This document shows, piece by piece, positions 1 through 64,000 of a stretch of 64,000 bases of DNA. The notes below the pieces were generated by a model. The model did no database searches. It saw only the letters and a list, made by a program, of their open reading frames with translations, and had not been told where the DNA came from. The stretch is from a virus (Duplodnaviria > Caudoviricetes), in the IMG/VR virus record IMGVR_UViG_3300033069_001378, positions 160,001-224,000 of that record. One strand, written 5' to 3'. Numbering within the stretch: position 1 is the stretch's first letter; every line of letters starts with the position of its first letter. The translations under genes were made by a program, and so were the position numbers.

Positions 1-1520
1 GTGCCTGTAACTTCATTTGGACAACTGACAATGGTACCAAATCCAATCAAGTCTCTTGTTGTGTTAACGTATGTTTGTTCTATTGGCTCGCCACCGCCAT
101 AATACCACGATTCCCATTGGTCTGCATCGGAGAAGTACGTTGGAATAGAAACTTCTTTGCTCCACTGTCCCACAAGTGAAGAGGTTCCCATTTGTTGCTC
201 TTGAGTTGTTATTGGGTTTTCTCTTTGAATATTGTAGCCAAATCTCGAGGTTTTTCTCTGAAGATTGAATGCGTATGTGTTTGGATCTGTGTATCTGAAG
301 CTTTGATTCTTCTTTTGATTCATGATGAACACAGTGTTCATTGCAACAGGAAAAATCAAACCCTCTTTTTGGTAGAAGTAGTTTGGCGTTGGTGAGCCTT
401 CAAAATCTCCAGGAATAATCAAATTTGGCATAGAAAAATCAACGCCAGATATTTGAATGACAATCTTCTCAACAAGAAACGGTTTGTTTATGAAGTCTTT
501 GAGTTTGATTGTTTGATCTGTGTTTGCCTGATATTGAGGACCATAAGGAAAAGCATAATTGCTCATTGGTTGAGCCATTTCTTGCATGTACTCAACATTG
601 TTGTATAGTAGACTGTTGGAGCAATAGGAAAGAAGAAGCTCATAACTTCTTGTTGTTGCCATCAACGATTGTGTGAAGTATGAGTTGATGAAAACGGAAC
701 CTGATGTTCCACCCTTAGACGTTGCCAACCCAAGTGGTGAGTAATTTACTGCAAATCCAGGACTAAACCCATATGTGCCACTGGCATACATGATTGAAGG
801 AGCAGCACCATACGCATCAATGATTGGCATAATCTGTCCACCAATCGGATCCCATTGATTACTGCCAAGATATACCATTGGTCTGTTTGCACCATGAACA
901 AGAACAGGGTAGTCTACATTCGTGTAATCATACACCTTATCGTAGCTGAATGATGACGAAGCTATGTTTTGCTTTACATCATCCTGATAGAATTGTTGTC
1001 TTATGGTATTTCCTGGGATAAATCCTCTGTTGATCTCGATAATATTCTTGGACCAGAGAGGTTGATCAAATCCACCTTCTCCAACCTTTGACTCAAGAGT
1101 GCCTGTGGCATAGAACGGATCATTTGTTGACTTACCGTCAGCAGCATGGCGATCAAAATCTCTAAATGGTTGTAGATTTTGCTGTGGCATTGTACCCATT
1201 GTCTTTTCAAGATAAGGGGTTATGTATTGGTCAGTTATGCTTGAGTTAACGCTTCCTGTTTCAATAAGGCTTGTGGTGTTCTCTGTGGTTATGTACTGAG
1301 TGTCAGAAACACGAAGACCCGTTCCAAGATATACGTCTACAGATGCAGTTGAGAAGATGAGTGGGGTTGTATCATCGAAAAAGGTATTGTAACCACCCTT
1401 TCTGTTATCAGCGGCAAGTCTTTGAATAGTCGGGAAGCTTCCGGTCGCAGCATCTCTTGCTGTCAACTGAAGTCTTGCTGGAATTCCCTTTATTCTAGAT
1501 AGTTTTTCGTTACGTGCCAT
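1..1520 (-). CDS. Large putative virion structural protein, partial (runs off the left edge)
   Basis: ATG at 1520, 5 nt after the stop of 1526..2416. Translated by hand: MARNEKLSRIKGIPARLQLTARDAATGSFPTIQRLAADNRKGGYNTFFDDTTPLIFSTAS... It is open for >60 codons but absent from the ORF track, consistent with no stop inside the window. Lies in the baseplate operon. Confidence 0.75.
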   Translation of the reverse strand, partial: MARNEKLSRIKGIPARLQLTARDAATGSFPTIQRLAADNRKGGYNTFFDDTTPLIFSTASVDVYLGTGLRVSDTQYITTENTTSLIETGSVNSSITDQYITPYLEKTMGTMPQQNLQPFRDFDRHAADGKSTNDPFYATGTLESKVGEGGFDQPLWSKNIIEINRGFIPGNTIRQQFYQDDVKQNIASSSFSYDKVYDYTNVDYPVLVHGANRPMVYLGSNQWDPIGGQIMPIIDAYGAAPSIMYASGTYGFSPGFAVNYSPLGLATSKGGTSGSVFINSYFTQSLMATTRSYELLLSYCSNSLLYNNVEYMQEMAQPMSNYAFPYGPQYQANTDQTIKLKDFINKPFLVEKIVIQISGVDFSMPNLIIPGDFEGSPTPNYFYQKEGLIFPVAMNTVFIMNQKKNQSFRYTDPNTYAFNLQRKTSRFGYNIQRENPITTQEQQMGTSSLVGQWSKEVSIPTYFSDADQWESWYYGGGEPIEQTYVNTTRDLIGFGTIVSCPNEVTG

Positions 1521-1525
1521 TTGAT

Positions 1526-2416
1526 TCAAGATCCTCTGTAGGTATTTGTGTATGCAAGACTATCGGTACCGTATCTTCTCATGTTTGGACCATATACCGT
1601 AGAACCTGCACTTGTTGAACGATAACCATACTCTTGTCTCAAATCTTCATCGAGATTCCAGTCCATAGAAGTGCTGTTCAAAAGGTTAATCAAATCGGTA
1701 TCTGTTGTACTGAGTAGGCTTGTTAAAGGCTGGTTTGGTCCATTGGACCTTGTGTCGTCAAACGGTCTTACCTTGTCTTTGTCAGAAGACATATAACCTG
1801 GGACCACTATCTTGTCACTTAGTTGTGCTCCGTCTCCAAAGTATGTTCCACCTTGGTCAAGAAAGAAGAAGTCACACTGTTCTTGTTGTTGATAGAAGTA
1901 TGGTTCTCTTTGATCTGCTTGGGCTCCGTAATCTATGAAGCCTCTTGGCATGTGAGCCATGTTCTTGACGTCTTCGTTTGTGTTCTTTCTGAAAGCAATC
2001 GTCAAAGGTTCAATAGATAGTTCTTCTTTCTGCTGTGGACCGTCATTGAAGATAAGTGGATATGGGTATGAGTCTCTTTCGTTGATGAATTGAATTGGGT
2101 CAAACTTCTTTAACTTATCGTCAAATGAAGTTCTTCCTGAGTATTCGACATAACTGTCAAACTGACCATATGTGTTAACTCTTGTAAAGCCACAGGTATT
2201 GCCCGACCAAATCTTTGGAGTGGTTCCAAGAGTTGTCATCTTGTTGGTTGTAATTTCTACACCCTGACGAAATCTGTCAATTTGGCTGGTGTTGATTCCA
2301 TTCGTTGTTACAGAACTGTTTTGTTGAACTCTTCCAATCCTTGATTGCTCATAGGCATCATTGAATGGAGTAAATCCATGTAGCTCTGTATCTGAATTGC
2401 TGCAAAAGTTCGACAT
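1526..2416 (-). CDS. Hypothetical protein, probably virion/baseplate-associated
   Basis: 296-aa ORF tightly packed in the baseplate operon; no recognisable motif. Confidence 0.7.
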   Translation of the reverse strand: MSNFCSNSDTELHGFTPFNDAYEQSRIGRVQQNSSVTTNGINTSQIDRFRQGVEITTNKMTTLGTTPKIWSGNTCGFTRVNTYGQFDSYVEYSGRTSFDDKLKKFDPIQFINERDSYPYPLIFNDGPQQKEELSIEPLTIAFRKNTNEDVKNMAHMPRGFIDYGAQADQREPYFYQQQEQCDFFFLDQGGTYFGDGAQLSDKIVVPGYMSSDKDKVRPFDDTRSNGPNQPLTSLLSTTDTDLINLLNSTSMDWNLDEDLRQEYGYRSTSAGSTVYGPNMRRYGTDSLAYTNTYRGS

Positions 2417-2424
2417 AACAGTCC

Positions 2425-5400
2425 TCAGTAGCGGTTAACAATGCCTGTGATTAGTTGTAATAGAATTGTTGCCTTCAAGCCATTTCTATTTGTGTCTCCA
2501 AGGTAAATATCATCAGAATGGTATTGTACTTTTGGTCTAGACAATACGTTGTTTTCAACAATGAAGTTGGTTCCAGCGAATTTTGTCTTGTAAGGTAGCA
2601 ACTGGGAAACGAATGTTCCAATGTTTGTGTCAAACCACTTATAGAACTCAAAGAAGCCTTTGAGGTTAACCTTGTCAGTTAGTTTGTTGAAGTAGTTTTT
2701 CTTTATGACTTCAAGGTCCATGTATTGTGGAGCATAGAGAAGTTCTGGTGAACCAAGAGCGTTGTCAAACTCTTCCAACGAAGATAGAATGGTTATGATA
2801 TCCTGATTCAAGAAGTCCATGATTGAGAAGTCGATGGTGAACTTTGTGCTGTCAAATGGCTTCTCTGAGGGAGGGAGTTCATACATAGGAGCCGCTCCAG
2901 CCCAAGGCTCTGCATTCAAAAGATTGTCATACTCTTGGTATGAGCGAACTCTTACCTTTTCAACGGTGCTACCTTCGTCGAATCTTGGAGATAGGTACGA
3001 ATAATAAACTTGATGTGGAGAGAATACAATAGAGCTTGTTGCTGGAAACAAACTTCCTGTGAAGCTTATGTTGTTCTGTGAGAAGTCTGTTAGGAACAAA
3101 CCTCCATCAGCAGTAGTTGTCTCATTAACTTGGTCAACTTGAATTTCCATTCTAAGTCTATTCCATGAGCCTGTAGTAACGGTGTCAAAGTTCCAGTTTG
3201 TCTTTGGATCATTGACGCCAACAGAATGATAGTTTCTTACATGCTCTTGCCATTCGGTATTGTTTAGATTCTTTGACCAAAAACGAATTTGACTTAACTT
3301 TCCATCAAAGTCTGTGACTCTCAAGGAGTCAGGAACAACAACGGAATCGTTTAGGAAGACGCTTAGAGCACTTGTTTGAATTGATTGAGAACCGACGGTA
3401 AGATATGGGGCACTAGAAGTGACTGGAGCGAAATTCGCAACGTCAAATTGGTCTAGATTATAGAACTGCTCTATTTCATACCATGAAGAGGTGGAATATG
3501 ATTCATAGATTTCTCCATTGACATTCTTCGCTGCACGAAGGAAGAAAGAAGATGACGCAACAGAATTCAACTGGGCATATTCATCGTCATGCCTTACCTT
3601 GCCAACAGAGATGTACCAAGGATCTCCATTGGTCATATCAATCGACGGGATTGACATTCTTAGTGGTTGTGAATTTCCGGTAAAATCTGATCTATAGGCA
3701 AACTCAAGCTTTCTATCTTCATAGTTGTAAATCAAGTTTCCAAAAAACAACTGATCAACACCACCGCCAAGGCTTGTTGATGCAAACATTCTCATGAGAC
3801 TTTGTGATAAGACTTGAGAATATGGATTAAGCCTGTAAAGACCTTCATATGTCCATGAGCCAGAAGTCATCAATGAGTCGTTGGACGTGCCATCAGAGTA
3901 TGGCCAGCCTGGCTCAACCTTTGAGCAGCTTAGAGGCTTGCTCTCAATGAACCCACCGGAGATAAAGTCAACCATTGTCAAAACGTCAGAACGCTTGTCT
4001 CTTACCCATGTAAGGTTTCTGCTTGTTGGTCCACCATATTCTCTTATTCTGAAGTTGTTGTCTGGATCGATACCAACGGAGCGAAGATATGCCTTCACAG
4101 AATGGATGGTACCCTTGGAACGAAGAACGTCTTGCATGTTGATCAAAATTCTTCTCCAGATTTGGCTTTGAACGTTCTTCAAAGTCTCTGATGAAGTGCT
4201 GATGTTGCCTTCAATGTTTTCACCATCAAAATACTGTTCAAGAGAAGCATCTTGGAACAAGTAAGGAAGCTCAATGCCGGATTGTCTTGCGATATTCTGC
4301 AAGAATTCGTTTGGCGTGTTGTTCTTTGGATCGTAATCGACCCAATTCAAGTTTGAGAACTCTTGAATGTAGAGTTTTAGTTCATCGAAGTATTTTGCCC
4401 ATGTATACATGAGTAGAAGCATGGCTTGGGTTGCTCCAAGCTTTGCACTTCTTGGATCTGTGCCTGATTGAAGCATATCCACAATGCTCCCACCCTCTGT
4501 ATTCAGAATGTCGTCTTCAACGTTCTGAATGAGGTAATGTTTTGGAATTAATCTGGTGATTAGATTTGGATTTTGTTCGTCGAACTCAGCAGACTGGCTT
4601 ACAAGCGTTGTTCTTAGAGTTGTGGTATCATCATAGTCAGGAAATAGAACAGGATTGAGGAAAGACCTCTCGTAAGTCATTGGAGAAGTTCCGGCTATGG
4701 AAGCTGTTGAAATGTTTCTAACACCAAGGAGATATCCTGTAGATGATAGTCTTCCGTGAACAGAGTTGCTTGAGTAATCAACAACAACGTCTGAGTTGAT
4801 GTTTGCTGGTTCGTTGAAACGGTAGTAAAGCTTTAGATGGCTATCGGCAAATACATTCTTTGCTGCATATTGCTGGAGATCAGACGCACTTCTTGGCTCA
4901 TTCCAGATTCTAAGTTCGTCAATGGCTCCAGAGAAGGTTGTGTTTGGAGTGAAGAGAGTTCCAAGGTTTGAACCAGAGCCAATAAGCAAATCGGTTGTGT
5001 CACAAGAGAGATATCCAAATTCCTTTGTTGAAAGGGTTTGGTTTACAAGCTGTTCGTTGAGATATCCGTAAATCTTGCCAACGCCAGGAGTTCTATCCCA
5101 TACGAAAGCAACGTGATTCCATTGACCTTTCAAAATAGGCATTGTAAGGCTATCCACAAGGGTTCCAGACACTAGATAGAAGCCAAGATTGGCTCCAGAG
5201 CTTCCACCGTCAGATTCCAAACTAACGTAGTAACCAACATCGTTCAAATGCTTATCTATAACCGCTGTAGAGTCGTTTGCTTGAGCAGGGACATAGACTT
5301 GCATCTCAATGGTTAGAGAGTCGTCACCGGGATTTAGAATCGATTGACCGCTCTTATTGGAAGACATTCCAGGATACGCAGAACCAGCAATGTCCTTAAC

Positions 5401-5823
5401 GGAAACATAGGTTCCACCATAACCCTCAGAAGCCTGAGTTCCTGAGAAGAAGAGATAGCCTTTGTTCTTTGGGAAATTATCATAAACATACTTTTCAAAA
5501 CCTGTAAGTTGGTCAAGGAATATGTTTGTGTCCTTTTGAGATCCGTTAAATGGGAAATCATTAAGGATTCTATCAAAGGCTACGTTTGTTTTTACCTGGG
5601 CAGAGTTGAAGAATGTGTGTTGAGAGAAGTCAGACCAGTCAATGTTCAACTGTTGAGTTGACAACAACCCAGATCCCTCTGGGTTTGTTCTGAAAGAGCT
5701 TGTGCTGTCAAAGTCATAGCTCTTCAATGCATCTGCATCGACCTTTTTGACATAGTTTGGCGCAAACAAACGCAATGAGTTTGCTTGGGACGTGCTATAA
5801 CCATTTTTTCCGAATATTGTCAT
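2425..5823 (-). CDS. Baseplate/tail structural protein with LamG (ConA-like) domains
   Basis: LamG signatures GQWNHVAFVWD, FSGAIDELRIWN, LKLYYRFNE, and a second copy FDGKLSQIRFWS. LRSKGTIHSVKAYLRSVG resembles the KGT motif of baseplate wedge gp7/tail-I-like proteins. Start moved from TTG 5832 to ATG 5823. Confidence 0.75.
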   Translation of the reverse strand: MTIFGKNGYSTSQANSLRLFAPNYVKKVDADALKSYDFDSTSSFRTNPEGSGLLSTQQLNIDWSDFSQHTFFNSAQVKTNVAFDRILNDFPFNGSQKDTNIFLDQLTGFEKYVYDNFPKNKGYLFFSGTQASEGYGGTYVSVKDIAGSAYPGMSSNKSGQSILNPGDDSLTIEMQVYVPAQANDSTAVIDKHLNDVGYYVSLESDGGSSGANLGFYLVSGTLVDSLTMPILKGQWNHVAFVWDRTPGVGKIYGYLNEQLVNQTLSTKEFGYLSCDTTDLLIGSGSNLGTLFTPNTTFSGAIDELRIWNEPRSASDLQQYAAKNVFADSHLKLYYRFNEPANINSDVVVDYSSNSVHGRLSSTGYLLGVRNISTASIAGTSPMTYERSFLNPVLFPDYDDTTTLRTTLVSQSAEFDEQNPNLITRLIPKHYLIQNVEDDILNTEGGSIVDMLQSGTDPRSAKLGATQAMLLLMYTWAKYFDELKLYIQEFSNLNWVDYDPKNNTPNEFLQNIARQSGIELPYLFQDASLEQYFDGENIEGNISTSSETLKNVQSQIWRRILINMQDVLRSKGTIHSVKAYLRSVGIDPDNNFRIREYGGPTSRNLTWVRDKRSDVLTMVDFISGGFIESKPLSCSKVEPGWPYSDGTSNDSLMTSGSWTYEGLYRLNPYSQVLSQSLMRMFASTSLGGGVDQLFFGNLIYNYEDRKLEFAYRSDFTGNSQPLRMSIPSIDMTNGDPWYISVGKVRHDDEYAQLNSVASSSFFLRAAKNVNGEIYESYSTSSWYEIEQFYNLDQFDVANFAPVTSSAPYLTVGSQSIQTSALSVFLNDSVVVPDSLRVTDFDGKLSQIRFWSKNLNNTEWQEHVRNYHSVGVNDPKTNWNFDTVTTGSWNRLRMEIQVDQVNETTTADGGLFLTDFSQNNISFTGSLFPATSSIVFSPHQVYYSYLSPRFDEGSTVEKVRVRSYQEYDNLLNAEPWAGAAPMYELPPSEKPFDSTKFTIDFSIMDFLNQDIITILSSLEEFDNALGSPELLYAPQYMDLEVIKKNYFNKLTDKVNLKGFFEFYKWFDTNIGTFVSQLLPYKTKFAGTNFIVENNVLSRPKVQYHSDDIYLGDTNRNGLKATILLQLITGIVNRY

Positions 5824-5824
5824 G

Positions 5825-7471
5825 CTACTCAACTACTTTGAATCTAAAACCAGGGTTCTCAATATAGGTATCTTTGCCAGTGGAATCTGAGCGTATTAGA
5901 AAGTCTATTTGATAAACAATGTTGACTTCTAAGTCCCCTGGCCAAATATCAAAGAACATTCCTTCGTGATCAAAAGATAGTCTTGTAGCGTCTTCGTGAT
6001 ATGGGATAACCTCGATGTTCTCGTAAGCTTTTCGAAGTCTCCAGTACATGTTTGGAATGATTACAGACTGTGATTGTGTATATGTCTTGTAAGCTTTCAT
6101 ATCTGCGTCATAATTCTGAACAAAGACTCTTAGCCTCACCTGATCGCCAGATTGATACTCTTGTCTTAGGTTCGTTATGTTGGCAACAATATTTCTGTCT
6201 GTAACGTTTGAGAAGGTTCCAAATCTGTATTCAAAAGTCTCGTAAAGAGCAGCATAAGTGATTGAACTATCGAGACTCTTCCATGAAACCTTGAACTCAT
6301 GACTTGATGCCCCAGACAAGAAAGCCTTGAGACTTGAAGTCATATCTGGGTCAATTACGAATGTTGACTTATAGATACCAGTCTGACTATTTTCACCAAT
6401 CACATGCTGCGATCCAATGAATGATGCTGTGAACACATCAAGTGATCTTGTTTTATGTGTGATTGAAGCACTGTGAGAGATACTCCAGCTTTGGGTGAAG
6501 TATTCAACGCTATGAGAAGCAGCAAGTTCCAAAGTCAAACAGTTTGCTCCAGAGACTACAGACGAACCAGAGGTAAAGTTAGCATAGTTTCCATAATCGT
6601 TCTTGTTGTAAATGTAGAATGTCTGTGGAGCAGAACTGAAATTGGACAAAGCTGTTTGATCTTCGATTCTTTCGCCAGAATATCTGATATGAAGCTTTGG
6701 CTTTAGGTCATCGTTGTAAGCGTGACGAGTTCCAAAACGCTTAACGAAGTACGTTGTGTCTGAGTTTTCTTCTTGAGCTGTGTATGAGACTCTAAATCCG
6801 TTGTTAGGCAAAATACCAGCTACGGAAGCAGAAACAAGTTGGGTAATGTCTACCCAAAGGTCTTCATCTCCTCTTCTGAAGAACTGAGAGGTTTTGAGGG
6901 ATTGATTTCCAGAGCCAATATTTCCAGAAACCCAAACGTCTACATCTGTACCATCCGTTAAAGAACCAGAAGCATTTGCTCCTTCAAGTGACCAAGTTAC
7001 ATAGGTAGAGTTGACGACAGAGGCAGTTAGGAAATTGCAAACGTCGAGTTGTCTGTATGAAATAACATCAGAGCCTCTTCCTTCATTCCAGTCTTTTGCC
7101 AATGGAATGATTTCAACTGTGTAGTTTGAAGGAACGGTCTGACCACCGTAAATATCTTTCATCGACATGTAAGCTTTGAAAGAAGAATCATTCATGTCGA
7201 GGACGCTTGAAGTTAAAGAAGTAAGTTGCGAATAATCAAATTTGATGAGCAATCTAGAGACTTCTCTTACAGGATCATAGGTTCCTGTATTGTAAATCAT
7301 AACTCCACTTACAATTGAGCCAGTATTTGAAGTTGGAACGTAAGTTTCAGCATATAGACTGTAAAGATCAAGGGTTCCCGCTTGTCCTGTATTTGCGTCA
7401 GTGCAACGGACTCCTTTGATGTACTTGTTTTGAATGTAAGCGTCTTGAGACGCAGATAGTAGACGATACAT
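5825..7471 (-). CDS. Putative structural protein with DNRLRE/CBM96-like N-terminal domain
   Basis: ASQDAYIQ...SRLLIKFD...DWNEG...W pattern of DNRLRE-like beta-sandwich domains; directly downstream of the baseplate wedge gene. Confidence 0.55.
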   Translation of the reverse strand: MYRLLSASQDAYIQNKYIKGVRCTDANTGQAGTLDLYSLYAETYVPTSNTGSIVSGVMIYNTGTYDPVREVSRLLIKFDYSQLTSLTSSVLDMNDSSFKAYMSMKDIYGGQTVPSNYTVEIIPLAKDWNEGRGSDVISYRQLDVCNFLTASVVNSTYVTWSLEGANASGSLTDGTDVDVWVSGNIGSGNQSLKTSQFFRRGDEDLWVDITQLVSASVAGILPNNGFRVSYTAQEENSDTTYFVKRFGTRHAYNDDLKPKLHIRYSGERIEDQTALSNFSSAPQTFYIYNKNDYGNYANFTSGSSVVSGANCLTLELAASHSVEYFTQSWSISHSASITHKTRSLDVFTASFIGSQHVIGENSQTGIYKSTFVIDPDMTSSLKAFLSGASSHEFKVSWKSLDSSITYAALYETFEYRFGTFSNVTDRNIVANITNLRQEYQSGDQVRLRVFVQNYDADMKAYKTYTQSQSVIIPNMYWRLRKAYENIEVIPYHEDATRLSFDHEGMFFDIWPGDLEVNIVYQIDFLIRSDSTGKDTYIENPGFRFKVVE

Positions 7472-7505
7472 GCTTATTTGATCTTTCTTCTTTTTCTGTT
7501 ACTCT

Positions 7506-9371
7506 TCAAACTATCATTCCAACAATGTCAAAGTCGAGGTATCTTATTTCGAAGATTCCTCCTATTGGCGGAAATACTATTCCTTTGTTTGTGTTTCCAT
7601 TCACATCAAACTGAACGTCCGAATACAATCTTGTATCTCCTGGTCCAGAAGCGGTAGCGTTAGAAGCTCCTGTGAGATTTGTAATGTTGATATCTGGAAC
7701 GGAGATTACACCTTGACTGTTGTAGATCAGGTTATTGATATCGGAACGAATAAGAGGTTGGTCGATTTGAAAGGCTCTTGTTGCAAAGAAGTTTTTGATA
7801 GATGATATAACGGTTCCAAGAACTGCGTTCTTGTTCATGTTTGGATCTGCCACAATTGAGAAGGTGATCTTCAAATTGATGACCTTTGCATCCAAGATAT
7901 CAATCGCATCAGAAATCAATCTGTATTCATTGAGGTATCTTGCAAGATTCTTCTTCAAGGTATCTGGAGATACGATGAGTTTGTTGCTTGGATCTCTAGA
8001 AATCACATAAAGCTGTGAAGCAAGAGGGTTATTTGGATTTGAATGGATAGCTGCTCTATAGACTCTTCCAAAATCTGATGGCATTGTGTAAATTCTTGAA
8101 ATCAAATCTGGTTTGCTTACAATTCTTCCTTGAGCATTTGAGTATTGTGGAATCTGTGCCCTTAGTTGGTCTATGGTAGGAGCATCCTCTCCTCCAGAAG
8201 CGTTTTTGTTATTGATTGTGCTGATACTGTTACGAACGAACTGTGCTGTTGAAACCGTTGGCTCGCCTGGGAATGCGATTTGAATGTTGGTAACGTTCTT
8301 GATAGAGTTGGCTGCGACGTTGTGACTCAGACCACCACCATAACGATATTGAATGGTTAGAGTTGAGTTTGGAACAACTGTACCAAGGGTTGTGGTTTGA
8401 AGCATGTTATTTGGATTGATTGTGAATCTTGAAACAACTCTCTTGCCGTAGAGTGGAACGGAAAACTGCGATGGATCTGGAAGAATGTCGTCGTTGAGAG
8501 TCTCAGATGATCCTCCACCGAAAGTCAAAGTGGTTAGCTTCGTGTTTACGTCCATTCTTTTCACAAATCTGTAGGGAGCAGGAGTTGGAATGAAGTTTTC
8601 CTTTACGATCTCCTTGTCATAGCTAAGATTTGGAAGTGCCTTGTATACAGTATCTTGAGTTAGGAATTCAACCTCGAAATATTCGTTTCCAAGATTGTCT
8701 GTAGCACGAATGATGCTTGAAACGTTTGGTTGTCCAAGTGTGAACTGCGTAAATGCCTTAAAAGCTCCAAAGCTAAGAGTTTCCGAAGCGAGAAGACCAG
8801 AGATGCAGTCTCCGTTCAAGGAAACGTAGTATGAGGTTGGATTGCTCTGAGCATCTCTTCTGCCAACTTCGTAACTTGCTTTGAACTTGCCTGTAGAGTC
8901 TGTTGCGGAAAAGTCCAGATCATCAACAAGCTGAAATTGGACACCATTGGTTGAAGTTACTGTTGTTCCTGCAAATAGCTTTGGCATTGCTGTTGCATCA
9001 GGCTTTGTTCTGTCAGCAGGATCAACGGGTATTTCAAAAGTGAAGGTTTGGCTAACAACTGCTGGAGAAGAGCCTACGATTGGTACGCTAGAACGTTCAA
9101 GGTGTCTCTGAATGTTTCTTGGTTCAACTGCCAAGAGAGGATCGAGTTCAAAGAACTGATGGTCTAGATAAAACGACGTTACGTCACCAATGTATGCAGG
9201 CATATCCATTAGAAGACCACTGAATGATGCATCAGAGTCATCTACAGGAGTATCTGGAAAGAAAGTACGCTTATACGTTAACAGATCAGCTCTAAAGCTA
9301 TCAAAATCCTTGTTTAGATAGCTTCTTTCTTTTACTCTCTTGAGAACTTCTCTTTTAGATTCGTTTGACAT
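7506..9371 (-). CDS. Baseplate wedge subunit (T4 gp6 / baseplate J-like)
   Basis: YLNKDFDSFRADL, AYIGDVTSFYLD, YRYGGG, ASGGEDAPTIDQLR...AQGRIVSKPD are typical gp6/J motifs; follows a gp25-like gene. Confidence 0.88.
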   Translation of the reverse strand: MSNESKREVLKRVKERSYLNKDFDSFRADLLTYKRTFFPDTPVDDSDASFSGLLMDMPAYIGDVTSFYLDHQFFELDPLLAVEPRNIQRHLERSSVPIVGSSPAVVSQTFTFEIPVDPADRTKPDATAMPKLFAGTTVTSTNGVQFQLVDDLDFSATDSTGKFKASYEVGRRDAQSNPTSYYVSLNGDCISGLLASETLSFGAFKAFTQFTLGQPNVSSIIRATDNLGNEYFEVEFLTQDTVYKALPNLSYDKEIVKENFIPTPAPYRFVKRMDVNTKLTTLTFGGGSSETLNDDILPDPSQFSVPLYGKRVVSRFTINPNNMLQTTTLGTVVPNSTLTIQYRYGGGLSHNVAANSIKNVTNIQIAFPGEPTVSTAQFVRNSISTINNKNASGGEDAPTIDQLRAQIPQYSNAQGRIVSKPDLISRIYTMPSDFGRVYRAAIHSNPNNPLASQLYVISRDPSNKLIVSPDTLKKNLARYLNEYRLISDAIDILDAKVINLKITFSIVADPNMNKNAVLGTVISSIKNFFATRAFQIDQPLIRSDINNLIYNSQGVISVPDINITNLTGASNATASGPGDTRLYSDVQFDVNGNTNKGIVFPPIGGIFEIRYLDFDIVGMIV

Positions 9372-9375
9372 ATTT

Positions 9376-9849
9376 TCACATCACTCGTATTTCTACTTGT
9401 ACCATATCTTCTGTAATGTTCGCTGCTGGAACTGAATAAACGATAAATAGGTCTATGATGCCAATGTATCTGTTTTGTTCATAATTTGGCTTTGATTCAT
9501 ATGCGGTTAGTTCTACATACGGCATCCACTTTTTTACTGCTGTTTTTATTCTTGCCATTGCCTCGGAATCAAAGTCATCTTTGTTTGAAAACTCCGAAGC
9601 AAGCGGAAGAATGTTGGCACCGAAATCAACGATGCCAAGTCTTTCGCCGTAGTTGGTCGCAATCAGATTCCTAAGATTATCAGCAATCTGACTCTTGAGA
9701 GATTCGTTGGTTGTGAAGAGGTTTGAATCATAGGACAGCTCCAAAGGAGTCTTTATTCCAAAAGGAACCTGTGAAACGGTTTTGACCGCATCATAAGAGT
9801 CTCTTACCGTCTCAAGAATACCAACGTCTACGAATTTTAGTTTAGCCAT
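9376..9849 (-). CDS. Baseplate wedge protein, GPW/gp25 family
   Basis: QIADNLRNLIATNYGERLGIVDFG...IKTAVKKWMPYV matches the gp25 pattern. Start moved to ATG 9849. Confidence 0.88.
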   Translation of the reverse strand: MAKLKFVDVGILETVRDSYDAVKTVSQVPFGIKTPLELSYDSNLFTTNESLKSQIADNLRNLIATNYGERLGIVDFGANILPLASEFSNKDDFDSEAMARIKTAVKKWMPYVELTAYESKPNYEQNRYIGIIDLFIVYSVPAANITEDMVQVEIRVM

Positions 9850-9862
9850 AATGTTCAATACC

Positions 9863-9868
9863 TAAATA
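9863..9868 (-). promoter_or_regulatory. TATTTA candidate late-promoter motif
   Basis: Exact TATTTA on the coding strand in the short gap upstream of the gp25-like gene; recurs before other structural genes. Confidence 0.45.
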
Positions 9869-9874
9869 CTTGTC

Positions 9875-10405
9875 TCAAGGAGTTCTGATGCCTGCTGCCG
9901 CAGTTGTAACTTGAGTCTGTTGAGTAATAACTGCTGCCTGATGCTGTTGAAATCTTTGAGTTGCTAGTTGATGGGCAGCTTGTCTCGCAGGTTCAATCTT
10001 GGCTGAAACTTCTGCAAATTTCTTTGTTATGTCAACCACACCAGATGCAAGCTGATTGGCTTTTGATTTAAGTTGTGCCAATCCTCCTACAATTCCAGAT
10101 AAAAAGAATGGAAGTTCGGCACTCAGTAAGTCTTGTGCCTTTGGCAAGAACTGGTCTATTCCACCAACTCCTGCAACTTGCGGAGTCTGTATTTGTGGTA
10201 CAGATGGAGTTGTAGGTGCTGTGAAGCCTAACTGTCCAGGTAAAGCCGTTGTTGCATTCTGAGTCAGTTGCTTTATTTGATTCTGCAACTGAGTTGCATG
10301 AGTATCAATGCTGTTCTGAACGGTTGTCAGTTGAGCTTGAGAGTTTATCGTGCTTGGAACAAGAGAAGACAAGGCACTGTTTGGATCTGGTAGTTGGAAA
10401 GTCAT
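9875..10405 (-). CDS. Hypothetical Gln/Thr-rich helical protein in baseplate operon
   Basis: 176-aa ORF between the spike-like and gp25-like genes. Confidence 0.7.
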   Translation of the reverse strand: MTFQLPDPNSALSSLVPSTINSQAQLTTVQNSIDTHATQLQNQIKQLTQNATTALPGQLGFTAPTTPSVPQIQTPQVAGVGGIDQFLPKAQDLLSAELPFFLSGIVGGLAQLKSKANQLASGVVDITKKFAEVSAKIEPARQAAHQLATQRFQQHQAAVITQQTQVTTAAAGIRTP

Positions 10406-10409
10406 ATGA

Positions 10410-12233
10410 TTAAGAACCGTAGATTATGCTTGAATGCTTTGTTCTGTTAACATTGTCATTCATGTTTGTCGTCTGTAATTGAGTGATTGTGTTTGTGCCT
10501 TGGTGCGTATGAGTTTGAACATTACTGTTTGGAGAGTTGACAGTATTCTCCCAAATAGTCTTCATAGCAATTGCCATAGCTGCTACGGCAGGGTTTGGTC
10601 CGTTTGGAGGACATACGTTTCCTGCTGTCGCTGCTGTGTTTACAGCCTCAAAGATTGCCGTAAGAGCTTGATATATACCATTTGAAGATCCACCTTGATT
10701 GTTTGCAAGCTGTCTTATCTGTTGTTGAAGGTTGTCAATTGTTTCTGCATACTTTGACCATAAAACATAAGGCTCTTGTTGGTCTTTTGATGGTCCGATA
10801 TAGATTTTCTTTGCCTGAACCTGTATTCCGTCATCGGTTATGTAGATATAGGCAAGGTCTTTCTCTTGTGTATCAAAGTTTGTTTGATCTCCGCGAGCCA
10901 TTTGGTCTTGTTGCCCAGAGATGCCTTCCTTAATCAAAAGAATTGAACCGTTCACACCCAGATCGGCATCTTTTCTTGCAACAATTCGAATGTGGTCGCC
11001 CTTTTGAACAACATAACTTCTGTTGAATGACCCAGAGATATCTTGAACTGTTGCTCTTGAAGCTTCTGGCTGAGTTACCTTCAATGAGTTGTTTGGATAC
11101 TGAATATCTGATAACCCAAAGTTAACGTCTGCTTCGGTTTGCATGGAAATCAAGATTCTTGCTGCGTCTTTATCAAAATCTGGATCTCCTTCCTTTGGAT
11201 TATTGGATACCCTTCCTCCATCTGAGCGTTTCTGACGGAATGGAGCCTTGTCCGTCTCGAAGCTTCCACGTTGGTTTTGTATGACTCTAGGAGCCGTCCC
11301 TACGGGCGTCTGTTCGCCAGCGGGACCAACCGAGAGGTCAGCAGCTTGATTGGTCACAGAGGAGTTATAGTTATTGTCTGCACTTGGCATTGCTCTGCCA
11401 CGTCCAACGATCAGGTCTATGGTTCCTGCAAATCCCTTTTTGTCGGTCTTGTTATTTCCGTTAACGTTTGGATCAACAGAACCAGAAACGTGACCAAACC
11501 TATCTTCTCCCATCATGATGAGAGTATTGTTAGAACCTTGAAGAACAAGTTCTTGTGGTCTTTTGTGCCAACGAGGTACCGGCTCTGGCGTGATCAACTT
11601 TGATGATGCTGCTTCTTTTGCAAAAACGTCATATGGATTTTGATCGTCTATTGGGGTTAATGTAACTGTTGTATCTGTTCCACCACCGTTTTGGAAATTT
11701 GGAGGAGAGCATTTGGTGATATCTTGTCTGTCTTGAATGGACCAATATCCAAGATTGTTCCTTGCATCATATTGTCTATCGTTATGTGTGTAGTTCACAT
11801 CTTCAATAGTTCCTTGACCATGTGGTCTTGTTATCCAATAGCCAAGTTTGTTTCCAAGGTTGGCATAGTCTTCATAGATGACATATACAACCTCTCCTGG
11901 CTGCACGGGCAACATGATATGAGAGGAAAAGAAAGGAAAGAGAATGGTATCCCTTGCATTGATGAGTCCTTGACCTGTAGATATAAGTCTTGCTATCACA
12001 GCATTTGCTGGAATGACTTCAACAAGCTCTGGATTGTTCACAATCAAAGCTATCTGCTGCTTGTAGTCATCTGAGAGTTCATCAGGGTTAACAATAACGT
12101 CCATAACAACAGCCCTGTGAAGGGTAGGCTCTGTTCCCTTCTTGGCTGCTTGCTCTGCTATCTCTTGTTGATTAGCATAGATGGCATTTTTGCCACCTGT
12201 GGTTTGAATTCTGGATGCGTTACGGTTAAGCAT
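10410..12233 (-). CDS. Putative baseplate hub/central spike protein (gp5/GpV-like)
   Basis: Two genes upstream of gp25. OB-fold-like N-terminus (LPVQPGEVVYV...YW), beta-rich middle (ELVLQGSNNTLIMMGEDR), C-terminal AKKIYIG...EPYVL like GpV-type spikes. No lysozyme domain seen. Confidence 0.55.
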   Translation of the reverse strand: MLNRNASRIQTTGGKNAIYANQQEIAEQAAKKGTEPTLHRAVVMDVIVNPDELSDDYKQQIALIVNNPELVEVIPANAVIARLISTGQGLINARDTILFPFFSSHIMLPVQPGEVVYVIYEDYANLGNKLGYWITRPHGQGTIEDVNYTHNDRQYDARNNLGYWSIQDRQDITKCSPPNFQNGGGTDTTVTLTPIDDQNPYDVFAKEAASSKLITPEPVPRWHKRPQELVLQGSNNTLIMMGEDRFGHVSGSVDPNVNGNNKTDKKGFAGTIDLIVGRGRAMPSADNNYNSSVTNQAADLSVGPAGEQTPVGTAPRVIQNQRGSFETDKAPFRQKRSDGGRVSNNPKEGDPDFDKDAARILISMQTEADVNFGLSDIQYPNNSLKVTQPEASRATVQDISGSFNRSYVVQKGDHIRIVARKDADLGVNGSILLIKEGISGQQDQMARGDQTNFDTQEKDLAYIYITDDGIQVQAKKIYIGPSKDQQEPYVLWSKYAETIDNLQQQIRQLANNQGGSSNGIYQALTAIFEAVNTAATAGNVCPPNGPNPAVAAMAIAMKTIWENTVNSPNSNVQTHTHQGTNTITQLQTTNMNDNVNRTKHSSIIYGS

Positions 12234-12241
12234 TGCTGATA

Positions 12242-12697
12242 TTAGCTCCTGTTGATTTGATCATAGAGGGAATCGTTACTGAACATTGTCTCTTCTGCTT
12301 CTTGAGACTCCTTGTCAACGAGGTCAGCCAACTTAATCAATTGATCGTTTGCTTTTGACATTCTTTCTAGATATTTGCTTAGGTTTATCCCGTGAACACC
12401 ATGGTTTGCCGCATCTCCTGCCACCATGTTATATAGATCACCAAAAAGAACATAAGCATTTCGCCTATCAATTAAGGCATTTTGGTAAATTTGCTTCCAA
12501 AGTGACTTTTTTTTCGCTTCTGTTGTTGACATTGAGTCCAAAAGTGCGTTAAAGTCATCCATGTTGCGGTCGTTCTCCGTATCTAGCTCGGCTGCCTTTG
12601 GAGGAACGAACTTTAGCTCCTCTGTTTCCACCTCTTCCAAATCAATACCAAGTTGCTTTGCTTGTTTGCTAACACCATTTTTGTTTTGTTTTGCCAT
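12242..12697 (-). CDS. Hypothetical helical protein (weakly reminiscent of T4-type terminase small subunit)
   Basis: 151-aa acidic, helical ORF heading the baseplate operon. The function call is speculative. Confidence 0.6.
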   Translation of the reverse strand: MAKQNKNGVSKQAKQLGIDLEEVETEELKFVPPKAAELDTENDRNMDDFNALLDSMSTTEAKKKSLWKQIYQNALIDRRNAYVLFGDLYNMVAGDAANHGVHGINLSKYLERMSKANDQLIKLADLVDKESQEAEETMFSNDSLYDQINRS

Positions 12698-12737
12698 ATT
12701 TATTGAACTCCGTCCTATTTTGCTATATGAGATAAGT

Positions 12738-13361
12738 ATGTTTTACCCAAGTTTACAACATTTGCTAAAAGAAAACGAAAAAGAATCCATTGAGGACCAT
12801 CTGAGGATGCGTGGTGTAGACCCAAACCGCATTCATCTGTTGGTTGACAAGGATTCCAACACCGCTACGTTTTTGTTGTTCAACCTATCGGGAAAGCTGA
12901 TTGGGTACCAGCAGTACAATCCAAGTGGCACCAAGCAGGTCAGGCAGTCCAAGGACGAGAAGTACAAGGACTTGGCTAAGTATTGGACCTACGTAACCAA
13001 GGGTGGTGAATTCAACAACAAGCGAGAGATTGCTGTTTGGGGACTTGACACCTATGATTTGTCGTCGGAACTCTTTCTAACCGAAGGAATCTTCGATGCT
13101 GCCAAAATCCATAACGCAGGATATGCTGCCATTGCCACTCTAGCCAATGATCCCGAGCCTGTTCGGGAATGGCTTAGAATCATCGGCAAGCAGAAGAAGA
13201 TCATCGCAATTCTTGACAACGACAAGGAGACGAACGCAGGTAACGCTCTTCAAAAGTATGCTCACAAAAGCTATAAAACCCCCGATCCATATAAGGATCT
13301 AGGGGATATGCCTCAAGAGCTAGTGAACGACTTTATCAAGTCGATCGTCATCAATAGCTGA
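12738..13361 (+). CDS. Standalone TOPRIM-domain protein (DnaG-like catalytic core, no zinc-binding domain)
   Basis: LFLTEGIFDA, ILDND...AG and YKDLGDM motifs of DnaG-type TOPRIM. The likely start is ATG 12738; the track's 12561 start overlaps the opposite gene. Confidence 0.8.
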   Translation: MFYPSLQHLLKENEKESIEDHLRMRGVDPNRIHLLVDKDSNTATFLLFNLSGKLIGYQQYNPSGTKQVRQSKDEKYKDLAKYWTYVTKGGEFNNKREIAVWGLDTYDLSSELFLTEGIFDAAKIHNAGYAAIATLANDPEPVREWLRIIGKQKKIIAILDNDKETNAGNALQKYAHKSYKTPDPYKDLGDMPQELVNDFIKSIVINS

Positions 13362-14103
13362 ACTCTTCGTTCTTCTTAATGTCTTTGTACTGCTTCTTTA
13401 GGGAAGACAGGCAGAGACTTAGTTGTTTTGAGTTTAGCTGTGTTATTTCTCTCACATAGAGAAGCAAAGCTCTCTTTGAGAAGAATTCAAGATTGTCAAT
13501 GTTGTCCATGATATCTCTAACGGCGGCAATGGTTAGCTTTTCATTTGTTGATTTAGCTCTGCCATCTAGTTCCGTTAGAATCTTGTCAAGATATATCTTC
13601 ATTTCCTTTGTTGAAGTTACTTCGTCATAGGATGGGATATAGTTGTGGCTTTCAATCTTCTCTGCATCGGCAACAGACATATTCTCTGTGTCGTCAATGC
13701 TGACGTACTGTTGAACCTTCTTAGCATTCTGCTTGCTCTTTATGGTAAGCCAATGCTTTGCAACTACGTTGAAGTAAGAGAATGCCTTGGAACTCTTTGT
13801 AACGTCGTACTTGTGTACGGTGCCATAAAGAAACTCCATGCACTCATGCTTTAGATCTTCTTTGGAGTCCAACTGAACCTTGAAGCCGTAAACGTTGATC
13901 AAGTTCTCAACAAGAGAATCAAACGCTGGAAGGATTTCCTTAACGTAAATGTACTCCTTCATTTGAGGAACCGATTCTTCTTGGTACCTTACGATTGCCT
14001 TTTGGGTGTCTTGAGTAAAGTAGGTCTTTGAAGGACCGGAACCAGGCTTCTTACGCTTGATCTTCCTTTTAATCAACTTGTCACCCTTGATTGGTGCTTT
14101 CAT
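13351..14103 (-). CDS. Phage RNA polymerase sigma factor, T4 gp55-like (late transcription)
   Basis: Sigma70 region-2-like segment EDLKHECMEFLYGTVHKYDVTKSSKAFSYFNVVAKHWL; 250 aa; sits next to the structural operon. Confidence 0.72.
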   Translation of the reverse strand: MKAPIKGDKLIKRKIKRKKPGSGPSKTYFTQDTQKAIVRYQEESVPQMKEYIYVKEILPAFDSLVENLINVYGFKVQLDSKEDLKHECMEFLYGTVHKYDVTKSSKAFSYFNVVAKHWLTIKSKQNAKKVQQYVSIDDTENMSVADAEKIESHNYIPSYDEVTSTKEMKIYLDKILTELDGRAKSTNEKLTIAAVRDIMDNIDNLEFFSKRALLLYVREITQLNSKQLSLCLSSLKKQYKDIKKNEEFSY

Positions 14104-14639
14104 ATATTTCGCGCCTTTCTAGCGGCAGTCATTTCATCTGTTGTCATAAAGTAGACGTCTGCATCTTCTCCAAGCTCTTGCTTGAATCCAAGGATTCTAC
14201 TTGTAATGAGTTCGTCATTGATAGCCCCAGGCTGTCCTCTGACTTGCTCAACTTCTACGGGCTCTTCGTAAATTACGTATTGTTGTTTGCTACGTTCCAC
14301 AAACCTTTGTGCCATCTGTCTTACCTTAACTCGGCACATCATAACTTCTTGTCTTGCGGCATCTACAACAGGTCTAACGTGCTCAGAATCGAAGAAGAGT
14401 CTTAGAGAAATTACGTTTTCTAGGCTTTCTTCGCACTCTTTGAATGTTTGAAGGGTTGTAGCGATATCTTCTTCGAAGATAAGAATGATTCTCATGAACC
14501 GATATAGATAAAATAGAGATACAGAAAGAGCAATTCCCAAAACCGCGCTAAGAAACTTGAAATCATACAAATAGAATCCAAGAGAGAACAAAGCAATCGC
14601 TGCTAAGGTACCCAATATTCTATATACCCATTTATTCAT
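14100..14639 (-). CDS. Hypothetical membrane protein (two N-terminal hydrophobic helices plus coiled coil)
   Basis: ILGTLAAIALFSLGFYLY and FLSAVLGIALSVSLFYLY; GGAG Shine-Dalgarno before ATG 14639. Confidence 0.75.
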   Translation of the reverse strand: MNKWVYRILGTLAAIALFSLGFYLYDFKFLSAVLGIALSVSLFYLYRFMRIILIFEEDIATTLQTFKECEESLENVISLRLFFDSEHVRPVVDAARQEVMMCRVKVRQMAQRFVERSKQQYVIYEEPVEVEQVRGQPGAINDELITSRILGFKQELGEDADVYFMTTDEMTAARKARNI

Positions 14640-14653
14640 AGCGTCTCCCTTGT

Positions 14654-15862
14654 TCAAATCTTGTCGTTGAAGATTTCATCATATCTCTTTGAGATAGCTT
14701 CGTGTGAGTATTTCTGGCGAATGGTTACTCCAAGATCCTTTGCCCATTGCTTTGGAATGGAAGAAGCTGCGTAGAACTTCTTTAGCTTAGCAATAGCATC
14801 TGGTTCACGAGCACTTGCCCACTTTGAACCTGGGATGAAGATTTGGTTATCGATTCTTGATTCATGAACTGGAACAAGATCCTTTTCAACCTTGACCCAC
14901 TTGCCTTCGTTTAGGAATTCTGTATGAGCAGACCAGTCGGTTGCGATAACAGGAAGGTCCGAAGCTGCTGCTTCAAGCATTGGAAGACCAAAGCCCTCGC
15001 CTCTTGTAAGAGAAATCAAAGCTTTCACCTTTGGGTTTCTATACATGTTGGCAACTTCTTGATTGTCCATATCGCCATGAAGGATATAGACCTTTGGACC
15101 CTTGGAGTCCTTGTACTTCAATTGCATTTGTAGCTGTGTGAAGAGCGACATAACCTGTGCTCTGTCAACAGAGGTGTTTCTGCCTGCATTGGTCTTAACG
15201 ATGATTCCAACGTTTTCGTTATCCTTGAAAGCTTCGTAGAGAGCCTTCATGGTGTATCCAAAGTTCTTTCTGTCGTTCTCTGGATTGTTACCTGTTAACT
15301 GTCCGAAGAGTAGGAAGTTGAAGTCTGTTGGGATATTTTTGAACATATCAACAACGTCAACTGTTGTGTTTGCCACTTCTTCTGTGAATGACTCAGGGAT
15401 CACAACGATGTTTGTCTTGATTTCCTTGTTGATCATCTTTGCTGTGTTGACAAAACAGGTCTTTGTGAACTCGGATGGAACAATAACCAAATCCATTCTG
15501 TTAATACCGTCAATCCAAACAGGATTGCAGATATCAGTCTCTACACCAGCGGTCACACCGATGTTATAGTTAGCAGCAAAAGCATTCCATTCGTTTGGAA
15601 GTTGGACTTGAACAGATAGGTCATAGGAATCAAGCTTCTTAGCATTCTGAATCATCCAGCCTGGAAGACCTTGTGTGTTTGTGATCCAAGGTGTGATTCC
15701 CCAAGGTAGAAGTTCAAAAGATACGTCTAGCTTGTCTGCACCAACAGCATTTTGCTTGTCGAAGAACCATTTTGCAATTTGACGAGCATGTACGCCATAA
15801 CCACTCTCGGTAATGAATGGACCTCTTAGCAAGACATTTTTCTTTTTCTGTTCTTCGCTCAT
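14654..15862 (-). CDS. Glycosyltransferase, GT-B fold (GT4-like)
   Basis: SGYGVHAR N-terminus; GEGFGLPMLEAAASDLPVIAT (EX7E motif). Confidence 0.9.
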   Translation of the reverse strand: MSEEQKKKNVLLRGPFITESGYGVHARQIAKWFFDKQNAVGADKLDVSFELLPWGITPWITNTQGLPGWMIQNAKKLDSYDLSVQVQLPNEWNAFAANYNIGVTAGVETDICNPVWIDGINRMDLVIVPSEFTKTCFVNTAKMINKEIKTNIVVIPESFTEEVANTTVDVVDMFKNIPTDFNFLLFGQLTGNNPENDRKNFGYTMKALYEAFKDNENVGIIVKTNAGRNTSVDRAQVMSLFTQLQMQLKYKDSKGPKVYILHGDMDNQEVANMYRNPKVKALISLTRGEGFGLPMLEAAASDLPVIATDWSAHTEFLNEGKWVKVEKDLVPVHESRIDNQIFIPGSKWASAREPDAIAKLKKFYAASSIPKQWAKDLGVTIRQKYSHEAISKRYDEIFNDKI

Positions 15863-17355
15863 TGTGCTACTCCTTGTGCTGTTACCTTTTTAAGACCCAT
15901 TGGCTTCTTCTCTATAAGTGCTTGATCGTTTGCAATTGCTTGTGCAGATGGTTGTGGCATCTTGAACTGCTCTTGTGGACCGATGATTTTTGGCATTACT
16001 GCCTGTGGTTGATCGATTCTTGTTCCGGCAGATACAACTTCTTGAAGTGTCCAACGACCATACTTGTTTCTGTTATTGTTCTTGTAGTCTGTGATACAGG
16101 TATCCATTGTGGTATCCCACTTGTTTACCATATCATTGTAGTTGAATTCGAAATCAACATAGTCAACGCAACGCTTTTCCATTGCGTCCTTTTCTTCTTC
16201 TGTCATTTCATAAATCTTCATGAACGCATCAACAATATCTTGTGTTCCTGCGTAGTCTTCATAGATGTATGGAACTTGTTGTGAGCCGACGAGAAGTCTC
16301 TTACAAGGTTCAATAGCAACGCCGTGTTCAAAGCCGTCTCTCCAGTCAATAACCTGGCGTGTTTCGCCACCTGTCTTTAGAGCAACGATTGGCTTACCAA
16401 CTTGTAGCGAGGTCAATGTTGAAAGACCAAAACCTTCGTTCTTTGAGATATTTACAACTCCGTCAACGATGTTATGAAGAACGTTCATTTGTTCAAATTG
16501 AAGCTTCTCAACGGAGAACCATACATTGTCTTGGATTCCTAGCTGTTGAGAAACAGCAATGATATCTGGACCTTCTGGATCCTTTGGATCTGTGTGCATT
16601 ATGAGAACGGCTCTCTTATGACCATGCTTTGCTTGCAGATTGTCAATGAACAATCTCCATGCTTCCATGACGTCAGATGGACACTTTCTCGTAGCATTTC
16701 TGTTAACCCAAAGCATCTTGTACCAGTCTGCCTTGTCCCCGAACTGTTGAGCAGCTACATTTGCACGAGTTGCCTTGTCAAGTGGGAAATATACGTTCTT
16801 TGGAAATGCGTGAGGAATGTAGTTTGTCTTCTCTGGGAAATTTGGCTTAACAAGCTCGTATGTCTTGTGAGAAAGACAATTGATTAGCTCTGTTCCTTCA
16901 TACCATGCACGATTGAAAGCAGGATATGGATCGTTGTCCCATACGTGCCAATAAACAATTGGACAGACTTGCTTTATTTCGTCTTCCATTTCCCATAGCC
17001 AAGTGAACTGGCGAGGATCTGTGAAGATAAAGATAGCATCTGGCTTTTCTGAAATGAGAATGGAACGGATCATATCCTTGGTTCCAAACCCATCAACAGG
17101 TTGAATGATGAAGTCTTCGTTCACTTGAATGGTTCTGTAATCCGAGTGCTTCATAGCACCACCCAAACAACGGAACGTGTACTTTCCTGTATCAATCAAG
17201 CCATTGATCAAAAATCTTGCCTGAACTCCTACACCACTTGTTGCAAGTGGATGATCGGATAAGAACAAAATCTTGTGCTTCTTTTTTGGCTTGAAGAAAA
17301 AGTCTTCTTCATTATCATCTTGAACGCTGATTGTGCTTGTCTGTGGTTCTGTCAT
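15859..17355 (-). CDS. Glycosyltransferase, GT-B fold (GT4-like)
   Basis: KILFLSDHP..SGVG, NRNATRK, NEGFGLSTLTSLQVGKPIV; AGGTGA Shine-Dalgarno before ATG 17355. Confidence 0.9.
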   Translation of the reverse strand: MTEPQTSTISVQDDNEEDFFFKPKKKHKILFLSDHPLATSGVGVQARFLINGLIDTGKYTFRCLGGAMKHSDYRTIQVNEDFIIQPVDGFGTKDMIRSILISEKPDAIFIFTDPRQFTWLWEMEDEIKQVCPIVYWHVWDNDPYPAFNRAWYEGTELINCLSHKTYELVKPNFPEKTNYIPHAFPKNVYFPLDKATRANVAAQQFGDKADWYKMLWVNRNATRKCPSDVMEAWRLFIDNLQAKHGHKRAVLIMHTDPKDPEGPDIIAVSQQLGIQDNVWFSVEKLQFEQMNVLHNIVDGVVNISKNEGFGLSTLTSLQVGKPIVALKTGGETRQVIDWRDGFEHGVAIEPCKRLLVGSQQVPYIYEDYAGTQDIVDAFMKIYEMTEEEKDAMEKRCVDYVDFEFNYNDMVNKWDTTMDTCITDYKNNNRNKYGRWTLQEVVSAGTRIDQPQAVMPKIIGPQEQFKMPQPSAQAIANDQALIEKKPMGLKKVTAQGVAQ

Positions 17356-17456
17356 TGTCAAATCACCTATATCTCCATTTTGGAATAGACTATTGCTTAG
17401 AAACGCCCTTGTCCAACATATTTAAGGGCACTCAAAAGATATAGGTAGAATACAGA

Positions 17457-18428
17457 CTATTTGACTATGTTTTCTATCTCGTGATCATACATGAGCTTAA
17501 CAAGGTCTAAGAATTTCGTTCTTGGAGTCCAACCAAGCTTTTGCTTTGCTTTTGCATAATCACCTAGCAAATAAGGTACTTCCTCGGGTCTGCAAAGACG
17601 TTCATCAAAATGAACGTGCTCCTCAACCGAAAGACCTGCTAGCTTAAACGTTTCATAAAGAAATTCGGTGACTTTGTGAGTCTGACCTGTTGCCAGAACG
17701 TAGTCATCTGGCTTGTCTTGTTGAAGCATTAGCCACATTCCTTCAACGTAGTCAGGTGCGTAGCCCCAATCTCTGTAGGCTTCAAGATTTCCAAGATATA
17801 GCTTATCTTGTACGCCTGTTTTTATTCTGGCTGCTGCCATGGAAATCTTTCTTGTAACAAACGTCTCACCGCGACGTTCTGACTCATGGTTGAACAAGAT
17901 TCCACAGCTTGCATGAAGACCATAGGACTCTCTATAGTTTCTGGTAATGTTATGAGCGTAGAGTTTGGCACAAGCATATGGCGATGCTGGAAGCATCTTT
18001 GATTCTTCTGTATATCCTGTTAATGGGCAAGGAGATACACCATACATTTCCGAGGAGCTTGCCTGATAGAACCTTGCGTTTGGAACAAGCTCCTTCATTG
18101 CGTTCAAGAGCTTAAGTGTACCCATGCTCACGGCTTCCAAAGTCTCTTCGGGCACATCGAACGACACCCTTACATGAGATTGAGCAGCGAGGTTATAGAT
18201 TTCATCTGGCTTGTACCTATTCAGAATCTTGTATAGCGAATGAGAGTCTGTTATGTTTCCCCACTCCATAACAAAATTTGGATGCTTGTAGATATTCTCA
18301 AGCCGTTCTGTGTTGAACGTACTTGTTCTTCTTCTCAAACCAACGACCTTGTAACCCTTTGACAAAAGAAGTTCGGCAAGATGGCTTCCATCCATGCCGG
18401 TGATTCCTGTAATAAACGCTGTCTTCAT
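17457..18428 (-). CDS. gmd: GDP-mannose 4,6-dehydratase
   Basis: [70 protein letters not shown]. Start ATG 18428 overlaps the upstream stop. Confidence 0.95.
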
Positions 18429-19420
18429 ATTCCTCTTACCTTTGGATACTGTGATGCGAACCATTCACATGTTTCTTTTAATGCCGTATCAAAGTCAGTA
18501 TAGAATTGAGACTCATCTTGCACAGACGAATCCACAAAAAGATTCATGAAGTTTCCGTTATCGCTTGGCTTTCTAAAGATTCCATTTGGCTTATCATCAT
18601 CCCACTTTACTTGCCACTTGTCATAACCAAATATGTCGCAAACCTTGTTTACAGCGGCACTTATGGCATATTCTTGATTCGTTCCGATATTAACCAAGGT
18701 ATAGTTCTTGTAGAGTCTCTTGCCATTTAGCTTGTTTGCCTTGCATACATGGTCCACTCTATCAATCACAGTCATTATTGCTTTAGCCACATCTTTTGAA
18801 TATGTGAACTGACGTAGAGAACGACCGTTGCCCCAAAAGACAGGACGTTCGTTGGTTAGCTTGGCTTCATAGATTCTTCTAATGATTGCAGGGAGTACAT
18901 GACCATTTTCTAGATCAAAGTTATCGTGCGGACCAAAGATGTTATTTGGAATGACGCAAATATACTTTCTGCCATGCTGTTCTCTATAGATTCTTGATTG
19001 AACGTCTAGCATTCTCTTTGCGTATGCATATCCAAAGTTTGAATCGTGAGGTTCTCCGTCATGGAGATCTCTCTCGTCGTAAGGCATACCTTTTCTTGGC
19101 TTCTCTGGAAAGATGCAAGTGCTCAGCATCGAAACAACCATATCGACGTTGCATGTATGTGCTGCGCGAAGAACGTTTGTGTTGATTGCAAGATTCTCAT
19201 GAAAGAAACCGTCTTGGTCTTTCATGTTGCCTTGAACACCACCAACCTTTGCAGCTAGATGAATGATTACGTCAGGCTGATGCCTACAGAGAAGTCTTAC
19301 AGTGTCTTCATAGCTCTTGAGATCGCAATCTCCAGAACCAACAAGGATACAATTTGGATAAGCCTCGAAAGCTTTTCCAACCATTCCCGTTCCACCTGTT
19401 ACAAGTATTTTCTTTGTCAT
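18425..19420 (-). CDS. fcl: GDP-L-fucose synthase (GDP-4-keto-6-deoxymannose epimerase/reductase)
   Basis: [23 protein letters not shown] (catalytic Cys), YAYAKR, DNF...GHVLPA (catalytic His); adjacent to gmd. Confidence 0.9.
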
Positions 19421-20274
19421 TGTTGTTTGTTCCTGTGGTGCTCAATAACTTTTGCTATGCCAGCTTCCAGATCAATCTTTGGCTGCCAGATTGAAGCTAT
19501 ATTTCTGTTTGGTTCATATGGTGTTTGCTCGTGAACCGTATCTTTTTTGTCTCCGGGGCTCCAAGAAGAACCATTCAGTTGACCTGCTACCAAGTTGGCA
19601 ACGTCTGCAATGGAAGACCACACATAACTTGTCACATTGTAATCAATCGTTCTATCTATGCTGTTGTAGTTTTCCATTAGGGCAATGAAAGCTTCACAAC
19701 AATCATCTGCATGAAGAAACTGTCTCTTCTCAGTACCGTCCGTAAGAAGCTTTGCTTCGTGAGGAGGTTTTATCATCTGCCTAACAAGGTCTGTGATCAC
19801 ATGGGACTTCTCATTGTCCTCTTCGATTCCATAAACATTCCAAAGCCTTGTAACGACTCCACCTAGAGCATACGTGTAAAACTCTCCTAGACGCTTTTGT
19901 ATTCCGTATGGTGAGTTTTGATTATTGGCAAGTTGACTTGAAACAAAGAGAAATGGAGTCTTTGTTCTTTCAAGATTTTCAAATACGTTCGACATAATCT
20001 CCGTATTGCTTTGAAGGAACGGATAAGAGCCCTGTTTTGTATTTAGATACTTCGACCCTCCAACATCAAATGCCAGAAAGAACACAAAGTCGGATTCAAG
20101 AATGTGCCTTGTTAGCGAATAACTGTTTGGTATTCTGATATCTTGAATCAGAGAGTTTTTGATATCAAACTCAAAAACCTCGTAACCATGCTGTCTAAGC
20201 GATTCGGTTAAAGGTTTTCCAATTTGTCCTGCGGAACCGAGGACCAACACTTTTTTGATTTTCTTCTTATTCAT
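19417..20274 (-). CDS. NAD-dependent epimerase/dehydratase (extended SDR)
   Basis: GSAGQIG, YGIQK (YxxxK), RLWNVYG, RQFLHADD. Confidence 0.85.
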   Translation of the reverse strand: MNKKKIKKVLVLGSAGQIGKPLTESLRQHGYEVFEFDIKNSLIQDIRIPNSYSLTRHILESDFVFFLAFDVGGSKYLNTKQGSYPFLQSNTEIMSNVFENLERTKTPFLFVSSQLANNQNSPYGIQKRLGEFYTYALGGVVTRLWNVYGIEEDNEKSHVITDLVRQMIKPPHEAKLLTDGTEKRQFLHADDCCEAFIALMENYNSIDRTIDYNVTSYVWSSIADVANLVAGQLNGSSWSPGDKKDTVHEQTPYEPNRNIASIWQPKIDLEAGIAKVIEHHRNKQQ

Positions 20275-21433
20275 TTTTTGTCATCATCCATTCGTCGAGC
20301 CAATCTTCTTTTACCACAGAATGATAGCAAGAGTAAATCTCTTCATATATCTCTATGAACTTTTTGATATTTGACTCAAGGGAAAGATGGCTCTCAAATC
20401 TATTTTTTGCTTCCTGTTTCCTAAAACTCAAATAGGATATGTCCTCCAAAAGCTTATTCATTTCAGCTTCGTATGCTGAAACGGAATTGACAACGTTGCC
20501 TCCTGCACCTATCGTCTCTACATGCCCCATTGCTGGCGCTACGTGACTGATTACGGGCAGTCCTGCTCTCATAGCTTCAGCGATAGCCATTCCATACGTC
20601 TCGCCGTCAGAACGACCGTGAGCGAATACGTTTAATGTGTTGAGGAACTTTTGAATCTCGTCATAGTTTCCGCTATGACTTATCTGAAATACTTGCTTAA
20701 GCCCTAGCTTATCTATTTGCTCTTGGTATTTGGAAGAACCTCCCATGATGAGAAATGCTACGCGGGACTTGTGCTTTTTTTCCAAAAGTTGAAATGCTTC
20801 CAATGGAATTGGAGAGAATATTCCGTCATCTACTCTTTGATGAAAGCCATAAACGAATGTTCCTGGCAAGAGCCCGAGGCTATTTCTTAAGTTGGAAGAT
20901 TCTGTTGACTTTGGAAACTCTGTGAGCAAAGGGATTACCTTAACCTTGTGTGGTTCTCCACCGGCTCTAATCCAAGTCTGTGCCTGGAACTCTGAGATAT
21001 GAACAACTGCAAGAGAGTTGCTCTTCCTTTCTGCCATTCCTGGAAGAGTGATTAGGTCCACAACAGGCTTATTGTTGATTAGAGTAAACGGATACTCTGC
21101 ATGACCAGCCCTGGCAGATTGGATTATGTCGTATTTGGATTCGTCAAACAGTTCCCAAAGGTTTGTGTCAACCCAATCATGAGTTGGAACCGTTATGTTC
21201 TTGGCTCCAACGTGAAACTCTATAAGATTGACTCCTGCATCTTCCATGTACTTCTTTCTAGAAGAATCGGTTCCTGCATGAACAACATCAGCCCCAATGT
21301 AGGGTGCTGTGTCACAATAATAGTAATCGACTTGAAATCTGTCTTTTGGCAAATTGGCAGCAATGGTTTGAAGACCTTTTTCGGTTCCACCAGCAGCCAG
21401 TCCTCCAAACTTTATGAATGCAATCTTAATCAC
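20267..21433 (-). CDS. Glycosyltransferase family 4-like
   Basis: AGGTEK N-terminus; GETYGMAIAEAMRAGLPVI. Confidence 0.9.
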   Translation of the reverse strand: MIKIAFIKFGGLAAGGTEKGLQTIAANLPKDRFQVDYYYCDTAPYIGADVVHAGTDSSRKKYMEDAGVNLIEFHVGAKNITVPTHDWVDTNLWELFDESKYDIIQSARAGHAEYPFTLINNKPVVDLITLPGMAERKSNSLAVVHISEFQAQTWIRAGGEPHKVKVIPLLTEFPKSTESSNLRNSLGLLPGTFVYGFHQRVDDGIFSPIPLEAFQLLEKKHKSRVAFLIMGGSSKYQEQIDKLGLKQVFQISHSGNYDEIQKFLNTLNVFAHGRSDGETYGMAIAEAMRAGLPVISHVAPAMGHVETIGAGGNVVNSVSAYEAEMNKLLEDISYLSFRKQEAKNRFESHLSLESNIKKFIEIYEEIYSCYHSVVKEDWLDEWMMTKNE

Positions 21434-22170
21434 TTGCTTAGCTTCTTGAAAATTCGATTATGAGTTACGGTAAGCACTTCTTTGTAGTTTGGATTTTTCT
21501 CAATTGTGTCTCGAACAGCATCCGAAACTTCTACAATTCCCTTGAACTGAATATCTCCGAGTCCGTTCATGTTCTTGTGATTCGATGCGTCATCAATTAC
21601 CATATAACCACCCACCTTTAGCATGGCATCGTAGTTCTCAATGTCAAACTTGGCACCTTCATAGGAATGATCTCCATCAATGAGAATCGCATCATATGGT
21701 CCGATCTCTGATGCACCTGCGATTATCTTCTTGTCGGTCGAGAAGCCATCAAAAATCTTTGTGTTGTCAAGAGTCAATTCAAACTGCTTGTATAGCTGCT
21801 TAATCCAAGGGAATCTATTGTAGGCAGCGAAGTCTTTGTCCATGAGTGGAGTAACTGCCGAGATAGAGACGTTCTTGTTTGACTTGTCTGCAAGCATCTG
21901 AATAAGAGAAATGATCTGTCCCTTATAGACTCCTATTTCTAGAAACTTGAAATCGGATGGCATCTCATCGACAATAAGCTTCCACATGTATTGAAGCTCT
22001 CTGTTACCGTGACCATAGATCACACCATTTCTGTAACTCTCTTCAATGAAGTCTCTGTGTGCCTTCAAATAATCAAAACTGTTTGTGCCAGCGAAAAAGT
22101 CTTTTTGTATCTCTTCGTGGCACTCAATGGTGTCTTCGTATGTGGTTATGTAGTCTTGTAAGGTTTTCAT
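21430..22170 (-). CDS. Class I SAM-dependent methyltransferase (Methyltransf_24-like)
   Basis: FLEIGVYKG, IDGDHSYEG, LKVGGYMVIDD. Start moved to ATG 22170. Confidence 0.88.
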   Translation of the reverse strand: MKTLQDYITTYEDTIECHEEIQKDFFAGTNSFDYLKAHRDFIEESYRNGVIYGHGNRELQYMWKLIVDEMPSDFKFLEIGVYKGQIISLIQMLADKSNKNVSISAVTPLMDKDFAAYNRFPWIKQLYKQFELTLDNTKIFDGFSTDKKIIAGASEIGPYDAILIDGDHSYEGAKFDIENYDAMLKVGGYMVIDDASNHKNMNGLGDIQFKGIVEVSDAVRDTIEKNPNYKEVLTVTHNRIFKKLSK

Positions 22171-22171
22171 T

Positions 22172-23194
22172 CTATTTCCAGTATGAGTAGATGCCCTGTT
22201 CAATCTCGTATTTCATCTTTTTGACTTCTCTGTTTGGTTGAGTCAATGCCCAAGCATACATTTTATCAATCAAAGAATCTAAATCGGTTCCGTCTTTAAA
22301 GTTCAGGATTGTTTTTGCTTTTGTGTGATCGCACCAAGCAAGATGAACTTCTTGTCTTGGTTCAAGATGTTGGATGCCAATATCTTTACCCTCACGACGC
22401 TTCGCTGCCTTTTGAACTGCTTTTGCCAAGTCCAAAATTGTTGTTGGTTGATCTGCTCCAATGTTGAAGGTATGATTTTCGTGCTTGTATATAAGCCTCT
22501 CAAGAGGTGCCATGTAAAAGTCTATGTCAGAGAACGCTCTCACTTGTGTACCGTCACCATAGATTGTTAGGTCTTCGTTGTTAATAGCTTTGCGAATGAA
22601 GATTCCTATTACGTTTCTGTAACGGTCCCAAATGTTCTGGTAAATACCATGAACATTATGTGGTCTAACGATGTTGTACTTCAAACCAAAACGCTTGTTG
22701 GCTTCGAATAGATCAAGCTCCACGGCATGTTTTGCAATTGCATATGGATCGCTTGTCTCTGGTCTTAGAAGCATTTCTTCCGTGAACGGTGGAGTTCCTT
22801 CTCCATAGACAGTCATTGATGACGTGAAAACAAACTTCTCCACGTTGTTTCTTACGCTTGAGTTTATCAGCTTTACAGATGCCATCAAATTGTTCCTGTA
22901 AGAAAACTCTCTGATGAAAGGACTAAGACCACAAGCTGCAAAGGCAGCGAAATGATAAACGTACTTGATGTTGTGTTCAACAAAAATACGATCAAGCTCT
23001 GGCTGCGTTATTTCTCCAAGGTCTGCTTTGACAAAAGTGAACTTGTCAGAAGACTTTGGAAGGAAGTCTTCGTATCCACCCGACAAGTCATCGATTCCAA
23101 CCACTTGATATCCTGCATTCAAAAGATATCTTGAGAAGTTAGCTCCAAAGAGTCCTGCGACTCCAGTTATTAGAACCTTTTTCACCTGGCTCAT
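22172..23194 (-). CDS. NAD-dependent epimerase/dehydratase (extended SDR)
   Basis: TGVAGLFG, DDLSGG, FTSSMTVYG, YAIAK, GDGTQVRAF. Confidence 0.9.
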   Translation of the reverse strand: MSQVKKVLITGVAGLFGANFSRYLLNAGYQVVGIDDLSGGYEDFLPKSSDKFTFVKADLGEITQPELDRIFVEHNIKYVYHFAAFAACGLSPFIREFSYRNNLMASVKLINSSVRNNVEKFVFTSSMTVYGEGTPPFTEEMLLRPETSDPYAIAKHAVELDLFEANKRFGLKYNIVRPHNVHGIYQNIWDRYRNVIGIFIRKAINNEDLTIYGDGTQVRAFSDIDFYMAPLERLIYKHENHTFNIGADQPTTILDLAKAVQKAAKRREGKDIGIQHLEPRQEVHLAWCDHTKAKTILNFKDGTDLDSLIDKMYAWALTQPNREVKKMKYEIEQGIYSYWK

Positions 23195-23197
23195 CGT

Positions 23198-23878
23198 TCA
23201 TGCCTTCTTCTTTTTGATTAGGACCAAGAAATAGTGCGCCATTGTTCTAACAACATGTGAGAACGGATATGCTTGTACGTTATAGGAAGAAAGAATATGC
23301 TCTTTCCAAAACTGCTCTGGAAAGACAGACTGATGCAAATGAATGATTCCGCCATCTGGAAGCTCTCTGTAGTCTGGTCCTGTGTTGATACTTCCGATGA
23401 AGACTCCATCCTCTGCAAGATTATCGAATACGTACGAGAAGAATGTGTGAATCTCTGTTGGATGAATGTGCTCGATGACTTCCCAGGCACTAATCACATC
23501 GAACAAAACCTTTTCTCCATTCTTTTCAACGTGATATGGCTTTGTCAAATCTGCTGTATGAAGAACTGTCTTGTGATATTCTGGCCAGTTATGAAGTCCT
23601 CTCTTGATTGAGTGATCCGAGCCTTCAAGACCAATTGAGAAATGACCTCTCTTGGCAAAGTCAACGGCAAGCTGTCCACCAGCACAACCAATGTCCATAT
23701 AGTTGAACTTTTCCTTGCCCATGTTGTCAAGAACGTACTTCTCAACTTCGGCAAGATAGCCATCAGATGAATGGTTGTCGTTAATTGTACCAACAGGACA
23801 AATGTGATCGGGAGATTGTTCAGCTACAGTAGCTTGTGCTACGATTTCTACGTTTTCGTATTTCTCTTTGTCAAACAT
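23198..23878 (-). CDS. Class I SAM-dependent methyltransferase
   Basis: MDIGCAGG; FDVISAWEVIEHI. Confidence 0.88.
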   Translation of the reverse strand: MFDKEKYENVEIVAQATVAEQSPDHICPVGTINDNHSSDGYLAEVEKYVLDNMGKEKFNYMDIGCAGGQLAVDFAKRGHFSIGLEGSDHSIKRGLHNWPEYHKTVLHTADLTKPYHVEKNGEKVLFDVISAWEVIEHIHPTEIHTFFSYVFDNLAEDGVFIGSINTGPDYRELPDGGIIHLHQSVFPEQFWKEHILSSYNVQAYPFSHVVRTMAHYFLVLIKKKKA

Positions 23879-24785
23879 GATTCTTAATCCATTCCTTGAG
23901 GCTTACTTGTGGCTCAAATCCCAATTCTTTTCTCGCTAGCTTGATATTTGCCATTGTCAATTTTGGTTCGATGCGCTCTGGCAAGAACTTGACGTTTTTT
24001 ACACCAAACATATCGCTTATTATTTGGTTTAGGCTGTATTGTGTTCCTGAGCCTACGTTGTAGATAGCAAACTTCTCTTTGCAGTCGAATGCTGCTTTTA
24101 CATTTGCCTGAACAACATCGTCTACGCATACGAAGTCTCTAACTTGGTTTCCGTCGCCTGTGACAGTCAAAGGCTTTCCTTGTTTTAGCTGCTCCATCCA
24201 GATTCCGATTACTGGAACATAGGAGCCGATTGTTGGCTGTCTGTTTCCGTAGACGTTGAAGTATCTTAGGCAGATTGCTTCAAGACCATAGAGGTCCGAG
24301 AACAGCTTCAAATACTGTTCTCCAATTTGCTTATGAAGAGCATAGGGAGACATTGGATTGCATGGTTCGTCTTCCGAGGTAGGGACATTTTGAGGTTGTC
24401 CATAAACAGACGAAGAGGAACTAAACACAATTCTCTTGACTTGCGTTCCACAAAGCTTCATTGCTTCAAGAAGATTGACGGTACCGTCGATGTTAATCTT
24501 ATGGCTTGTAAATGGATCTATGATTGAAGGCTCAACTCTTGGAAGAGCAGCTACGTGAAACACAAGCTCTATATTGTTTGTCTTGATGTATGATTCTATG
24601 TTGCAGACGTTATTCGCTTGCGACAGATCCAGCATGAGAAAGTCTGCGTTTGGATTTACGTACTCAATGAATCCTGTTGACAGATCATCAATAACAAAAA
24701 CATTGTGTCCAAGCTCAACAAGCCTGTCTACAAGATTGCTTCCAATAAAGCCTGCTCCACCTGTTACCAATATGTTCTTTGTCAT
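23871..24785 (-). CDS. NAD-dependent NDP-sugar epimerase (GalE/WbpP-like)
   Basis: VTGGAGFIGSNL, SSSSVYG, SPYALHK, LRYFNVYG, GDGNQVRDF. Confidence 0.9.
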   Translation of the reverse strand: MTKNILVTGGAGFIGSNLVDRLVELGHNVFVIDDLSTGFIEYVNPNADFLMLDLSQANNVCNIESYIKTNNIELVFHVAALPRVEPSIIDPFTSHKINIDGTVNLLEAMKLCGTQVKRIVFSSSSSVYGQPQNVPTSEDEPCNPMSPYALHKQIGEQYLKLFSDLYGLEAICLRYFNVYGNRQPTIGSYVPVIGIWMEQLKQGKPLTVTGDGNQVRDFVCVDDVVQANVKAAFDCKEKFAIYNVGSGTQYSLNQIISDMFGVKNVKFLPERIEPKLTMANIKLARKELGFEPQVSLKEWIKNHV

Positions 24786-25513
24786 TTTCTATTCTTCTTA
24801 TCTTCTTCGGCTTGCCAGATTCTTTCTCTGAGTCCTGTTGTTGACCAACCGTGACTCCTATCAATGTAGTGAATAGGGATGCCTAAATCTTGTCCAGTAT
24901 ACGATTTTCCATCGTAGTCTGTACCCAAAAACCGTATTTGCGGCTTCTTATCTTTCATCAGTTGAACAAGGCTCTCTTCTGTATCATAAGCAATAACCTC
25001 ATCAACGTATTTGATGGAGGAAAGAACAATCATTCTTTCTTCCAATGACTGAACTGGTCTATTCTTTGATTTTCTTTCAACAGAAGGGTCTGTATGAATT
25101 CCACAAATGAGATAGTCACAGTTCTCCTTTGCTTCTTTCAACATTTTGATATATCCAGGATGCATCAAGTCAAACGAGCTTGCAACAAACCCAATCTTTT
25201 CATGTAGGTTGTTTTCCTTACGCCAGTCTTTGATGTTCATAACCTTGTCGTCAATCAGAAGGTCAAAGTGAGGCTTTGAGTTCATGATTAGTTCACTGAA
25301 ATACACTCCCCACCGATTGAGTTGATTTAGAGTGAAGTCCGACCAATCTTTTCCTGATACGCATCCTCTTGCGGTGAAAATCTTTATTGTGTTGCCTTGT
25401 CTATAAAGTTCGTTCACATGGTCAATAACGTCTTGGTATGGCAATGCCATTTCATATTGACCGTTTTGAGTCAACGTACACAAGGTTCCATCGAGGTCAA
25501 AGCAATAGATCAT
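24782..25513 (-). CDS. Fusion of HAD-family phosphatase and cytidylyltransferase-like (TagD/RfaE-II) nucleotidyltransferase
   Basis: N-half: FDLDGTL, FTARG, KP...IDDK (HAD motifs I-IV). C-half: FDLMHPGY (HxGH variant), ERMIVLSSIKYVDEV, GTDY, GWSTT. Confidence 0.85.
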   Translation of the reverse strand: MIYCFDLDGTLCTLTQNGQYEMALPYQDVIDHVNELYRQGNTIKIFTARGCVSGKDWSDFTLNQLNRWGVYFSELIMNSKPHFDLLIDDKVMNIKDWRKENNLHEKIGFVASSFDLMHPGYIKMLKEAKENCDYLICGIHTDPSVERKSKNRPVQSLEERMIVLSSIKYVDEVIAYDTEESLVQLMKDKKPQIRFLGTDYDGKSYTGQDLGIPIHYIDRSHGWSTTGLRERIWQAEEDKKNRK

Positions 25514-25516
25514 TTT

Positions 25517-26029
25517 TCAGTTGCCCAAGATTGAATGGAGGAATATCTGGTGTACGCACTCTACAACTCCGTAGTCTTTGGATGGTACCCAAAAGTTTAG
25601 AAGCCTATATTCAGACTGCATTTTACACAAAGGATTCGATGACGAAAAACCAGACAAGGATATCCATCTTATTCCATTGCTCTCACAATAGTCGGCTGTG
25701 TTCAAGATGTTCATGGAATTTCCAGATGACGAAATGAGAATGACAAGAGTGTCATCCTTGTCTGCAAACTCTTTTACAAACTGCCTATACGCTTCATCTC
25801 TACCGTAGTCGTTGATGTAACAAGTAAGTCTTGATGGATCGGAAAACGAAAAAGCTCTCTTTCCCAGTTGCTTCGTATAGTCTTGAGAAATATGAGAAGC
25901 AATAGAGTTTGAACCACCGTTTCCAATGATTATGATCTGCTTGTATTTTGGTGAAGTAATGATATCCTTAAGACTGCTCGCGCATTCGTAAGCAATATCG
26001 ATTCCTTCTTGAAGTTCTTGTTTGTTCAT
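25517..26029 (-). CDS. gmhA: SIS-domain phosphoheptose isomerase
   Basis: IGNGGSNSIASH, ISSSGNSMNI, YGVVECVHQ; adjacent to a heptose kinase. Confidence 0.8.
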   Translation of the reverse strand: MNKQELQEGIDIAYECASSLKDIITSPKYKQIIIIGNGGSNSIASHISQDYTKQLGKRAFSFSDPSRLTCYINDYGRDEAYRQFVKEFADKDDTLVILISSSGNSMNILNTADYCESNGIRWISLSGFSSSNPLCKMQSEYRLLNFWVPSKDYGVVECVHQIFLHSILGN

Positions 26030-27006
26030 ATGATGTGTCCCTTTACTCCACTGTCAGATACGAAAATAGAAATAGGCTCATGTTCCATTCCATCTTTTTT
26101 CATTCGTTCTTTCAGTTTAGTCACACAATTTGGCTTTAGCAAAAGAAAAAAGTAGCCTCCTGCTCCTGCGCCAAGCAATTTGTATCCAAGCACATATGGT
26201 TCGTTTAACAAATCTTCGAACTTATGGAAATCATCAATCTCATCAAAGATCTTTGGAGAGCTTTGTCTCTTGGCTATCCAAGCCTGGTTAAACGTTTTTA
26301 GAAACCCTTCGGTGTCTCCAAGGTCCAAGGACTCATCCACCCTGTCTACAAGGGCAAGGAGCGAATATGATTTTGATACGTCGATAGATTTGAGAACCTC
26401 TGTCGAGCTTCTCTTGATTCCGGTATAGACAAGGCACATATCGAAATTGTCTTGAAGGAACTTAGTCTCGAAGTATCGGAACTTTGGCTTCTTTCCTTTT
26501 TCAAAAACAATACGCTTGAATCCAGAAATGCCACAACCATATGAGTCTTGGTATCCTGTAAGTGGATTGAACTCTCTTTCAAGCTCAATTGACAGTTTGC
26601 ATATTTCGAAATCGCTAATGTCAAGACCAAGATAGAGAGATACAGCCTTGATTGTAGCAATCATGTAGGCAGAAGAAGTAGCAAGTCCAGAGCCATGACT
26701 GATAATGTCACTGTTGAACGTGATCGTAATGTTCTTCTTGTCGTTTGTTACTTCAAGTTCTTTTCTAAAGTGTCTCATTACCACTCTAACCACGTCATTT
26801 TTGATTTGGTCAATCGAATCAACCTCTTCCTTATGAGAGTAGTTGACGATGATCTTGTTTCTGTGGTTCGTATGAAGAGTCACATACACGTAAAGATTTG
26901 AAGGAAAGCTTATTACCGAACCTGTTCCATAGGTATCAATAAACTCCTCCAAATCAGTTGAACCTCCAACAAGGGAGATTCTAAGTGGACACTTGGTAAC
27001 GATCAT
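26026..27006 (-). CDS. hddA: GHMP kinase, D-glycero-D-manno-heptose 7-phosphate kinase-like
   Basis: PLRISLVGGSTD, GSGLATSS, GYQDSY, KLLGAGAGGYF. Start ATG 27006 (ATGA overlap). Confidence 0.85.
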   Translation of the reverse strand: MIVTKCPLRISLVGGSTDLEEFIDTYGTGSVISFPSNLYVYVTLHTNHRNKIIVNYSHKEEVDSIDQIKNDVVRVVMRHFRKELEVTNDKKNITITFNSDIISHGSGLATSSAYMIATIKAVSLYLGLDISDFEICKLSIELEREFNPLTGYQDSYGCGISGFKRIVFEKGKKPKFRYFETKFLQDNFDMCLVYTGIKRSSTEVLKSIDVSKSYSLLALVDRVDESLDLGDTEGFLKTFNQAWIAKRQSSPKIFDEIDDFHKFEDLLNEPYVLGYKLLGAGAGGYFFLLLKPNCVTKLKERMKKDGMEHEPISIFVSDSGVKGHII

Positions 27007-27890
27007 ACTCTTGGTTCTCTGCCTGTACGAGAAACAAACTCTCTTTTCAAGAAGTCCATGTGCCAAATCTGGAGAGGCTCAAAGAACTCGATTCCGTGCT
27101 CATCAAAGTAGGCTAAAATAGCACCTTTTCTCCAAGAGTTTAGCTCGTTTGTCATGTTTGGCATCGGATCAATATACCAGTCTGGTTCTATTGCTTTGAC
27201 CCTGGTATTTGGATCGTCAAGAGTGATTGCATATTTTTGATTTATGGATTGAGCATGTTCTCTTCCAAGTCTTATTAGCTCGGCAGCTCTTAGAAAGCAT
27301 TGCTTCATCTGGAAGTTATCAAATTCCGAGAACTGGAAGTGCATGATAGCACCAAACTTTGGTTGAAGTTGGAGATTCGTTTGTTCGTTTGTTGGTCCCG
27401 GAGTTCTTGGAGTATGCATCCATACGTTTGGATACGTTACCTTTCCATCGTCACAGAATACAAAGTCTTTGTAGTTGTTGGACCATACAGAATGATCATG
27501 TTTATAGTGGTCAACACTCTTCCACATTGCCAACCATTGCATTAGCAGCTTGTTTCCTGGCTGCATCTTGCTCATAATCTGTCTTCCACGAGAAACGAAT
27601 GGCATGGTGAATGCTTCGTCTGCGTCTAAGCATACGAAGTGTGTTCCACCAGCTTCTCTTCCTAGTTCAAGAAGCTTTTCTCTTATTCCAAGCTCTGCCC
27701 AACCAGACTTTTCTTTGAACGAGTTGTTCAAAATAACTGTGGCACCTGCATCTAACAAAATCTGTGCTCCGTTATCCGATGAGTTGTCGTCGATTGCAAT
27801 AATCTGATCAACTACAGGCTTTACGGACGCTACGTATGACTTTAGGAACTTTTCTTCATTCTTGAACGGGAGTAGAGCTATGACTTTCAT
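27003..27890 (-). CDS. Glycosyltransferase family 2-like
   Basis: PFKNEE, IDDNSSD, CLDADE (DxD). Start moved to 27890. Confidence 0.85.
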   Translation of the reverse strand: MKVIALLPFKNEEKFLKSYVASVKPVVDQIIAIDDNSSDNGAQILLDAGATVILNNSFKEKSGWAELGIREKLLELGREAGGTHFVCLDADEAFTMPFVSRGRQIMSKMQPGNKLLMQWLAMWKSVDHYKHDHSVWSNNYKDFVFCDDGKVTYPNVWMHTPRTPGPTNEQTNLQLQPKFGAIMHFQFSEFDNFQMKQCFLRAAELIRLGREHAQSINQKYAITLDDPNTRVKAIEPDWYIDPMPNMTNELNSWRKGAILAYFDEHGIEFFEPLQIWHMDFLKREFVSRTGREPRV

Positions 27891-28698
27891 GTTTGTTTGA
27901 AAACCTTTCAATTGGAATCTTCTGACCAAAGTTTACGATAATCTGTGGGTCATAGTCTTTGAACAAAGGATGCAAAGTCCATTGTTTCTCTATCTTGTCA
28001 AGAATGGCATAGCGAGTTTCTATTACAGTTCTCTCGACTGGCTGTTTTGCACTTCCATTCGTAGAAGCTCCTCTGCCTTCGTCAAGATAGTATCCCAAAA
28101 CTCCATGAATCATTCCAACCTTTGAATGCATAGCCAATCTGATTGCTAGATCAAAGTCTGCTCCAGTCTTGAGTTGTTCATCGAAGTAACCAGCCTTATC
28201 ACAAAGGCTCTTTCTCCACATGAAGAAAGGACCAAGCATCATTCCTCTGATGAGTTCTTCTGGTCTGTCTAAAGTCCATGTGTGGTCAATGTATTGCCCA
28301 TGTGTTGAACCAAATTGGTTAACGATTACGAAGTTGCCATGAACAACATCATGATTATGATGGCTGTCAAGAAAATCTATTTGCTTTTGTATGCTGTCTG
28401 GTGTTCTTAGGTCGTCAATATTCCAAATTGTTACGTACTCGCCAGATGCTTCTTTGATACACCTGTTCATCGAAATACCAATTGGATCAACAGGATTGAC
28501 AACAATATGCTTTAAGCGACCTGGGTACTTGGCATTGAAATTTGAAACAAGAGCAAGTTCTGCTTCGGTTGGTTCATTATGATCAAGCACAATCTCAAGC
28601 TTGTCAAAACAAGTTTGCTTTGGAAGCTCATTTAGAAACTTCTCAAGATAGCGTTCTCCCTTGAAACAAGGGGTTATTGTACTGACTTTGTTGTTCAT
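27856..28698 (-). CDS. Glycosyltransferase family 2
   Basis: VSTITPCFKGERYL, WNIDD, GYFDE...ADFDLAIR. Confidence 0.88.
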   Translation of the reverse strand: MNNKVSTITPCFKGERYLEKFLNELPKQTCFDKLEIVLDHNEPTEAELALVSNFNAKYPGRLKHIVVNPVDPIGISMNRCIKEASGEYVTIWNIDDLRTPDSIQKQIDFLDSHHNHDVVHGNFVIVNQFGSTHGQYIDHTWTLDRPEELIRGMMLGPFFMWRKSLCDKAGYFDEQLKTGADFDLAIRLAMHSKVGMIHGVLGYYLDEGRGASTNGSAKQPVERTVIETRYAILDKIEKQWTLHPLFKDYDPQIIVNFGQKIPIERFSNKHESHSSTPVQE

Positions 28699-29537
28699 AG
28701 TGTTTTCAGTATCTCAATGTAAGCTTTTGCTTTTTCAAGAAAGCCGTGCTCTTTCAAGATATAGTCTCTAGGTTTGTAAGAACCGAGGTTGTCCCTAAGC
28801 TCTTGGATTCTTGAGCAGTCAAGATTATCTACGACAATGCCACAGGCATCAGAGAAGTAGGGTACAGAAGAGGCTGGAACGGTTATCTGACCGTCGTCGC
28901 TGGTCCACGTAGTCTTGTTGAGGACGTAGCATGGCACATTGCAAGATAGCATCTGCATGTACGCAAGTCCTTGACTTTCCGTTCCCGTTAGGAGTACAGC
29001 AAACTTTGCCCTGTCACAAAGAGAGCTAAGAGCATTCTCATGGTAGGTTCCGTAGGAAATTACTTCATACTTCAGTCCCATGGAATCCAATTGCTTCTTC
29101 ACTTCGTCGAGTTCAGATTGTTCTCTGTTCTTGAAATAGACAAAGCAGTCGAGGTCTTTGTTCGCATTCAAGCTTGGCTTCCATGTTTTTGTGTCGATTC
29201 CTGCCGACCACACATGTATGGTTTTTCCATTCATTTCGGGGAACTGCTCGTACAGTTTCTTTACCCAAAGAGAAGGAACGACAAAGTGTTTTCCAAACTT
29301 GCAGAGTTCTTTGTTGTCGCTTGGAACGACGAAAACATTTGGACCAATTAAAGTGCGATCAGGATTTAACTGTTGCCAGGTGGCTCCAAGGTCTTGCAAA
29401 TAAGCGTAATAATCGCAGTTGCCTTGATTGTTGTATACCATAACATCGCGACAAACAGATATACCCCAATAGAGATTTCTATATACACCTCCGGGACCAC
29501 GATGGCTTGTGTTGTTTGCCAATAACGATATCTTCAT
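28695..29537 (-). CDS. Putative glycosyltransferase (divergent GT-B)
   Basis: RGPGGV, VVPSLWV, GIDT, ESQGLAYMQMLSCNVP (EX7E-like). Confidence 0.65.
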   Translation of the reverse strand: MKISLLANNTSHRGPGGVYRNLYWGISVCRDVMVYNNQGNCDYYAYLQDLGATWQQLNPDRTLIGPNVFVVPSDNKELCKFGKHFVVPSLWVKKLYEQFPEMNGKTIHVWSAGIDTKTWKPSLNANKDLDCFVYFKNREQSELDEVKKQLDSMGLKYEVISYGTYHENALSSLCDRAKFAVLLTGTESQGLAYMQMLSCNVPCYVLNKTTWTSDDGQITVPASSVPYFSDACGIVVDNLDCSRIQELRDNLGSYKPRDYILKEHGFLEKAKAYIEILKTL

Positions 29538-29540
29538 GTG

Positions 29541-30200
29541 TCACTTCTTTCTAAGATAGAGAGCATCGCCCCAACCGTACTCCGTTGGGCAGGTTGCAGC
29601 AGGATGAAATCCATAATTTCCCAACAGTACGTTCAAGAATGGCATAGTCTTGGCTCCTTTGTAAACCTCTTCGAAGTTTACTTCGGTGTAGACTGCATCA
29701 ATTCTAAAGTCTCTGTTGTGGTGAGAAAGTAAATCTCCAAATCCTTGAAGGACTTCAAACTCTACACCCTGCACATCTAGATTCACAAAAACACTTCTGC
29801 CTTCTAGCTTGTATTGATTTGGCTCTTCTTTGATTAGCGAATCAAATCTTCTTGTTGTCACTTTGATTGTTTCTGTAACAGAGATTTGAGGATAATGTTT
29901 CTTGTGCGTTCCCATTTCCAAAAGAGAGCTTGATTGACCGTTGTTGGTTATCTTGAACTCAATCTCTTTGCCATCAACGTTGAACAAAGCTGCGCATTCA
30001 AAATCATCAAGTGCTCTGTACTTCTCTACGTTCTCAACAAGAGGCTTAATCAAATTTGGATTTGCTTCATACCAGAATGTCTTTTTAACGCCATATTTTG
30101 CGTAATCTTGAGCTTCTTCTCCAAGATGGGCTCCGATATGAATTACGTAGTCAAAAGAATGTCCAGCAATCTCTAAGCATTTCGAGTAAGGTATCAACAT
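29541..30200 (-). CDS. FkbM-family methyltransferase
   Basis: IHIGAHLGEE, YEANP, SSSLL, NLDVQGVEFEVLQG, YTEV, WGDALY. Start moved to 30200. Confidence 0.9.
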   Translation of the reverse strand: MLIPYSKCLEIAGHSFDYVIHIGAHLGEEAQDYAKYGVKKTFWYEANPNLIKPLVENVEKYRALDDFECAALFNVDGKEIEFKITNNGQSSSLLEMGTHKKHYPQISVTETIKVTTRRFDSLIKEEPNQYKLEGRSVFVNLDVQGVEFEVLQGFGDLLSHHNRDFRIDAVYTEVNFEEVYKGAKTMPFLNVLLGNYGFHPAATCPTEYGWGDALYLRKK

Positions 30201-30213
30201 TGTTTTCGGTCTT

Positions 30214-30927
30214 TCAGTTTTTGACGAGGAGTTCGTTTTTGATGAATAATAGATTTTCCCAGTTGTCAACAGACACAACGTCAGAAGCGGTCTTCACTAT
30301 ATTTCCAGGAGCTACGTCACCGTAGAAGATTGAGTATCCAAAGCTATCGAAGAACTTAACGAAGTCATCAATAGAGATACCTGCATCTTTGAATGTGTCA
30401 CCAATCTCAAACTGTCCAGCATTCACGATGCCAGATTGAAAAGTGTTGACGGCTCCTTTTAATGCTTCAAGTTCATGACCTTCAACGTCAATTTTCAAGT
30501 AGTTGATTTGGGTTATGTTGTTTTTGGAAACATAAGAGTCGATCGAAATCAAACTTACTTCAACGGGCACAGGCTGGTCCTCTGGTTTGAACCCTTCATA
30601 TGCCTTTCGATTGTATAAGCTCGCTATGGCAGAGCCGACACTACCTGGGTCATAGAGGTCCATCTTGTGTTCGGACGAGCTTACGCCTACGTTGTTGAGC
30701 GTTACGTTAGGTTGTGTTCCGTATCTCTCGTTGAGTCTTTCAAAGGCTTTTGGATTTGGCTCAAACGAGTGAACAACAAAGTTTGCCTGAACCATCGAGT
30801 TGAGAAGCTCAATGTAGTCTCCTATGTTGGAGCCGACGTCAAATATCACAAAAGGAGACGACTTGTCTGTTTTATGGGTTATGTATTTTACTGCCCTATG
30901 AAGGCATAGATTGTCTTGAGTTATCAT
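30214..30927 (-). CDS. FkbM-family methyltransferase
   Basis: IFDVGSNIG, SFEPNP, YLKIDVEGHELEALKG, QFE. Start moved to 30927. Confidence 0.9.
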   Translation of the reverse strand: MITQDNLCLHRAVKYITHKTDKSSPFVIFDVGSNIGDYIELLNSMVQANFVVHSFEPNPKAFERLNERYGTQPNVTLNNVGVSSSEHKMDLYDPGSVGSAIASLYNRKAYEGFKPEDQPVPVEVSLISIDSYVSKNNITQINYLKIDVEGHELEALKGAVNTFQSGIVNAGQFEIGDTFKDAGISIDDFVKFFDSFGYSIFYGDVAPGNIVKTASDVVSVDNWENLLFIKNELLVKN

Positions 30928-31676
30928 AAACCTCTTAGCCAAGCATCATTCGTGCTTGAATTTCTACGATAGCAGTATAGTGGCAACTTGACTGCGGAGG
31001 TCTTTTGCAAAAGCAAAGTGAACTTCGTATTGAGATCAGAATCCTCTGCTCGTTGTATCCTTAGATTCATATCGGGTGGAACATATCTCATCCCGTCTTG
31101 CCATTTTGATGTTTCAAACATGCAAGCTCCACCATGGACTTCATATTCAGGAGAAGCAACATAATGCCCAATTCCGGGAACAGATCTGGAGTTACGACAA
31201 GAATCATAGGTATGCTTATGGTCCAAAAGCAAACTTCCCAAATTCGATAAATCATACGTTTCATTATAGTGGCTCTCCATATCCTCATCTGTGTGACAGT
31301 GATAAAATCCAACAAGATTGTGGCAGCTTCCTAGTAACTGCATTGCTTTGACCTGCACCTCAATCTTTTGAGACAAGGCTACGTCGTCAGCATCATGAAT
31401 CATAACAAGAGGAGAAGAGACTTTGGAAATGGCTTCATTCAAAACTGCCCACTTTCCCTTGTTCTTGTCGTTCAGGATTGTTGTTATGGACTCATCTTCC
31501 CAACAGATTTCACTTAAGACCTCTTTGGTATATGGATCGGTTGAACCATCATCAATCAAGATGATTTCGAAATTCGAATAAGTCTGTCTTTTGATTGACT
31601 CAATGGACTTCTTCAAATACTTTCCATGGTTGTAGTTCGTTATGATAACGGAAACTTTTGGATCATCACTTGACAT
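30924..31676 (-). CDS. Glycosyltransferase family 2
   Basis: VSVIITNYNHGKYL, IDDGSTD, HDADD, AED. The start could be 31676, 31682 or 31685. Confidence 0.92.
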   Translation of the reverse strand: MSSDDPKVSVIITNYNHGKYLKKSIESIKRQTYSNFEIILIDDGSTDPYTKEVLSEICWEDESITTILNDKNKGKWAVLNEAISKVSSPLVMIHDADDVALSQKIEVQVKAMQLLGSCHNLVGFYHCHTDEDMESHYNETYDLSNLGSLLLDHKHTYDSCRNSRSVPGIGHYVASPEYEVHGGACMFETSKWQDGMRYVPPDMNLRIQRAEDSDLNTKFTLLLQKTSAVKLPLYCYRRNSSTNDAWLRGL

Positions 31677-32538
31677 ATTCATCAAACACTTTCTTTGGAA
31701 TTATGAAATGAGCAGCGTTAACAACAACGTTTTCTCTAATCATTTTGATGAGTTCACTTGTTGACATTTTGGTTCCTCTTAACAAAGCTTCATTCAATTC
31801 TTCTGGAGAGTAGGTGTTTTCGTGCTTGTTTTGGATAACGCCTTGAACTCTGTTGCATGGAAAGTTGAACAATCTTGAAGCCTCGGGATAGCAAGTCAAA
31901 ACCTGTGGGACGGTTCCAGAGAACTTTCTCATTTGGGCAAAATCGTTAAGAGCACCTTCAAGAGTGTTTGGATGCGTGAACTTTTCATCAGGTATCTTTG
32001 TCAAAATCTCGAGAATTTTGCTTGTGTGAAAGACGTTTCCGTCAAGTGACATTGGATATGCAAAGTCACCATCTGCTTCGGTCCATTTCCAGGCACAGTT
32101 CTTGTAAAAGTTTGGAATCTTCTGCTCACGACTTATTGGATAGCAGTAGTTCGTTTGAGAGCTAAGTCTTAATGAGACAGCCAAAACTCCATCAGGATGC
32201 TTTTCAAGCAGCTTGAAAGGTTCATCTTGCAATGACCAGTCATTATAGAAGAAAATATCATCCATTAAGAACATCGTGTATTTGCAATATGGATCAATCG
32301 AATCAAGCGTGTTCTTTTTGAAGTCTGTTTCTTGAACAAATTTTACGTTTTGAAACATAGGTACAACAAGATTCAGATAAGCATTCTCATATGCAATGTT
32401 AGAAGTCTTGAACACAACAGTTACGTTTGCTTCGTCTTTGTCCTTGAAGCATTCTAAAAACGAATGAAGGGCAGACGTAAGCTGCATTGCTCGGTCCTTG
32501 CTATACACGACGACATTGATTGTCTTTGACTTTATCAT
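31666..32538 (-). CDS. Putative GT-A-fold glycosyltransferase-like protein
   Basis: VVVYSKDRAMQL, MFLMDDIFF (xDD), PNTLEG; context within the glycan island. Confidence 0.55.
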   Translation of the reverse strand: MIKSKTINVVVYSKDRAMQLTSALHSFLECFKDKDEANVTVVFKTSNIAYENAYLNLVVPMFQNVKFVQETDFKKNTLDSIDPYCKYTMFLMDDIFFYNDWSLQDEPFKLLEKHPDGVLAVSLRLSSQTNYCYPISREQKIPNFYKNCAWKWTEADGDFAYPMSLDGNVFHTSKILEILTKIPDEKFTHPNTLEGALNDFAQMRKFSGTVPQVLTCYPEASRLFNFPCNRVQGVIQNKHENTYSPEELNEALLRGTKMSTSELIKMIRENVVVNAAHFIIPKKVFDEYVK

Positions 32539-33035
32539 TTTTTCACGTACAGAGTTGCTTTATCAATTGAGTAGATCTTATCGAAACCACGTTCTTCAAG
32601 AAGCTTTTCAATTTCCCTAGAATCGTTTGTGACGCAGATGCCCTTGATTGAAGGGTACTTATCGGTTAGTCCTCCAAGACCCTCTACAATGCTTTTAGAA
32701 TCCACAGAGGCACCTTGAATTGGGTTTACCTTGAGCAGATTGAACGCATCAAGATCAATGTGCATTACGTTTTCGTTAACATAGCTCTCAAGGCGCTTTG
32801 TGAATTGAGCATCTTCGTTACTTAGTTGAAGGGTGACAAACTGATTACGATAGTTCTTTACCGCTGTAGCTGGATAGAGCGTTGAGATCACGGCATTGTT
32901 TGGATGAATCCAAATTACCTTCTTGACGCCGCTAAACTCATAATCAGCAATCTCAGCTTCAATGGCATCGCCGTAATGTATCACTCCGTTAATCTTGCTA
33001 CCTAGAGCATTCGTAATCAATTTCATAGGAATCAT
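32535..33035 (-). CDS. Degenerate FkbM-like methyltransferase paralog
   Basis: GVIHYGDAIEAEIADYEFSGVKKVIWIHPN aligns with YVIHIGAHLGEEAQDYAKYGVKKTFWYEAN of 29541..30200, but SAM-binding residues are altered. Start ATG 33035. Confidence 0.6.
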   Translation of the reverse strand: MIPMKLITNALGSKINGVIHYGDAIEAEIADYEFSGVKKVIWIHPNNAVISTLYPATAVKNYRNQFVTLQLSNEDAQFTKRLESYVNENVMHIDLDAFNLLKVNPIQGASVDSKSIVEGLGGLTDKYPSIKGICVTNDSREIEKLLEERGFDKIYSIDKATLYVKK

Positions 33036-34051
33036 GGTGTCTTGTTCTCCTCTGCCCATTTGACAATCCACTTTGGCATGGGCTTGTTGATGGTCACACT
33101 ATTTGTCTTTGTGCCTGTCCAAGCAGTATGGAAAATATGTCCAGAAGTTTCTGATTCTAACTTGCGTGCCATATCAATCATTTCTTGATCTGTTACGTCA
33201 TTCAGACTCTTGCCTTCAAAGAATGGATTCCAACCTTGTGGTCGCTTGTCTCCGTATAGAGAAATCCAATGTGCATTCCAATACTTGTCATACTTCTTGA
33301 TCTTCTGGTAAACAGACCACCAAGAGTAATGATAAATGGTTGGAAGTTCTGTTGTAACGATATTGAACCATTGCTCGTATGTTTGAGCCGTTGATTCATC
33401 GAGAACAGCATGACGACGAAGAACTTCTACGTCGTTGTTCATGAAGTTTGCAAAAGGAACCACTTGTCCAGAGTCTTCATAGATGTAGTCACAACCGTCT
33501 GTTCCCTGTAGAGCATACAGGAGTCCCGATTGTGGATCTAGCTTTCTTAGATTGGCAGGAATGCCGTGGGTAATGTTCGGATCGTTCTTTGAGATTCTCC
33601 ACTTCCATGGATTAACGTCAATTCGGACCTTTCCAGACGAACCCCAATACTCAACGATTGGAATCGCGACAATTGGAACGCTTTGAAGTTGGTTTAGTTG
33701 TCCAAGAAGATGGTCAATCTTTGGTCTTGCGTTTTCTTCTATGATCTCATCGGAGTCAAGTTGAAACAGAAAATCACCAGAGCATTGAGAACGAGCAATT
33801 GCCTTTAGCTTACCATCCCATATTCCGTGATTTGCCGCAGTCCAGTCGATTTCTGCATATTCATAGACGTTCAAATTTTCAGGAAACTCTCTCACAAGCT
33901 CAAGTAGAGCCTTTGATGTTCCGTCTTCGACAGTTGAAGCATCTATCACAACAACTTCGTCACAGCAATCAAGCATAGACCGAATGGATGCTTCAAATGG
34001 GTAGTTCATTTCTACCGCGTTCTTAACGTATGTGTATCCAGATAGCTTCAT
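33032..34051 (-). CDS. Glycosyltransferase family 2-like
   Basis: YTYVKN, CDEVVVID...DGT, FQLDSDE (DxD), IYHYSW. Confidence 0.8.
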   Translation of the reverse strand: MKLSGYTYVKNAVEMNYPFEASIRSMLDCCDEVVVIDASTVEDGTSKALLELVREFPENLNVYEYAEIDWTAANHGIWDGKLKAIARSQCSGDFLFQLDSDEIIEENARPKIDHLLGQLNQLQSVPIVAIPIVEYWGSSGKVRIDVNPWKWRISKNDPNITHGIPANLRKLDPQSGLLYALQGTDGCDYIYEDSGQVVPFANFMNNDVEVLRRHAVLDESTAQTYEQWFNIVTTELPTIYHYSWWSVYQKIKKYDKYWNAHWISLYGDKRPQGWNPFFEGKSLNDVTDQEMIDMARKLESETSGHIFHTAWTGTKTNSVTINKPMPKWIVKWAEENKTP

Positions 34052-34058
34052 AGTTCTC

Positions 34059-34712
34059 TCACTTTAGTTCCCAAGACTCAAAATAAAATGTGAGCATGAT
34101 TGTTGAAACTTCAATTGTATCATACGCGCATCCAGAAATATCCACAATTGGCATAGAAAGACCCTTCACTGTGGTTGTTGCGAGAACATCGCCAACACCA
34201 TTCAAATGACGGATTTGCATATTTGTGCTTGTACGCTTAACCGAATCAAAGGGATTAAGATTCCAGCGGCGATTATGAACCATTTTGCTCTTAAGCTTCT
34301 CAATCATCTTTCTTGTGTTTGGATTAACTGAATCATAGAGCATTACAACAGCTTCTCCGTATCCAGACAGTCTTGAATGCTCAGATACCTGTACTTCTTT
34401 GACAACGGTTGGATCAATCTCTTCAAGATCCAATACGTAATGACTGGAGATCAATGGTTGAAAGCTCTTTGGTTTCAAAAGAGTACCGATGTTTTCAACT
34501 GTGTTTGGCTTCTTTTCTTCTACCACTTGTTCTGCAACTGGAGCCTGTTCTTGTTCTTCTGCTTGTTGTGGCAAGATTGTCCTTACCAACTCAACAGACA
34601 CTTTGTCTGGTGTCGCTACATATCTCACTTGACCACCAATAGACTTTATCTCGGTGTCTTCTATAGCAGTTGTCTTTTGTTCTTCTTCTTTTATTTTCTT
34701 TGGTCTAGCCAT
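34059..34712 (-). CDS. Hypothetical protein; C-terminal half resembles a T4 gp19-type tail tube fold
   Basis: Charged low-complexity N-terminus, then VMLYDSVNP...LNGVGDVLATTTVKG...YDTIEVSTIMLTFYFE, which recalls the tube-protein pattern. Confidence 0.45.
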   Translation of the reverse strand: MARPKKIKEEEQKTTAIEDTEIKSIGGQVRYVATPDKVSVELVRTILPQQAEEQEQAPVAEQVVEEKKPNTVENIGTLLKPKSFQPLISSHYVLDLEEIDPTVVKEVQVSEHSRLSGYGEAVVMLYDSVNPNTRKMIEKLKSKMVHNRRWNLNPFDSVKRTSTNMQIRHLNGVGDVLATTTVKGLSMPIVDISGCAYDTIEVSTIMLTFYFESWELK

Positions 34713-34715
34713 TCT

Positions 34716-34967
34716 TCAATCCTCTTCCTTTTCATTAGCAAACTTTTCTTTACACGCTGGACAATACGTCTTTGTTATGAGCCCTATCTCAACCGTAATC
34801 CACCCTTTTCCATTTAACTCTTCTGGATACTCAAGAGCAATGAACCTTCTTACCGAGACTTCATTTCCTTTTTTCACACTTAGCATCATTGGTTCAACCA
34901 AGACTGGTGTGGTGAAGGTTCCTTCACAGCATCCATCGCATGAAATTGTAAATGGGAGACTGATCAT
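34716..34967 (-). CDS. Small putative zinc-ribbon protein
   Basis: CDGC...CPAC; ATGA-coupled to the nuclease gene. Confidence 0.65.
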   Translation of the reverse strand: MISLPFTISCDGCCEGTFTTPVLVEPMMLSVKKGNEVSVRRFIALEYPEELNGKGWITVEIGLITKTYCPACKEKFANEKEED

Positions 34968-35938
34968 GTGCAGTATTCCGTGTTGTTATACTTACAGAAC
35001 TTGCACGACATTCTGTTCTTTGAATAGAGTCTCTTGTTCAAGTGCATAAGCATTTTGGTTACGATATCCAAAGCCTTCTCTTCTGTTTTTGGTCCAACGG
35101 ATACCATGACAAGCTCACAGATTGCCTCCGGGTTTGACTTAGGTGGCTTCCTCTTCAAGAGTACAAATCCACAACGAATGTCCTTCATTGGGATATTGTA
35201 GGTCTTTGAAATAAAGTGCTTATACAGAACAAGCTGCAACTGTTTGTTGAAACTTGTCTTCTTCTCAAAAGACCATCCCCAAGAGGTTGTCTTCCAATCC
35301 AAAACGTAATAAATGAACTCGCCCTTCTTCTTTGGGTTTGGCATCTTGATTACACAGTCAACGAAACCCTTAAAGAATCTGTTCTTGATTGAATCGTTTA
35401 CAGATTCGTAAAGCTTAAGCTCTGCTCCGAAGATTTCCCAGTCAGGGAACTGCTCATCCATCCACTTAGGAACGGCATCAAAGATTGGTTCAAAGCTTGA
35501 ATCAAATTCAGATGCTTTGTCTGTGTAGTCCTTATAGATTGAGGCTGCAACTCTTTGCTTGAACTCTACAAGATGCTTCTCTGTCCAGTCTTTCTGGACT
35601 TGCTCTGTGTTAATTGCTACTCGTGAACCCTTTGGTTGGCTTACATAACCTTCCAAAGAATCATGAACAACTTGTCCGAAAAGAGTATGGATACTCTCAG
35701 AGTCAAGATCAATCTTGTCGATGTACTTTAGCTTATGACGCCATTGGCACTCAATCCAGTCGTGCATTTCAGAATATGAAATATGTGGACGACCAGTTGG
35801 AAGAAGATCGGAAACGGGAATGATCTTCTCTTCCTTTGGAGTCACAACTTGTTCAATTTTCAGGTCATCAGCTTTGTCGTCTAAATCATCAATGATGCTC
35901 AAGAGAGCATCCTTGCTACTTGCTTTTTCCTTTTGCAT
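34964..35938 (-). CDS. PD-(D/E)XK nuclease (RecB/Cas4/AddB-like) with Cys cluster
   Basis: HISYS...EC, FGQVVHDSLE, E, KGFVD, VLDWKT, QLVLY, C-terminal CKFC-x7-C. Confidence 0.88.
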   Translation of the reverse strand: MQKEKASSKDALLSIIDDLDDKADDLKIEQVVTPKEEKIIPVSDLLPTGRPHISYSEMHDWIECQWRHKLKYIDKIDLDSESIHTLFGQVVHDSLEGYVSQPKGSRVAINTEQVQKDWTEKHLVEFKQRVAASIYKDYTDKASEFDSSFEPIFDAVPKWMDEQFPDWEIFGAELKLYESVNDSIKNRFFKGFVDCVIKMPNPKKKGEFIYYVLDWKTTSWGWSFEKKTSFNKQLQLVLYKHFISKTYNIPMKDIRCGFVLLKRKPPKSNPEAICELVMVSVGPKTEEKALDIVTKMLMHLNKRLYSKNRMSCKFCKYNNTEYCT

Positions 35939-35968
35939 TTTTCATTCTACAACTTTCTTCTTTTCTTA

Positions 35969-35977
35969 TTCTATCAC
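35969..35977 (-). promoter_or_regulatory. Possible extended -10 sigma70-type promoter (TGATAGAAT)
   Basis: TGn-TAGAAT in the 71-bp gap upstream of the nuclease gene; no convincing -35. Confidence 0.3.
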
Positions 35978-36009
35978 AGAGAAGTCTAGAAGAAAACAAG
36001 AATCAAAGC

Positions 36010-36963
36010 TTATTGCACAAGATTTTGTTCGGTTAAGCTTTCCCAAAACGCTTTTGGACGGTCATAGAGGAATTGCAAAAACTTGGATGGGTCCGGTTCT
36101 GTAAACCATGACTCATTTCTCATTTGAACATTTTCGTTAATGTCAAGCTCAAGTCCAAGAACCTTTGCTTCAACAACAAGTCTTGGGCAGGTGTCATATC
36201 CAATTGGATGAAAGACAAGTCCCTTGTACTTGTTAAGCTCTTTCAAGAAATCACGATAAGGGAGTTTTGGAACCACCTTGTATGGCATGTTGTTGGTTTT
36301 GCAATATGTCTCGGTTCCAGCCTGGTTCTTAATCCAAGAAGAACCACCATGAAGAATTGCCCATTCCTTAGCTTCACTCGAATGCTCAAAACTTAACTCA
36401 ACAAGGTAGTCCAAATCTTTTTTGGACCAAGTGCTGTATTGGCACTTTAGATTTGTCCATGTTGCCATGTTTGGAAACTTGGAGATATAAGTGTCCCTTT
36501 GAGTCTCGGACATAAAGTAGACAGACTGTGCTCTTCTGTAGAAAGCTTGAGTCCATTTGCCATAATCCTTGACCTCATGACAATCGCAAAGTTTCTTTTC
36601 TTGAACAAAATGATGATGTTCAGAACGATGCTTGCAATACTTGTAATCGCACTCGACGATTACGTAGTTGCATTTATTCAAAACAAGAGAGGACAGAGCT
36701 TCTCTTTTAGCCAACGAGTAGTTAACCAAAATCCAAAGCTTGTCCTTGTTGTCTTCAACCATCTGATAGGTGAGCGAAGTGCTGTGAATCTTTTGAGACT
36801 TTAGAGGACAAGTCTCATAAAGCGATTCAAGCGTAAGTTCTGCTCCACCTGTGTAATCTTCCAAAAAGAAATCGGACACAAAGATTACCCTTGCGTCCTT
36901 GGAAATCCAAAATTCTCTTGGTATTACAATGCTAGATCCCGTTTGTTGCTGTTGTTGTTCCAT
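36010..36963 (-). CDS. Putative glycosyltransferase (divergent GT-B)
   Basis: IFVSDFF...GGAELT, FMSETQ, DTCPRLVVEAKVLG. Start uncertain; ATG 36963 preferred over the track's 37158. Confidence 0.7.
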   Translation of the reverse strand: MEQQQQQTGSSIVIPREFWISKDARVIFVSDFFLEDYTGGAELTLESLYETCPLKSQKIHSTSLTYQMVEDNKDKLWILVNYSLAKREALSSLVLNKCNYVIVECDYKYCKHRSEHHHFVQEKKLCDCHEVKDYGKWTQAFYRRAQSVYFMSETQRDTYISKFPNMATWTNLKCQYSTWSKKDLDYLVELSFEHSSEAKEWAILHGGSSWIKNQAGTETYCKTNNMPYKVVPKLPYRDFLKELNKYKGLVFHPIGYDTCPRLVVEAKVLGLELDINENVQMRNESWFTEPDPSKFLQFLYDRPKAFWESLTEQNLVQ

Positions 36964-39430
36964 TTGTGGTATTGGTCCCTGCTGCTTGTGCAGCTTGGGC
37001 TTCTGCCTCGGCTTTGTCTTGGCATTCCTTGACATAAGCTGCCCATGCTGTCTTGTACTCTTCATCGAGTTTATCATCAGAAACGTGTCCGGGATAACCC
37101 TCTGCAACACGATAACGGAATCGCATCTTATATTCCTTCTTCTGGTCTTCAAATCCAAAAGGCTTGAAAACGATTTGTGTCTTTAGACGACCAAAATCAT
37201 CTCGTTCCTCGGACTCAGGATCGTACTCAGCATTTCGTCGATAGATGATGTTGAAATGATTCATCGCAAGAGCGTACGAAATATCCTCAAAGGTAATGTA
37301 TTGAAGATTGACGTCAACCTCTGGATCCTCTGTGATAATCTGATTGAACGGACGCCACTTGCGGTCCTTGATTTCACCGTTCCATGGACGGCAAACAAGA
37401 GTATCTCGGTCTGTAAGGCGCTTTAAAACCTCAAGAGCATACGTGTTTGTGGGCTCATCAAGAGTAAGCGTTCCGATAACGTCACCTTCTTGAATCGAAT
37501 CAAAGGCAGCAGCAGTTGCATCAACATCGCGAATGAAAGCAAGATTTCCAAAAGCTTCACCCTCTTCTGGTGTCACCGTATCAATGAAATTTTGGAAGAG
37601 CTTCTCAAGATCAAAATGTCCATTGACAGGCATTCCAAAACGGAAATACTTTGTCTCGTCTGGATGGCGAATGAAATCGCCGTACTTGATTACCACCTCA
37701 TCCTGATAGCCTGGAGGAACGAAGGCATCAGCCTGATCTACATTCTCACCGTAGATAACATGAGGCTTCTCTGTTGTTGATGCCCATGTAGGACGAGTAT
37801 TTTCTGTCGTTGTCTCGTCTGTTGTTGACGGAGCGGGAGCAGCAGTACCCGCAATAGTACCCGCGATTTGCGAAGCAATATTCGCCATCGCGCCTGGAAT
37901 TCCTGCTGGTGTGGTTCCGATTGTAATTGTTGTCGTCATGGATAAGTCTTGCCTTGTTGTTATTGAGGTAGAAACGTTATTTCTTCTGTTAGAATATACC
38001 ATAAGTGAATTTGAATAAACATCCATGTTCTTTTTCTTTGGAATATCGATTATTTTCTCCCAAGCAGGAACGTGAACATTCCATAGATTTCCTTTTGCGG
38101 TTCTTTTGCGTTGAAAGCCAAGCTCTTTAAGTCTTTCTGCAAGGAACTTCTGTGGATATCGGAAGAAACCATGCAATCCATGGTACTCTTTAATGTACGC
38201 ATCTCTCATTTCATGTATTTTGCTGATTGGAAGAAATACGTCTTGACCATTTTCGTTGCATGTTGTAAGACGACCAAAGAAGTCTTCGTCACATTTCAGA
38301 ATATCAGACTTCTCTTTCTTGGTGAACTTCACGTTATGAAGATTCTCTTTCCAAATGAAATAGTTTCTTGCTAGGTCTTTGTGGCTTGTTACCTTGAGAA
38401 CCTTTGGTTTGTTCTTGTGTGCAGAAGAAACAATAGTATGAATCTCTTGCATCTTTATCGATTTATGGTCCTGACAACGAGTTCTGTAATACTTTCCCTT
38501 TTCAACAAGCATCTTTCTGTTGGCACCCATGCTTCTATCGTGTGCAAGCAGTCTATAAATGGTTTGATTCCTGGCACCTTCTGGTATCATATAGCTAGGA
38601 TTGCTTCTCAAAATCTTCTTTAGGTCTTTGATTCCGTTTGCTAGCGGAGGTAGAAGCATTGAGCCCAATGATCTTTTGTTCTTGACACCCTGGAGCTTGT
38701 TCTTGTCACTCTTTTTTATCTTTGGAATCCTTGCACCGTTGGAAGCTACGATGGCTTCTAGGGCACTCTGAGGCAGTTTACGGATGGGTAGGTGAAATCC
38801 TTGATTATGCTCTTTGTCGAAGTCGTATAGGTTTCCAGATTTGTGCAAGCTTCCTGGGACGACTCCATACCCATTAACTCCTCGAATGTCAATTCCTGTT
38901 TCAACCTTTGATACACTGTTATTGTGAATGCCATAAGACTTATCCACCGCATACCAAAGGTGCATTCCACCGGAACCAGTTAGGTATCCAAATGTTTCAA
39001 GAGCTTCTTTGCCATCTTTGTCGAGAACGTTCTTAACAAAAGGAGTATTCCAAGGATCTTTGGAGTCAATATCAACAATGATCAGCACCGTATCAGCTCC
39101 ATGGGTCTTGTCAAGGCTATAGCCACAGATAGCTCCCATGTTGTATCGGTTAACTCTGTCTTCTTTGAAGTCTTTTCTTGAATAGTCAAAGGCTTCTCCA
39201 GTTTTGATCTTGCTAACAAAAAGACCATTTGGGTGTTTTGCTAGAGCATTGCAGTCTTTATGCTTTCTACAAGTACATTCTGAGAGGTTATTGAGTTTTG
39301 GAGCGTGTAACAAAGCAAGAGGAACCTGTCCCTTGAGATTGGTAGACAAGTAATCAAAAAACTGAGCCCTTAGCTCAGTCAGTTGTTTCTTCTTTTTGGT
39401 TGAGAGTTCTTTTTTGTTGATCATCATCAT
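36932..39430 (-). CDS. Bifunctional DNA primase/polymerase (AEP Prim-Pol plus PriCT-like) with an unknown acidic C-terminal region
   Basis: CTC...C..AKHP, NMGAICG, IVDID, TGSGGMHLWY, IDIRGVNGYGVVPGSLHKSGNLY, IPEGARNQTIY. Confidence 0.85.
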   Translation of the reverse strand: MMMINKKELSTKKKKQLTELRAQFFDYLSTNLKGQVPLALLHAPKLNNLSECTCRKHKDCNALAKHPNGLFVSKIKTGEAFDYSRKDFKEDRVNRYNMGAICGYSLDKTHGADTVLIIVDIDSKDPWNTPFVKNVLDKDGKEALETFGYLTGSGGMHLWYAVDKSYGIHNNSVSKVETGIDIRGVNGYGVVPGSLHKSGNLYDFDKEHNQGFHLPIRKLPQSALEAIVASNGARIPKIKKSDKNKLQGVKNKRSLGSMLLPPLANGIKDLKKILRSNPSYMIPEGARNQTIYRLLAHDRSMGANRKMLVEKGKYYRTRCQDHKSIKMQEIHTIVSSAHKNKPKVLKVTSHKDLARNYFIWKENLHNVKFTKKEKSDILKCDEDFFGRLTTCNENGQDVFLPISKIHEMRDAYIKEYHGLHGFFRYPQKFLAERLKELGFQRKRTAKGNLWNVHVPAWEKIIDIPKKKNMDVYSNSLMVYSNRRNNVSTSITTRQDLSMTTTITIGTTPAGIPGAMANIASQIAGTIAGTAAPAPSTTDETTTENTRPTWASTTEKPHVIYGENVDQADAFVPPGYQDEVVIKYGDFIRHPDETKYFRFGMPVNGHFDLEKLFQNFIDTVTPEEGEAFGNLAFIRDVDATAAAFDSIQEGDVIGTLTLDEPTNTYALEVLKRLTDRDTLVCRPWNGEIKDRKWRPFNQIITEDPEVDVNLQYITFEDISYALAMNHFNIIYRRNAEYDPESEERDDFGRLKTQIVFKPFGFEDQKKEYKMRFRYRVAEGYPGHVSDDKLDEEYKTAWAAYVKECQDKAEAEAQAAQAAGTNTTNGTTTATNGI

Positions 39431-39562
39431 GTTCCAATGTCTACACCATTGGAGAATATATGTTTACCACTATGAAGTAACTCATAATAATAGGTTATGC
39501 ATTCATCCAGTTCTCTATCTCTCTTCTATTGTCTTATAAGGTTCCACTGTTAAGAGATATCA

Positions 39563-40330
39563 TCAGATAGGAGTTGATCTCTCATATCTGACTCCCATCC
39601 AATCTATATCAAAACCACGCGCAGTAGTACCAAGGCTCTTGAGTATGCCTGCATGGACTCCTGTAGCTCTTGCAACCAATGTTGGAATGGTTCCTGTGTT
39701 TGTAGCAACTATAACGCCGTTGATCGAGTATCTAACTGAGCTTGTACCAACCACTTCTATCTCCAAACACTGATATAGAGAACCTGTTGCGTTTGTTGAG
39801 GAGCTAACAACGGTTTCAACGCTGTTTGCTCTGTTGACACATTGCCATTGACCAGACATTACGTTATGCGTATATCTGAAATATGCGCCATCAACACCGT
39901 TTCCTGGTGCAGCAACGTCGTTGAATCCAAACCAAGTGGTGAAGGTGTTTGATGCGTCACTTGCAACGTCTTGCAAAACATCTGCTCTATATCTAAATGT
40001 GCCAGAACCAAACACAAGTGTTGCAGGCAGAGACGTAATTGAAGCAGATCCAGATGCACCTGCACCTGTACCACAACGAACAATTCCAATTCTTCCCATT
40101 ACTGCTGTGCCTGTGGCAATTGTTCCACCAACAGCAACGGTTGAGATAAATGGAGCCAGTCCGTTTGTTATGTTAACAAAATCCGAGTAAAGTGTGGTTA
40201 CATCTTGCGATCTATAACTTGGAAAGTTGAACATCGGATCAATGTCTTGGGTATATGCTCCGCTGACTGTATCTGTTCCGTTGTAAAATAGTTGTGTGTT
40301 AGGATTTCCTAAAGTTCCATAATATGCCAT
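39563..40330 (-). CDS. Putative tail-fibre-associated protein (beta-sandwich/lectin-like)
   Basis: Beta-rich, G/T/S-rich; DGAYFRY, VRYSINGVIVAT, DIDW; directly after the 2179-aa fibre gene. Confidence 0.55.
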   Translation of the reverse strand: MAYYGTLGNPNTQLFYNGTDTVSGAYTQDIDPMFNFPSYRSQDVTTLYSDFVNITNGLAPFISTVAVGGTIATGTAVMGRIGIVRCGTGAGASGSASITSLPATLVFGSGTFRYRADVLQDVASDASNTFTTWFGFNDVAAPGNGVDGAYFRYTHNVMSGQWQCVNRANSVETVVSSSTNATGSLYQCLEIEVVGTSSVRYSINGVIVATNTGTIPTLVARATGVHAGILKSLGTTARGFDIDWMGVRYERSTPI

Positions 40331-40336
40331 AATAAA

Positions 40337-43300
40337 TCAGCTTACTCCCCACATACTACTTCCGTAGTACGTTATATCAATAGATCCGTAATTAGTTGTG
40401 ATTTTGACAACCGAAGCTCCGTCTATTTTGTAGTTGCTTGAAGAGACAACGATGTTGCTTGTTCCCGCGATTCCCTTCATATCTTTGATTCTGTAAGTTC
40501 TTCCGTAGTTTGGATTTGTTGGAAGAGACATTGTGATAACAGTTGTTCCGCTAACGCCAATCAAATAGTCAGTTAGTAGTGCTGTGTAGGCACCTGTGAT
40601 GATTGTTGGGTCAAGGGTTAGTCCAGAACGCAAGTCAAGACCACCAGAGATAAGTACATCGCCTCCAAAGACAGACTTTCCTGTGCTTGCACCAACGGTT
40701 CCAGAGATAGCACCAGATACATAGAAGAACGTATCCGATCCAAGATCTTGAGCGAACACGCTTGTACCTACAGCCAAAGAAGCAGAGGTTCTAAGTCTTG
40801 GCGAAGGTGTTCCTTCTTGGAATTGGTTACTTGTTGCAGTAGCAGAACCAGAGACTTCAATCTGTCCAAGGCTGTTGGTTGTAACAGTGATAAATGGACC
40901 ACCAATAATGTAGCTGTTGCCAGTCAACGTACGCTGTAGCGAGCCAGTAAGTCCACCAGACACAACGGTTGAGAAGTTGGTACCTCCAAGAAGGATTCTG
41001 TTTGACAAGCTGGAGCTTAGACCCGAACCAATCAAGATGTTGTTGTTCGCACCTGCTGTTAGTCTGTTTGTGGAACCACCAATGATTATAGAGTTTGTTA
41101 CGTTTGTGATTGAGTGAGTGTTTCCACCAAATATGACAGAACCAGTAGATGCTCTTATGAAGCTTGAAGAAGCAACCAACAAAGATGAGTTTTCTCCACC
41201 ATTGATTGATGAATTTCCTCCTCCTAGAACAATAGAATAGATTGCACCACCAGATACGACGCTAAGCGCACCTCCTATAATTACAGAGTAATCGGAGCCA
41301 GTTAATGCGTTTGAGTTTCCTCCAATGATAGTTCCGTAGGCTGTTGAATCAAGCTTGTTTGCATTTCCACCAATTATCACATCTCTTAGATTTGGAGTAA
41401 CGTAATCAGAGGTGGCATAATTCTGATAGCCTCCGATAATAACAGTTTCAGCATTGTTGCCACCCAAAGAATTGTCAGTACCAGCAATTGTTACAGAATC
41501 GCTAAATCCTTCTGGACCATATTGATTGGAACTTCCTCCAATTGCAACGTTTCGAAAGGCGTCTTTTGTCAAAGCTCTAGAGCTAGACAGATTTGCAATA
41601 ATATTGTTTGCTCCTATGAGAGTAAATCCACCAACGTTAACTCCATTGTTGGCAAAAACATTGTTGGCACCACCAACAATGTTAACGAATGATATTCCCT
41701 TAACTGTAGCATCACCGTCTGTTATATTGTTTTGAATTTGAGAGTTGTATCCACCGATAAATTGGTTAAGGTAGACACCTCCGGTAAACGTATTTCCGTT
41801 ATCGCTGTTTATGATAGAACTAGCAAATCCACCAAGGATGCCGTTGTTCCAAGTAGCTTTGTTGATTTGGTTATTTGAGCCACCAACCATGTAGGCAAGA
41901 GAAGCACTGTTTATGATTGAGTTTGTGTCACCACCAAGAATAATAGCGCGCTCAGAACCAGATATTGTAGCTACATTGGAAGAATATATACCATTCATTC
42001 CATCGATACTTCTAGAGATTGCCGAGCCACTGGAGCCGATTATAACTTGATTGTTAGTTGTTGTGCCCGATGCTGTTGAAGCAGATATGACTGTTGAGTT
42101 ACTTGATAGTATGATTCCTGATTTGGAGGCTCTTTGTACATTGTTTGTTGTGCCACCTAAGACCAAAGCATAGTTGCTTGTTTCTATAAGACTGCTATCT
42201 GTTCCTAGAACAATTGAGCTTGTTGAAGCATTCCTTATTGCAGAGTTTGTGCTTCCTCCCATAACAGAATACTTTGAGTTGATTGTTATTGATCCAGTTG
42301 CTCCTGTAAGAATAACACCACCGAGCGAAGTGCTTATGGTATTGTTGTTGCCACCAATAATAGCAGCCAAGCCGCTTCCACTAAGGTTGTTGTCGCTTCC
42401 ACCAATGATAGCAGAGTTTACGCTAGAAGAAACATGATTTAAGTTTCCTCCACCGACAATCGAGTTGGTTGCTCGAATGATTTCATTGCTGCTTCCACCA
42501 AACACAGCGGATTGCAAACTTGCAGATATTGTTATTCCTGTTCCACCAACAATAACAGAATCATTCGCTGTACTTGTTATTGTGTTTGAGCTACCGCCAA
42601 CCAAGACAGTTCTAGCAGATCCAGAGATCAATCCGGTAGCACCTCCGAGAATCAAACTGTTCGCAGCATTGTCTTTTATAGTATGAGTGTTTCCACCAGC
42701 AATCATTGCTGCATCAGAAGAGCTTATAGTGGTAGTTAATGCACCAATTATTGCCGAGTAGTTACTGTTATTTATGAGGTTATCGGACCCACCAACAATG
42801 ACAGCTCTTAGGGAAGCCGAATTTATTGTTCCTTGAAATCCGCCAAATATTGCAGAGTTTGAACTGCCATCTTTAATAAGATGACTGGATCCTGCGTATA
42901 TGCCTGCTGCCGTAGAGCTAGAAATTTGATTTGTGCTTCCACCTGCAATAATCGCGTTCGTTGCACCACCAATGATGATATGCGTTGTACCACCAACAAT
43001 CGATCCTCTTATGGAACCAGATATGTTATTGAGTTGTCCACCCAATATCATTGCTTGTGTGCTGCCTGTTATTGCACTGGTGCTTCCACCCAACATTGCG
43101 CTATCAACGCTTCTCGATATTGTGTGGGTAGCTCCACCAATTATAACAGCTTCGGAAGCTGAATCGGCAATTTCATTTCCAGATCCAGCAAATAAACCAG
43201 AATTCAATGAGGCTGTAATCAGGTGATTTCCACCACCTATGATTGTTGAGTTTGTTGCAGCATTTAGAATGGTGCTTGTAGTACCACCAATAATCGTAGC

Positions 43301-46300
43301 TCTTTGAGTGCCTGTTATTGTATGAGACAAACCTCCCATAATGGTAGAGTTGGTGGACGTATCCTTAATGGTGTTTAAGTTGCCTGCAACTATTGCATTT
43401 TGCTGTGAGGTTGAAATACCATTTGTGACACCACCAAGCATTACGCTGTTAGCAGAAGCAGATAAGAATGAGGACGCACCAGCAAAGATGCCACCGTTTG
43501 TTGAGTTAATATGAGTGTGCAAAGTTCCATTGACAATGGTGCCTCTAGAAGAAGCCGACATGTTGTTGGAGAAACCACCAAGGATCACACCTTGTACGCT
43601 TCCCGTTAGTCCATTAGACTGTCCTGCGAACAATCCTGCTTCTAGGCTGGCTGACAATACGTTTGTTGTTCCTCCAACAACCACACTGTCTGTTGAGGTT
43701 GCCAAAATCTTGTTGGTCAAACCACCAAGCATACCTGCGTTGTTTGAGCTTGAAATGATGTTTGAGTTACCGCCAATGATGGCAGATCTAAGAGAGCTTG
43801 ATACTGTGTTTGTATTGCCTCCACCAATAAAGGAATCCAAAGAGTCAGCAGATATAGTTTGGCTTGTTCCTATGTGAGCAACTCCAGATACAACAAGATC
43901 ACCACTAAAGACAGCTACTCCTTGCGTGTAGCCCTTTGCTCCAGAAACATAAAAGAATATGTCGGATCCAAAGTCTTGAGCAAATCCTGTACCTGAACCA
44001 ATTGCAACGGAAGCACTCGTACGGATACGAGGAGACGGAGTTCCTTCAAGCCAAGAACCTGTGCTTGTTGCAGCCGGAGCAGATCCAGATATTTCTATTT
44101 GACCAAGAGAGTTCGTTGCAACCGTTATATTTGCACCAGCAATGATAAACGGATTGCCAGCAGCGGTTCTTTGCAAACTTCCAGAAAGACCAAGAGGGAA
44201 TGAAACAGATCTGTTTGACGCAGTAAGTATATTTACTCCATTTGCCGTCAAGTCAAAAGTTGCAACGTCCAAAACAGTTGCACCAGAGCCGCTCATTCTG
44301 AATGCATAATCCAAAGAAGTCCATGGGGCAATAATCAGACCACCTGTGCCCATTGAGCCCGTTCTAAAGATGATTCCAGAATCATTTGCTTGTACGTTTG
44401 GGTTATACGAACCTGCGCTTAACTTTGCATGAAGATTGATTGATGTAGCTAAATTATTTACAGCAAAATCTACTGTTGAGTTAGCTACGCTTGATTGAGA
44501 AATGGTAAGGGTACTTGCCTTTGTTTGAGCAAGAGTGCCAGTTTGAATGAATCCAAGAGAATCGATTGTATCTAAGGTGTCGGCATTTAACCCTGTGGTG
44601 TTTACCGATATTGTTATTTGTCCATTAGATGCAGTCGCAGTCGTTATGTTTGTGCCGCCAACTATGTAAGCAGAACCGTCCAAGGTTCTTTGTAATGAAC
44701 CAGTTAAACCACCGGAAACAATTGTTTGATAGCCTGTGCCACCAAGAATAATAGAATTGGCAACATTGGACGTGAGACTAGAGCCAATTAACACAGAATT
44801 ATTGGCATTTGGAGATACAGTGTTGGAGCTTCCTCCAATGATAACAGCATTTGTGCTTGCGTTGATTGTATTGCTTTGTCCACCTGCTATAACGGAATAT
44901 GTGCTTGTATCTTTTACAGTGTTTGTAGTTCCACCGATAATGCCTGCTCGTGTTGAAGCTGAAATTATATTGACAGCACCACCTCCTATAAAAGAATAGT
45001 GACTTGCATCTTTTACAGTGTTGATTTGACCGGCAACAATTCCAGAGTAATGGCTGCTAGTAATTCCAGAATTGAATCCACCAATAATTGCAGAAAGCTG
45101 TGAGCCAACAGCACTATTGGTAGTGCCACCTGCTATAAAAGAGTTATGGCTTATATCTTTTACAGTGTTTGTTGATCCTCCAACAATCACAGACTGTAAA
45201 GAAGCAGAGATTTTATTGAATCGTCCACCACCAATAAAAGCTTCATAGTTATTTACAATTGCATTCGTATAACCGCCCACCAATACAGCACGATCAGAAC
45301 CAGTAATTGCATTAGTGTTTCCAACTAGGATTGCCGCAGTACCACTTCCCGTAACTCCAGAATTGTATCCACCAACGATTACAGACATTGGTGATGATGC
45401 TGATATTTTATGAAATTGCCCACCAGCTATAACGGAATCATAACTTGCATCTCTTATTAGATTTCCATAGCCTACTACCATTCCTGCACGAGTGGATCCA
45501 GAAACTATATGATTTTGTCCACCCGCTATAACAGCATAGTGACTCAAATCTTTTATAGTGTTTGTTTGACCGCCAACAATCGCAGCAAGTTGTGAGCCAG
45601 AAATTATATGAGATGCACCTCCACCGATGAAAGAGTTAGTGCTCGTATCTTTTATGGTATTTATGTTTCCGGCAACAATTCCAGCCTGGAGAGAATCAGA
45701 AATAACGTTTGTTAAACCACCACCAATAAAGTCATTAGAAATTGTAGTGGTTGCACCTGTGATTACATGTGCAGTTCCAATTAACATGTTTCCTGAAACA
45801 TGAACATCTCCACCAAAAACAGACATTTTGAGATTGTCGAACTTAGATCCAGATGCATAAAAGAATACATTTGAACCGAAGTCTTGAGCAAAGCTTGCTC
45901 CAGTTCCGATAGCTACAGATGCCGTGGTACGCAATCTTGGGGAAGGTGTTCCTTCAACCCAGGTACCTGTTATAGCAAGCGTCGCGCCATTAACAGAAAT
46001 CGTATAAGCTCCGTTTGCGCCGCCATCAGAGGAAGACAATCCTGCTCCCATGGCAATGGTACGTTCTGCTGTAAGTGTAGCATCTGTGGTTAGTGTAAGA
46101 TATGTAGCTGTTGAAGGAGCTATACCAGTGGTGCCAATAGTGATCTGACCATTTGATGCAGTAGAAGTTGTTATGTTGGTTCCACCAACTATGTAAGCCG
46201 CGCCCGCAGCAGTCTGTTGAATCGAACCAGTCAATCCAGCAGAGAAGGTCATGTTGCCAGCTTTGGTTTGAGTTAAAGATCCAGTTTGGATAAAATCTGC

Positions 46301-46876
46301 CGCGTGCAATGCATCAAGGGTGTCAGCATCCAAACCAGATCCGGCTCCGTCGTTTGTGGAATGCCAGATTTTTGATGTAGCTCCTGCTGCGGCTGTAGAT
46401 ATGTCTATATATGCACCTCTAAATGGAGAGGCGGACTCGAAGAATCTTAAGTTGTTGATATAGTTGTCAATGTCGATTCCAGCACCAGACAAAGTGGAAG
46501 TAACAGCCTTTTCTAGAGTTAGCTGACCTCCTTCGTTTGCAAGATCTTGTTTTCTTACTGTTAATACAGATGGAACAGAAACGGCAGATGAGAAGAAAGC
46601 GACACCAGATACGGTAAGATCTCCACCAAATACTGCCTTCTTTAAGCTTGTTCCACCAATTGCACCAGAGACATAGAAATATACGTCAGAGCCAATTTGG
46701 TTGGCATACTTTCCAAGAGAATCAACAGAAACAGAAGCAGTAGCAACAAGTCTATTGCCACCATCTGTCCACTCATTCCATTCAGAAGCAGAGATTATGA
46801 TCGAAGAAGTTATGAACTTCGTTCCATCCCATTCAATGAATTCTTCTTTGTTTGATGGTTTTCCGCTAAATGTCAT
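40337..46876 (-). CDS. Giant tail-fibre/adhesin-like protein (2179 aa) with beta-helix/YadA-like repeats
   Basis: Dozens of ~14-15-aa S-x-I-x-GG-x-x-N-x-I repeats; four PRLRTTAS/FYVSG/VFGGD modules; C-terminal GRTYRIKD...IDG...NYGS domain. The true start is probably ATG 46876 because the track extension crosses a terminator. Confidence 0.8.
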   Translation of the reverse strand: MTFSGKPSNKEEFIEWDGTKFITSSIIISASEWNEWTDGGNRLVATASVSVDSLGKYANQIGSDVYFYVSGAIGGTSLKKAVFGGDLTVSGVAFFSSAVSVPSVLTVRKQDLANEGGQLTLEKAVTSTLSGAGIDIDNYINNLRFFESASPFRGAYIDISTAAAGATSKIWHSTNDGAGSGLDADTLDALHAADFIQTGSLTQTKAGNMTFSAGLTGSIQQTAAGAAYIVGGTNITTSTASNGQITIGTTGIAPSTATYLTLTTDATLTAERTIAMGAGLSSSDGGANGAYTISVNGATLAITGTWVEGTPSPRLRTTASVAIGTGASFAQDFGSNVFFYASGSKFDNLKMSVFGGDVHVSGNMLIGTAHVITGATTTISNDFIGGGLTNVISDSLQAGIVAGNINTIKDTSTNSFIGGGASHIISGSQLAAIVGGQTNTIKDLSHYAVIAGGQNHIVSGSTRAGMVVGYGNLIRDASYDSVIAGGQFHKISASSPMSVIVGGYNSGVTGSGTAAILVGNTNAITGSDRAVLVGGYTNAIVNNYEAFIGGGRFNKISASLQSVIVGGSTNTVKDISHNSFIAGGTTNSAVGSQLSAIIGGFNSGITSSHYSGIVAGQINTVKDASHYSFIGGGAVNIISASTRAGIIGGTTNTVKDTSTYSVIAGGQSNTINASTNAVIIGGSSNTVSPNANNSVLIGSSLTSNVANSIILGGTGYQTIVSGGLTGSLQRTLDGSAYIVGGTNITTATASNGQITISVNTTGLNADTLDTIDSLGFIQTGTLAQTKASTLTISQSSVANSTVDFAVNNLATSINLHAKLSAGSYNPNVQANDSGIIFRTGSMGTGGLIIAPWTSLDYAFRMSGSGATVLDVATFDLTANGVNILTASNRSVSFPLGLSGSLQRTAAGNPFIIAGANITVATNSLGQIEISGSAPAATSTGSWLEGTPSPRIRTSASVAIGSGTGFAQDFGSDIFFYVSGAKGYTQGVAVFSGDLVVSGVAHIGTSQTISADSLDSFIGGGNTNTVSSSLRSAIIGGNSNIISSSNNAGMLGGLTNKILATSTDSVVVGGTTNVLSASLEAGLFAGQSNGLTGSVQGVILGGFSNNMSASSRGTIVNGTLHTHINSTNGGIFAGASSFLSASANSVMLGGVTNGISTSQQNAIVAGNLNTIKDTSTNSTIMGGLSHTITGTQRATIIGGTTSTILNAATNSTIIGGGNHLITASLNSGLFAGSGNEIADSASEAVIIGGATHTISRSVDSAMLGGSTSAITGSTQAMILGGQLNNISGSIRGSIVGGTTHIIIGGATNAIIAGGSTNQISSSTAAGIYAGSSHLIKDGSSNSAIFGGFQGTINSASLRAVIVGGSDNLINNSNYSAIIGALTTTISSSDAAMIAGGNTHTIKDNAANSLILGGATGLISGSARTVLVGGSSNTITSTANDSVIVGGTGITISASLQSAVFGGSSNEIIRATNSIVGGGNLNHVSSSVNSAIIGGSDNNLSGSGLAAIIGGNNNTISTSLGGVILTGATGSITINSKYSVMGGSTNSAIRNASTSSIVLGTDSSLIETSNYALVLGGTTNNVQRASKSGIILSSNSTVISASTASGTTTNNQVIIGSSGSAISRSIDGMNGIYSSNVATISGSERAIILGGDTNSIINSASLAYMVGGSNNQINKATWNNGILGGFASSIINSDNGNTFTGGVYLNQFIGGYNSQIQNNITDGDATVKGISFVNIVGGANNVFANNGVNVGGFTLIGANNIIANLSSSRALTKDAFRNVAIGGSSNQYGPEGFSDSVTIAGTDNSLGGNNAETVIIGGYQNYATSDYVTPNLRDVIIGGNANKLDSTAYGTIIGGNSNALTGSDYSVIIGGALSVVSGGAIYSIVLGGGNSSINGGENSSLLVASSSFIRASTGSVIFGGNTHSITNVTNSIIIGGSTNRLTAGANNNILIGSGLSSSLSNRILLGGTNFSTVVSGGLTGSLQRTLTGNSYIIGGPFITVTTNSLGQIEVSGSATATSNQFQEGTPSPRLRTSASLAVGTSVFAQDLGSDTFFYVSGAISGTVGASTGKSVFGGDVLISGGLDLRSGLTLDPTIITGAYTALLTDYLIGVSGTTVITMSLPTNPNYGRTYRIKDMKGIAGTSNIVVSSSNYKIDGASVVKITTNYGSIDITYYGSSMWGVS

Positions 46877-46906
46877 TAAGTAAGCTCCACAAATTCTATC
46901 AATAGC

Positions 46907-46912
46907 TAAATA
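46907..46912 (-). promoter_or_regulatory. TATTTA candidate late-promoter motif
   Basis: Exact motif 30 nt upstream of ATG 46876, directly after the terminator hairpin. Confidence 0.45.
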
Positions 46913-46913
46913 G

Positions 46914-46941
46914 AAAGGGGCAATAAAAATTGCCCCTTTTT
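46914..46941 (-). terminator. Rho-independent terminator (possibly bidirectional)
   Basis: Perfect 11-bp inverted repeat AAAGGGGCAAT-4 nt-ATTGCCCCTTT with T-rich tails on both strands, downstream of 46994..48355. Confidence 0.8.
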
Positions 46942-46993
46942 CATAATGATTTCTGAAACCATATTTTCTGTGCCATAAGCACAGCAACAAGAA

Positions 46994-48355
46994 TCAGGTA
47001 ATGCCCCAATGAGTTGGAGCTCCGAAGTATTGAACTCTAACAGACTCGTAGTTAACTGCCATGTTCCAAGTAGAGGCACCGTCAATAACACCATTGCTGC
47101 AAGAAATGATGATATTGGCTGTAGAAGCATTGCCTCTTACGTCCTTGATGAAGTAGTATCTGCCAAACTCTGCAACTGTTGGTAGAGTGATTGTGTAGCT
47201 TGAAGCACCAGAGCAAGCAATGGTAGAATCGTCAGGAAGAATGGTGTACGGTCCAGTAACGATAGTTGGAACGTCAATCCAGCCACCAAACGATGTAACG
47301 GTTCCTGAGATTGTTGTCGATGGAAGTATTGCCGAAGAAGCAGATGTTGCAAGAGTACCAGAGACGTAGAATACAACGTTGGTTCCCTTATCCTGAGCAA
47401 AGACTGCACCCGCACCAATAGCAATAGATGCAGTAGTTCTAAGTCTTGGAGCAGTTGCGCTTTCAAGCCATTGTGTAGTAGAAAGAGTCCAGTTACCATT
47501 TGCACCACCATCGGAAGCGGAAAGACCGTTTCCAAGGGTGATTACACGTTCTGCTGTTAGGGTTGCATCTGTAGCTAGAACAAGGTACTGTGCGTTTGAA
47601 GGTGCAAGACCTGTTGTTGCGATTGTAACCTGTCCATTAGACGCTGTTGCTGTTGTGATACCAGAGCCAGCCAAAAGATAGGACTGACCGTTTTGAAGGT
47701 TTACAAGAGAGCCTGTGAACCATGGAGTAGACATACCAACCGAGGCTGAAATGATGTTGGATACGTTTAGGGTTCCTGTGATTACCGCTGAAGAACGGAT
47801 ATCAACAGCGCCGGAAACAAGTACGTCACCTCCGAATACGGAAATGCCGGTGGTACCTGCTCTAGAGCCAGAAACGTAGAAGAATATGTTGGAACCAAAA
47901 TCTTGGGCAAAGCCTGTTCCAGATCCTATTGCTACGGATGCTGTCGTTCTAAGTCTTGGAGAAGGAGTACCTTCAAACCATGTACCAGTTACAGCAAGAG
48001 CTGAAAAGCTGGCAGAGATGGCGTAGCTGTTGCTGACTTGGTTGATTGTGATATTAGGTCCAGCAAGCAAGGAAGCTGAAATAGCAACGTTGTTTCCTGC
48101 GCCGTAATCTGTAATGAAGATACCTGGTCCAGCGGCAAGCGTTCTTTCATTCGCAAGAGAACCTGTTGGTCCCAATGTGATATAAGAAGCAGACGGATCA
48201 AAAGATTGACCCGTGTTTGTGATAGTCATCTTTCCATCTGCTGTAGAGCTAGCAGATAGACCTGTTCCAAGAAGAATGCTGGAGGTTAGTGGTATGAAAT
48301 ACTCACCGTTCCATAAGGAACCGCTAACCCAATTAGAACGACCTGAAAATGCCAT
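46994..48355 (-). CDS. Modular tail-fibre-like protein
   Basis: Shares ERTL/DYGA, PRLRTTAS/FYVSG and C-terminal GRYYFIKD...IDG...NYES modules with neighbouring fibre genes. Confidence 0.75.
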   Translation of the reverse strand: MAFSGRSNWVSGSLWNGEYFIPLTSSILLGTGLSASSTADGKMTITNTGQSFDPSASYITLGPTGSLANERTLAAGPGIFITDYGAGNNVAISASLLAGPNITINQVSNSYAISASFSALAVTGTWFEGTPSPRLRTTASVAIGSGTGFAQDFGSNIFFYVSGSRAGTTGISVFGGDVLVSGAVDIRSSAVITGTLNVSNIISASVGMSTPWFTGSLVNLQNGQSYLLAGSGITTATASNGQVTIATTGLAPSNAQYLVLATDATLTAERVITLGNGLSASDGGANGNWTLSTTQWLESATAPRLRTTASIAIGAGAVFAQDKGTNVVFYVSGTLATSASSAILPSTTISGTVTSFGGWIDVPTIVTGPYTILPDDSTIACSGASSYTITLPTVAEFGRYYFIKDVRGNASTANIIISCSNGVIDGASTWNMAVNYESVRVQYFGAPTHWGIT

Positions 48356-48387
48356 TTTTTAAGAACTCCGTGCTTGTAATGAAAGAA

Positions 48388-48942
48388 TTACAATATCGAC
48401 CAATAGCTACCAAAGTTAAATAGCTGGACACTTTGATAATTCACCAGCAGATTATACTTATTTCTCCCGTCAATTAGATTACCATTGCCATCTATCGTGT
48501 ATGCATGAGAAGACGCATTTCCTGCTACGTCTTTGATTATCAACAGCCTGCCATTTTGATATATCGTTGGAGACGGAAGAATGATTGAAGTGGCAACAGA
48601 AGACGAAATGCCTATAATATAGTCAGAATCGAGAACACCATAAGAAGATGCTGTCACAACCGTTGGTGTTGAATAGACGGCTTGCCTAACAAACATCGAA
48701 CCAGAGATAGCAACGTCACCACCAAAAACAGAAGTGCCTTTGACGTTCCTTCGCATCGAGTTAGAAGAGCCAGATACGAATAAAAAGGTATCCCTTTGGC
48801 TTATTTGTGCAACAACGGTAGAATCGGTAATGGCACCAGCGGTGCCTGCCACGTCAATGCTATAAACAGCAAGACTGCCAACCGAACTTGTGACAATAAT
48901 CTTTCCTGTTTGTATCTGGCTGGCACGAAAATCTGCGGACAT
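48388..48942 (-). CDS. Short fibre-family structural protein
   Basis: N-terminal DFRASQIQT shared with the 871-aa fibre; FLFVSGS...VFGGDV; C-terminal GRLLIIKD...IDG...NYQS. Confidence 0.75.
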   Translation of the reverse strand: MSADFRASQIQTGKIIVTSSVGSLAVYSIDVAGTAGAITDSTVVAQISQRDTFLFVSGSSNSMRRNVKGTSVFGGDVAISGSMFVRQAVYSTPTVVTASSYGVLDSDYIIGISSSVATSIILPSPTIYQNGRLLIIKDVAGNASSHAYTIDGNGNLIDGRNKYNLLVNYQSVQLFNFGSYWSIL

Positions 48943-49043
48943 TTGGACACTTACCTAATCATAATTGTTGGTAGTCTATATGGAAAATATGGCAAGCTCC
49001 AACAGTGATTTTGATGAAGCAAAATTGATTGTTCATCTTCTTG

Positions 49044-51659
49044 TTAGTTTGATATTACACCCCAAGTTACGTTTGAAGCCGCTGTATCGAAACAGGTTAA
49101 GGTTACTCTTCCATAGCTTTGCGAAATGACATAGGTTGCAGCAGAGTCAATCTTTCCATAACTTGCAGACACGGTTATGTTGTTGGAAGCAGCCGAACCA
49201 CCCACGTCCTTGATTACAAAAGCCCTTCCAAGCCTCGCAGCAGCACTGTCTAGGATAACTGTCCTTGTGCCACCTGCGGAGTTTACAGGGATTATGTAAT
49301 CGCTTCCGCTAACTGTATACGTTGTCGTCTTGGCAACGGGAATATGGTTAAACACAGAACCAGATAAGTACAATCCGTTTGAAGCCGAAACCACAACGCT
49401 GAATCCTGTGGAACCACTTCCACGTCCACCAATCATGATTTGTTGAGGAAGACTTGCTGTCAATCCAGAACCAATCAAAATAGAACCAGACATTCCACTT
49501 GGAATGCTATTGAACTTTCCTCCAATGACAACAGACATTGGAGAACCTATGATTGAAGATGTTGCAGAGGTTAGGATTGATGAGTCCCAAGAGCCAGATA
49601 TTTGATTATATCCACCACCGACAACTACAGCGTTTCTCGTCATTCCATATATCTTGTTGGCAGTACCAACAATTATTGCGTTTTGACCATCGGCAGCGGG
49701 GTCTGAGCCAGACAATACGTTTACATTGCCACCAAGAATAACAGAGCTTCCATTAGAAATTAGACTGTTTGAAGAACCAGCAAACACGGCATTATAGTTT
49801 CCATCAGTAATACTGTTGCTTGTACCTCCACCAATTATGTTGTAGGCTGCGCCGTTTATTCCACCTGAAATAACTGGAAAGCTTGTGCCTATAACAGCAG
49901 ATTGCTGTGTTGTTCCAAAATAACGAGCAGTATCGGTTCCCAAACATACGTTTAAGAATCCATTGTTTAGTTGACAGTCATATGCCGCAATTGCAGCAGA
50001 ATGTGAAGAACCACTAAGAATGTTGTTTCTTCCGGCAACTACAGCCGAGTAGGTTGCCTGAAAAGCACCGACACCAGCTAATGTGTTTGAACTACCAGCA
50101 ACAACTGCCATGTATCCATAGCCGTTCGTATTGTCACTAAGATCGTTCAATTGTCCAGCGACAACAGCACTCTTCTTTGTTCTTGTAAATGTGTTTGAGT
50201 AGCCTGCGACAACCGCTGTTTCCGAACTGTCATTCACATTGTTTGACAAAGAAGCAACTGCCGCAGAGTCAGTGGATCCAGAAATAGAGTTATTTGATCC
50301 TCCAAGAATGCTGGAGTTGTACGAGATTGTAACTCTGTTGTTCTCGCCAGAAAGAACGGAAGACTTGTAAGAGTTAGAAACTACGTTTGCATTTCCACCA
50401 ATGACCACGTTTCCGTCTTGAGAACTTCCATTGTTTACTTCGTTGTTGGAGCCTCCAAGAATAGCGGCATTTGATTGCGAACCACTGATTCTGTTTCCAA
50501 TACCACCAGCAATAAGCGAAGTAGTTGTATAGCCAATTGCGCTTCCGCTTGTTGCAAGCATCATGCTTACATGAGCATCGTTCATGTGAACTTCTTTTGC
50601 AGAAACAATGGCATTTGAACCGTAGTTAAAATCTGATGAACTTACACTTGAATTAATTGCAGAAGCGACCAATGTTCTGTATGCTGGTCCAAGAATCTGT
50701 ACGTTATCTGAGTTTAGAAGACTTGAATATCTTGTTTCAAGAAGAGAACCATTAGTTGTGCTTGCAATGAAGCACTCCTCGGAAAAAAGAGATTCGTTGA
50801 AGCTACCACCAGCAATAACTGTAGAGTATCCGATTGTTGGAGCTGAATAGTCTAGTTTTATTGTGTTTGTGTAACCGCCTAGTATTGCAACTCCACCGTT
50901 GGCAGCAGCCAAATCCAAATCAGAACCAGTTATGACGCAGTTTACAGTTCCAAGTGCTAATCCGTTCAACATGTTTTTTACAGTTGTTGAATCGCAGCCC
51001 AAAATTGCGGAATAAACAGAGTCGTTTATTGTGTTGTTCGTTCCAGCAGCTAATAATGTAGAAAATGATCCGTAATTTGTAGAGTTAGTATTGTTTCCAC
51101 GTCCCGCAAGACTGACGTTGTTGTCAGAACCAGAGATTCCATTTGGTCCAGCGTCCTGAAGACTTTTCTGTATTATGTTTCCACCAAAAAATGCGTCGCC
51201 TTGGATTGTGACAAATTTTGAGTTGTCATATTTTGATCCAGAAACGTAGAAGTTTGTGCTTGGATCGATATTCTCAGCAAATACAGAGTCAGAGCCGATT
51301 GCAACAGAAGCCGTAGTTCTCAATCTAGGGGAAGTAGAACTTTCAACCCATTGCTGAGTTCCTCCCCCGTTTGAGGTTATGCTTCCTGAAACATGAACGT
51401 CTCCACCAAATACTGTGATAGAGCGGTTGTTCGTATTCTTTTCGCCAATGCCACCAGACACAAACAAGAAGATATCTTTGCCGTTTAAAGAGCCTGTATT
51501 GAAGGCATTTTGATTGATTACTCCTGTGTTGTTTGGAGTCCCCTGTGCTTCAATTGGGTAAATAACAAGCTTAGCACCTGTGCCATCTTTTCCAAGTGTT
51601 CCAGATGCTATTATCTGCTTTGTTTGAATTTGAGTTGCTCTATAATCATTTGTTGTCAT
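49044..51659 (-). CDS. Tail-fibre/adhesin-like protein with beta-helix repeats
   Basis: DYRATQIQT N-terminus, PRLRTTAS module, S-x-I/V-x-GG-x-x-N repeats, C-terminal GRAFVIKD...ID domain. Confidence 0.78.
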   Translation of the reverse strand: MTTNDYRATQIQTKQIIASGTLGKDGTGAKLVIYPIEAQGTPNNTGVINQNAFNTGSLNGKDIFLFVSGGIGEKNTNNRSITVFGGDVHVSGSITSNGGGTQQWVESSTSPRLRTTASVAIGSDSVFAENIDPSTNFYVSGSKYDNSKFVTIQGDAFFGGNIIQKSLQDAGPNGISGSDNNVSLAGRGNNTNSTNYGSFSTLLAAGTNNTINDSVYSAILGCDSTTVKNMLNGLALGTVNCVITGSDLDLAAANGGVAILGGYTNTIKLDYSAPTIGYSTVIAGGSFNESLFSEECFIASTTNGSLLETRYSSLLNSDNVQILGPAYRTLVASAINSSVSSSDFNYGSNAIVSAKEVHMNDAHVSMMLATSGSAIGYTTTSLIAGGIGNRISGSQSNAAILGGSNNEVNNGSSQDGNVVIGGNANVVSNSYKSSVLSGENNRVTISYNSSILGGSNNSISGSTDSAAVASLSNNVNDSSETAVVAGYSNTFTRTKKSAVVAGQLNDLSDNTNGYGYMAVVAGSSNTLAGVGAFQATYSAVVAGRNNILSGSSHSAAIAAYDCQLNNGFLNVCLGTDTARYFGTTQQSAVIGTSFPVISGGINGAAYNIIGGGTSNSITDGNYNAVFAGSSNSLISNGSSVILGGNVNVLSGSDPAADGQNAIIVGTANKIYGMTRNAVVVGGGYNQISGSWDSSILTSATSSIIGSPMSVVIGGKFNSIPSGMSGSILIGSGLTASLPQQIMIGGRGSGSTGFSVVVSASNGLYLSGSVFNHIPVAKTTTYTVSGSDYIIPVNSAGGTRTVILDSAAARLGRAFVIKDVGGSAASNNITVSASYGKIDSAATYVISQSYGRVTLTCFDTAASNVTWGVISN

Positions 51660-51685
51660 AATACCCGCTCACATAAGTCAGTAGG

Positions 51686-51691
51686 TAAATA
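51686..51691 (-). promoter_or_regulatory. TATTTA candidate late-promoter motif
   Basis: Exact motif 26 nt upstream of the 871-aa fibre gene. Confidence 0.45.
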
Positions 51692-51732
51692 TACCGAAAA
51701 CAAGAAACAACGAAATTATAGATATCTGAGAC

Positions 51733-52467
51733 TCAAACTATTTGAGCAATGAAGTGGAACCAGTTCACATATTGGGCAGAAATGCTTCCAGAAGCGTTTG
51801 TTGTAGAAGTTGTTGCCTGATAAAAAGATACGTTTGATAGTCCATTGTCAACAGTATCCCAAGGCGTGTCATAGAAGTAAGTTGGAACCGCAGGTAGAGT
51901 TGCATACGTCGTATTGAACGTCTCACCACTTGCATTTACCTTGCCTGCTGACGCAGTTATAGCAATTGAGGCTGAAGCTGGCTCTGAACTTGTGACAATT
52001 GTTGGATAAGAAGGAGCCCAAATTGCTCTGTATCTAATTGTTCCGCTAAACGGAGCACTTGTTCGAACTGTTAGCTCTGTTGGATCATAAACAACTCCGA
52101 AGATATTCACATTTCCAAGGTTGTCATAGGCATCTTCCATAGACAAAACAATGTATGGATCCCCTGAGAACGAGAAGTTGAATACAGCAGTTGATTCATC
52201 CGTCATGGAATCGAAGTAGATAAGTCCTTCATCATATTCGCCAAACGAGTATGAAATAGGGCTTGTTACAATCTCAACAACAAACCCAGGCTTTACCTCA
52301 AAGTAATCTCTATGCCTTATGGTTGACTGCAAGTCAATTGAATATGTGATATGTGTAGCTGGATCTGCGATTGTTGCTATTTGTGGTCTTGGAGGCACAC
52401 CATATCCAGCGACCTTTCTCCAAAGGTTTCTGTTGGTTCCATATTTCTTGTCGTTATTAGATGCCAT
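51733..52467 (-). CDS. Hypothetical structural protein, paralog of 56862..57656
   Basis: Shared WRKVxGYG, TIRHRDYFEVK, GEYDEG, IRYRAIW, TASAG. Confidence 0.75.
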   Translation of the reverse strand: MASNNDKKYGTNRNLWRKVAGYGVPPRPQIATIADPATHITYSIDLQSTIRHRDYFEVKPGFVVEIVTSPISYSFGEYDEGLIYFDSMTDESTAVFNFSFSGDPYIVLSMEDAYDNLGNVNIFGVVYDPTELTVRTSAPFSGTIRYRAIWAPSYPTIVTSSEPASASIAITASAGKVNASGETFNTTYATLPAVPTYFYDTPWDTVDNGLSNVSFYQATTSTTNASGSISAQYVNWFHFIAQIV

Positions 52468-52472
52468 ATTTT

Positions 52473-52778
52473 TTACACTTGTCCAACAATCACAATGTCT
52501 ACTGCTCCACCACCCGGAGGAGAACCTATTGAGTAAACATAAGTAGCCCCTATTCTTCCTCTATATACAAACTGAGTTGTCTGTACTGATCCACAAACTA
52601 CTGTCACTATGTTGTTTGTGGGAATAGAGCCAGCACCAAACAAAGGTCCACTTCCAAGGTTAGCGTTTTTGAAAGTTTCACCTGGCAACAAGTAAGTTGT
52701 AAAGTTACGTCCTTCAGCAGTCTCATATAAGAGCTGATTGACGTAATCGTTTGTAAATCCGAAAGAACTTGTTGCCAT
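52473..52778 (-). CDS. Hypothetical protein
   Basis: 101-aa ORF filling the gap in the operon. Confidence 0.65.
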   Translation of the reverse strand: MATSSFGFTNDYVNQLLYETAEGRNFTTYLLPGETFKNANLGSGPLFGAGSIPTNNIVTVVCGSVQTTQFVYRGRIGATYVYSIGSPPGGGAVDIVIVGQV

Positions 52779-52795
52779 CTTTTACTATATACCTA

Positions 52796-54115
52796 TCACA
52801 AGCTATAATCTGTGATTGTAAAGTTGATTCCATCGCGAGTAAGATTTGAACCTGGCGAGTTACTGCCGCTCCATGGTGTAGATGCCATCTGATTGGATGT
52901 AACTGCCGTACCACCAAAGACCGCTCTTAAACCATCTGCTCGAACATCGTGAGTCTGCAAACCTACAACGGATCTAAGTAATGGAGTATTTAGATATCCA
53001 GCCATTCCGTTGAAGTTAGGCTCGCCAGCGGAAATAACCATCAATGCCTTTTCGTCATAAACAGATCCAGAATTGATCAACTTGTTTGGACTATATGTTG
53101 TTGTATTGAAGTTGCTGTAGCTCAATTGAAGAACTCTTACTCCGTTGTTTGTTTGTGCAAACACTCCACCCTCTCTTGTAGCTGCCGTAGCCGTAGCTGT
53201 TCCAAGACCAACTTCGTGAGGTATTGTTGTGGTTGTTGAAAACACACTAGAATCAGAGCTTTCTGCCCTGGAGCCAAACGACAAGAAACCTTTTGAACCA
53301 CTTATTCCAAGAACTTTTCCTGGGTTTGATTGAGATATGGCGTCAATCATTGAGTATGGACCATAAAATGTGATATTATACGTTGTCAACAAAGCAGGAG
53401 TTGTACCGTTTGCAAAAGCCACGTCTTGTAGCATCAAAAAGCTATCTCCGTCTGAAAAGAAGTGTGCTCTCGCTTTCACTTGTGTCTTAGCCGCTCCTGT
53501 TGCTAATCTTGTTGACTGTTGCATACATTGCCTATTTGTAGCAAATGTGCCGCTTGTATTATTGATTCTTGGAAATACGTGAACAGAACTTCCGGGACTG
53601 GATCCTGATGCCCACACTATTGCTCCTTTTGCTCCGGTACCTGTAGTATTAACAGAACCGCTCCATGGCGTGATTGAATTGCCGCTCGCATCAAGAGCAA
53701 AAGCTCCTGCTGTTAGAAAGCAATATGCGTTTATTGCGCTTGCGTTATCTTCCGTTCTTACAGGCAATGATTGCGCAGCAGCAGAGTCAAGCGCGTTGGC
53801 ACCAGATGTGCATTGCAACATCAAATACCAATCCCAAGATCTTCCAGTTGCAGCATTTGGTTTAAATCTCCAAACCGAAAAAGGATAGTTTCCAAATCTA
53901 GAAGCTTGGTCCCAATAACCAACACCAAAAGTACCACCAGAGGTCATTGTACCAGAGTACATCGTGTAAAGTTCCGTGACTCCAGCAGTCTCAAGATATT
54001 GCATGAACTTATAGGCTTGAACGTAAGTTTCATTCACCAATCTTGCATCTGACGTACCAGCCGCACCAAGAATATCACTGTAGCAGTCTATTTTTCCATA
54101 TATTGTAGTTGTCAT
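52796..54115 (-). CDS. Hypothetical structural protein (fibre-associated)
   Basis: 439 aa, S/T/G/A-rich, SGS/SGT motifs; AGGTAGG Shine-Dalgarno-like sequence upstream. Confidence 0.7.
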   Translation of the reverse strand: MTTTIYGKIDCYSDILGAAGTSDARLVNETYVQAYKFMQYLETAGVTELYTMYSGTMTSGGTFGVGYWDQASRFGNYPFSVWRFKPNAATGRSWDWYLMLQCTSGANALDSAAAQSLPVRTEDNASAINAYCFLTAGAFALDASGNSITPWSGSVNTTGTGAKGAIVWASGSSPGSSVHVFPRINNTSGTFATNRQCMQQSTRLATGAAKTQVKARAHFFSDGDSFLMLQDVAFANGTTPALLTTYNITFYGPYSMIDAISQSNPGKVLGISGSKGFLSFGSRAESSDSSVFSTTTTIPHEVGLGTATATAATREGGVFAQTNNGVRVLQLSYSNFNTTTYSPNKLINSGSVYDEKALMVISAGEPNFNGMAGYLNTPLLRSVVGLQTHDVRADGLRAVFGGTAVTSNQMASTPWSGSNSPGSNLTRDGINFTITDYSL

Positions 54116-54138
54116 TTTATTCTTTGCCTACCTTTGTA

Positions 54139-56847
54139 TCACGTTCCTACAATTTCGGAACCATAATGAAATGTTAAATGTATGCTTCCACTTCCATAAT
54201 ACTGAAGTTCGTAGATTGAAGCAGAAGAAGAGTTGAAGTTTGTTGCACCATAGAGATTAACAGATTCTAGAAAGCTTGGAGTTGTATTGCTGGTTGTTAA
54301 CACAGTTACGCCAATTCCTCCAATATGGACATAAGTTCCTGATGTTACATTATACATTTGAACGAATGCTTTATCTGACCCAGTGCTTGTTGCGAGAATC
54401 GTTCTTAGCGCATAAGAAGATTTTGTTGATTCATTTGGAACGAAATATGTGCTTCCAACTGTCTTTGGATTGCTAGAAGTTACGGCTGAGCTATCATAGC
54501 TTCCTATGTATTGATGAGTTACAGGACTCGTTCCAGCACTTGATGAAATTGCGTAAGAGCCACTAACTTGGTTTATTGTTATGTTGTCTCCAGCAAGAAG
54601 GCTTGCACTTATTGCAATGCTATTTCCTGCTCCATAATCTACAACTGCTATGCCTGGTCCTGAACTAAGAACTCTGTCGTTTGAAAGCCCTGGATCTAAA
54701 GAGACAACAATGTATGAAGCACTTGTGGAAGCAAAAGAAGAAGGCAAGTTATCAAGCTTTAGCTTGTCTGCCGAACTCATGGCACCATCGGAACTTGTTG
54801 TCGCGTTGATAATGCTTATGTTTGGAGTAAGTCCATTGCTTGACGTAAGTGGAGCTGTTGCGGTTACAGATGAAACAAAGCTGCCAGAGACTCCTCCGCT
54901 CGAAGAGATGGCATAAGCATTTCCAACTTGATTGATTGTGATATTGTCGCCTGCCAATAGCTGTGCAGACAAAACAACATTTCCATTTGGTCCGCCATCG
55001 CTCATGGAAATACCAGTGCCAATGGTTAAAACTCTTTCGTTGGTTAAAGTGCCATCGGTTGACAATGTAACATAGGAGGCACTCGTGCTTGTGTAGTCAC
55101 TTGGAAGTCCATCAAGCTTGCTCTTGTCAGGAGCACTCATATAGCCACCAGCAGTCGTTGTAGCGGCAGGAAGAGTTATGTTTGGACTCTGACCCGCACT
55201 AGCTGTCAAAGGGCTTGTAGCGGTTACAGTAATCACTGACGCACTAACAGAAATGGAATCAAGTTTTTCCTTATCTGTTTTTGACATATAGCCACCAGCG
55301 GTGATTGATGCCACTGGAATGCTGATTAAAGGAAATTGACCTGCGGAGCTTGTGAGAGGTGCGCTAGCACTTACAGCTATTACAAATGTTCCCTGTGAAG
55401 CTGAGATTGCATAGGAATTGCCGACTTGATTTATGGTAACGTTGTCCCCTGCCAATAGAGAGGAAGATATAGCAACTGTTGAGCCCGCACCATAATCACT
55501 AATTGCAATTCCTGGTCCTGCTGCAAGAGCACGCTCATTTGGAAGCGATGAAGTTGTGCTGATAACAATGTATGAAGCACTTACGTCTGCTGCAACAACT
55601 GTTGCAGGAAAGCTTGCACTTATTGCCAGTTCATTTCCAACTTGGTTAATTGTAACGTTTGTACCTGCTAGCAAAGACGCGGAAATGGCAACATTTGAAT
55701 TGGCACCATAATCGTTTAATGACAACCCTGGTCCAACTACAAGAACTCTTTCACTTGTTAGAGTTGTATCTGTTGTCAAGGTGACATAGGAAGCACTTGT
55801 GCTTACGTATCCACTTGGAAGATTATCGATTTTGGTTTTGTCTGCTGCGCTAAGTGTTCCCGCACTTGCAGTTGTTGCTGGAGAGATAGAAATTACAGGT
55901 GTAGCTCCACCAGAACTTGTGATTGGCGAAGTAGCAGAAACGGAGCTAACAAAGCTACCCTGTGAAGCAGAAATTGCTAAAGAGTTTCCAACCTGATTTA
56001 TGGTGACATTATCACCAGCAAGAAGGCTTGCACTTACTCTGACGTTTGAGTTCGCTCCATAGTCTGTGATTGTAATTCCCGGACCTGAGCCCAATACTCT
56101 TTCATTCGAGAGAGTTGAATCCAGTGCAAGAGTTACGTATGAGCTACTTGTGCTGGAAAAGCTTGTTGGAAGGTTGTCAAGTTTTGACTTATCTGCTGCT
56201 GACATAACACCAGCAGCGGAAATCGAAGCTGTACTTATGGAAAGGGTTGGAGTCAATCCTCCGCTTGAGGTTATTGGAGCTACAACGGCAATTGAGCTAA
56301 CAAAGCTTCCTTGAGAAGAAGAAATCGCGTAGCTGTTTCCAACCTGATTGATTGTTACGTTTGTACCAGCAAGTATGGAAGAAGAGATTGTGAAAGAAGA
56401 ACCAGCACCACCGTCAACAAAGCCTATTCCAACTCCTGCCGTTATCACTCTTTCATTTGCAAGAGAAGAAGTGGCAGATAGAACAAGATAAGAAGCACTT
56501 GAATCAGCCCAAACAACAGAAGAAGTAGGAGAAGTGCTTGAAGATACGGTCGATGAAATGGTTAATGAACCGCCAGAATTGGAGAAGCTTATTCCTGTTC
56601 CTGCTCTTATGATTCTTTGATTTGGCAAGGCACTGTCAGAAACGACAAGAAAACTTGCCGACATAAGACTTCCAGAAGTGGTTCCATCTGCAAGTCCTTG
56701 CTGTTGAGCCATTTCATAGATGGCTTGCGCTCCAGTGTTCCATTCACCAGCGGGTAGAACACCCGTTGAGTACAAGATGACGTTTTGGTCTACCTTGTTG
56801 GCACCCAAACTTCCAGACGTTCTTGTTGGTAATGACGTTAATCCCAT
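54139..56847 (-). CDS. Repeat-rich tail-fibre shaft protein
   Basis: Six full copies of a ~62-aa unit (SASY..L...L.NERVL..GPGI...DYGA...ISASLLAG.N.TINQV) and five G.(M/L)S..DK.K(L/I)D units typical of phage fibre shafts. Confidence 0.8.
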   Translation of the reverse strand: MGLTSLPTRTSGSLGANKVDQNVILYSTGVLPAGEWNTGAQAIYEMAQQQGLADGTTSGSLMSASFLVVSDSALPNQRIIRAGTGISFSNSGGSLTISSTVSSSTSPTSSVVWADSSASYLVLSATSSLANERVITAGVGIGFVDGGAGSSFTISSSILAGTNVTINQVGNSYAISSSQGSFVSSIAVVAPITSSGGLTPTLSISTASISAAGVMSAADKSKLDNLPTSFSSTSSSYVTLALDSTLSNERVLGSGPGITITDYGANSNVRVSASLLAGDNVTINQVGNSLAISASQGSFVSSVSATSPITSSGGATPVISISPATTASAGTLSAADKTKIDNLPSGYVSTSASYVTLTTDTTLTSERVLVVGPGLSLNDYGANSNVAISASLLAGTNVTINQVGNELAISASFPATVVAADVSASYIVISTTSSLPNERALAAGPGIAISDYGAGSTVAISSSLLAGDNVTINQVGNSYAISASQGTFVIAVSASAPLTSSAGQFPLISIPVASITAGGYMSKTDKEKLDSISVSASVITVTATSPLTASAGQSPNITLPAATTTAGGYMSAPDKSKLDGLPSDYTSTSASYVTLSTDGTLTNERVLTIGTGISMSDGGPNGNVVLSAQLLAGDNITINQVGNAYAISSSGGVSGSFVSSVTATAPLTSSNGLTPNISIINATTSSDGAMSSADKLKLDNLPSSFASTSASYIVVSLDPGLSNDRVLSSGPGIAVVDYGAGNSIAISASLLAGDNITINQVSGSYAISSSAGTSPVTHQYIGSYDSSAVTSSNPKTVGSTYFVPNESTKSSYALRTILATSTGSDKAFVQMYNVTSGTYVHIGGIGVTVLTTSNTTPSFLESVNLYGATNFNSSSASIYELQYYGSGSIHLTFHYGSEIVGT

Positions 56848-56861
56848 GTGATCTTACCTAA

Positions 56862-57656
56862 TTAGGTTCCAAAACTAAATCCGAAGGTATAAGTAAATCC
56901 GCTTCCAGAGCTTGTGATTGGAGCAGAGACTCCATCATAGACAATGAAATGAATGTCATGATTCTTTGGAGCAGAAACATCGGCAATAAAATAGCTGTTT
57001 GTTAGGAATACGTCCTCGACAAAAACATCTGAATACAGATTTGCTGAATCCCACGCACTCTCAAGAGCAAAGTCTGGCTGAGATAGCATCGTTCCAAAGG
57101 TTTGATAATAATACGTAACGTTTGAAGGGTTTGAGGTACCTGCTGAAGCTGTGAAGTACGATGTTGTAAACGTACTGGACACAATGGCTGGATAAGATGA
57201 TGCCCAAATTGCTCTATACCTTATGTTGCCACTGTACGGAGCAGATACACCAATATACGCACCCGTTGATGCATATGTGATACCGTATGTGTTTATGTTT
57301 GACATATCGTCATTGCTATCAACAGTCAAAACAACATAAGGGTTTCCTGAAAACGTAAAGTTGAAGTTGAAATACTTCGCGTCACCATCTGAATAATCAA
57401 ACGTGATCACTCCTTCGTCATACTCTCCAACAGGAAAGGGAACAGGAGTAGGGTTTGGAGGAATTACACCCGAGACAACAAACTGCTTCTTGACTTCAAA
57501 GTAGTCTCTGTGTCTTATCGTCTCTTGTTCGTTGTAAGTGAACGATTGGCTGTTGGCAAGATCAACATACGTGTCATAAACAGGTTTAGGTTGCGGACCA
57601 TAGCCCACAACCTTTCTCCATACGTGCTTATTGCGTTTGTTTTCAGAATCAGCCAT
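56862..57656 (-). CDS. Hypothetical structural protein, paralog of 51733..52467
   Basis: Same shared blocks as its paralog; first gene of the fibre cluster. Confidence 0.75.
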   Translation of the reverse strand: MADSENKRNKHVWRKVVGYGPQPKPVYDTYVDLANSQSFTYNEQETIRHRDYFEVKKQFVVSGVIPPNPTPVPFPVGEYDEGVITFDYSDGDAKYFNFNFTFSGNPYVVLTVDSNDDMSNINTYGITYASTGAYIGVSAPYSGNIRYRAIWASSYPAIVSSTFTTSYFTASAGTSNPSNVTYYYQTFGTMLSQPDFALESAWDSANLYSDVFVEDVFLTNSYFIADVSAPKNHDIHFIVYDGVSAPITSSGSGFTYTFGFSFGT

Positions 57657-57665
57657 TACATCTAG

Positions 57666-57671
57666 TAAATA
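57666..57671 (-). promoter_or_regulatory. TATTTA candidate late-promoter motif
   Basis: Exact motif in the 22-bp gap between PhoH and the fibre cluster. Confidence 0.45.
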
Positions 57672-57678
57672 GCTTTAC

Positions 57679-59094
57679 TCACAACAAGTTAGCTGCCTCT
57701 GTAGCTAGCGCACTTCTTTCTCCCTTTCGAAGAGAAACGTGCGACGCTAGGTTGCTATCTTTGAACTTTTCAATTGCAGTTGTAAGACCGTTTGTTACCG
57801 AGTCAACATGAAGGTTATCGATTTGCTCAATGTCGCCGATGAGAACAATCTTTGTGTTCTCGCCAACTCTTGTAACAATCGTCTTTAGTTCATGGTGGTT
57901 CAAGTTCTGAACTTCGTCGATAATCATGAATGTGTTTGCAACGGAACGACCTCTCATGTATGTGATAGCTTCCATCTCAATGACGCCAGATTCAAAGTAA
58001 TCGTGAAGAATCTTCTCGGTTTCAATGTTTCTCTTGCCTTTACCGATCAAGTATCTAAGGTTGTCCTTGATTGGAGCAAGCCATGGTTCAAGCTTTTCAG
58101 CCTTGTCACCAGGCAAGAAACCAATGTCCTTACCTACAGCGTGAACAGGTTTTGTAACCATCAACGAATCATAACGCTTGCCGTTCTTCTTACCTTTGTT
58201 GAACTCTGTGTTGACCTGTTCAAGTCCCGCAGCAATTGACAAAATGGTTTTTCCTGTGCCGGAAAAGCCTGTCATTGTGCAAAGCTTAACGTCGTCGTTC
58301 ATAAGCATATCAAATGCCATTCTTTGCTCAAGATTTCTTAGCTTCAAGGTATTTCCCTTGTAGTCAAGAAGCTTCATTCCCAAGCCTGTTGAAGCATCAT
58401 AGCGCAATGTTTCTAGGGTTATGTTTGCTTCATCGCATCTAAGGGTTATGTATTGGTTTGGATATAGCTTATCATTGCAGTCCACAAGGAAAGGAGCTAC
58501 CAATTCTGCAAGATAAAACTTACCTTGATGGTCTGGTCTGTTGAAGCATTCGTAATACGTTTGCATTACCTTGGAGTCAACTACAATTCTTCTGTGCCCT
58601 GTGTAAAGCTTGCTGACGTTTGAAATGACAGCATCTTTTCTTCTATTCTCGCATGGAATCTTGAGAGCGTCACACTTGACTCTAAGAAGAACATCTCTGG
58701 TAACAAGAATTGGAGCTTCCAATCCATTTGCCTTGTGGTGTCCGATAAGCTTTAGAGCGAAGTCGATGATTCTATTGTCACCTGTACGATAATCTCCAAG
58801 TTCCAAATGTCTTGGAACAGGAATGTTGTCGTAATCAGACAAGGAAGCAACCTTTAGGGTGCCACCAGATTCAAGAGGAACGCCTTCACGAAGATGACCA
58901 TGTTCACGAATATAGCCGTCAAGCTTTCTGGATACTTCTCTTGCGTTGGTTCCAGCAGCGTCAGTTCTATCTTTGTGTCTATCGAGTTCTTCAATAACAA
59001 CAAGAGGAAGCACAATATCGTTATCATCAAATGATGTTAGTGATAGAGGATCGTCGAGAAGAATGTTTGTATCGAGGATATATGTCTTTTTCAT
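57679..59094 (-). CDS. phoH: PIN domain plus PhoH-like ATPase (PhoH2/YlaK type)
   Basis: YILDTNILL, VIEELD, DNRII, LVTRD (PIN); GFSGTGKT, IGFLPGDKAEK, YMRGRS, IIDEVQNL, TRVGENTKIVLIGDIEQID. Confidence 0.93.
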   Translation of the reverse strand: MKKTYILDTNILLDDPLSLTSFDDNDIVLPLVVIEELDRHKDRTDAAGTNAREVSRKLDGYIREHGHLREGVPLESGGTLKVASLSDYDNIPVPRHLELGDYRTGDNRIIDFALKLIGHHKANGLEAPILVTRDVLLRVKCDALKIPCENRRKDAVISNVSKLYTGHRRIVVDSKVMQTYYECFNRPDHQGKFYLAELVAPFLVDCNDKLYPNQYITLRCDEANITLETLRYDASTGLGMKLLDYKGNTLKLRNLEQRMAFDMLMNDDVKLCTMTGFSGTGKTILSIAAGLEQVNTEFNKGKKNGKRYDSLMVTKPVHAVGKDIGFLPGDKAEKLEPWLAPIKDNLRYLIGKGKRNIETEKILHDYFESGVIEMEAITYMRGRSVANTFMIIDEVQNLNHHELKTIVTRVGENTKIVLIGDIEQIDNLHVDSVTNGLTTAIEKFKDSNLASHVSLRKGERSALATEAANLL

Positions 59095-59095
59095 T

Positions 59096-59476
59096 TCAGG
59101 TAGCATCCATTATTGGTTCAGCAGTTTTTTCTTTGATTTTCTCTGGCTTCTTTTTCGAAGAAGTCTTCTTAGCAGCTTTTTTCTTATTTTGTACTTCTTT
59201 AACAGCCTTTTTGGCTGGCTCCTTTACTTCCTCTTTTTTTGTAGAATTAGCAACGACAACAACAGCGGGAGTTTCTTCCACTGTTGTATTGGCTTCATGT
59301 TCCTTGAGTTCGACAAGAGCATTTCTCAAAATCACAGGATTCTTCTTTTCAATCTCATCGGATGATCGGAAAGCAGGTGCCATGAATCCCTGCTCAGAAA
59401 GCTCCTTCTCTGTGTACGGAGTCTTTCTGTCCAGATTCTTCTCTTCAATGAAATGCATGATCTTCTTGAACGTCAT
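59096..59476 (-). CDS. Hypothetical protein with Lys-rich C-terminus
   Basis: GAGG Shine-Dalgarno; PAKKAVKEVQNKKKAAKKTSSKKK tail. Confidence 0.7.
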   Translation of the reverse strand: MTFKKIMHFIEEKNLDRKTPYTEKELSEQGFMAPAFRSSDEIEKKNPVILRNALVELKEHEANTTVEETPAVVVVANSTKKEEVKEPAKKAVKEVQNKKKAAKKTSSKKKPEKIKEKTAEPIMDAT

Positions 59477-59540
59477 ATGTTTTACCTCTATAAAATGGGT
59501 GTATTCTTAGATAGTATAAACAATATGATTCGAATGAATA

Positions 59541-59726
59541 TCACTTATTCTTTTTGGATGCATTTTTGTGAGGCTTTGGCTTTTCTGGATCAAATACCTC
59601 TGGCTTCATCCCAACAGGCGAAGCAGAAGTTCCTGCAACATTACCCATCGATAAAGCATTCTGTTCCACAATGCTCTCAATCGCTTCTTCAATAAGTCTT
59701 TTGAGGAGTTCTTTTCCGTCATTCAT
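59541..59726 (-). CDS. Small hypothetical protein (possible head-internal peptide)
   Basis: ATGA-coupled start at 59726; MNDGKELLKRLIEEAIESIVEQ...; basic tail. Confidence 0.55.
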   Translation of the reverse strand: MNDGKELLKRLIEEAIESIVEQNALSMGNVAGTSASPVGMKPEVFDPEKPKPHKNASKKNK

Positions 59727-60337
59727 TGAATGTAGTCCTTTGCAATATCCCAGGCAAACTTTCCAAAACCACTTACGACAGCCAAGATGAGTGCCCACCA
59801 TAGTTTATTGAAATTCTTGTGCGCTTCTACAGCACTCTTGATACTTGTTAGCTGCTTGTCTCCACCAATAAACAACAATGCATCATGGTCGCCAAGCAAC
59901 GGCTTGATTTCGTTCTTAAGCTTCGTCTCTGTATCGGCAATATCGCGCTTCAAAGAAGTCTTTGAATCATCAAGGTGTCTCTCAAGAGCATCAAGTCTGC
60001 CAGTGATATTGACAAAGCCACTATCGTTCTCTTTGATTGACGCATAGATGCCCTTCTCGGGATCATAGATTGCATCATGAATCTTGTTTAGAGTACCTTC
60101 TCTTGAATCTGCGCTCTTCTTGATATTCTCAAGGTCAGCTCCGTGCTTTGCAAAGTTTACCTTAACATCATTGATGTCATTTTTTAGTGAATTGATTTCA
60201 GATGAAAGTCTTTCAACGTTTGTGTCTGCTTTATCAACCTTATTGAGAATCTTCTCAAGCATCACCTCTGTCTTGAATTCAGACATAGCTGGTCCCGGAG
60301 GATAACCACTCTTTCTTGTTGGATCATTTTCAGACAT
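59723..60337 (-). CDS. Coiled-coil protein with C-terminal membrane anchor
   Basis: Heptad-rich body followed by LWWALILAVVSGFGKFAW. Confidence 0.7.
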   Translation of the reverse strand: MSENDPTRKSGYPPGPAMSEFKTEVMLEKILNKVDKADTNVERLSSEINSLKNDINDVKVNFAKHGADLENIKKSADSREGTLNKIHDAIYDPEKGIYASIKENDSGFVNITGRLDALERHLDDSKTSLKRDIADTETKLKNEIKPLLGDHDALLFIGGDKQLTSIKSAVEAHKNFNKLWWALILAVVSGFGKFAWDIAKDYIQ

Positions 60338-60390
60338 TGAACTACCTACTTCCTAGCCTATTTTGATATTGCGACGTATCGGTATTAAAT

Positions 60391-61848
60391 ATGCAAAAAC
60401 ACTCTTCTTTTATTCCCAAGTTAGAACTTCATCAAACATTTTCAGAACTCATTGAAAACATGAGGGAAAAGCACTCGAAGCTTGGAGACATTTGTTATAT
60501 ATATGACAAAGAAGGACTAAAACTAGCCGAAACAGATACATATCAGTTCTTTATTAGCAATCTTTTGCCTAAAACTCCTGTGGAAAAGGTATTCTATGAG
60601 ATGCTTGTTCGAACAATGTATCAGATGGAAGTGAAGAGCGGCGGCTCTGCATACTTTGTGTTCTCATACGCTCTAAACCTTATGGAGCAACTTCTCAAAA
60701 ATGAAGAGTTGGTCAAGACCCAAGAGAGTGTCTTGCATGAAGACCTAGAGACGTTCTTTGCATCAACACTCAAACCAATATTTGAATCAAGCTTCGCAGC
60801 AATCAATGACACATCTTTGAAACAGTATGTGGATTCCTATACGGTGAACAATCGAGATCTTGGATGTGCTGTTCACGAATCCCTTATTTTATCGGGACTT
60901 GAGGGAAAGATTTTCGTAGAGAGTGGAAAACAATCAAACTACATAGTTGAACTAAAAAACGGTTATGTGTTCAAAAGCGTGGAACCTTTCAAGTTTCTTC
61001 TGGACAACGAAACCTCTTGGGTAAGAAACAATGTTAGAATGATGGTCATTGACGGAATCGTTGAAGAAGTTGCTGAACTGGACCAACTGCTTAACAAAGC
61101 TAGCGAAATCAAACAGCCTTTACTGATCGTTGCTATGGGCTTTGGAGAAGAGATTGCTGCTACATGTAAGGCAAACAATGACAAGGGAAAGTTTGATGTT
61201 CAACTTGCCAAGTTCACAAACGACGTTTGGAGTTTGAACGTTGCCAATGACATTGCCATTGTCTGTGGAACTACTCCAATATCTTCAATGCAAGGGCACG
61301 TAGTAGCTTTTGTAAACTGGGATGAGCTTCCTGTGGTAGACAAGGTGCATGTTGGACTCAAAGAGATTTCAATTGAAAATAGAAATACTCAAACCAACGT
61401 TCTCATGCACATGAAAACCATAATAGAGAGAAAAAATAATGCCAACACTCTTGTTGAAGATATTCAAAACATCTATGACGCAAGATTGAAGTCGCTTGCA
61501 TCTAACTCTGTGTATCTTTACCTTCCACTTGTCTCCGAGATAGAGAACAAGTCACTTCGCATTACAATCGATAACATACTTCGAAATGTGAAAACCCTCT
61601 TAAACTATGGCACTTTGAACGAAGTGAGTTTTCTTGAGAAACTCAACGCAGTCCAAACAAGCACAGATCTAGACAAGATGATTAAGAAGACACTTGGACA
61701 GACAATAGCAAAACAGCAAAAAGTGCCACTTTTGACAGCAGCACTTGGAACTTATTTGGTAACGAAAATGTGTTTGATGCTTATCGGATCAAACGGTCTT
61801 ATTTGTTCACATTCCCAAGCAAGCCGTTATTCATCAAAACAGATGTAA
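60391..61848 (+). CDS. Highly divergent GroEL/Cpn60-like chaperonin
   Basis: GLEGKIFVE...ELKNGY, QPLLIVAMGFGEEIAATCKAN..KG, NDIAIVCG, ARLKSLA and IDNILRNVK..LNYG are colinear with GroEL intermediate/apical motifs; GDGTTT is absent. Confidence 0.75.
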   Translation: MQKHSSFIPKLELHQTFSELIENMREKHSKLGDICYIYDKEGLKLAETDTYQFFISNLLPKTPVEKVFYEMLVRTMYQMEVKSGGSAYFVFSYALNLMEQLLKNEELVKTQESVLHEDLETFFASTLKPIFESSFAAINDTSLKQYVDSYTVNNRDLGCAVHESLILSGLEGKIFVESGKQSNYIVELKNGYVFKSVEPFKFLLDNETSWVRNNVRMMVIDGIVEEVAELDQLLNKASEIKQPLLIVAMGFGEEIAATCKANNDKGKFDVQLAKFTNDVWSLNVANDIAIVCGTTPISSMQGHVVAFVNWDELPVVDKVHVGLKEISIENRNTQTNVLMHMKTIIERKNNANTLVEDIQNIYDARLKSLASNSVYLYLPLVSEIENKSLRITIDNILRNVKTLLNYGTLNEVSFLEKLNAVQTSTDLDKMIKKTLGQTIAKQQKVPLLTAALGTYLVTKMCLMLIGSNGLICSHSQASRYSSKQM

Positions 61849-63454
61849 GCTGTCCAGGGTCTTTTCCAAGAGCCTGAGCCAAGGAGCCTATTGCTGTTTG
61901 GATATTTGGACGTCCACCTGCGGTCTGAGGAGCCTGTACGCCACCTGGGAGCTGACCTGTAGCTGTTGCTGATGGGTCTGAAGGATTCTTGTTTCCTGTC
62001 ACTCCTGGCTTATCTGAAGGGTTCTGTTGACCTGTTGGTTGTGTCTTTGGCATAGGAGTTTGCTTCTGTTGAGTCAAGCCTGTTGTCAAAGCTTTGCTTA
62101 AGCCGTTGAAGAAATCTGATGCCTTGATTGCTTCGTATAGAACAGCTTCCTGAACTGGTTGCTGACCAGCTTGAGGCTGTTGTTGCTCTCCACTACCATC
62201 TTGAGGTGCTGTTACCATCTTTTCAACTTCTTCCATAATGTCTTCTACGATGTTTTGTGCAGATAGACCTGGGAATGGATTCGTCTTTCCAACATTTCCA
62301 AAGAAGTTAGAAATAGCCTTGAAGAATCCACCTGTTGTTGCCTTTTGCTCAGACTGCTGAGCTACAGCAAGCAATCTCTTCGCTATGAAGTTGAAGTCTT
62401 CTTGATCAAGTTCGTTGTCTGTGAACAACTTTTGAATTTCAGGAATTGCAGTTTTGATTCCTTGGAAAATTCCAATTGTGTGCTGAGCTTGTCCAAGTAA
62501 AGTTCCTAGAGACTTCTTGTCATTTGCATCAATAGCTCTACGCATCTGCTTTAACAAATTTCCCATCGCTGCTTCTGAAGCCTGAAGTCCCTTGCCTTTT
62601 AGTGATCTAAGAAGGTTTGCAATGATGGCACTTGACTGATTGACCATCTGTTGTGTCTTTTGATCAAGTTGCTCTTCTAAAAAACTTTGAGATTCGCTCA
62701 TCACCTGTTCCTCTGCTGGAGAAGGTGCTGTGATCGATGCCATTGGAGTTTCTGCAACTGGTGCTTGTGGTGCCATCTCTTGTTGTTGTTGCTGAACTGG
62801 CTCTGGCTCTCTCACTGGAACTACAACAGGAACCTTTGGGATTCCGTTAACAAGGTCCATCAAGTCCGAATATGACATATCTGTAAGCTCTTTGACGATC
62901 GCATCGTACGAGTTCTTGTTTATGATTTTTCCCCAAAGTCTTTGTTGGACCGTGGTTGGCTTAAGTGCTTGTCTGAAGCAGTTCACCATCATTTCGAAGT
63001 CAATTCCTTCAACTGCCTTAAGCGGAATCGAGGAATTGCCCTCTTCTCTAGCCCTTTTGAATAAAGGAGCGGATAATACGATTTTTAGTTTATTCCTGAA
63101 GAGATCTGACATATGATTGTAAACGCTGGTGAGATTCTGAAGAAGCTCGCCGGTTCTCTTCTTTGAGCGGTACTTTGCGTTTCCGCTTATGACTTGATTT
63201 AGCTCATTTTCTGCATTGTCAATGATGGAGGAAATGGTTGGCAATCTATCGCCATAGGTTCTTAGCTTGCTGTCGAACCTTTGGACCAAATCAATAAGGT
63301 GCTTTAGTACCTTTGGGTCAATGCCCTCGTTGAGAGGAATAACGTTTTCTTTGAGCCACTCCATTGCTCCGTCTTCGGTAATAAGTTCTTCTTTTTGCTT
63401 TGTCTTGTTTAATTCTTCGCGAAGTGATGATATACTCATATTCATACCTACCAT
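61799..63454 (-). CDS. Hypothetical helical, Gln/Pro-rich protein (possible head-internal protein)
   Basis: 551 aa; several L/I-x-E clusters (LREE, LITE, LKE, LNE, FLEE, LYE) between helical domains; TATTTA 10 nt upstream. Confidence 0.7.
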   Translation of the reverse strand: MVGMNMSISSLREELNKTKQKEELITEDGAMEWLKENVIPLNEGIDPKVLKHLIDLVQRFDSKLRTYGDRLPTISSIIDNAENELNQVISGNAKYRSKKRTGELLQNLTSVYNHMSDLFRNKLKIVLSAPLFKRAREEGNSSIPLKAVEGIDFEMMVNCFRQALKPTTVQQRLWGKIINKNSYDAIVKELTDMSYSDLMDLVNGIPKVPVVVPVREPEPVQQQQQEMAPQAPVAETPMASITAPSPAEEQVMSESQSFLEEQLDQKTQQMVNQSSAIIANLLRSLKGKGLQASEAAMGNLLKQMRRAIDANDKKSLGTLLGQAQHTIGIFQGIKTAIPEIQKLFTDNELDQEDFNFIAKRLLAVAQQSEQKATTGGFFKAISNFFGNVGKTNPFPGLSAQNIVEDIMEEVEKMVTAPQDGSGEQQQPQAGQQPVQEAVLYEAIKASDFFNGLSKALTTGLTQQKQTPMPKTQPTGQQNPSDKPGVTGNKNPSDPSATATGQLPGGVQAPQTAGGRPNIQTAIGSLAQALGKDPGQLTSVLMNNGLLGNVNK

Positions 63455-63469
63455 ATTTCAGGTATAAAT

Positions 63470-64000
63470 ATGACTGAACAACAAACAAAACCTAAACGAA
63501 CGCTAAGTTTGACAGAACTTATCTCTGCTGACAGGCAAGAGAATGAGCTTGCGTCAACAAAGACCGAGACAACATCGGCAGGAAAGAAGAATACTAAAGC
63601 ATCAATTGCCGAAGTTCACAAGGCAAAAAAGGAAAACAGGTTCTATTTACCTGTATTGAGGCTCAACGATAAGTCGGCATGGGAATCCAAGCTGCTCTCC
63701 GAGCGAAAGCATTTAACGGATAAGTTAGCAACAGAAGCTTGCCTATCGAATTGTAACGGACATACCGGACTTAAGAGTGGATGCTGTAAGTTAGATCCAA
63801 ATGACTTGGAGCACGTTCTTGGACCAATCGGTGAAGATTGGATTGAAAGGACGATCAAATGGTTCCACAAAAAGGGAATGGCAGCAGTAACTCGCCATGA
63901 CCTTGTTATCGATTTTGAAGAAGGAAAAATTCTCGGAGAAACCTTTTTCAATAGTCATCCTGTATTTATGAAAAAGGACACGTATCCGATTTTACGAATA
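63470..64000 (+). CDS. Cysteine-cluster protein (YkgJ/CxxCxxCC-like), partial at right edge
   Basis: Translated by hand from ATG 63470: MTEQQTKPKRTLSLTEL...EACLSNCNGHTGLKSGCCKLDP...DTYPILRI; open to the end of the window. Confidence 0.6.
   Translation, partial: MTEQQTKPKRTLSLTELISADRQENELASTKTETTSAGKKNTKASIAEVHKAKKENRFYLPVLRLNDKSAWESKLLSERKHLTDKLATEACLSNCNGHTGLKSGCCKLDPNDLEHVLGPIGEDWIERTIKWFHKKGMAAVTRHDLVIDFEEGKILGETFFNSHPVFMKKDTYPILRI

Follow-up and report, generated by a model that had tools for sequence, protein, structure and literature searches.

A directional Ser/Thr triplet on outer virion proteins of Far-T4-like phages: candidate O-glycosylation signal and candidate priming glycosyltransferase pair

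The window, a 64,000-nucleotide stretch of the virus record IMGVR_UViG_3300033069_001378, carries baseplate genes, a glycan island with glycosyltransferase (GT) genes, and a block of fibre-like genes (Table 1).

Table 1. Features of the window; site counts are for [ST][GAS]S, observed versus expected, with expected counts per protein taken from whole-protein shuffles
Feature	Coordinates	Strand	Remarks
943-aa baseplate-operon protein, 5' part, extends beyond window	1..1529	-	8 sites vs 3.4
LamG-domain baseplate-operon protein	2425..5832	-	12 sites vs 4.8
548-aa beta-sandwich protein, CBM96-like look-alikes, immediately follows wedge gene	5825..7471	-	10 sites vs 3.2
Baseplate wedge (gp6/J-like), internal negative control	7506..9371	-	1 site vs 2.1
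GT402, core GT4/GT-B enzyme, second gene of pair	14654..15862	-	
GT500, core GT4/GT-B enzyme, first gene of pair	15859..17361	-	4-nt overlap with GT402
Predicted docking strand, GT500 residues 435-444	16030..16059	-	onto GT402 strand 257-263
Variable glycan cassette	17457..34051	-	Gmd, Fcl-like, epimerases, SIS isomerase, GHMP kinase, nucleotidyltransferase, methyltransferases, GT2 and GT4 genes
Weak homologue (31.5 bits) of small GT-A enzyme; alternative priming candidate	33032..34051	-	
SO2946-like C-terminal-domain protein	39563..40330	-	5 sites vs 1.4
2217-aa fibre-like protein, no family match	40337..46990	-	60 sites vs 30.6
Fibre-like protein	46994..48355	-	15 sites vs 5.6
Fibre-region protein	48388..48942	-	5 sites vs 2.1
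Fibre-like protein	49044..51659	-	21 sites vs 11.4
Fibre-region protein	51733..52467	-	4 sites vs 1.3
Fibre-region protein	52796..54115	-	5 sites vs 3.4, not significant alone
Tail fibre (PHROG 26758 and 19567)	54139..56847	-	42 sites vs 21.2
Fibre-region protein	56862..57656	-	3 sites vs 1.4, not significant alone

A sequence-only reading of this DNA had proposed that a tripeptide, [S/T]-[G/A/S]-S, pervades the structural proteins but not the enzymes. All of the tetrapeptides it named for three of the proteins are present (10 of 10 in the 548-aa protein, 6 of 6 in the LamG-domain protein and 3 of 3 in the protein at 51733..52467), and the excess survives four composition-preserving nulls. Pooled over 13 outer virion proteins, several of which lack annotation and were classed by operon position and by their immuto and Mel-JY01 orthologues, there are 191 sites, against 90.6 expected under whole-protein shuffling, 91.9 under a 20-aa window shuffle, 93.7 under an odd/even-preserving shuffle and 105.1 under a dipeptide-preserving shuffle; the highest single shuffle reached 130. 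About half of the raw count is due to composition. The proposed divide between structural proteins and enzymes needs redrawing as one between outer and inner virion proteins, since the 13 inner or core virion proteins are at chance (20 sites versus 21 expected) and so is the wedge. The glycan island, whose GTs had been described as poor in the motif, is mildly low in [ST][GA]S (2 versus ~6 expected) but at chance for [ST][GAS]S (13 versus 9-13).

The motif itself is narrower than first drawn: SGS, SAS, TGS and TAS form its core, TSS is weaker, and SSS shows no enrichment (25 versus 24). Hydrophobic residues are typical at positions -1 and +1, and direction matters, with 75 T[GAS]S in the outer proteins against 35 S[GAS]T (p=1.7e-4). 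Clustering of the flanks gave distinct contexts at 152 of 190 motif sites, and non-repetitive proteins are still enriched (30 versus 11-16), so that repeat expansion alone is inadequate, as had been argued from the sequence. A motif acting at the DNA level was likewise rejected, since codon use at the motif positions shows full degeneracy and equals the background. No clear enrichment of N-x-S/T or D-x-S signals was found in the outer proteins of this genome.

Across 120 homologues of the 548-aa protein, the motif occurs 1242 times versus 326 expected, with a strong direction (TGS/SGT 224/74, TAS/SAT 182/36, TSS/SST 184/24). Among 114 representatives with a mean identity of 35%, the triplet lies 1.47-fold above column-wise expectation, compared with 0.45-1.23 for control triplets. 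The last serine of eight polymorphic sites is kept in 67-92% of the sequences with the first two residues and in 9-30% of those without them, and both serine codon boxes are in use at every motif site. The motif acts as an all-or-none triplet selected as a unit at the protein level; this is well supported, as is its status as a short linear motif under selection across unrelated proteins of the outer virion. Of the earlier description as a 'convergently selected modification site', selection stands on the triplet behaviour and the nulls, but convergence in this phage does not: the motif is an inherited, clade-wide trait, with gain and loss of individual sites.

The clade in question is that of the Far-T4-like phages, including the cultivated immuto and Mel-JY01. 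The present genome has a Gp23 match, its best sheath matches are Mel-JY01, LR756508, immuto and RM378, and a sheath tree places it with immuto, Mel-JY01 and the long-branched RM378 at 96/94, apart from T4, B23 and S-SKS1. It is a Far-T4 member, grouping with RM378, the Far-T4 reference (PMC4360716), rather than with T4 or cyanophages. Its total in our orthologue panel is 27 motif sites versus 9.5, and the myophages T4, B23, S-SKS1, NCTB and HSE3 have no motif excess (0.37-1.26x). Literature searches aimed at the motif or at these phages found no published description of the motif.

The adjacent GT island had been suggested as the partner of the motif. As a whole it was rejected, most of it being variable and not common to motif-positive phages; the cassette is largely not shared with immuto or Mel-JY01. 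Comparative support is confined to GT500 and GT402, a conserved tandem pair that makes up the island's last two GT4 genes and its only core ones. The two genes are in tandem in 71 of 74 loci and are the sole strong GT orthologue common to this genome and immuto. Both proteins have a GT-B fold with a GT4 sequence signature, keep an EG[FY]G-type motif, and have only generic GT4 matches in Pfam and NCBIfam (PF00534, PF13692). The best structural matches of the GT402 model (pLDDT 95) are GT4 enzymes, the closest being the chlorovirus NY-2A enzyme B736L (PDB 3oy2; Z 31.0, rmsd 3.1, 346 aligned), also a viral GT4, although at 15% identity and with a Z only 1.7 above the next match; we know of no established acceptor for B736L. 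Since B736L is the best match and GtfA reaches only Z 19.7, the GT402 fold is no pointer to a protein acceptor. GT500 and GT402 are predicted to form a heterodimer, with a score of 0.82 (best control 0.00); the mark used for this score is attained by 58 of the 80 solved complexes and by 2 of the 110 mismatched pairs. Prediction runs share at least 74% of their contacts, and the partner pLDDT is at least 87.

GT402 is found in motif-positive relatives and was not found in the two motif-negative genomes, which represent the one sub-clade that lost the motif. Fourteen further GT402-carrying contigs have a [ST][GA]S excess of 2.2-3.6x. The co-occurrence count covers contigs searched for GTs, which leaves out G033:C55 and G036:C6. 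Of the motif-negative genomes, LR756508 has no GT402, and partnerless GT500 copies end 59-68 aa past a conserved landmark, compared with 74-137 aa in 48 others, a short C-terminal end that leaves them, LR756508 included, without the docking strand. LR756508 retains a weak remnant of the motif (9 versus 4.5), and the sheaths of its clade hold 19 sites versus 15.3, against 515 versus 213.5 in the other 108 sheaths; no close relatives of the LR756508 GT turned up when they were scanned for. Both pair genes are absent from G041, a 263-kb relative that is also contig L463; the motif-negative contig L462 lay outside the GT search. Two contigs do not fit: G038 has the pair, yet its sheath has only 2 sites versus 1.3, and G021 is motif-rich with no pair on a contig that also lacks the replicative polymerase and the PD-(D/E)XK neighbour.

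In RM378, the motif has become T-x-S (152 versus 53.6, compared with 63 versus 53.6 for S-x-T), a shift that coincides with divergence of its GT pair. The RM378 GT402 orthologue was identified by a pairwise E of 3e-7 at 20% identity and by shared motifs, its profile score being circular because RM378 was in the search profile. Within one clade the motif as well as the GT pair is ancestral, which leaves these comparisons with only two contrasts that are independent, a loss and a shift.

GtfA and GtfB form a cytoplasmic two-protein GT complex that primes serine-rich-repeat adhesins, and are conserved where the extending GTs vary (PMC6973325). The phage pair resembles them in its adjacent genes and predicted complex, and GtfA/GtfB acceptors have serines alternating with small residues. 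The phage pair differs in that it has no DUF1975 match, keeps the EG[FY]G-type motif in both subunits, and has no SecA2/Y2 or accessory Sec genes among its annotated neighbours; its putative sites are dispersed in folded virion proteins rather than in a repeat tract, and GtfA is not the nearest fold of GT402. GtfA/GtfB transfer GlcNAc to Ser/Thr of an extended alternating-serine repeat that leaves the cell through SecA2/Y2, one of their subunits being a non-catalytic chaperone. The TibC/Aah autotransporter heptosyltransferases glycosylate serines of beta-rich surface proteins in the cytoplasm, and the island here has SIS, GHMP-kinase and nucleotidyltransferase genes of heptose-pathway type; none of ten island proteins scanned, both pair GTs included, matched TIGR04414 (TibC/Aah type). 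In mycobacteriophages, phage-encoded GTs glycosylate particle proteins, with the glycans on the C-terminal ends of the capsid and tail-tube subunits and no sequon reported in the summary (Freeman et al. 2023, summarised in PMC12619734), unlike the many internal sites on sheath, neck, baseplate and fibres here, where the tube is free of sites. Moraphages have four core putative GT groups, for which DNA and virion glycosylation were both left open (PMC12619734). A word search of the Far-T4 (PMC4360716) and moraphage (PMC12619734) papers found no acceptor motif, with no 'glycosyl' in the former and no 'serine' in the latter.

We propose, with a probability of roughly 0.6, that the motif serves for O-glycosylation of outward-facing virion proteins, as a sequon that a GtfA/GtfB-like pair primes. 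The tag disappeared or changed along with the pair in certain relatives and is therefore probably the attachment point of a phage-made sugar coat, and we infer that the pair acts on protein, with the motif as its acceptor. In this scheme, (hydrophobic)-[S/T]-[G/A/(S)]-S-(hydrophobic) would mark the sheath, neck, peripheral baseplate and fibres of Far-T4-like aquatic myophages; most likely in the host cytoplasm, the conserved GT500-GT402 heterodimer would read it and add the first sugar; and the variable cassette, a candidate for chain extension, would then provide nucleotide sugars and lengthen the chain into a phage-specific coat. We hold at even odds the broader proposal of clade-wide, sequon-directed O-glycosylation, in which a heterodimeric priming GT would co-evolve with its signal (relaxed to T-x-S in RM378 and, in one sub-clade, lost together with the enzyme) and the glycan 'serotype' would depend on an exchangeable cassette.

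Among the alternatives, that which survives best, though unlikely, is that no enzyme reads the motif, which would be an inherited design of amphipathic beta-strands and turns with two hydroxyls on one face and the small residue inward. The flanking hydrophobic residues fit ordinary beta-strand alternation and the outer proteins are rich in beta structure, but the beta-rich outer proteins of the five other myophages lack the motif, and in the model of the 548-aa protein, for which a fold search gave generic beta-sandwich matches only, the sites occupy loops and a helix as well as strands. The 548-aa family has a ~2.7x enrichment of S[GA]T as well; the motif excess is nevertheless directional and survives the odd/even-preserving and dipeptide shuffles. 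Although the motif-negative clade is more acidic and poorer in Ser/Thr overall, orthologous outer-protein folds in G041 and LR756508 manage without the motif, and in RM378 the middle position holds bulky residues.

Less likely still, the signal may be primed by another enzyme (the small GT-A, a GT of the variable island or a host enzyme), with the GT4 pair extending the chain or acting on another acceptor, for example DNA. The small GT-A is conserved in immuto, Mel-JY01, RM378 and 30 of 37 GT loci, and was not found when looked for in LR756508 and G041, but here it has only the weak homologue of Table 1, and three GT loci of large jumbo-type contigs (L386, L392, L393) have none. The variable-island GTs are not common to motif-positive phages, and reported hosts vary (Flavobacterium, Microcystis, Rhodothermus). 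A DNA or small-molecule acceptor would suit the position of the pair among replication genes in immuto, Mel-JY01 and RM378. DNA-hypermodifying phage GTs of the T4 AGT/BGT type have a linked enzyme that hydroxylates the base (dCMP hydroxymethylase, or 5mYOX plus C5-methylase); a search of this genome, ~66% complete, for PF00303 (thymidylate-synthase-type base modifier) gave no match. DNA GT structures rank low as GT402 matches (1y6f, Z 19.1; 9iqz, Z 20.1).

Least likely, the motif is read by a non-GT (another modifying enzyme, a chaperone or a decoration protein) and its link to the pair is shared ancestry, with which the all-or-none triplet, compatible with any reader, and the single loss event agree, but the RM378 shift parallels GT divergence, and the enzyme-like genes common to this genome, immuto and Mel-JY01 but missed in LR756508 are limited to GT402, the small GT-A and PhoH, the rest being structural or unannotated.

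Large phages often carry GT islands, whose target may be DNA, the host surface or the particle. The present work names a candidate acceptor signal and a candidate two-subunit priming enzyme, and immuto, Mel-JY01 and RM378 are three cultivated phages relevant to that signal. If pair-primed O-glycosylation is the correct reading, the motif would be a readable sequon for glycosylation of phage particles, the pair would provide an enzyme for cytoplasmic O-glycosylation that works on a three-residue tag, and heavily glycosylated tails would be predicted across a widespread aquatic clade.

Every tetrapeptide cited in the sequence-only reading, which had proposed [ST][GAS]S as a selected glycosylation site of structural proteins, is present, and the tripeptide is enriched over shuffled sequences. 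The 13 outer proteins (baseplate-operon periphery and fibre region) carry 191 sites, whereas 90.6 are expected from whole-protein shuffles, 91.9 from shuffles in 20-residue windows, 93.7 with odd and even positions preserved and 105.1 with dipeptides preserved; the highest shuffle had 130 or fewer. Roughly half of the raw total is due to composition. Taken alone, the three baseplate-operon proteins that are not repetitive have 30 sites versus 11-16. The signal is directional (75 T[GAS]S versus 35 S[GAS]T), has hydrophobic flanks and is borne by SGS, SAS, TGS and TAS, with TSS weaker and SSS at chance level. The supposed division between structural proteins and enzymes survived on the enzyme side, as neither the glycan island (13 versus 9-13) nor other enzymes (2 versus 4) show an excess, but 13 inner or core virion proteins also lack one (20 versus 21), so the true contrast is between outer proteins and everything else. 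Capsid, neck and sheaths have a weaker excess (22 versus 10-14), equalled by some shuffles.

Features discussed, with coordinates on the sequence named
Feature	Sequence	Coordinates	Strand	Remarks
548-aa baseplate-operon protein	window	5825..7471	-	
Two conserved genes immediately downstream of the GT pair	window	13351..14657		no Pfam or PHROG match; 250-aa product has orthologues in immuto, Mel-JY01, G021, LR756508, G041
GT402	window	14654..15862	-	
GT500	window	15859..17361	-	
Variable cassette	window	17457..34051		
Divergent chaperonin-like protein	window	60391..61848	+	PHROG 5725 groEL, E 4e-11; opposite strand; zero motif sites
Tandem tail-sheath paralogues	G000 (L007)	69058-72045, 72128-75160		~1000 aa each; motif in both
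Canonical GroEL	G000	97994-99727		present besides the divergent protein
S-x-T repeat protein, Mel-JY01	L273	635-3052		
GT500 of Mel-JY01, two ORFs	L175	29441-30932		190 + 302 aa
GT500 homologue	L388	9833-11215		contig filed as Lysobacterales MAG, 1.38 Mb
GT500 homologue	L389	3-1442		contig filed as Burkholderiaceae MAG

The virus record is linear and 252.5 kb long (CheckV completeness ~66%), the window being bases 160001-224000; the same record encodes a Gp23 capsid protein and two sheaths outside the window. Sheath duplication is common to the jumbo sub-clade. Among 50,697 phage records searched, the best sheath matches were Microcystis phage Mel-JY01, uncultured LR756508, Flavobacterium phage immuto and Rhodothermus phage RM378, the Far-T4 reference phage (PMC4360716). 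Mel-JY01 and immuto (the NC_055915/PP395634 pair) share gene order, with core proteins 35-55% identical; given this likeness, the reported Microcystis host of Mel-JY01 may merit checking.

Both phages carry the motif in sheath, baseplate periphery and fibres, and it was not seen in their tube, portal, terminase, hub or tape measure. Orthologue-matched outer proteins have 34 sites versus 10.0 expected in immuto, 45 versus 8.7 in Mel-JY01, 57 versus 10.8 in the related contig G021 and 27 versus 9.5 in the studied genome; matched inner proteins of these four have 0-3 versus 2-3. The structural regions of T4, B23, S-SKS1, NCTB and HSE3 contain [ST][GA]S at just 0.37-1.26 times expectation. The motif is real, selected, clade-specific and clade-wide. 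Cyanophages B23 and S-SKS1 (L294, L295) are enriched in G-I-x-T over 8-9 structural-region proteins (29 versus 5.3; 16 versus 4.4), possibly another lineage-specific tag. Proteins of Mel-JY01 and L299 have long S-x-T tracts (79 S-x-T, 52 S[GA]T copies) resembling those of serine-rich-repeat adhesins; both phages have the GT pair.

The site is selected, as the sequence-only reading proposed, and comparison of homologues of the 548-aa protein shows that the selection acts on the triplet as a unit, at the protein level. In 120 homologues there are 1242 occurrences versus 326, and at least six sites are present in 125 of the 150 sequences that represent clusters at 50% identity. Over 114 of these (mean identity 35%), [ST][GA]S is 1.47-fold above column-wise expectation (control triplets, 0.45-1.23). 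Many alignment columns toggle between S and T, followed by G/A/S and a fixed S. This last Ser is the position under the strongest constraint: where the first two residues are present, it persists at eight polymorphic sites in 67-92% of sequences, compared with 9-30% where they are not, a difference that relatedness inflates somewhat. Sites fall in 100 distinct columns and have therefore been gained and lost. A DNA-level cause is excluded, because every site draws on both Ser codon boxes. An AlphaFold model (pLDDT 88) places the sites in strands, loops and one helix. It is unlikely that the triplet is a structural habit with no sequon reader.

The claim that the adjacent GT island is the writer narrows to its last two genes, GT500 and GT402, which track the motif and are the sole strong GT orthologues common to the studied genome and immuto. 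Among cultivated phage records, strong matches were confined to Mel-JY01, immuto, LR756508 and RM378 for GT500, and to immuto and Mel-JY01 for GT402. Of 74 loci long enough to show both genes, 71 have them in tandem, and the anticipated co-occurrence is seen in 14 further GT402-bearing contigs, each with a 2.2-3.6-fold excess over a 20-kb structural stretch.

There are two natural contrasts, motif loss (LR756508 and G041) and motif shift (RM378). In the sheath tree, 13 sheaths around LR756508 form a clade (100/100) within the motif-positive group (nearest enclosing node 93/89); 12 of the 13 were counted and have 19 sites versus 15.3, against 515 versus 213.5 in the 108 others. LR756508 (484 kb, whole genome searched) has a truncated GT500, no detected GT402 and a weak residual motif (9 versus 4.5); its clade is generally poorer in Ser/Thr. 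In G041 (263 kb, CheckV 100%), the polymerase and PD-(D/E)XK block is retained, neither GT was found, and outer orthologues have 5 sites versus 3.9. Thermophilic RM378 has the pair in tandem, its GT402 orthologue (unannotated Rm378p014) being 20% identical (E 3e-7); 11 Ser/Thr-rich proteins (L109, L176, L177) contain 152 T-x-S versus 53.6, with nearly any middle residue, alongside S-x-T at 63 versus 53.6 and S-x-S at 85 versus 71.

G021 is very motif-rich, yet the pair was not found on its contig. Nor does this contig have any replicative polymerase or the PD-(D/E)XK gene, the neighbour of the pair in other loci, so the assembly probably omits the whole block. G038 has the pair but just 2 sheath sites versus 1.3, with neighbours at 6 versus 1.3 and 5 versus 1.9, its baseplate region lying off the contig. 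In immuto, Mel-JY01 and RM378 the motif is also accompanied by a small GT-A gene, which is only weakly represented in the studied genome. Priming by a different enzyme is unlikely.

A complex model supports GT500-GT402 binding, with a score of 0.82 (best control 0.00); 58 of 80 solved complexes attained the mark used, as did 2 of 110 mismatched pairs. Separate runs share at least 74% of contacts, with partner pLDDT at least 87. GT500 residues 435-444 are predicted to pair with GT402 strand 257-263. This segment is conserved in paired copies and gone from three partnerless ones, which end 59-68 residues past a landmark (48 others, 74-137). GT402 is a GT4/GT-B enzyme with chlorovirus B736L as its nearest solved fold (Z 31.0, rmsd 3.1, 346 aligned); GtfA gives Z 19.7. 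The two-ORF GT500 of Mel-JY01, with a like case in L375, is either a real split or a sequencing error. Some relatives have GT402 joined to extra domains (1041-aa ORF in L316 and L319; 705 aa in L392). The L388 and L389 GT500 homologues, without GT402 or docking strand, are possibly bacterial captures.

In the GtfA/GtfB system (PMC6973325), priming is done by a conserved two-protein complex, the extending GTs vary and serines alternate in the acceptor, features that the phage system would share by analogy. The phage pair is not a member, because it lacks DUF1975, has no accessory Sec system among its annotated neighbours, and its candidate acceptors have no repeat tract. Mycobacteriophage particle glycosylation, as summarised in PMC12619734, lies at the C-termini of capsid and tube proteins. 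A literature search found no paper on the tripeptide or the GT500-GT402 pair.

We consider it most likely (roughly 60%) that GT500 and GT402 act as a heterodimer that reads the tripeptide in outer virion proteins and attaches the first sugar. Recognition would occur in the cytoplasm, and the sugar would be put onto one of the tripeptide's hydroxyls, the last Ser serving as acceptor or recognition hydroxyl. The position of sites in strands and a helix suggests that modification may precede folding. Donors and chain extension would come from the variable cassette (Gmd, Fcl-like, epimerases, SIS isomerase, GHMP kinase, nucleotidyltransferase, methyltransferases, GT2/GT4). A reader of another kind is the least probable account. 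With the GT500-GT402 pair, the motif has a specific, testable candidate writer.
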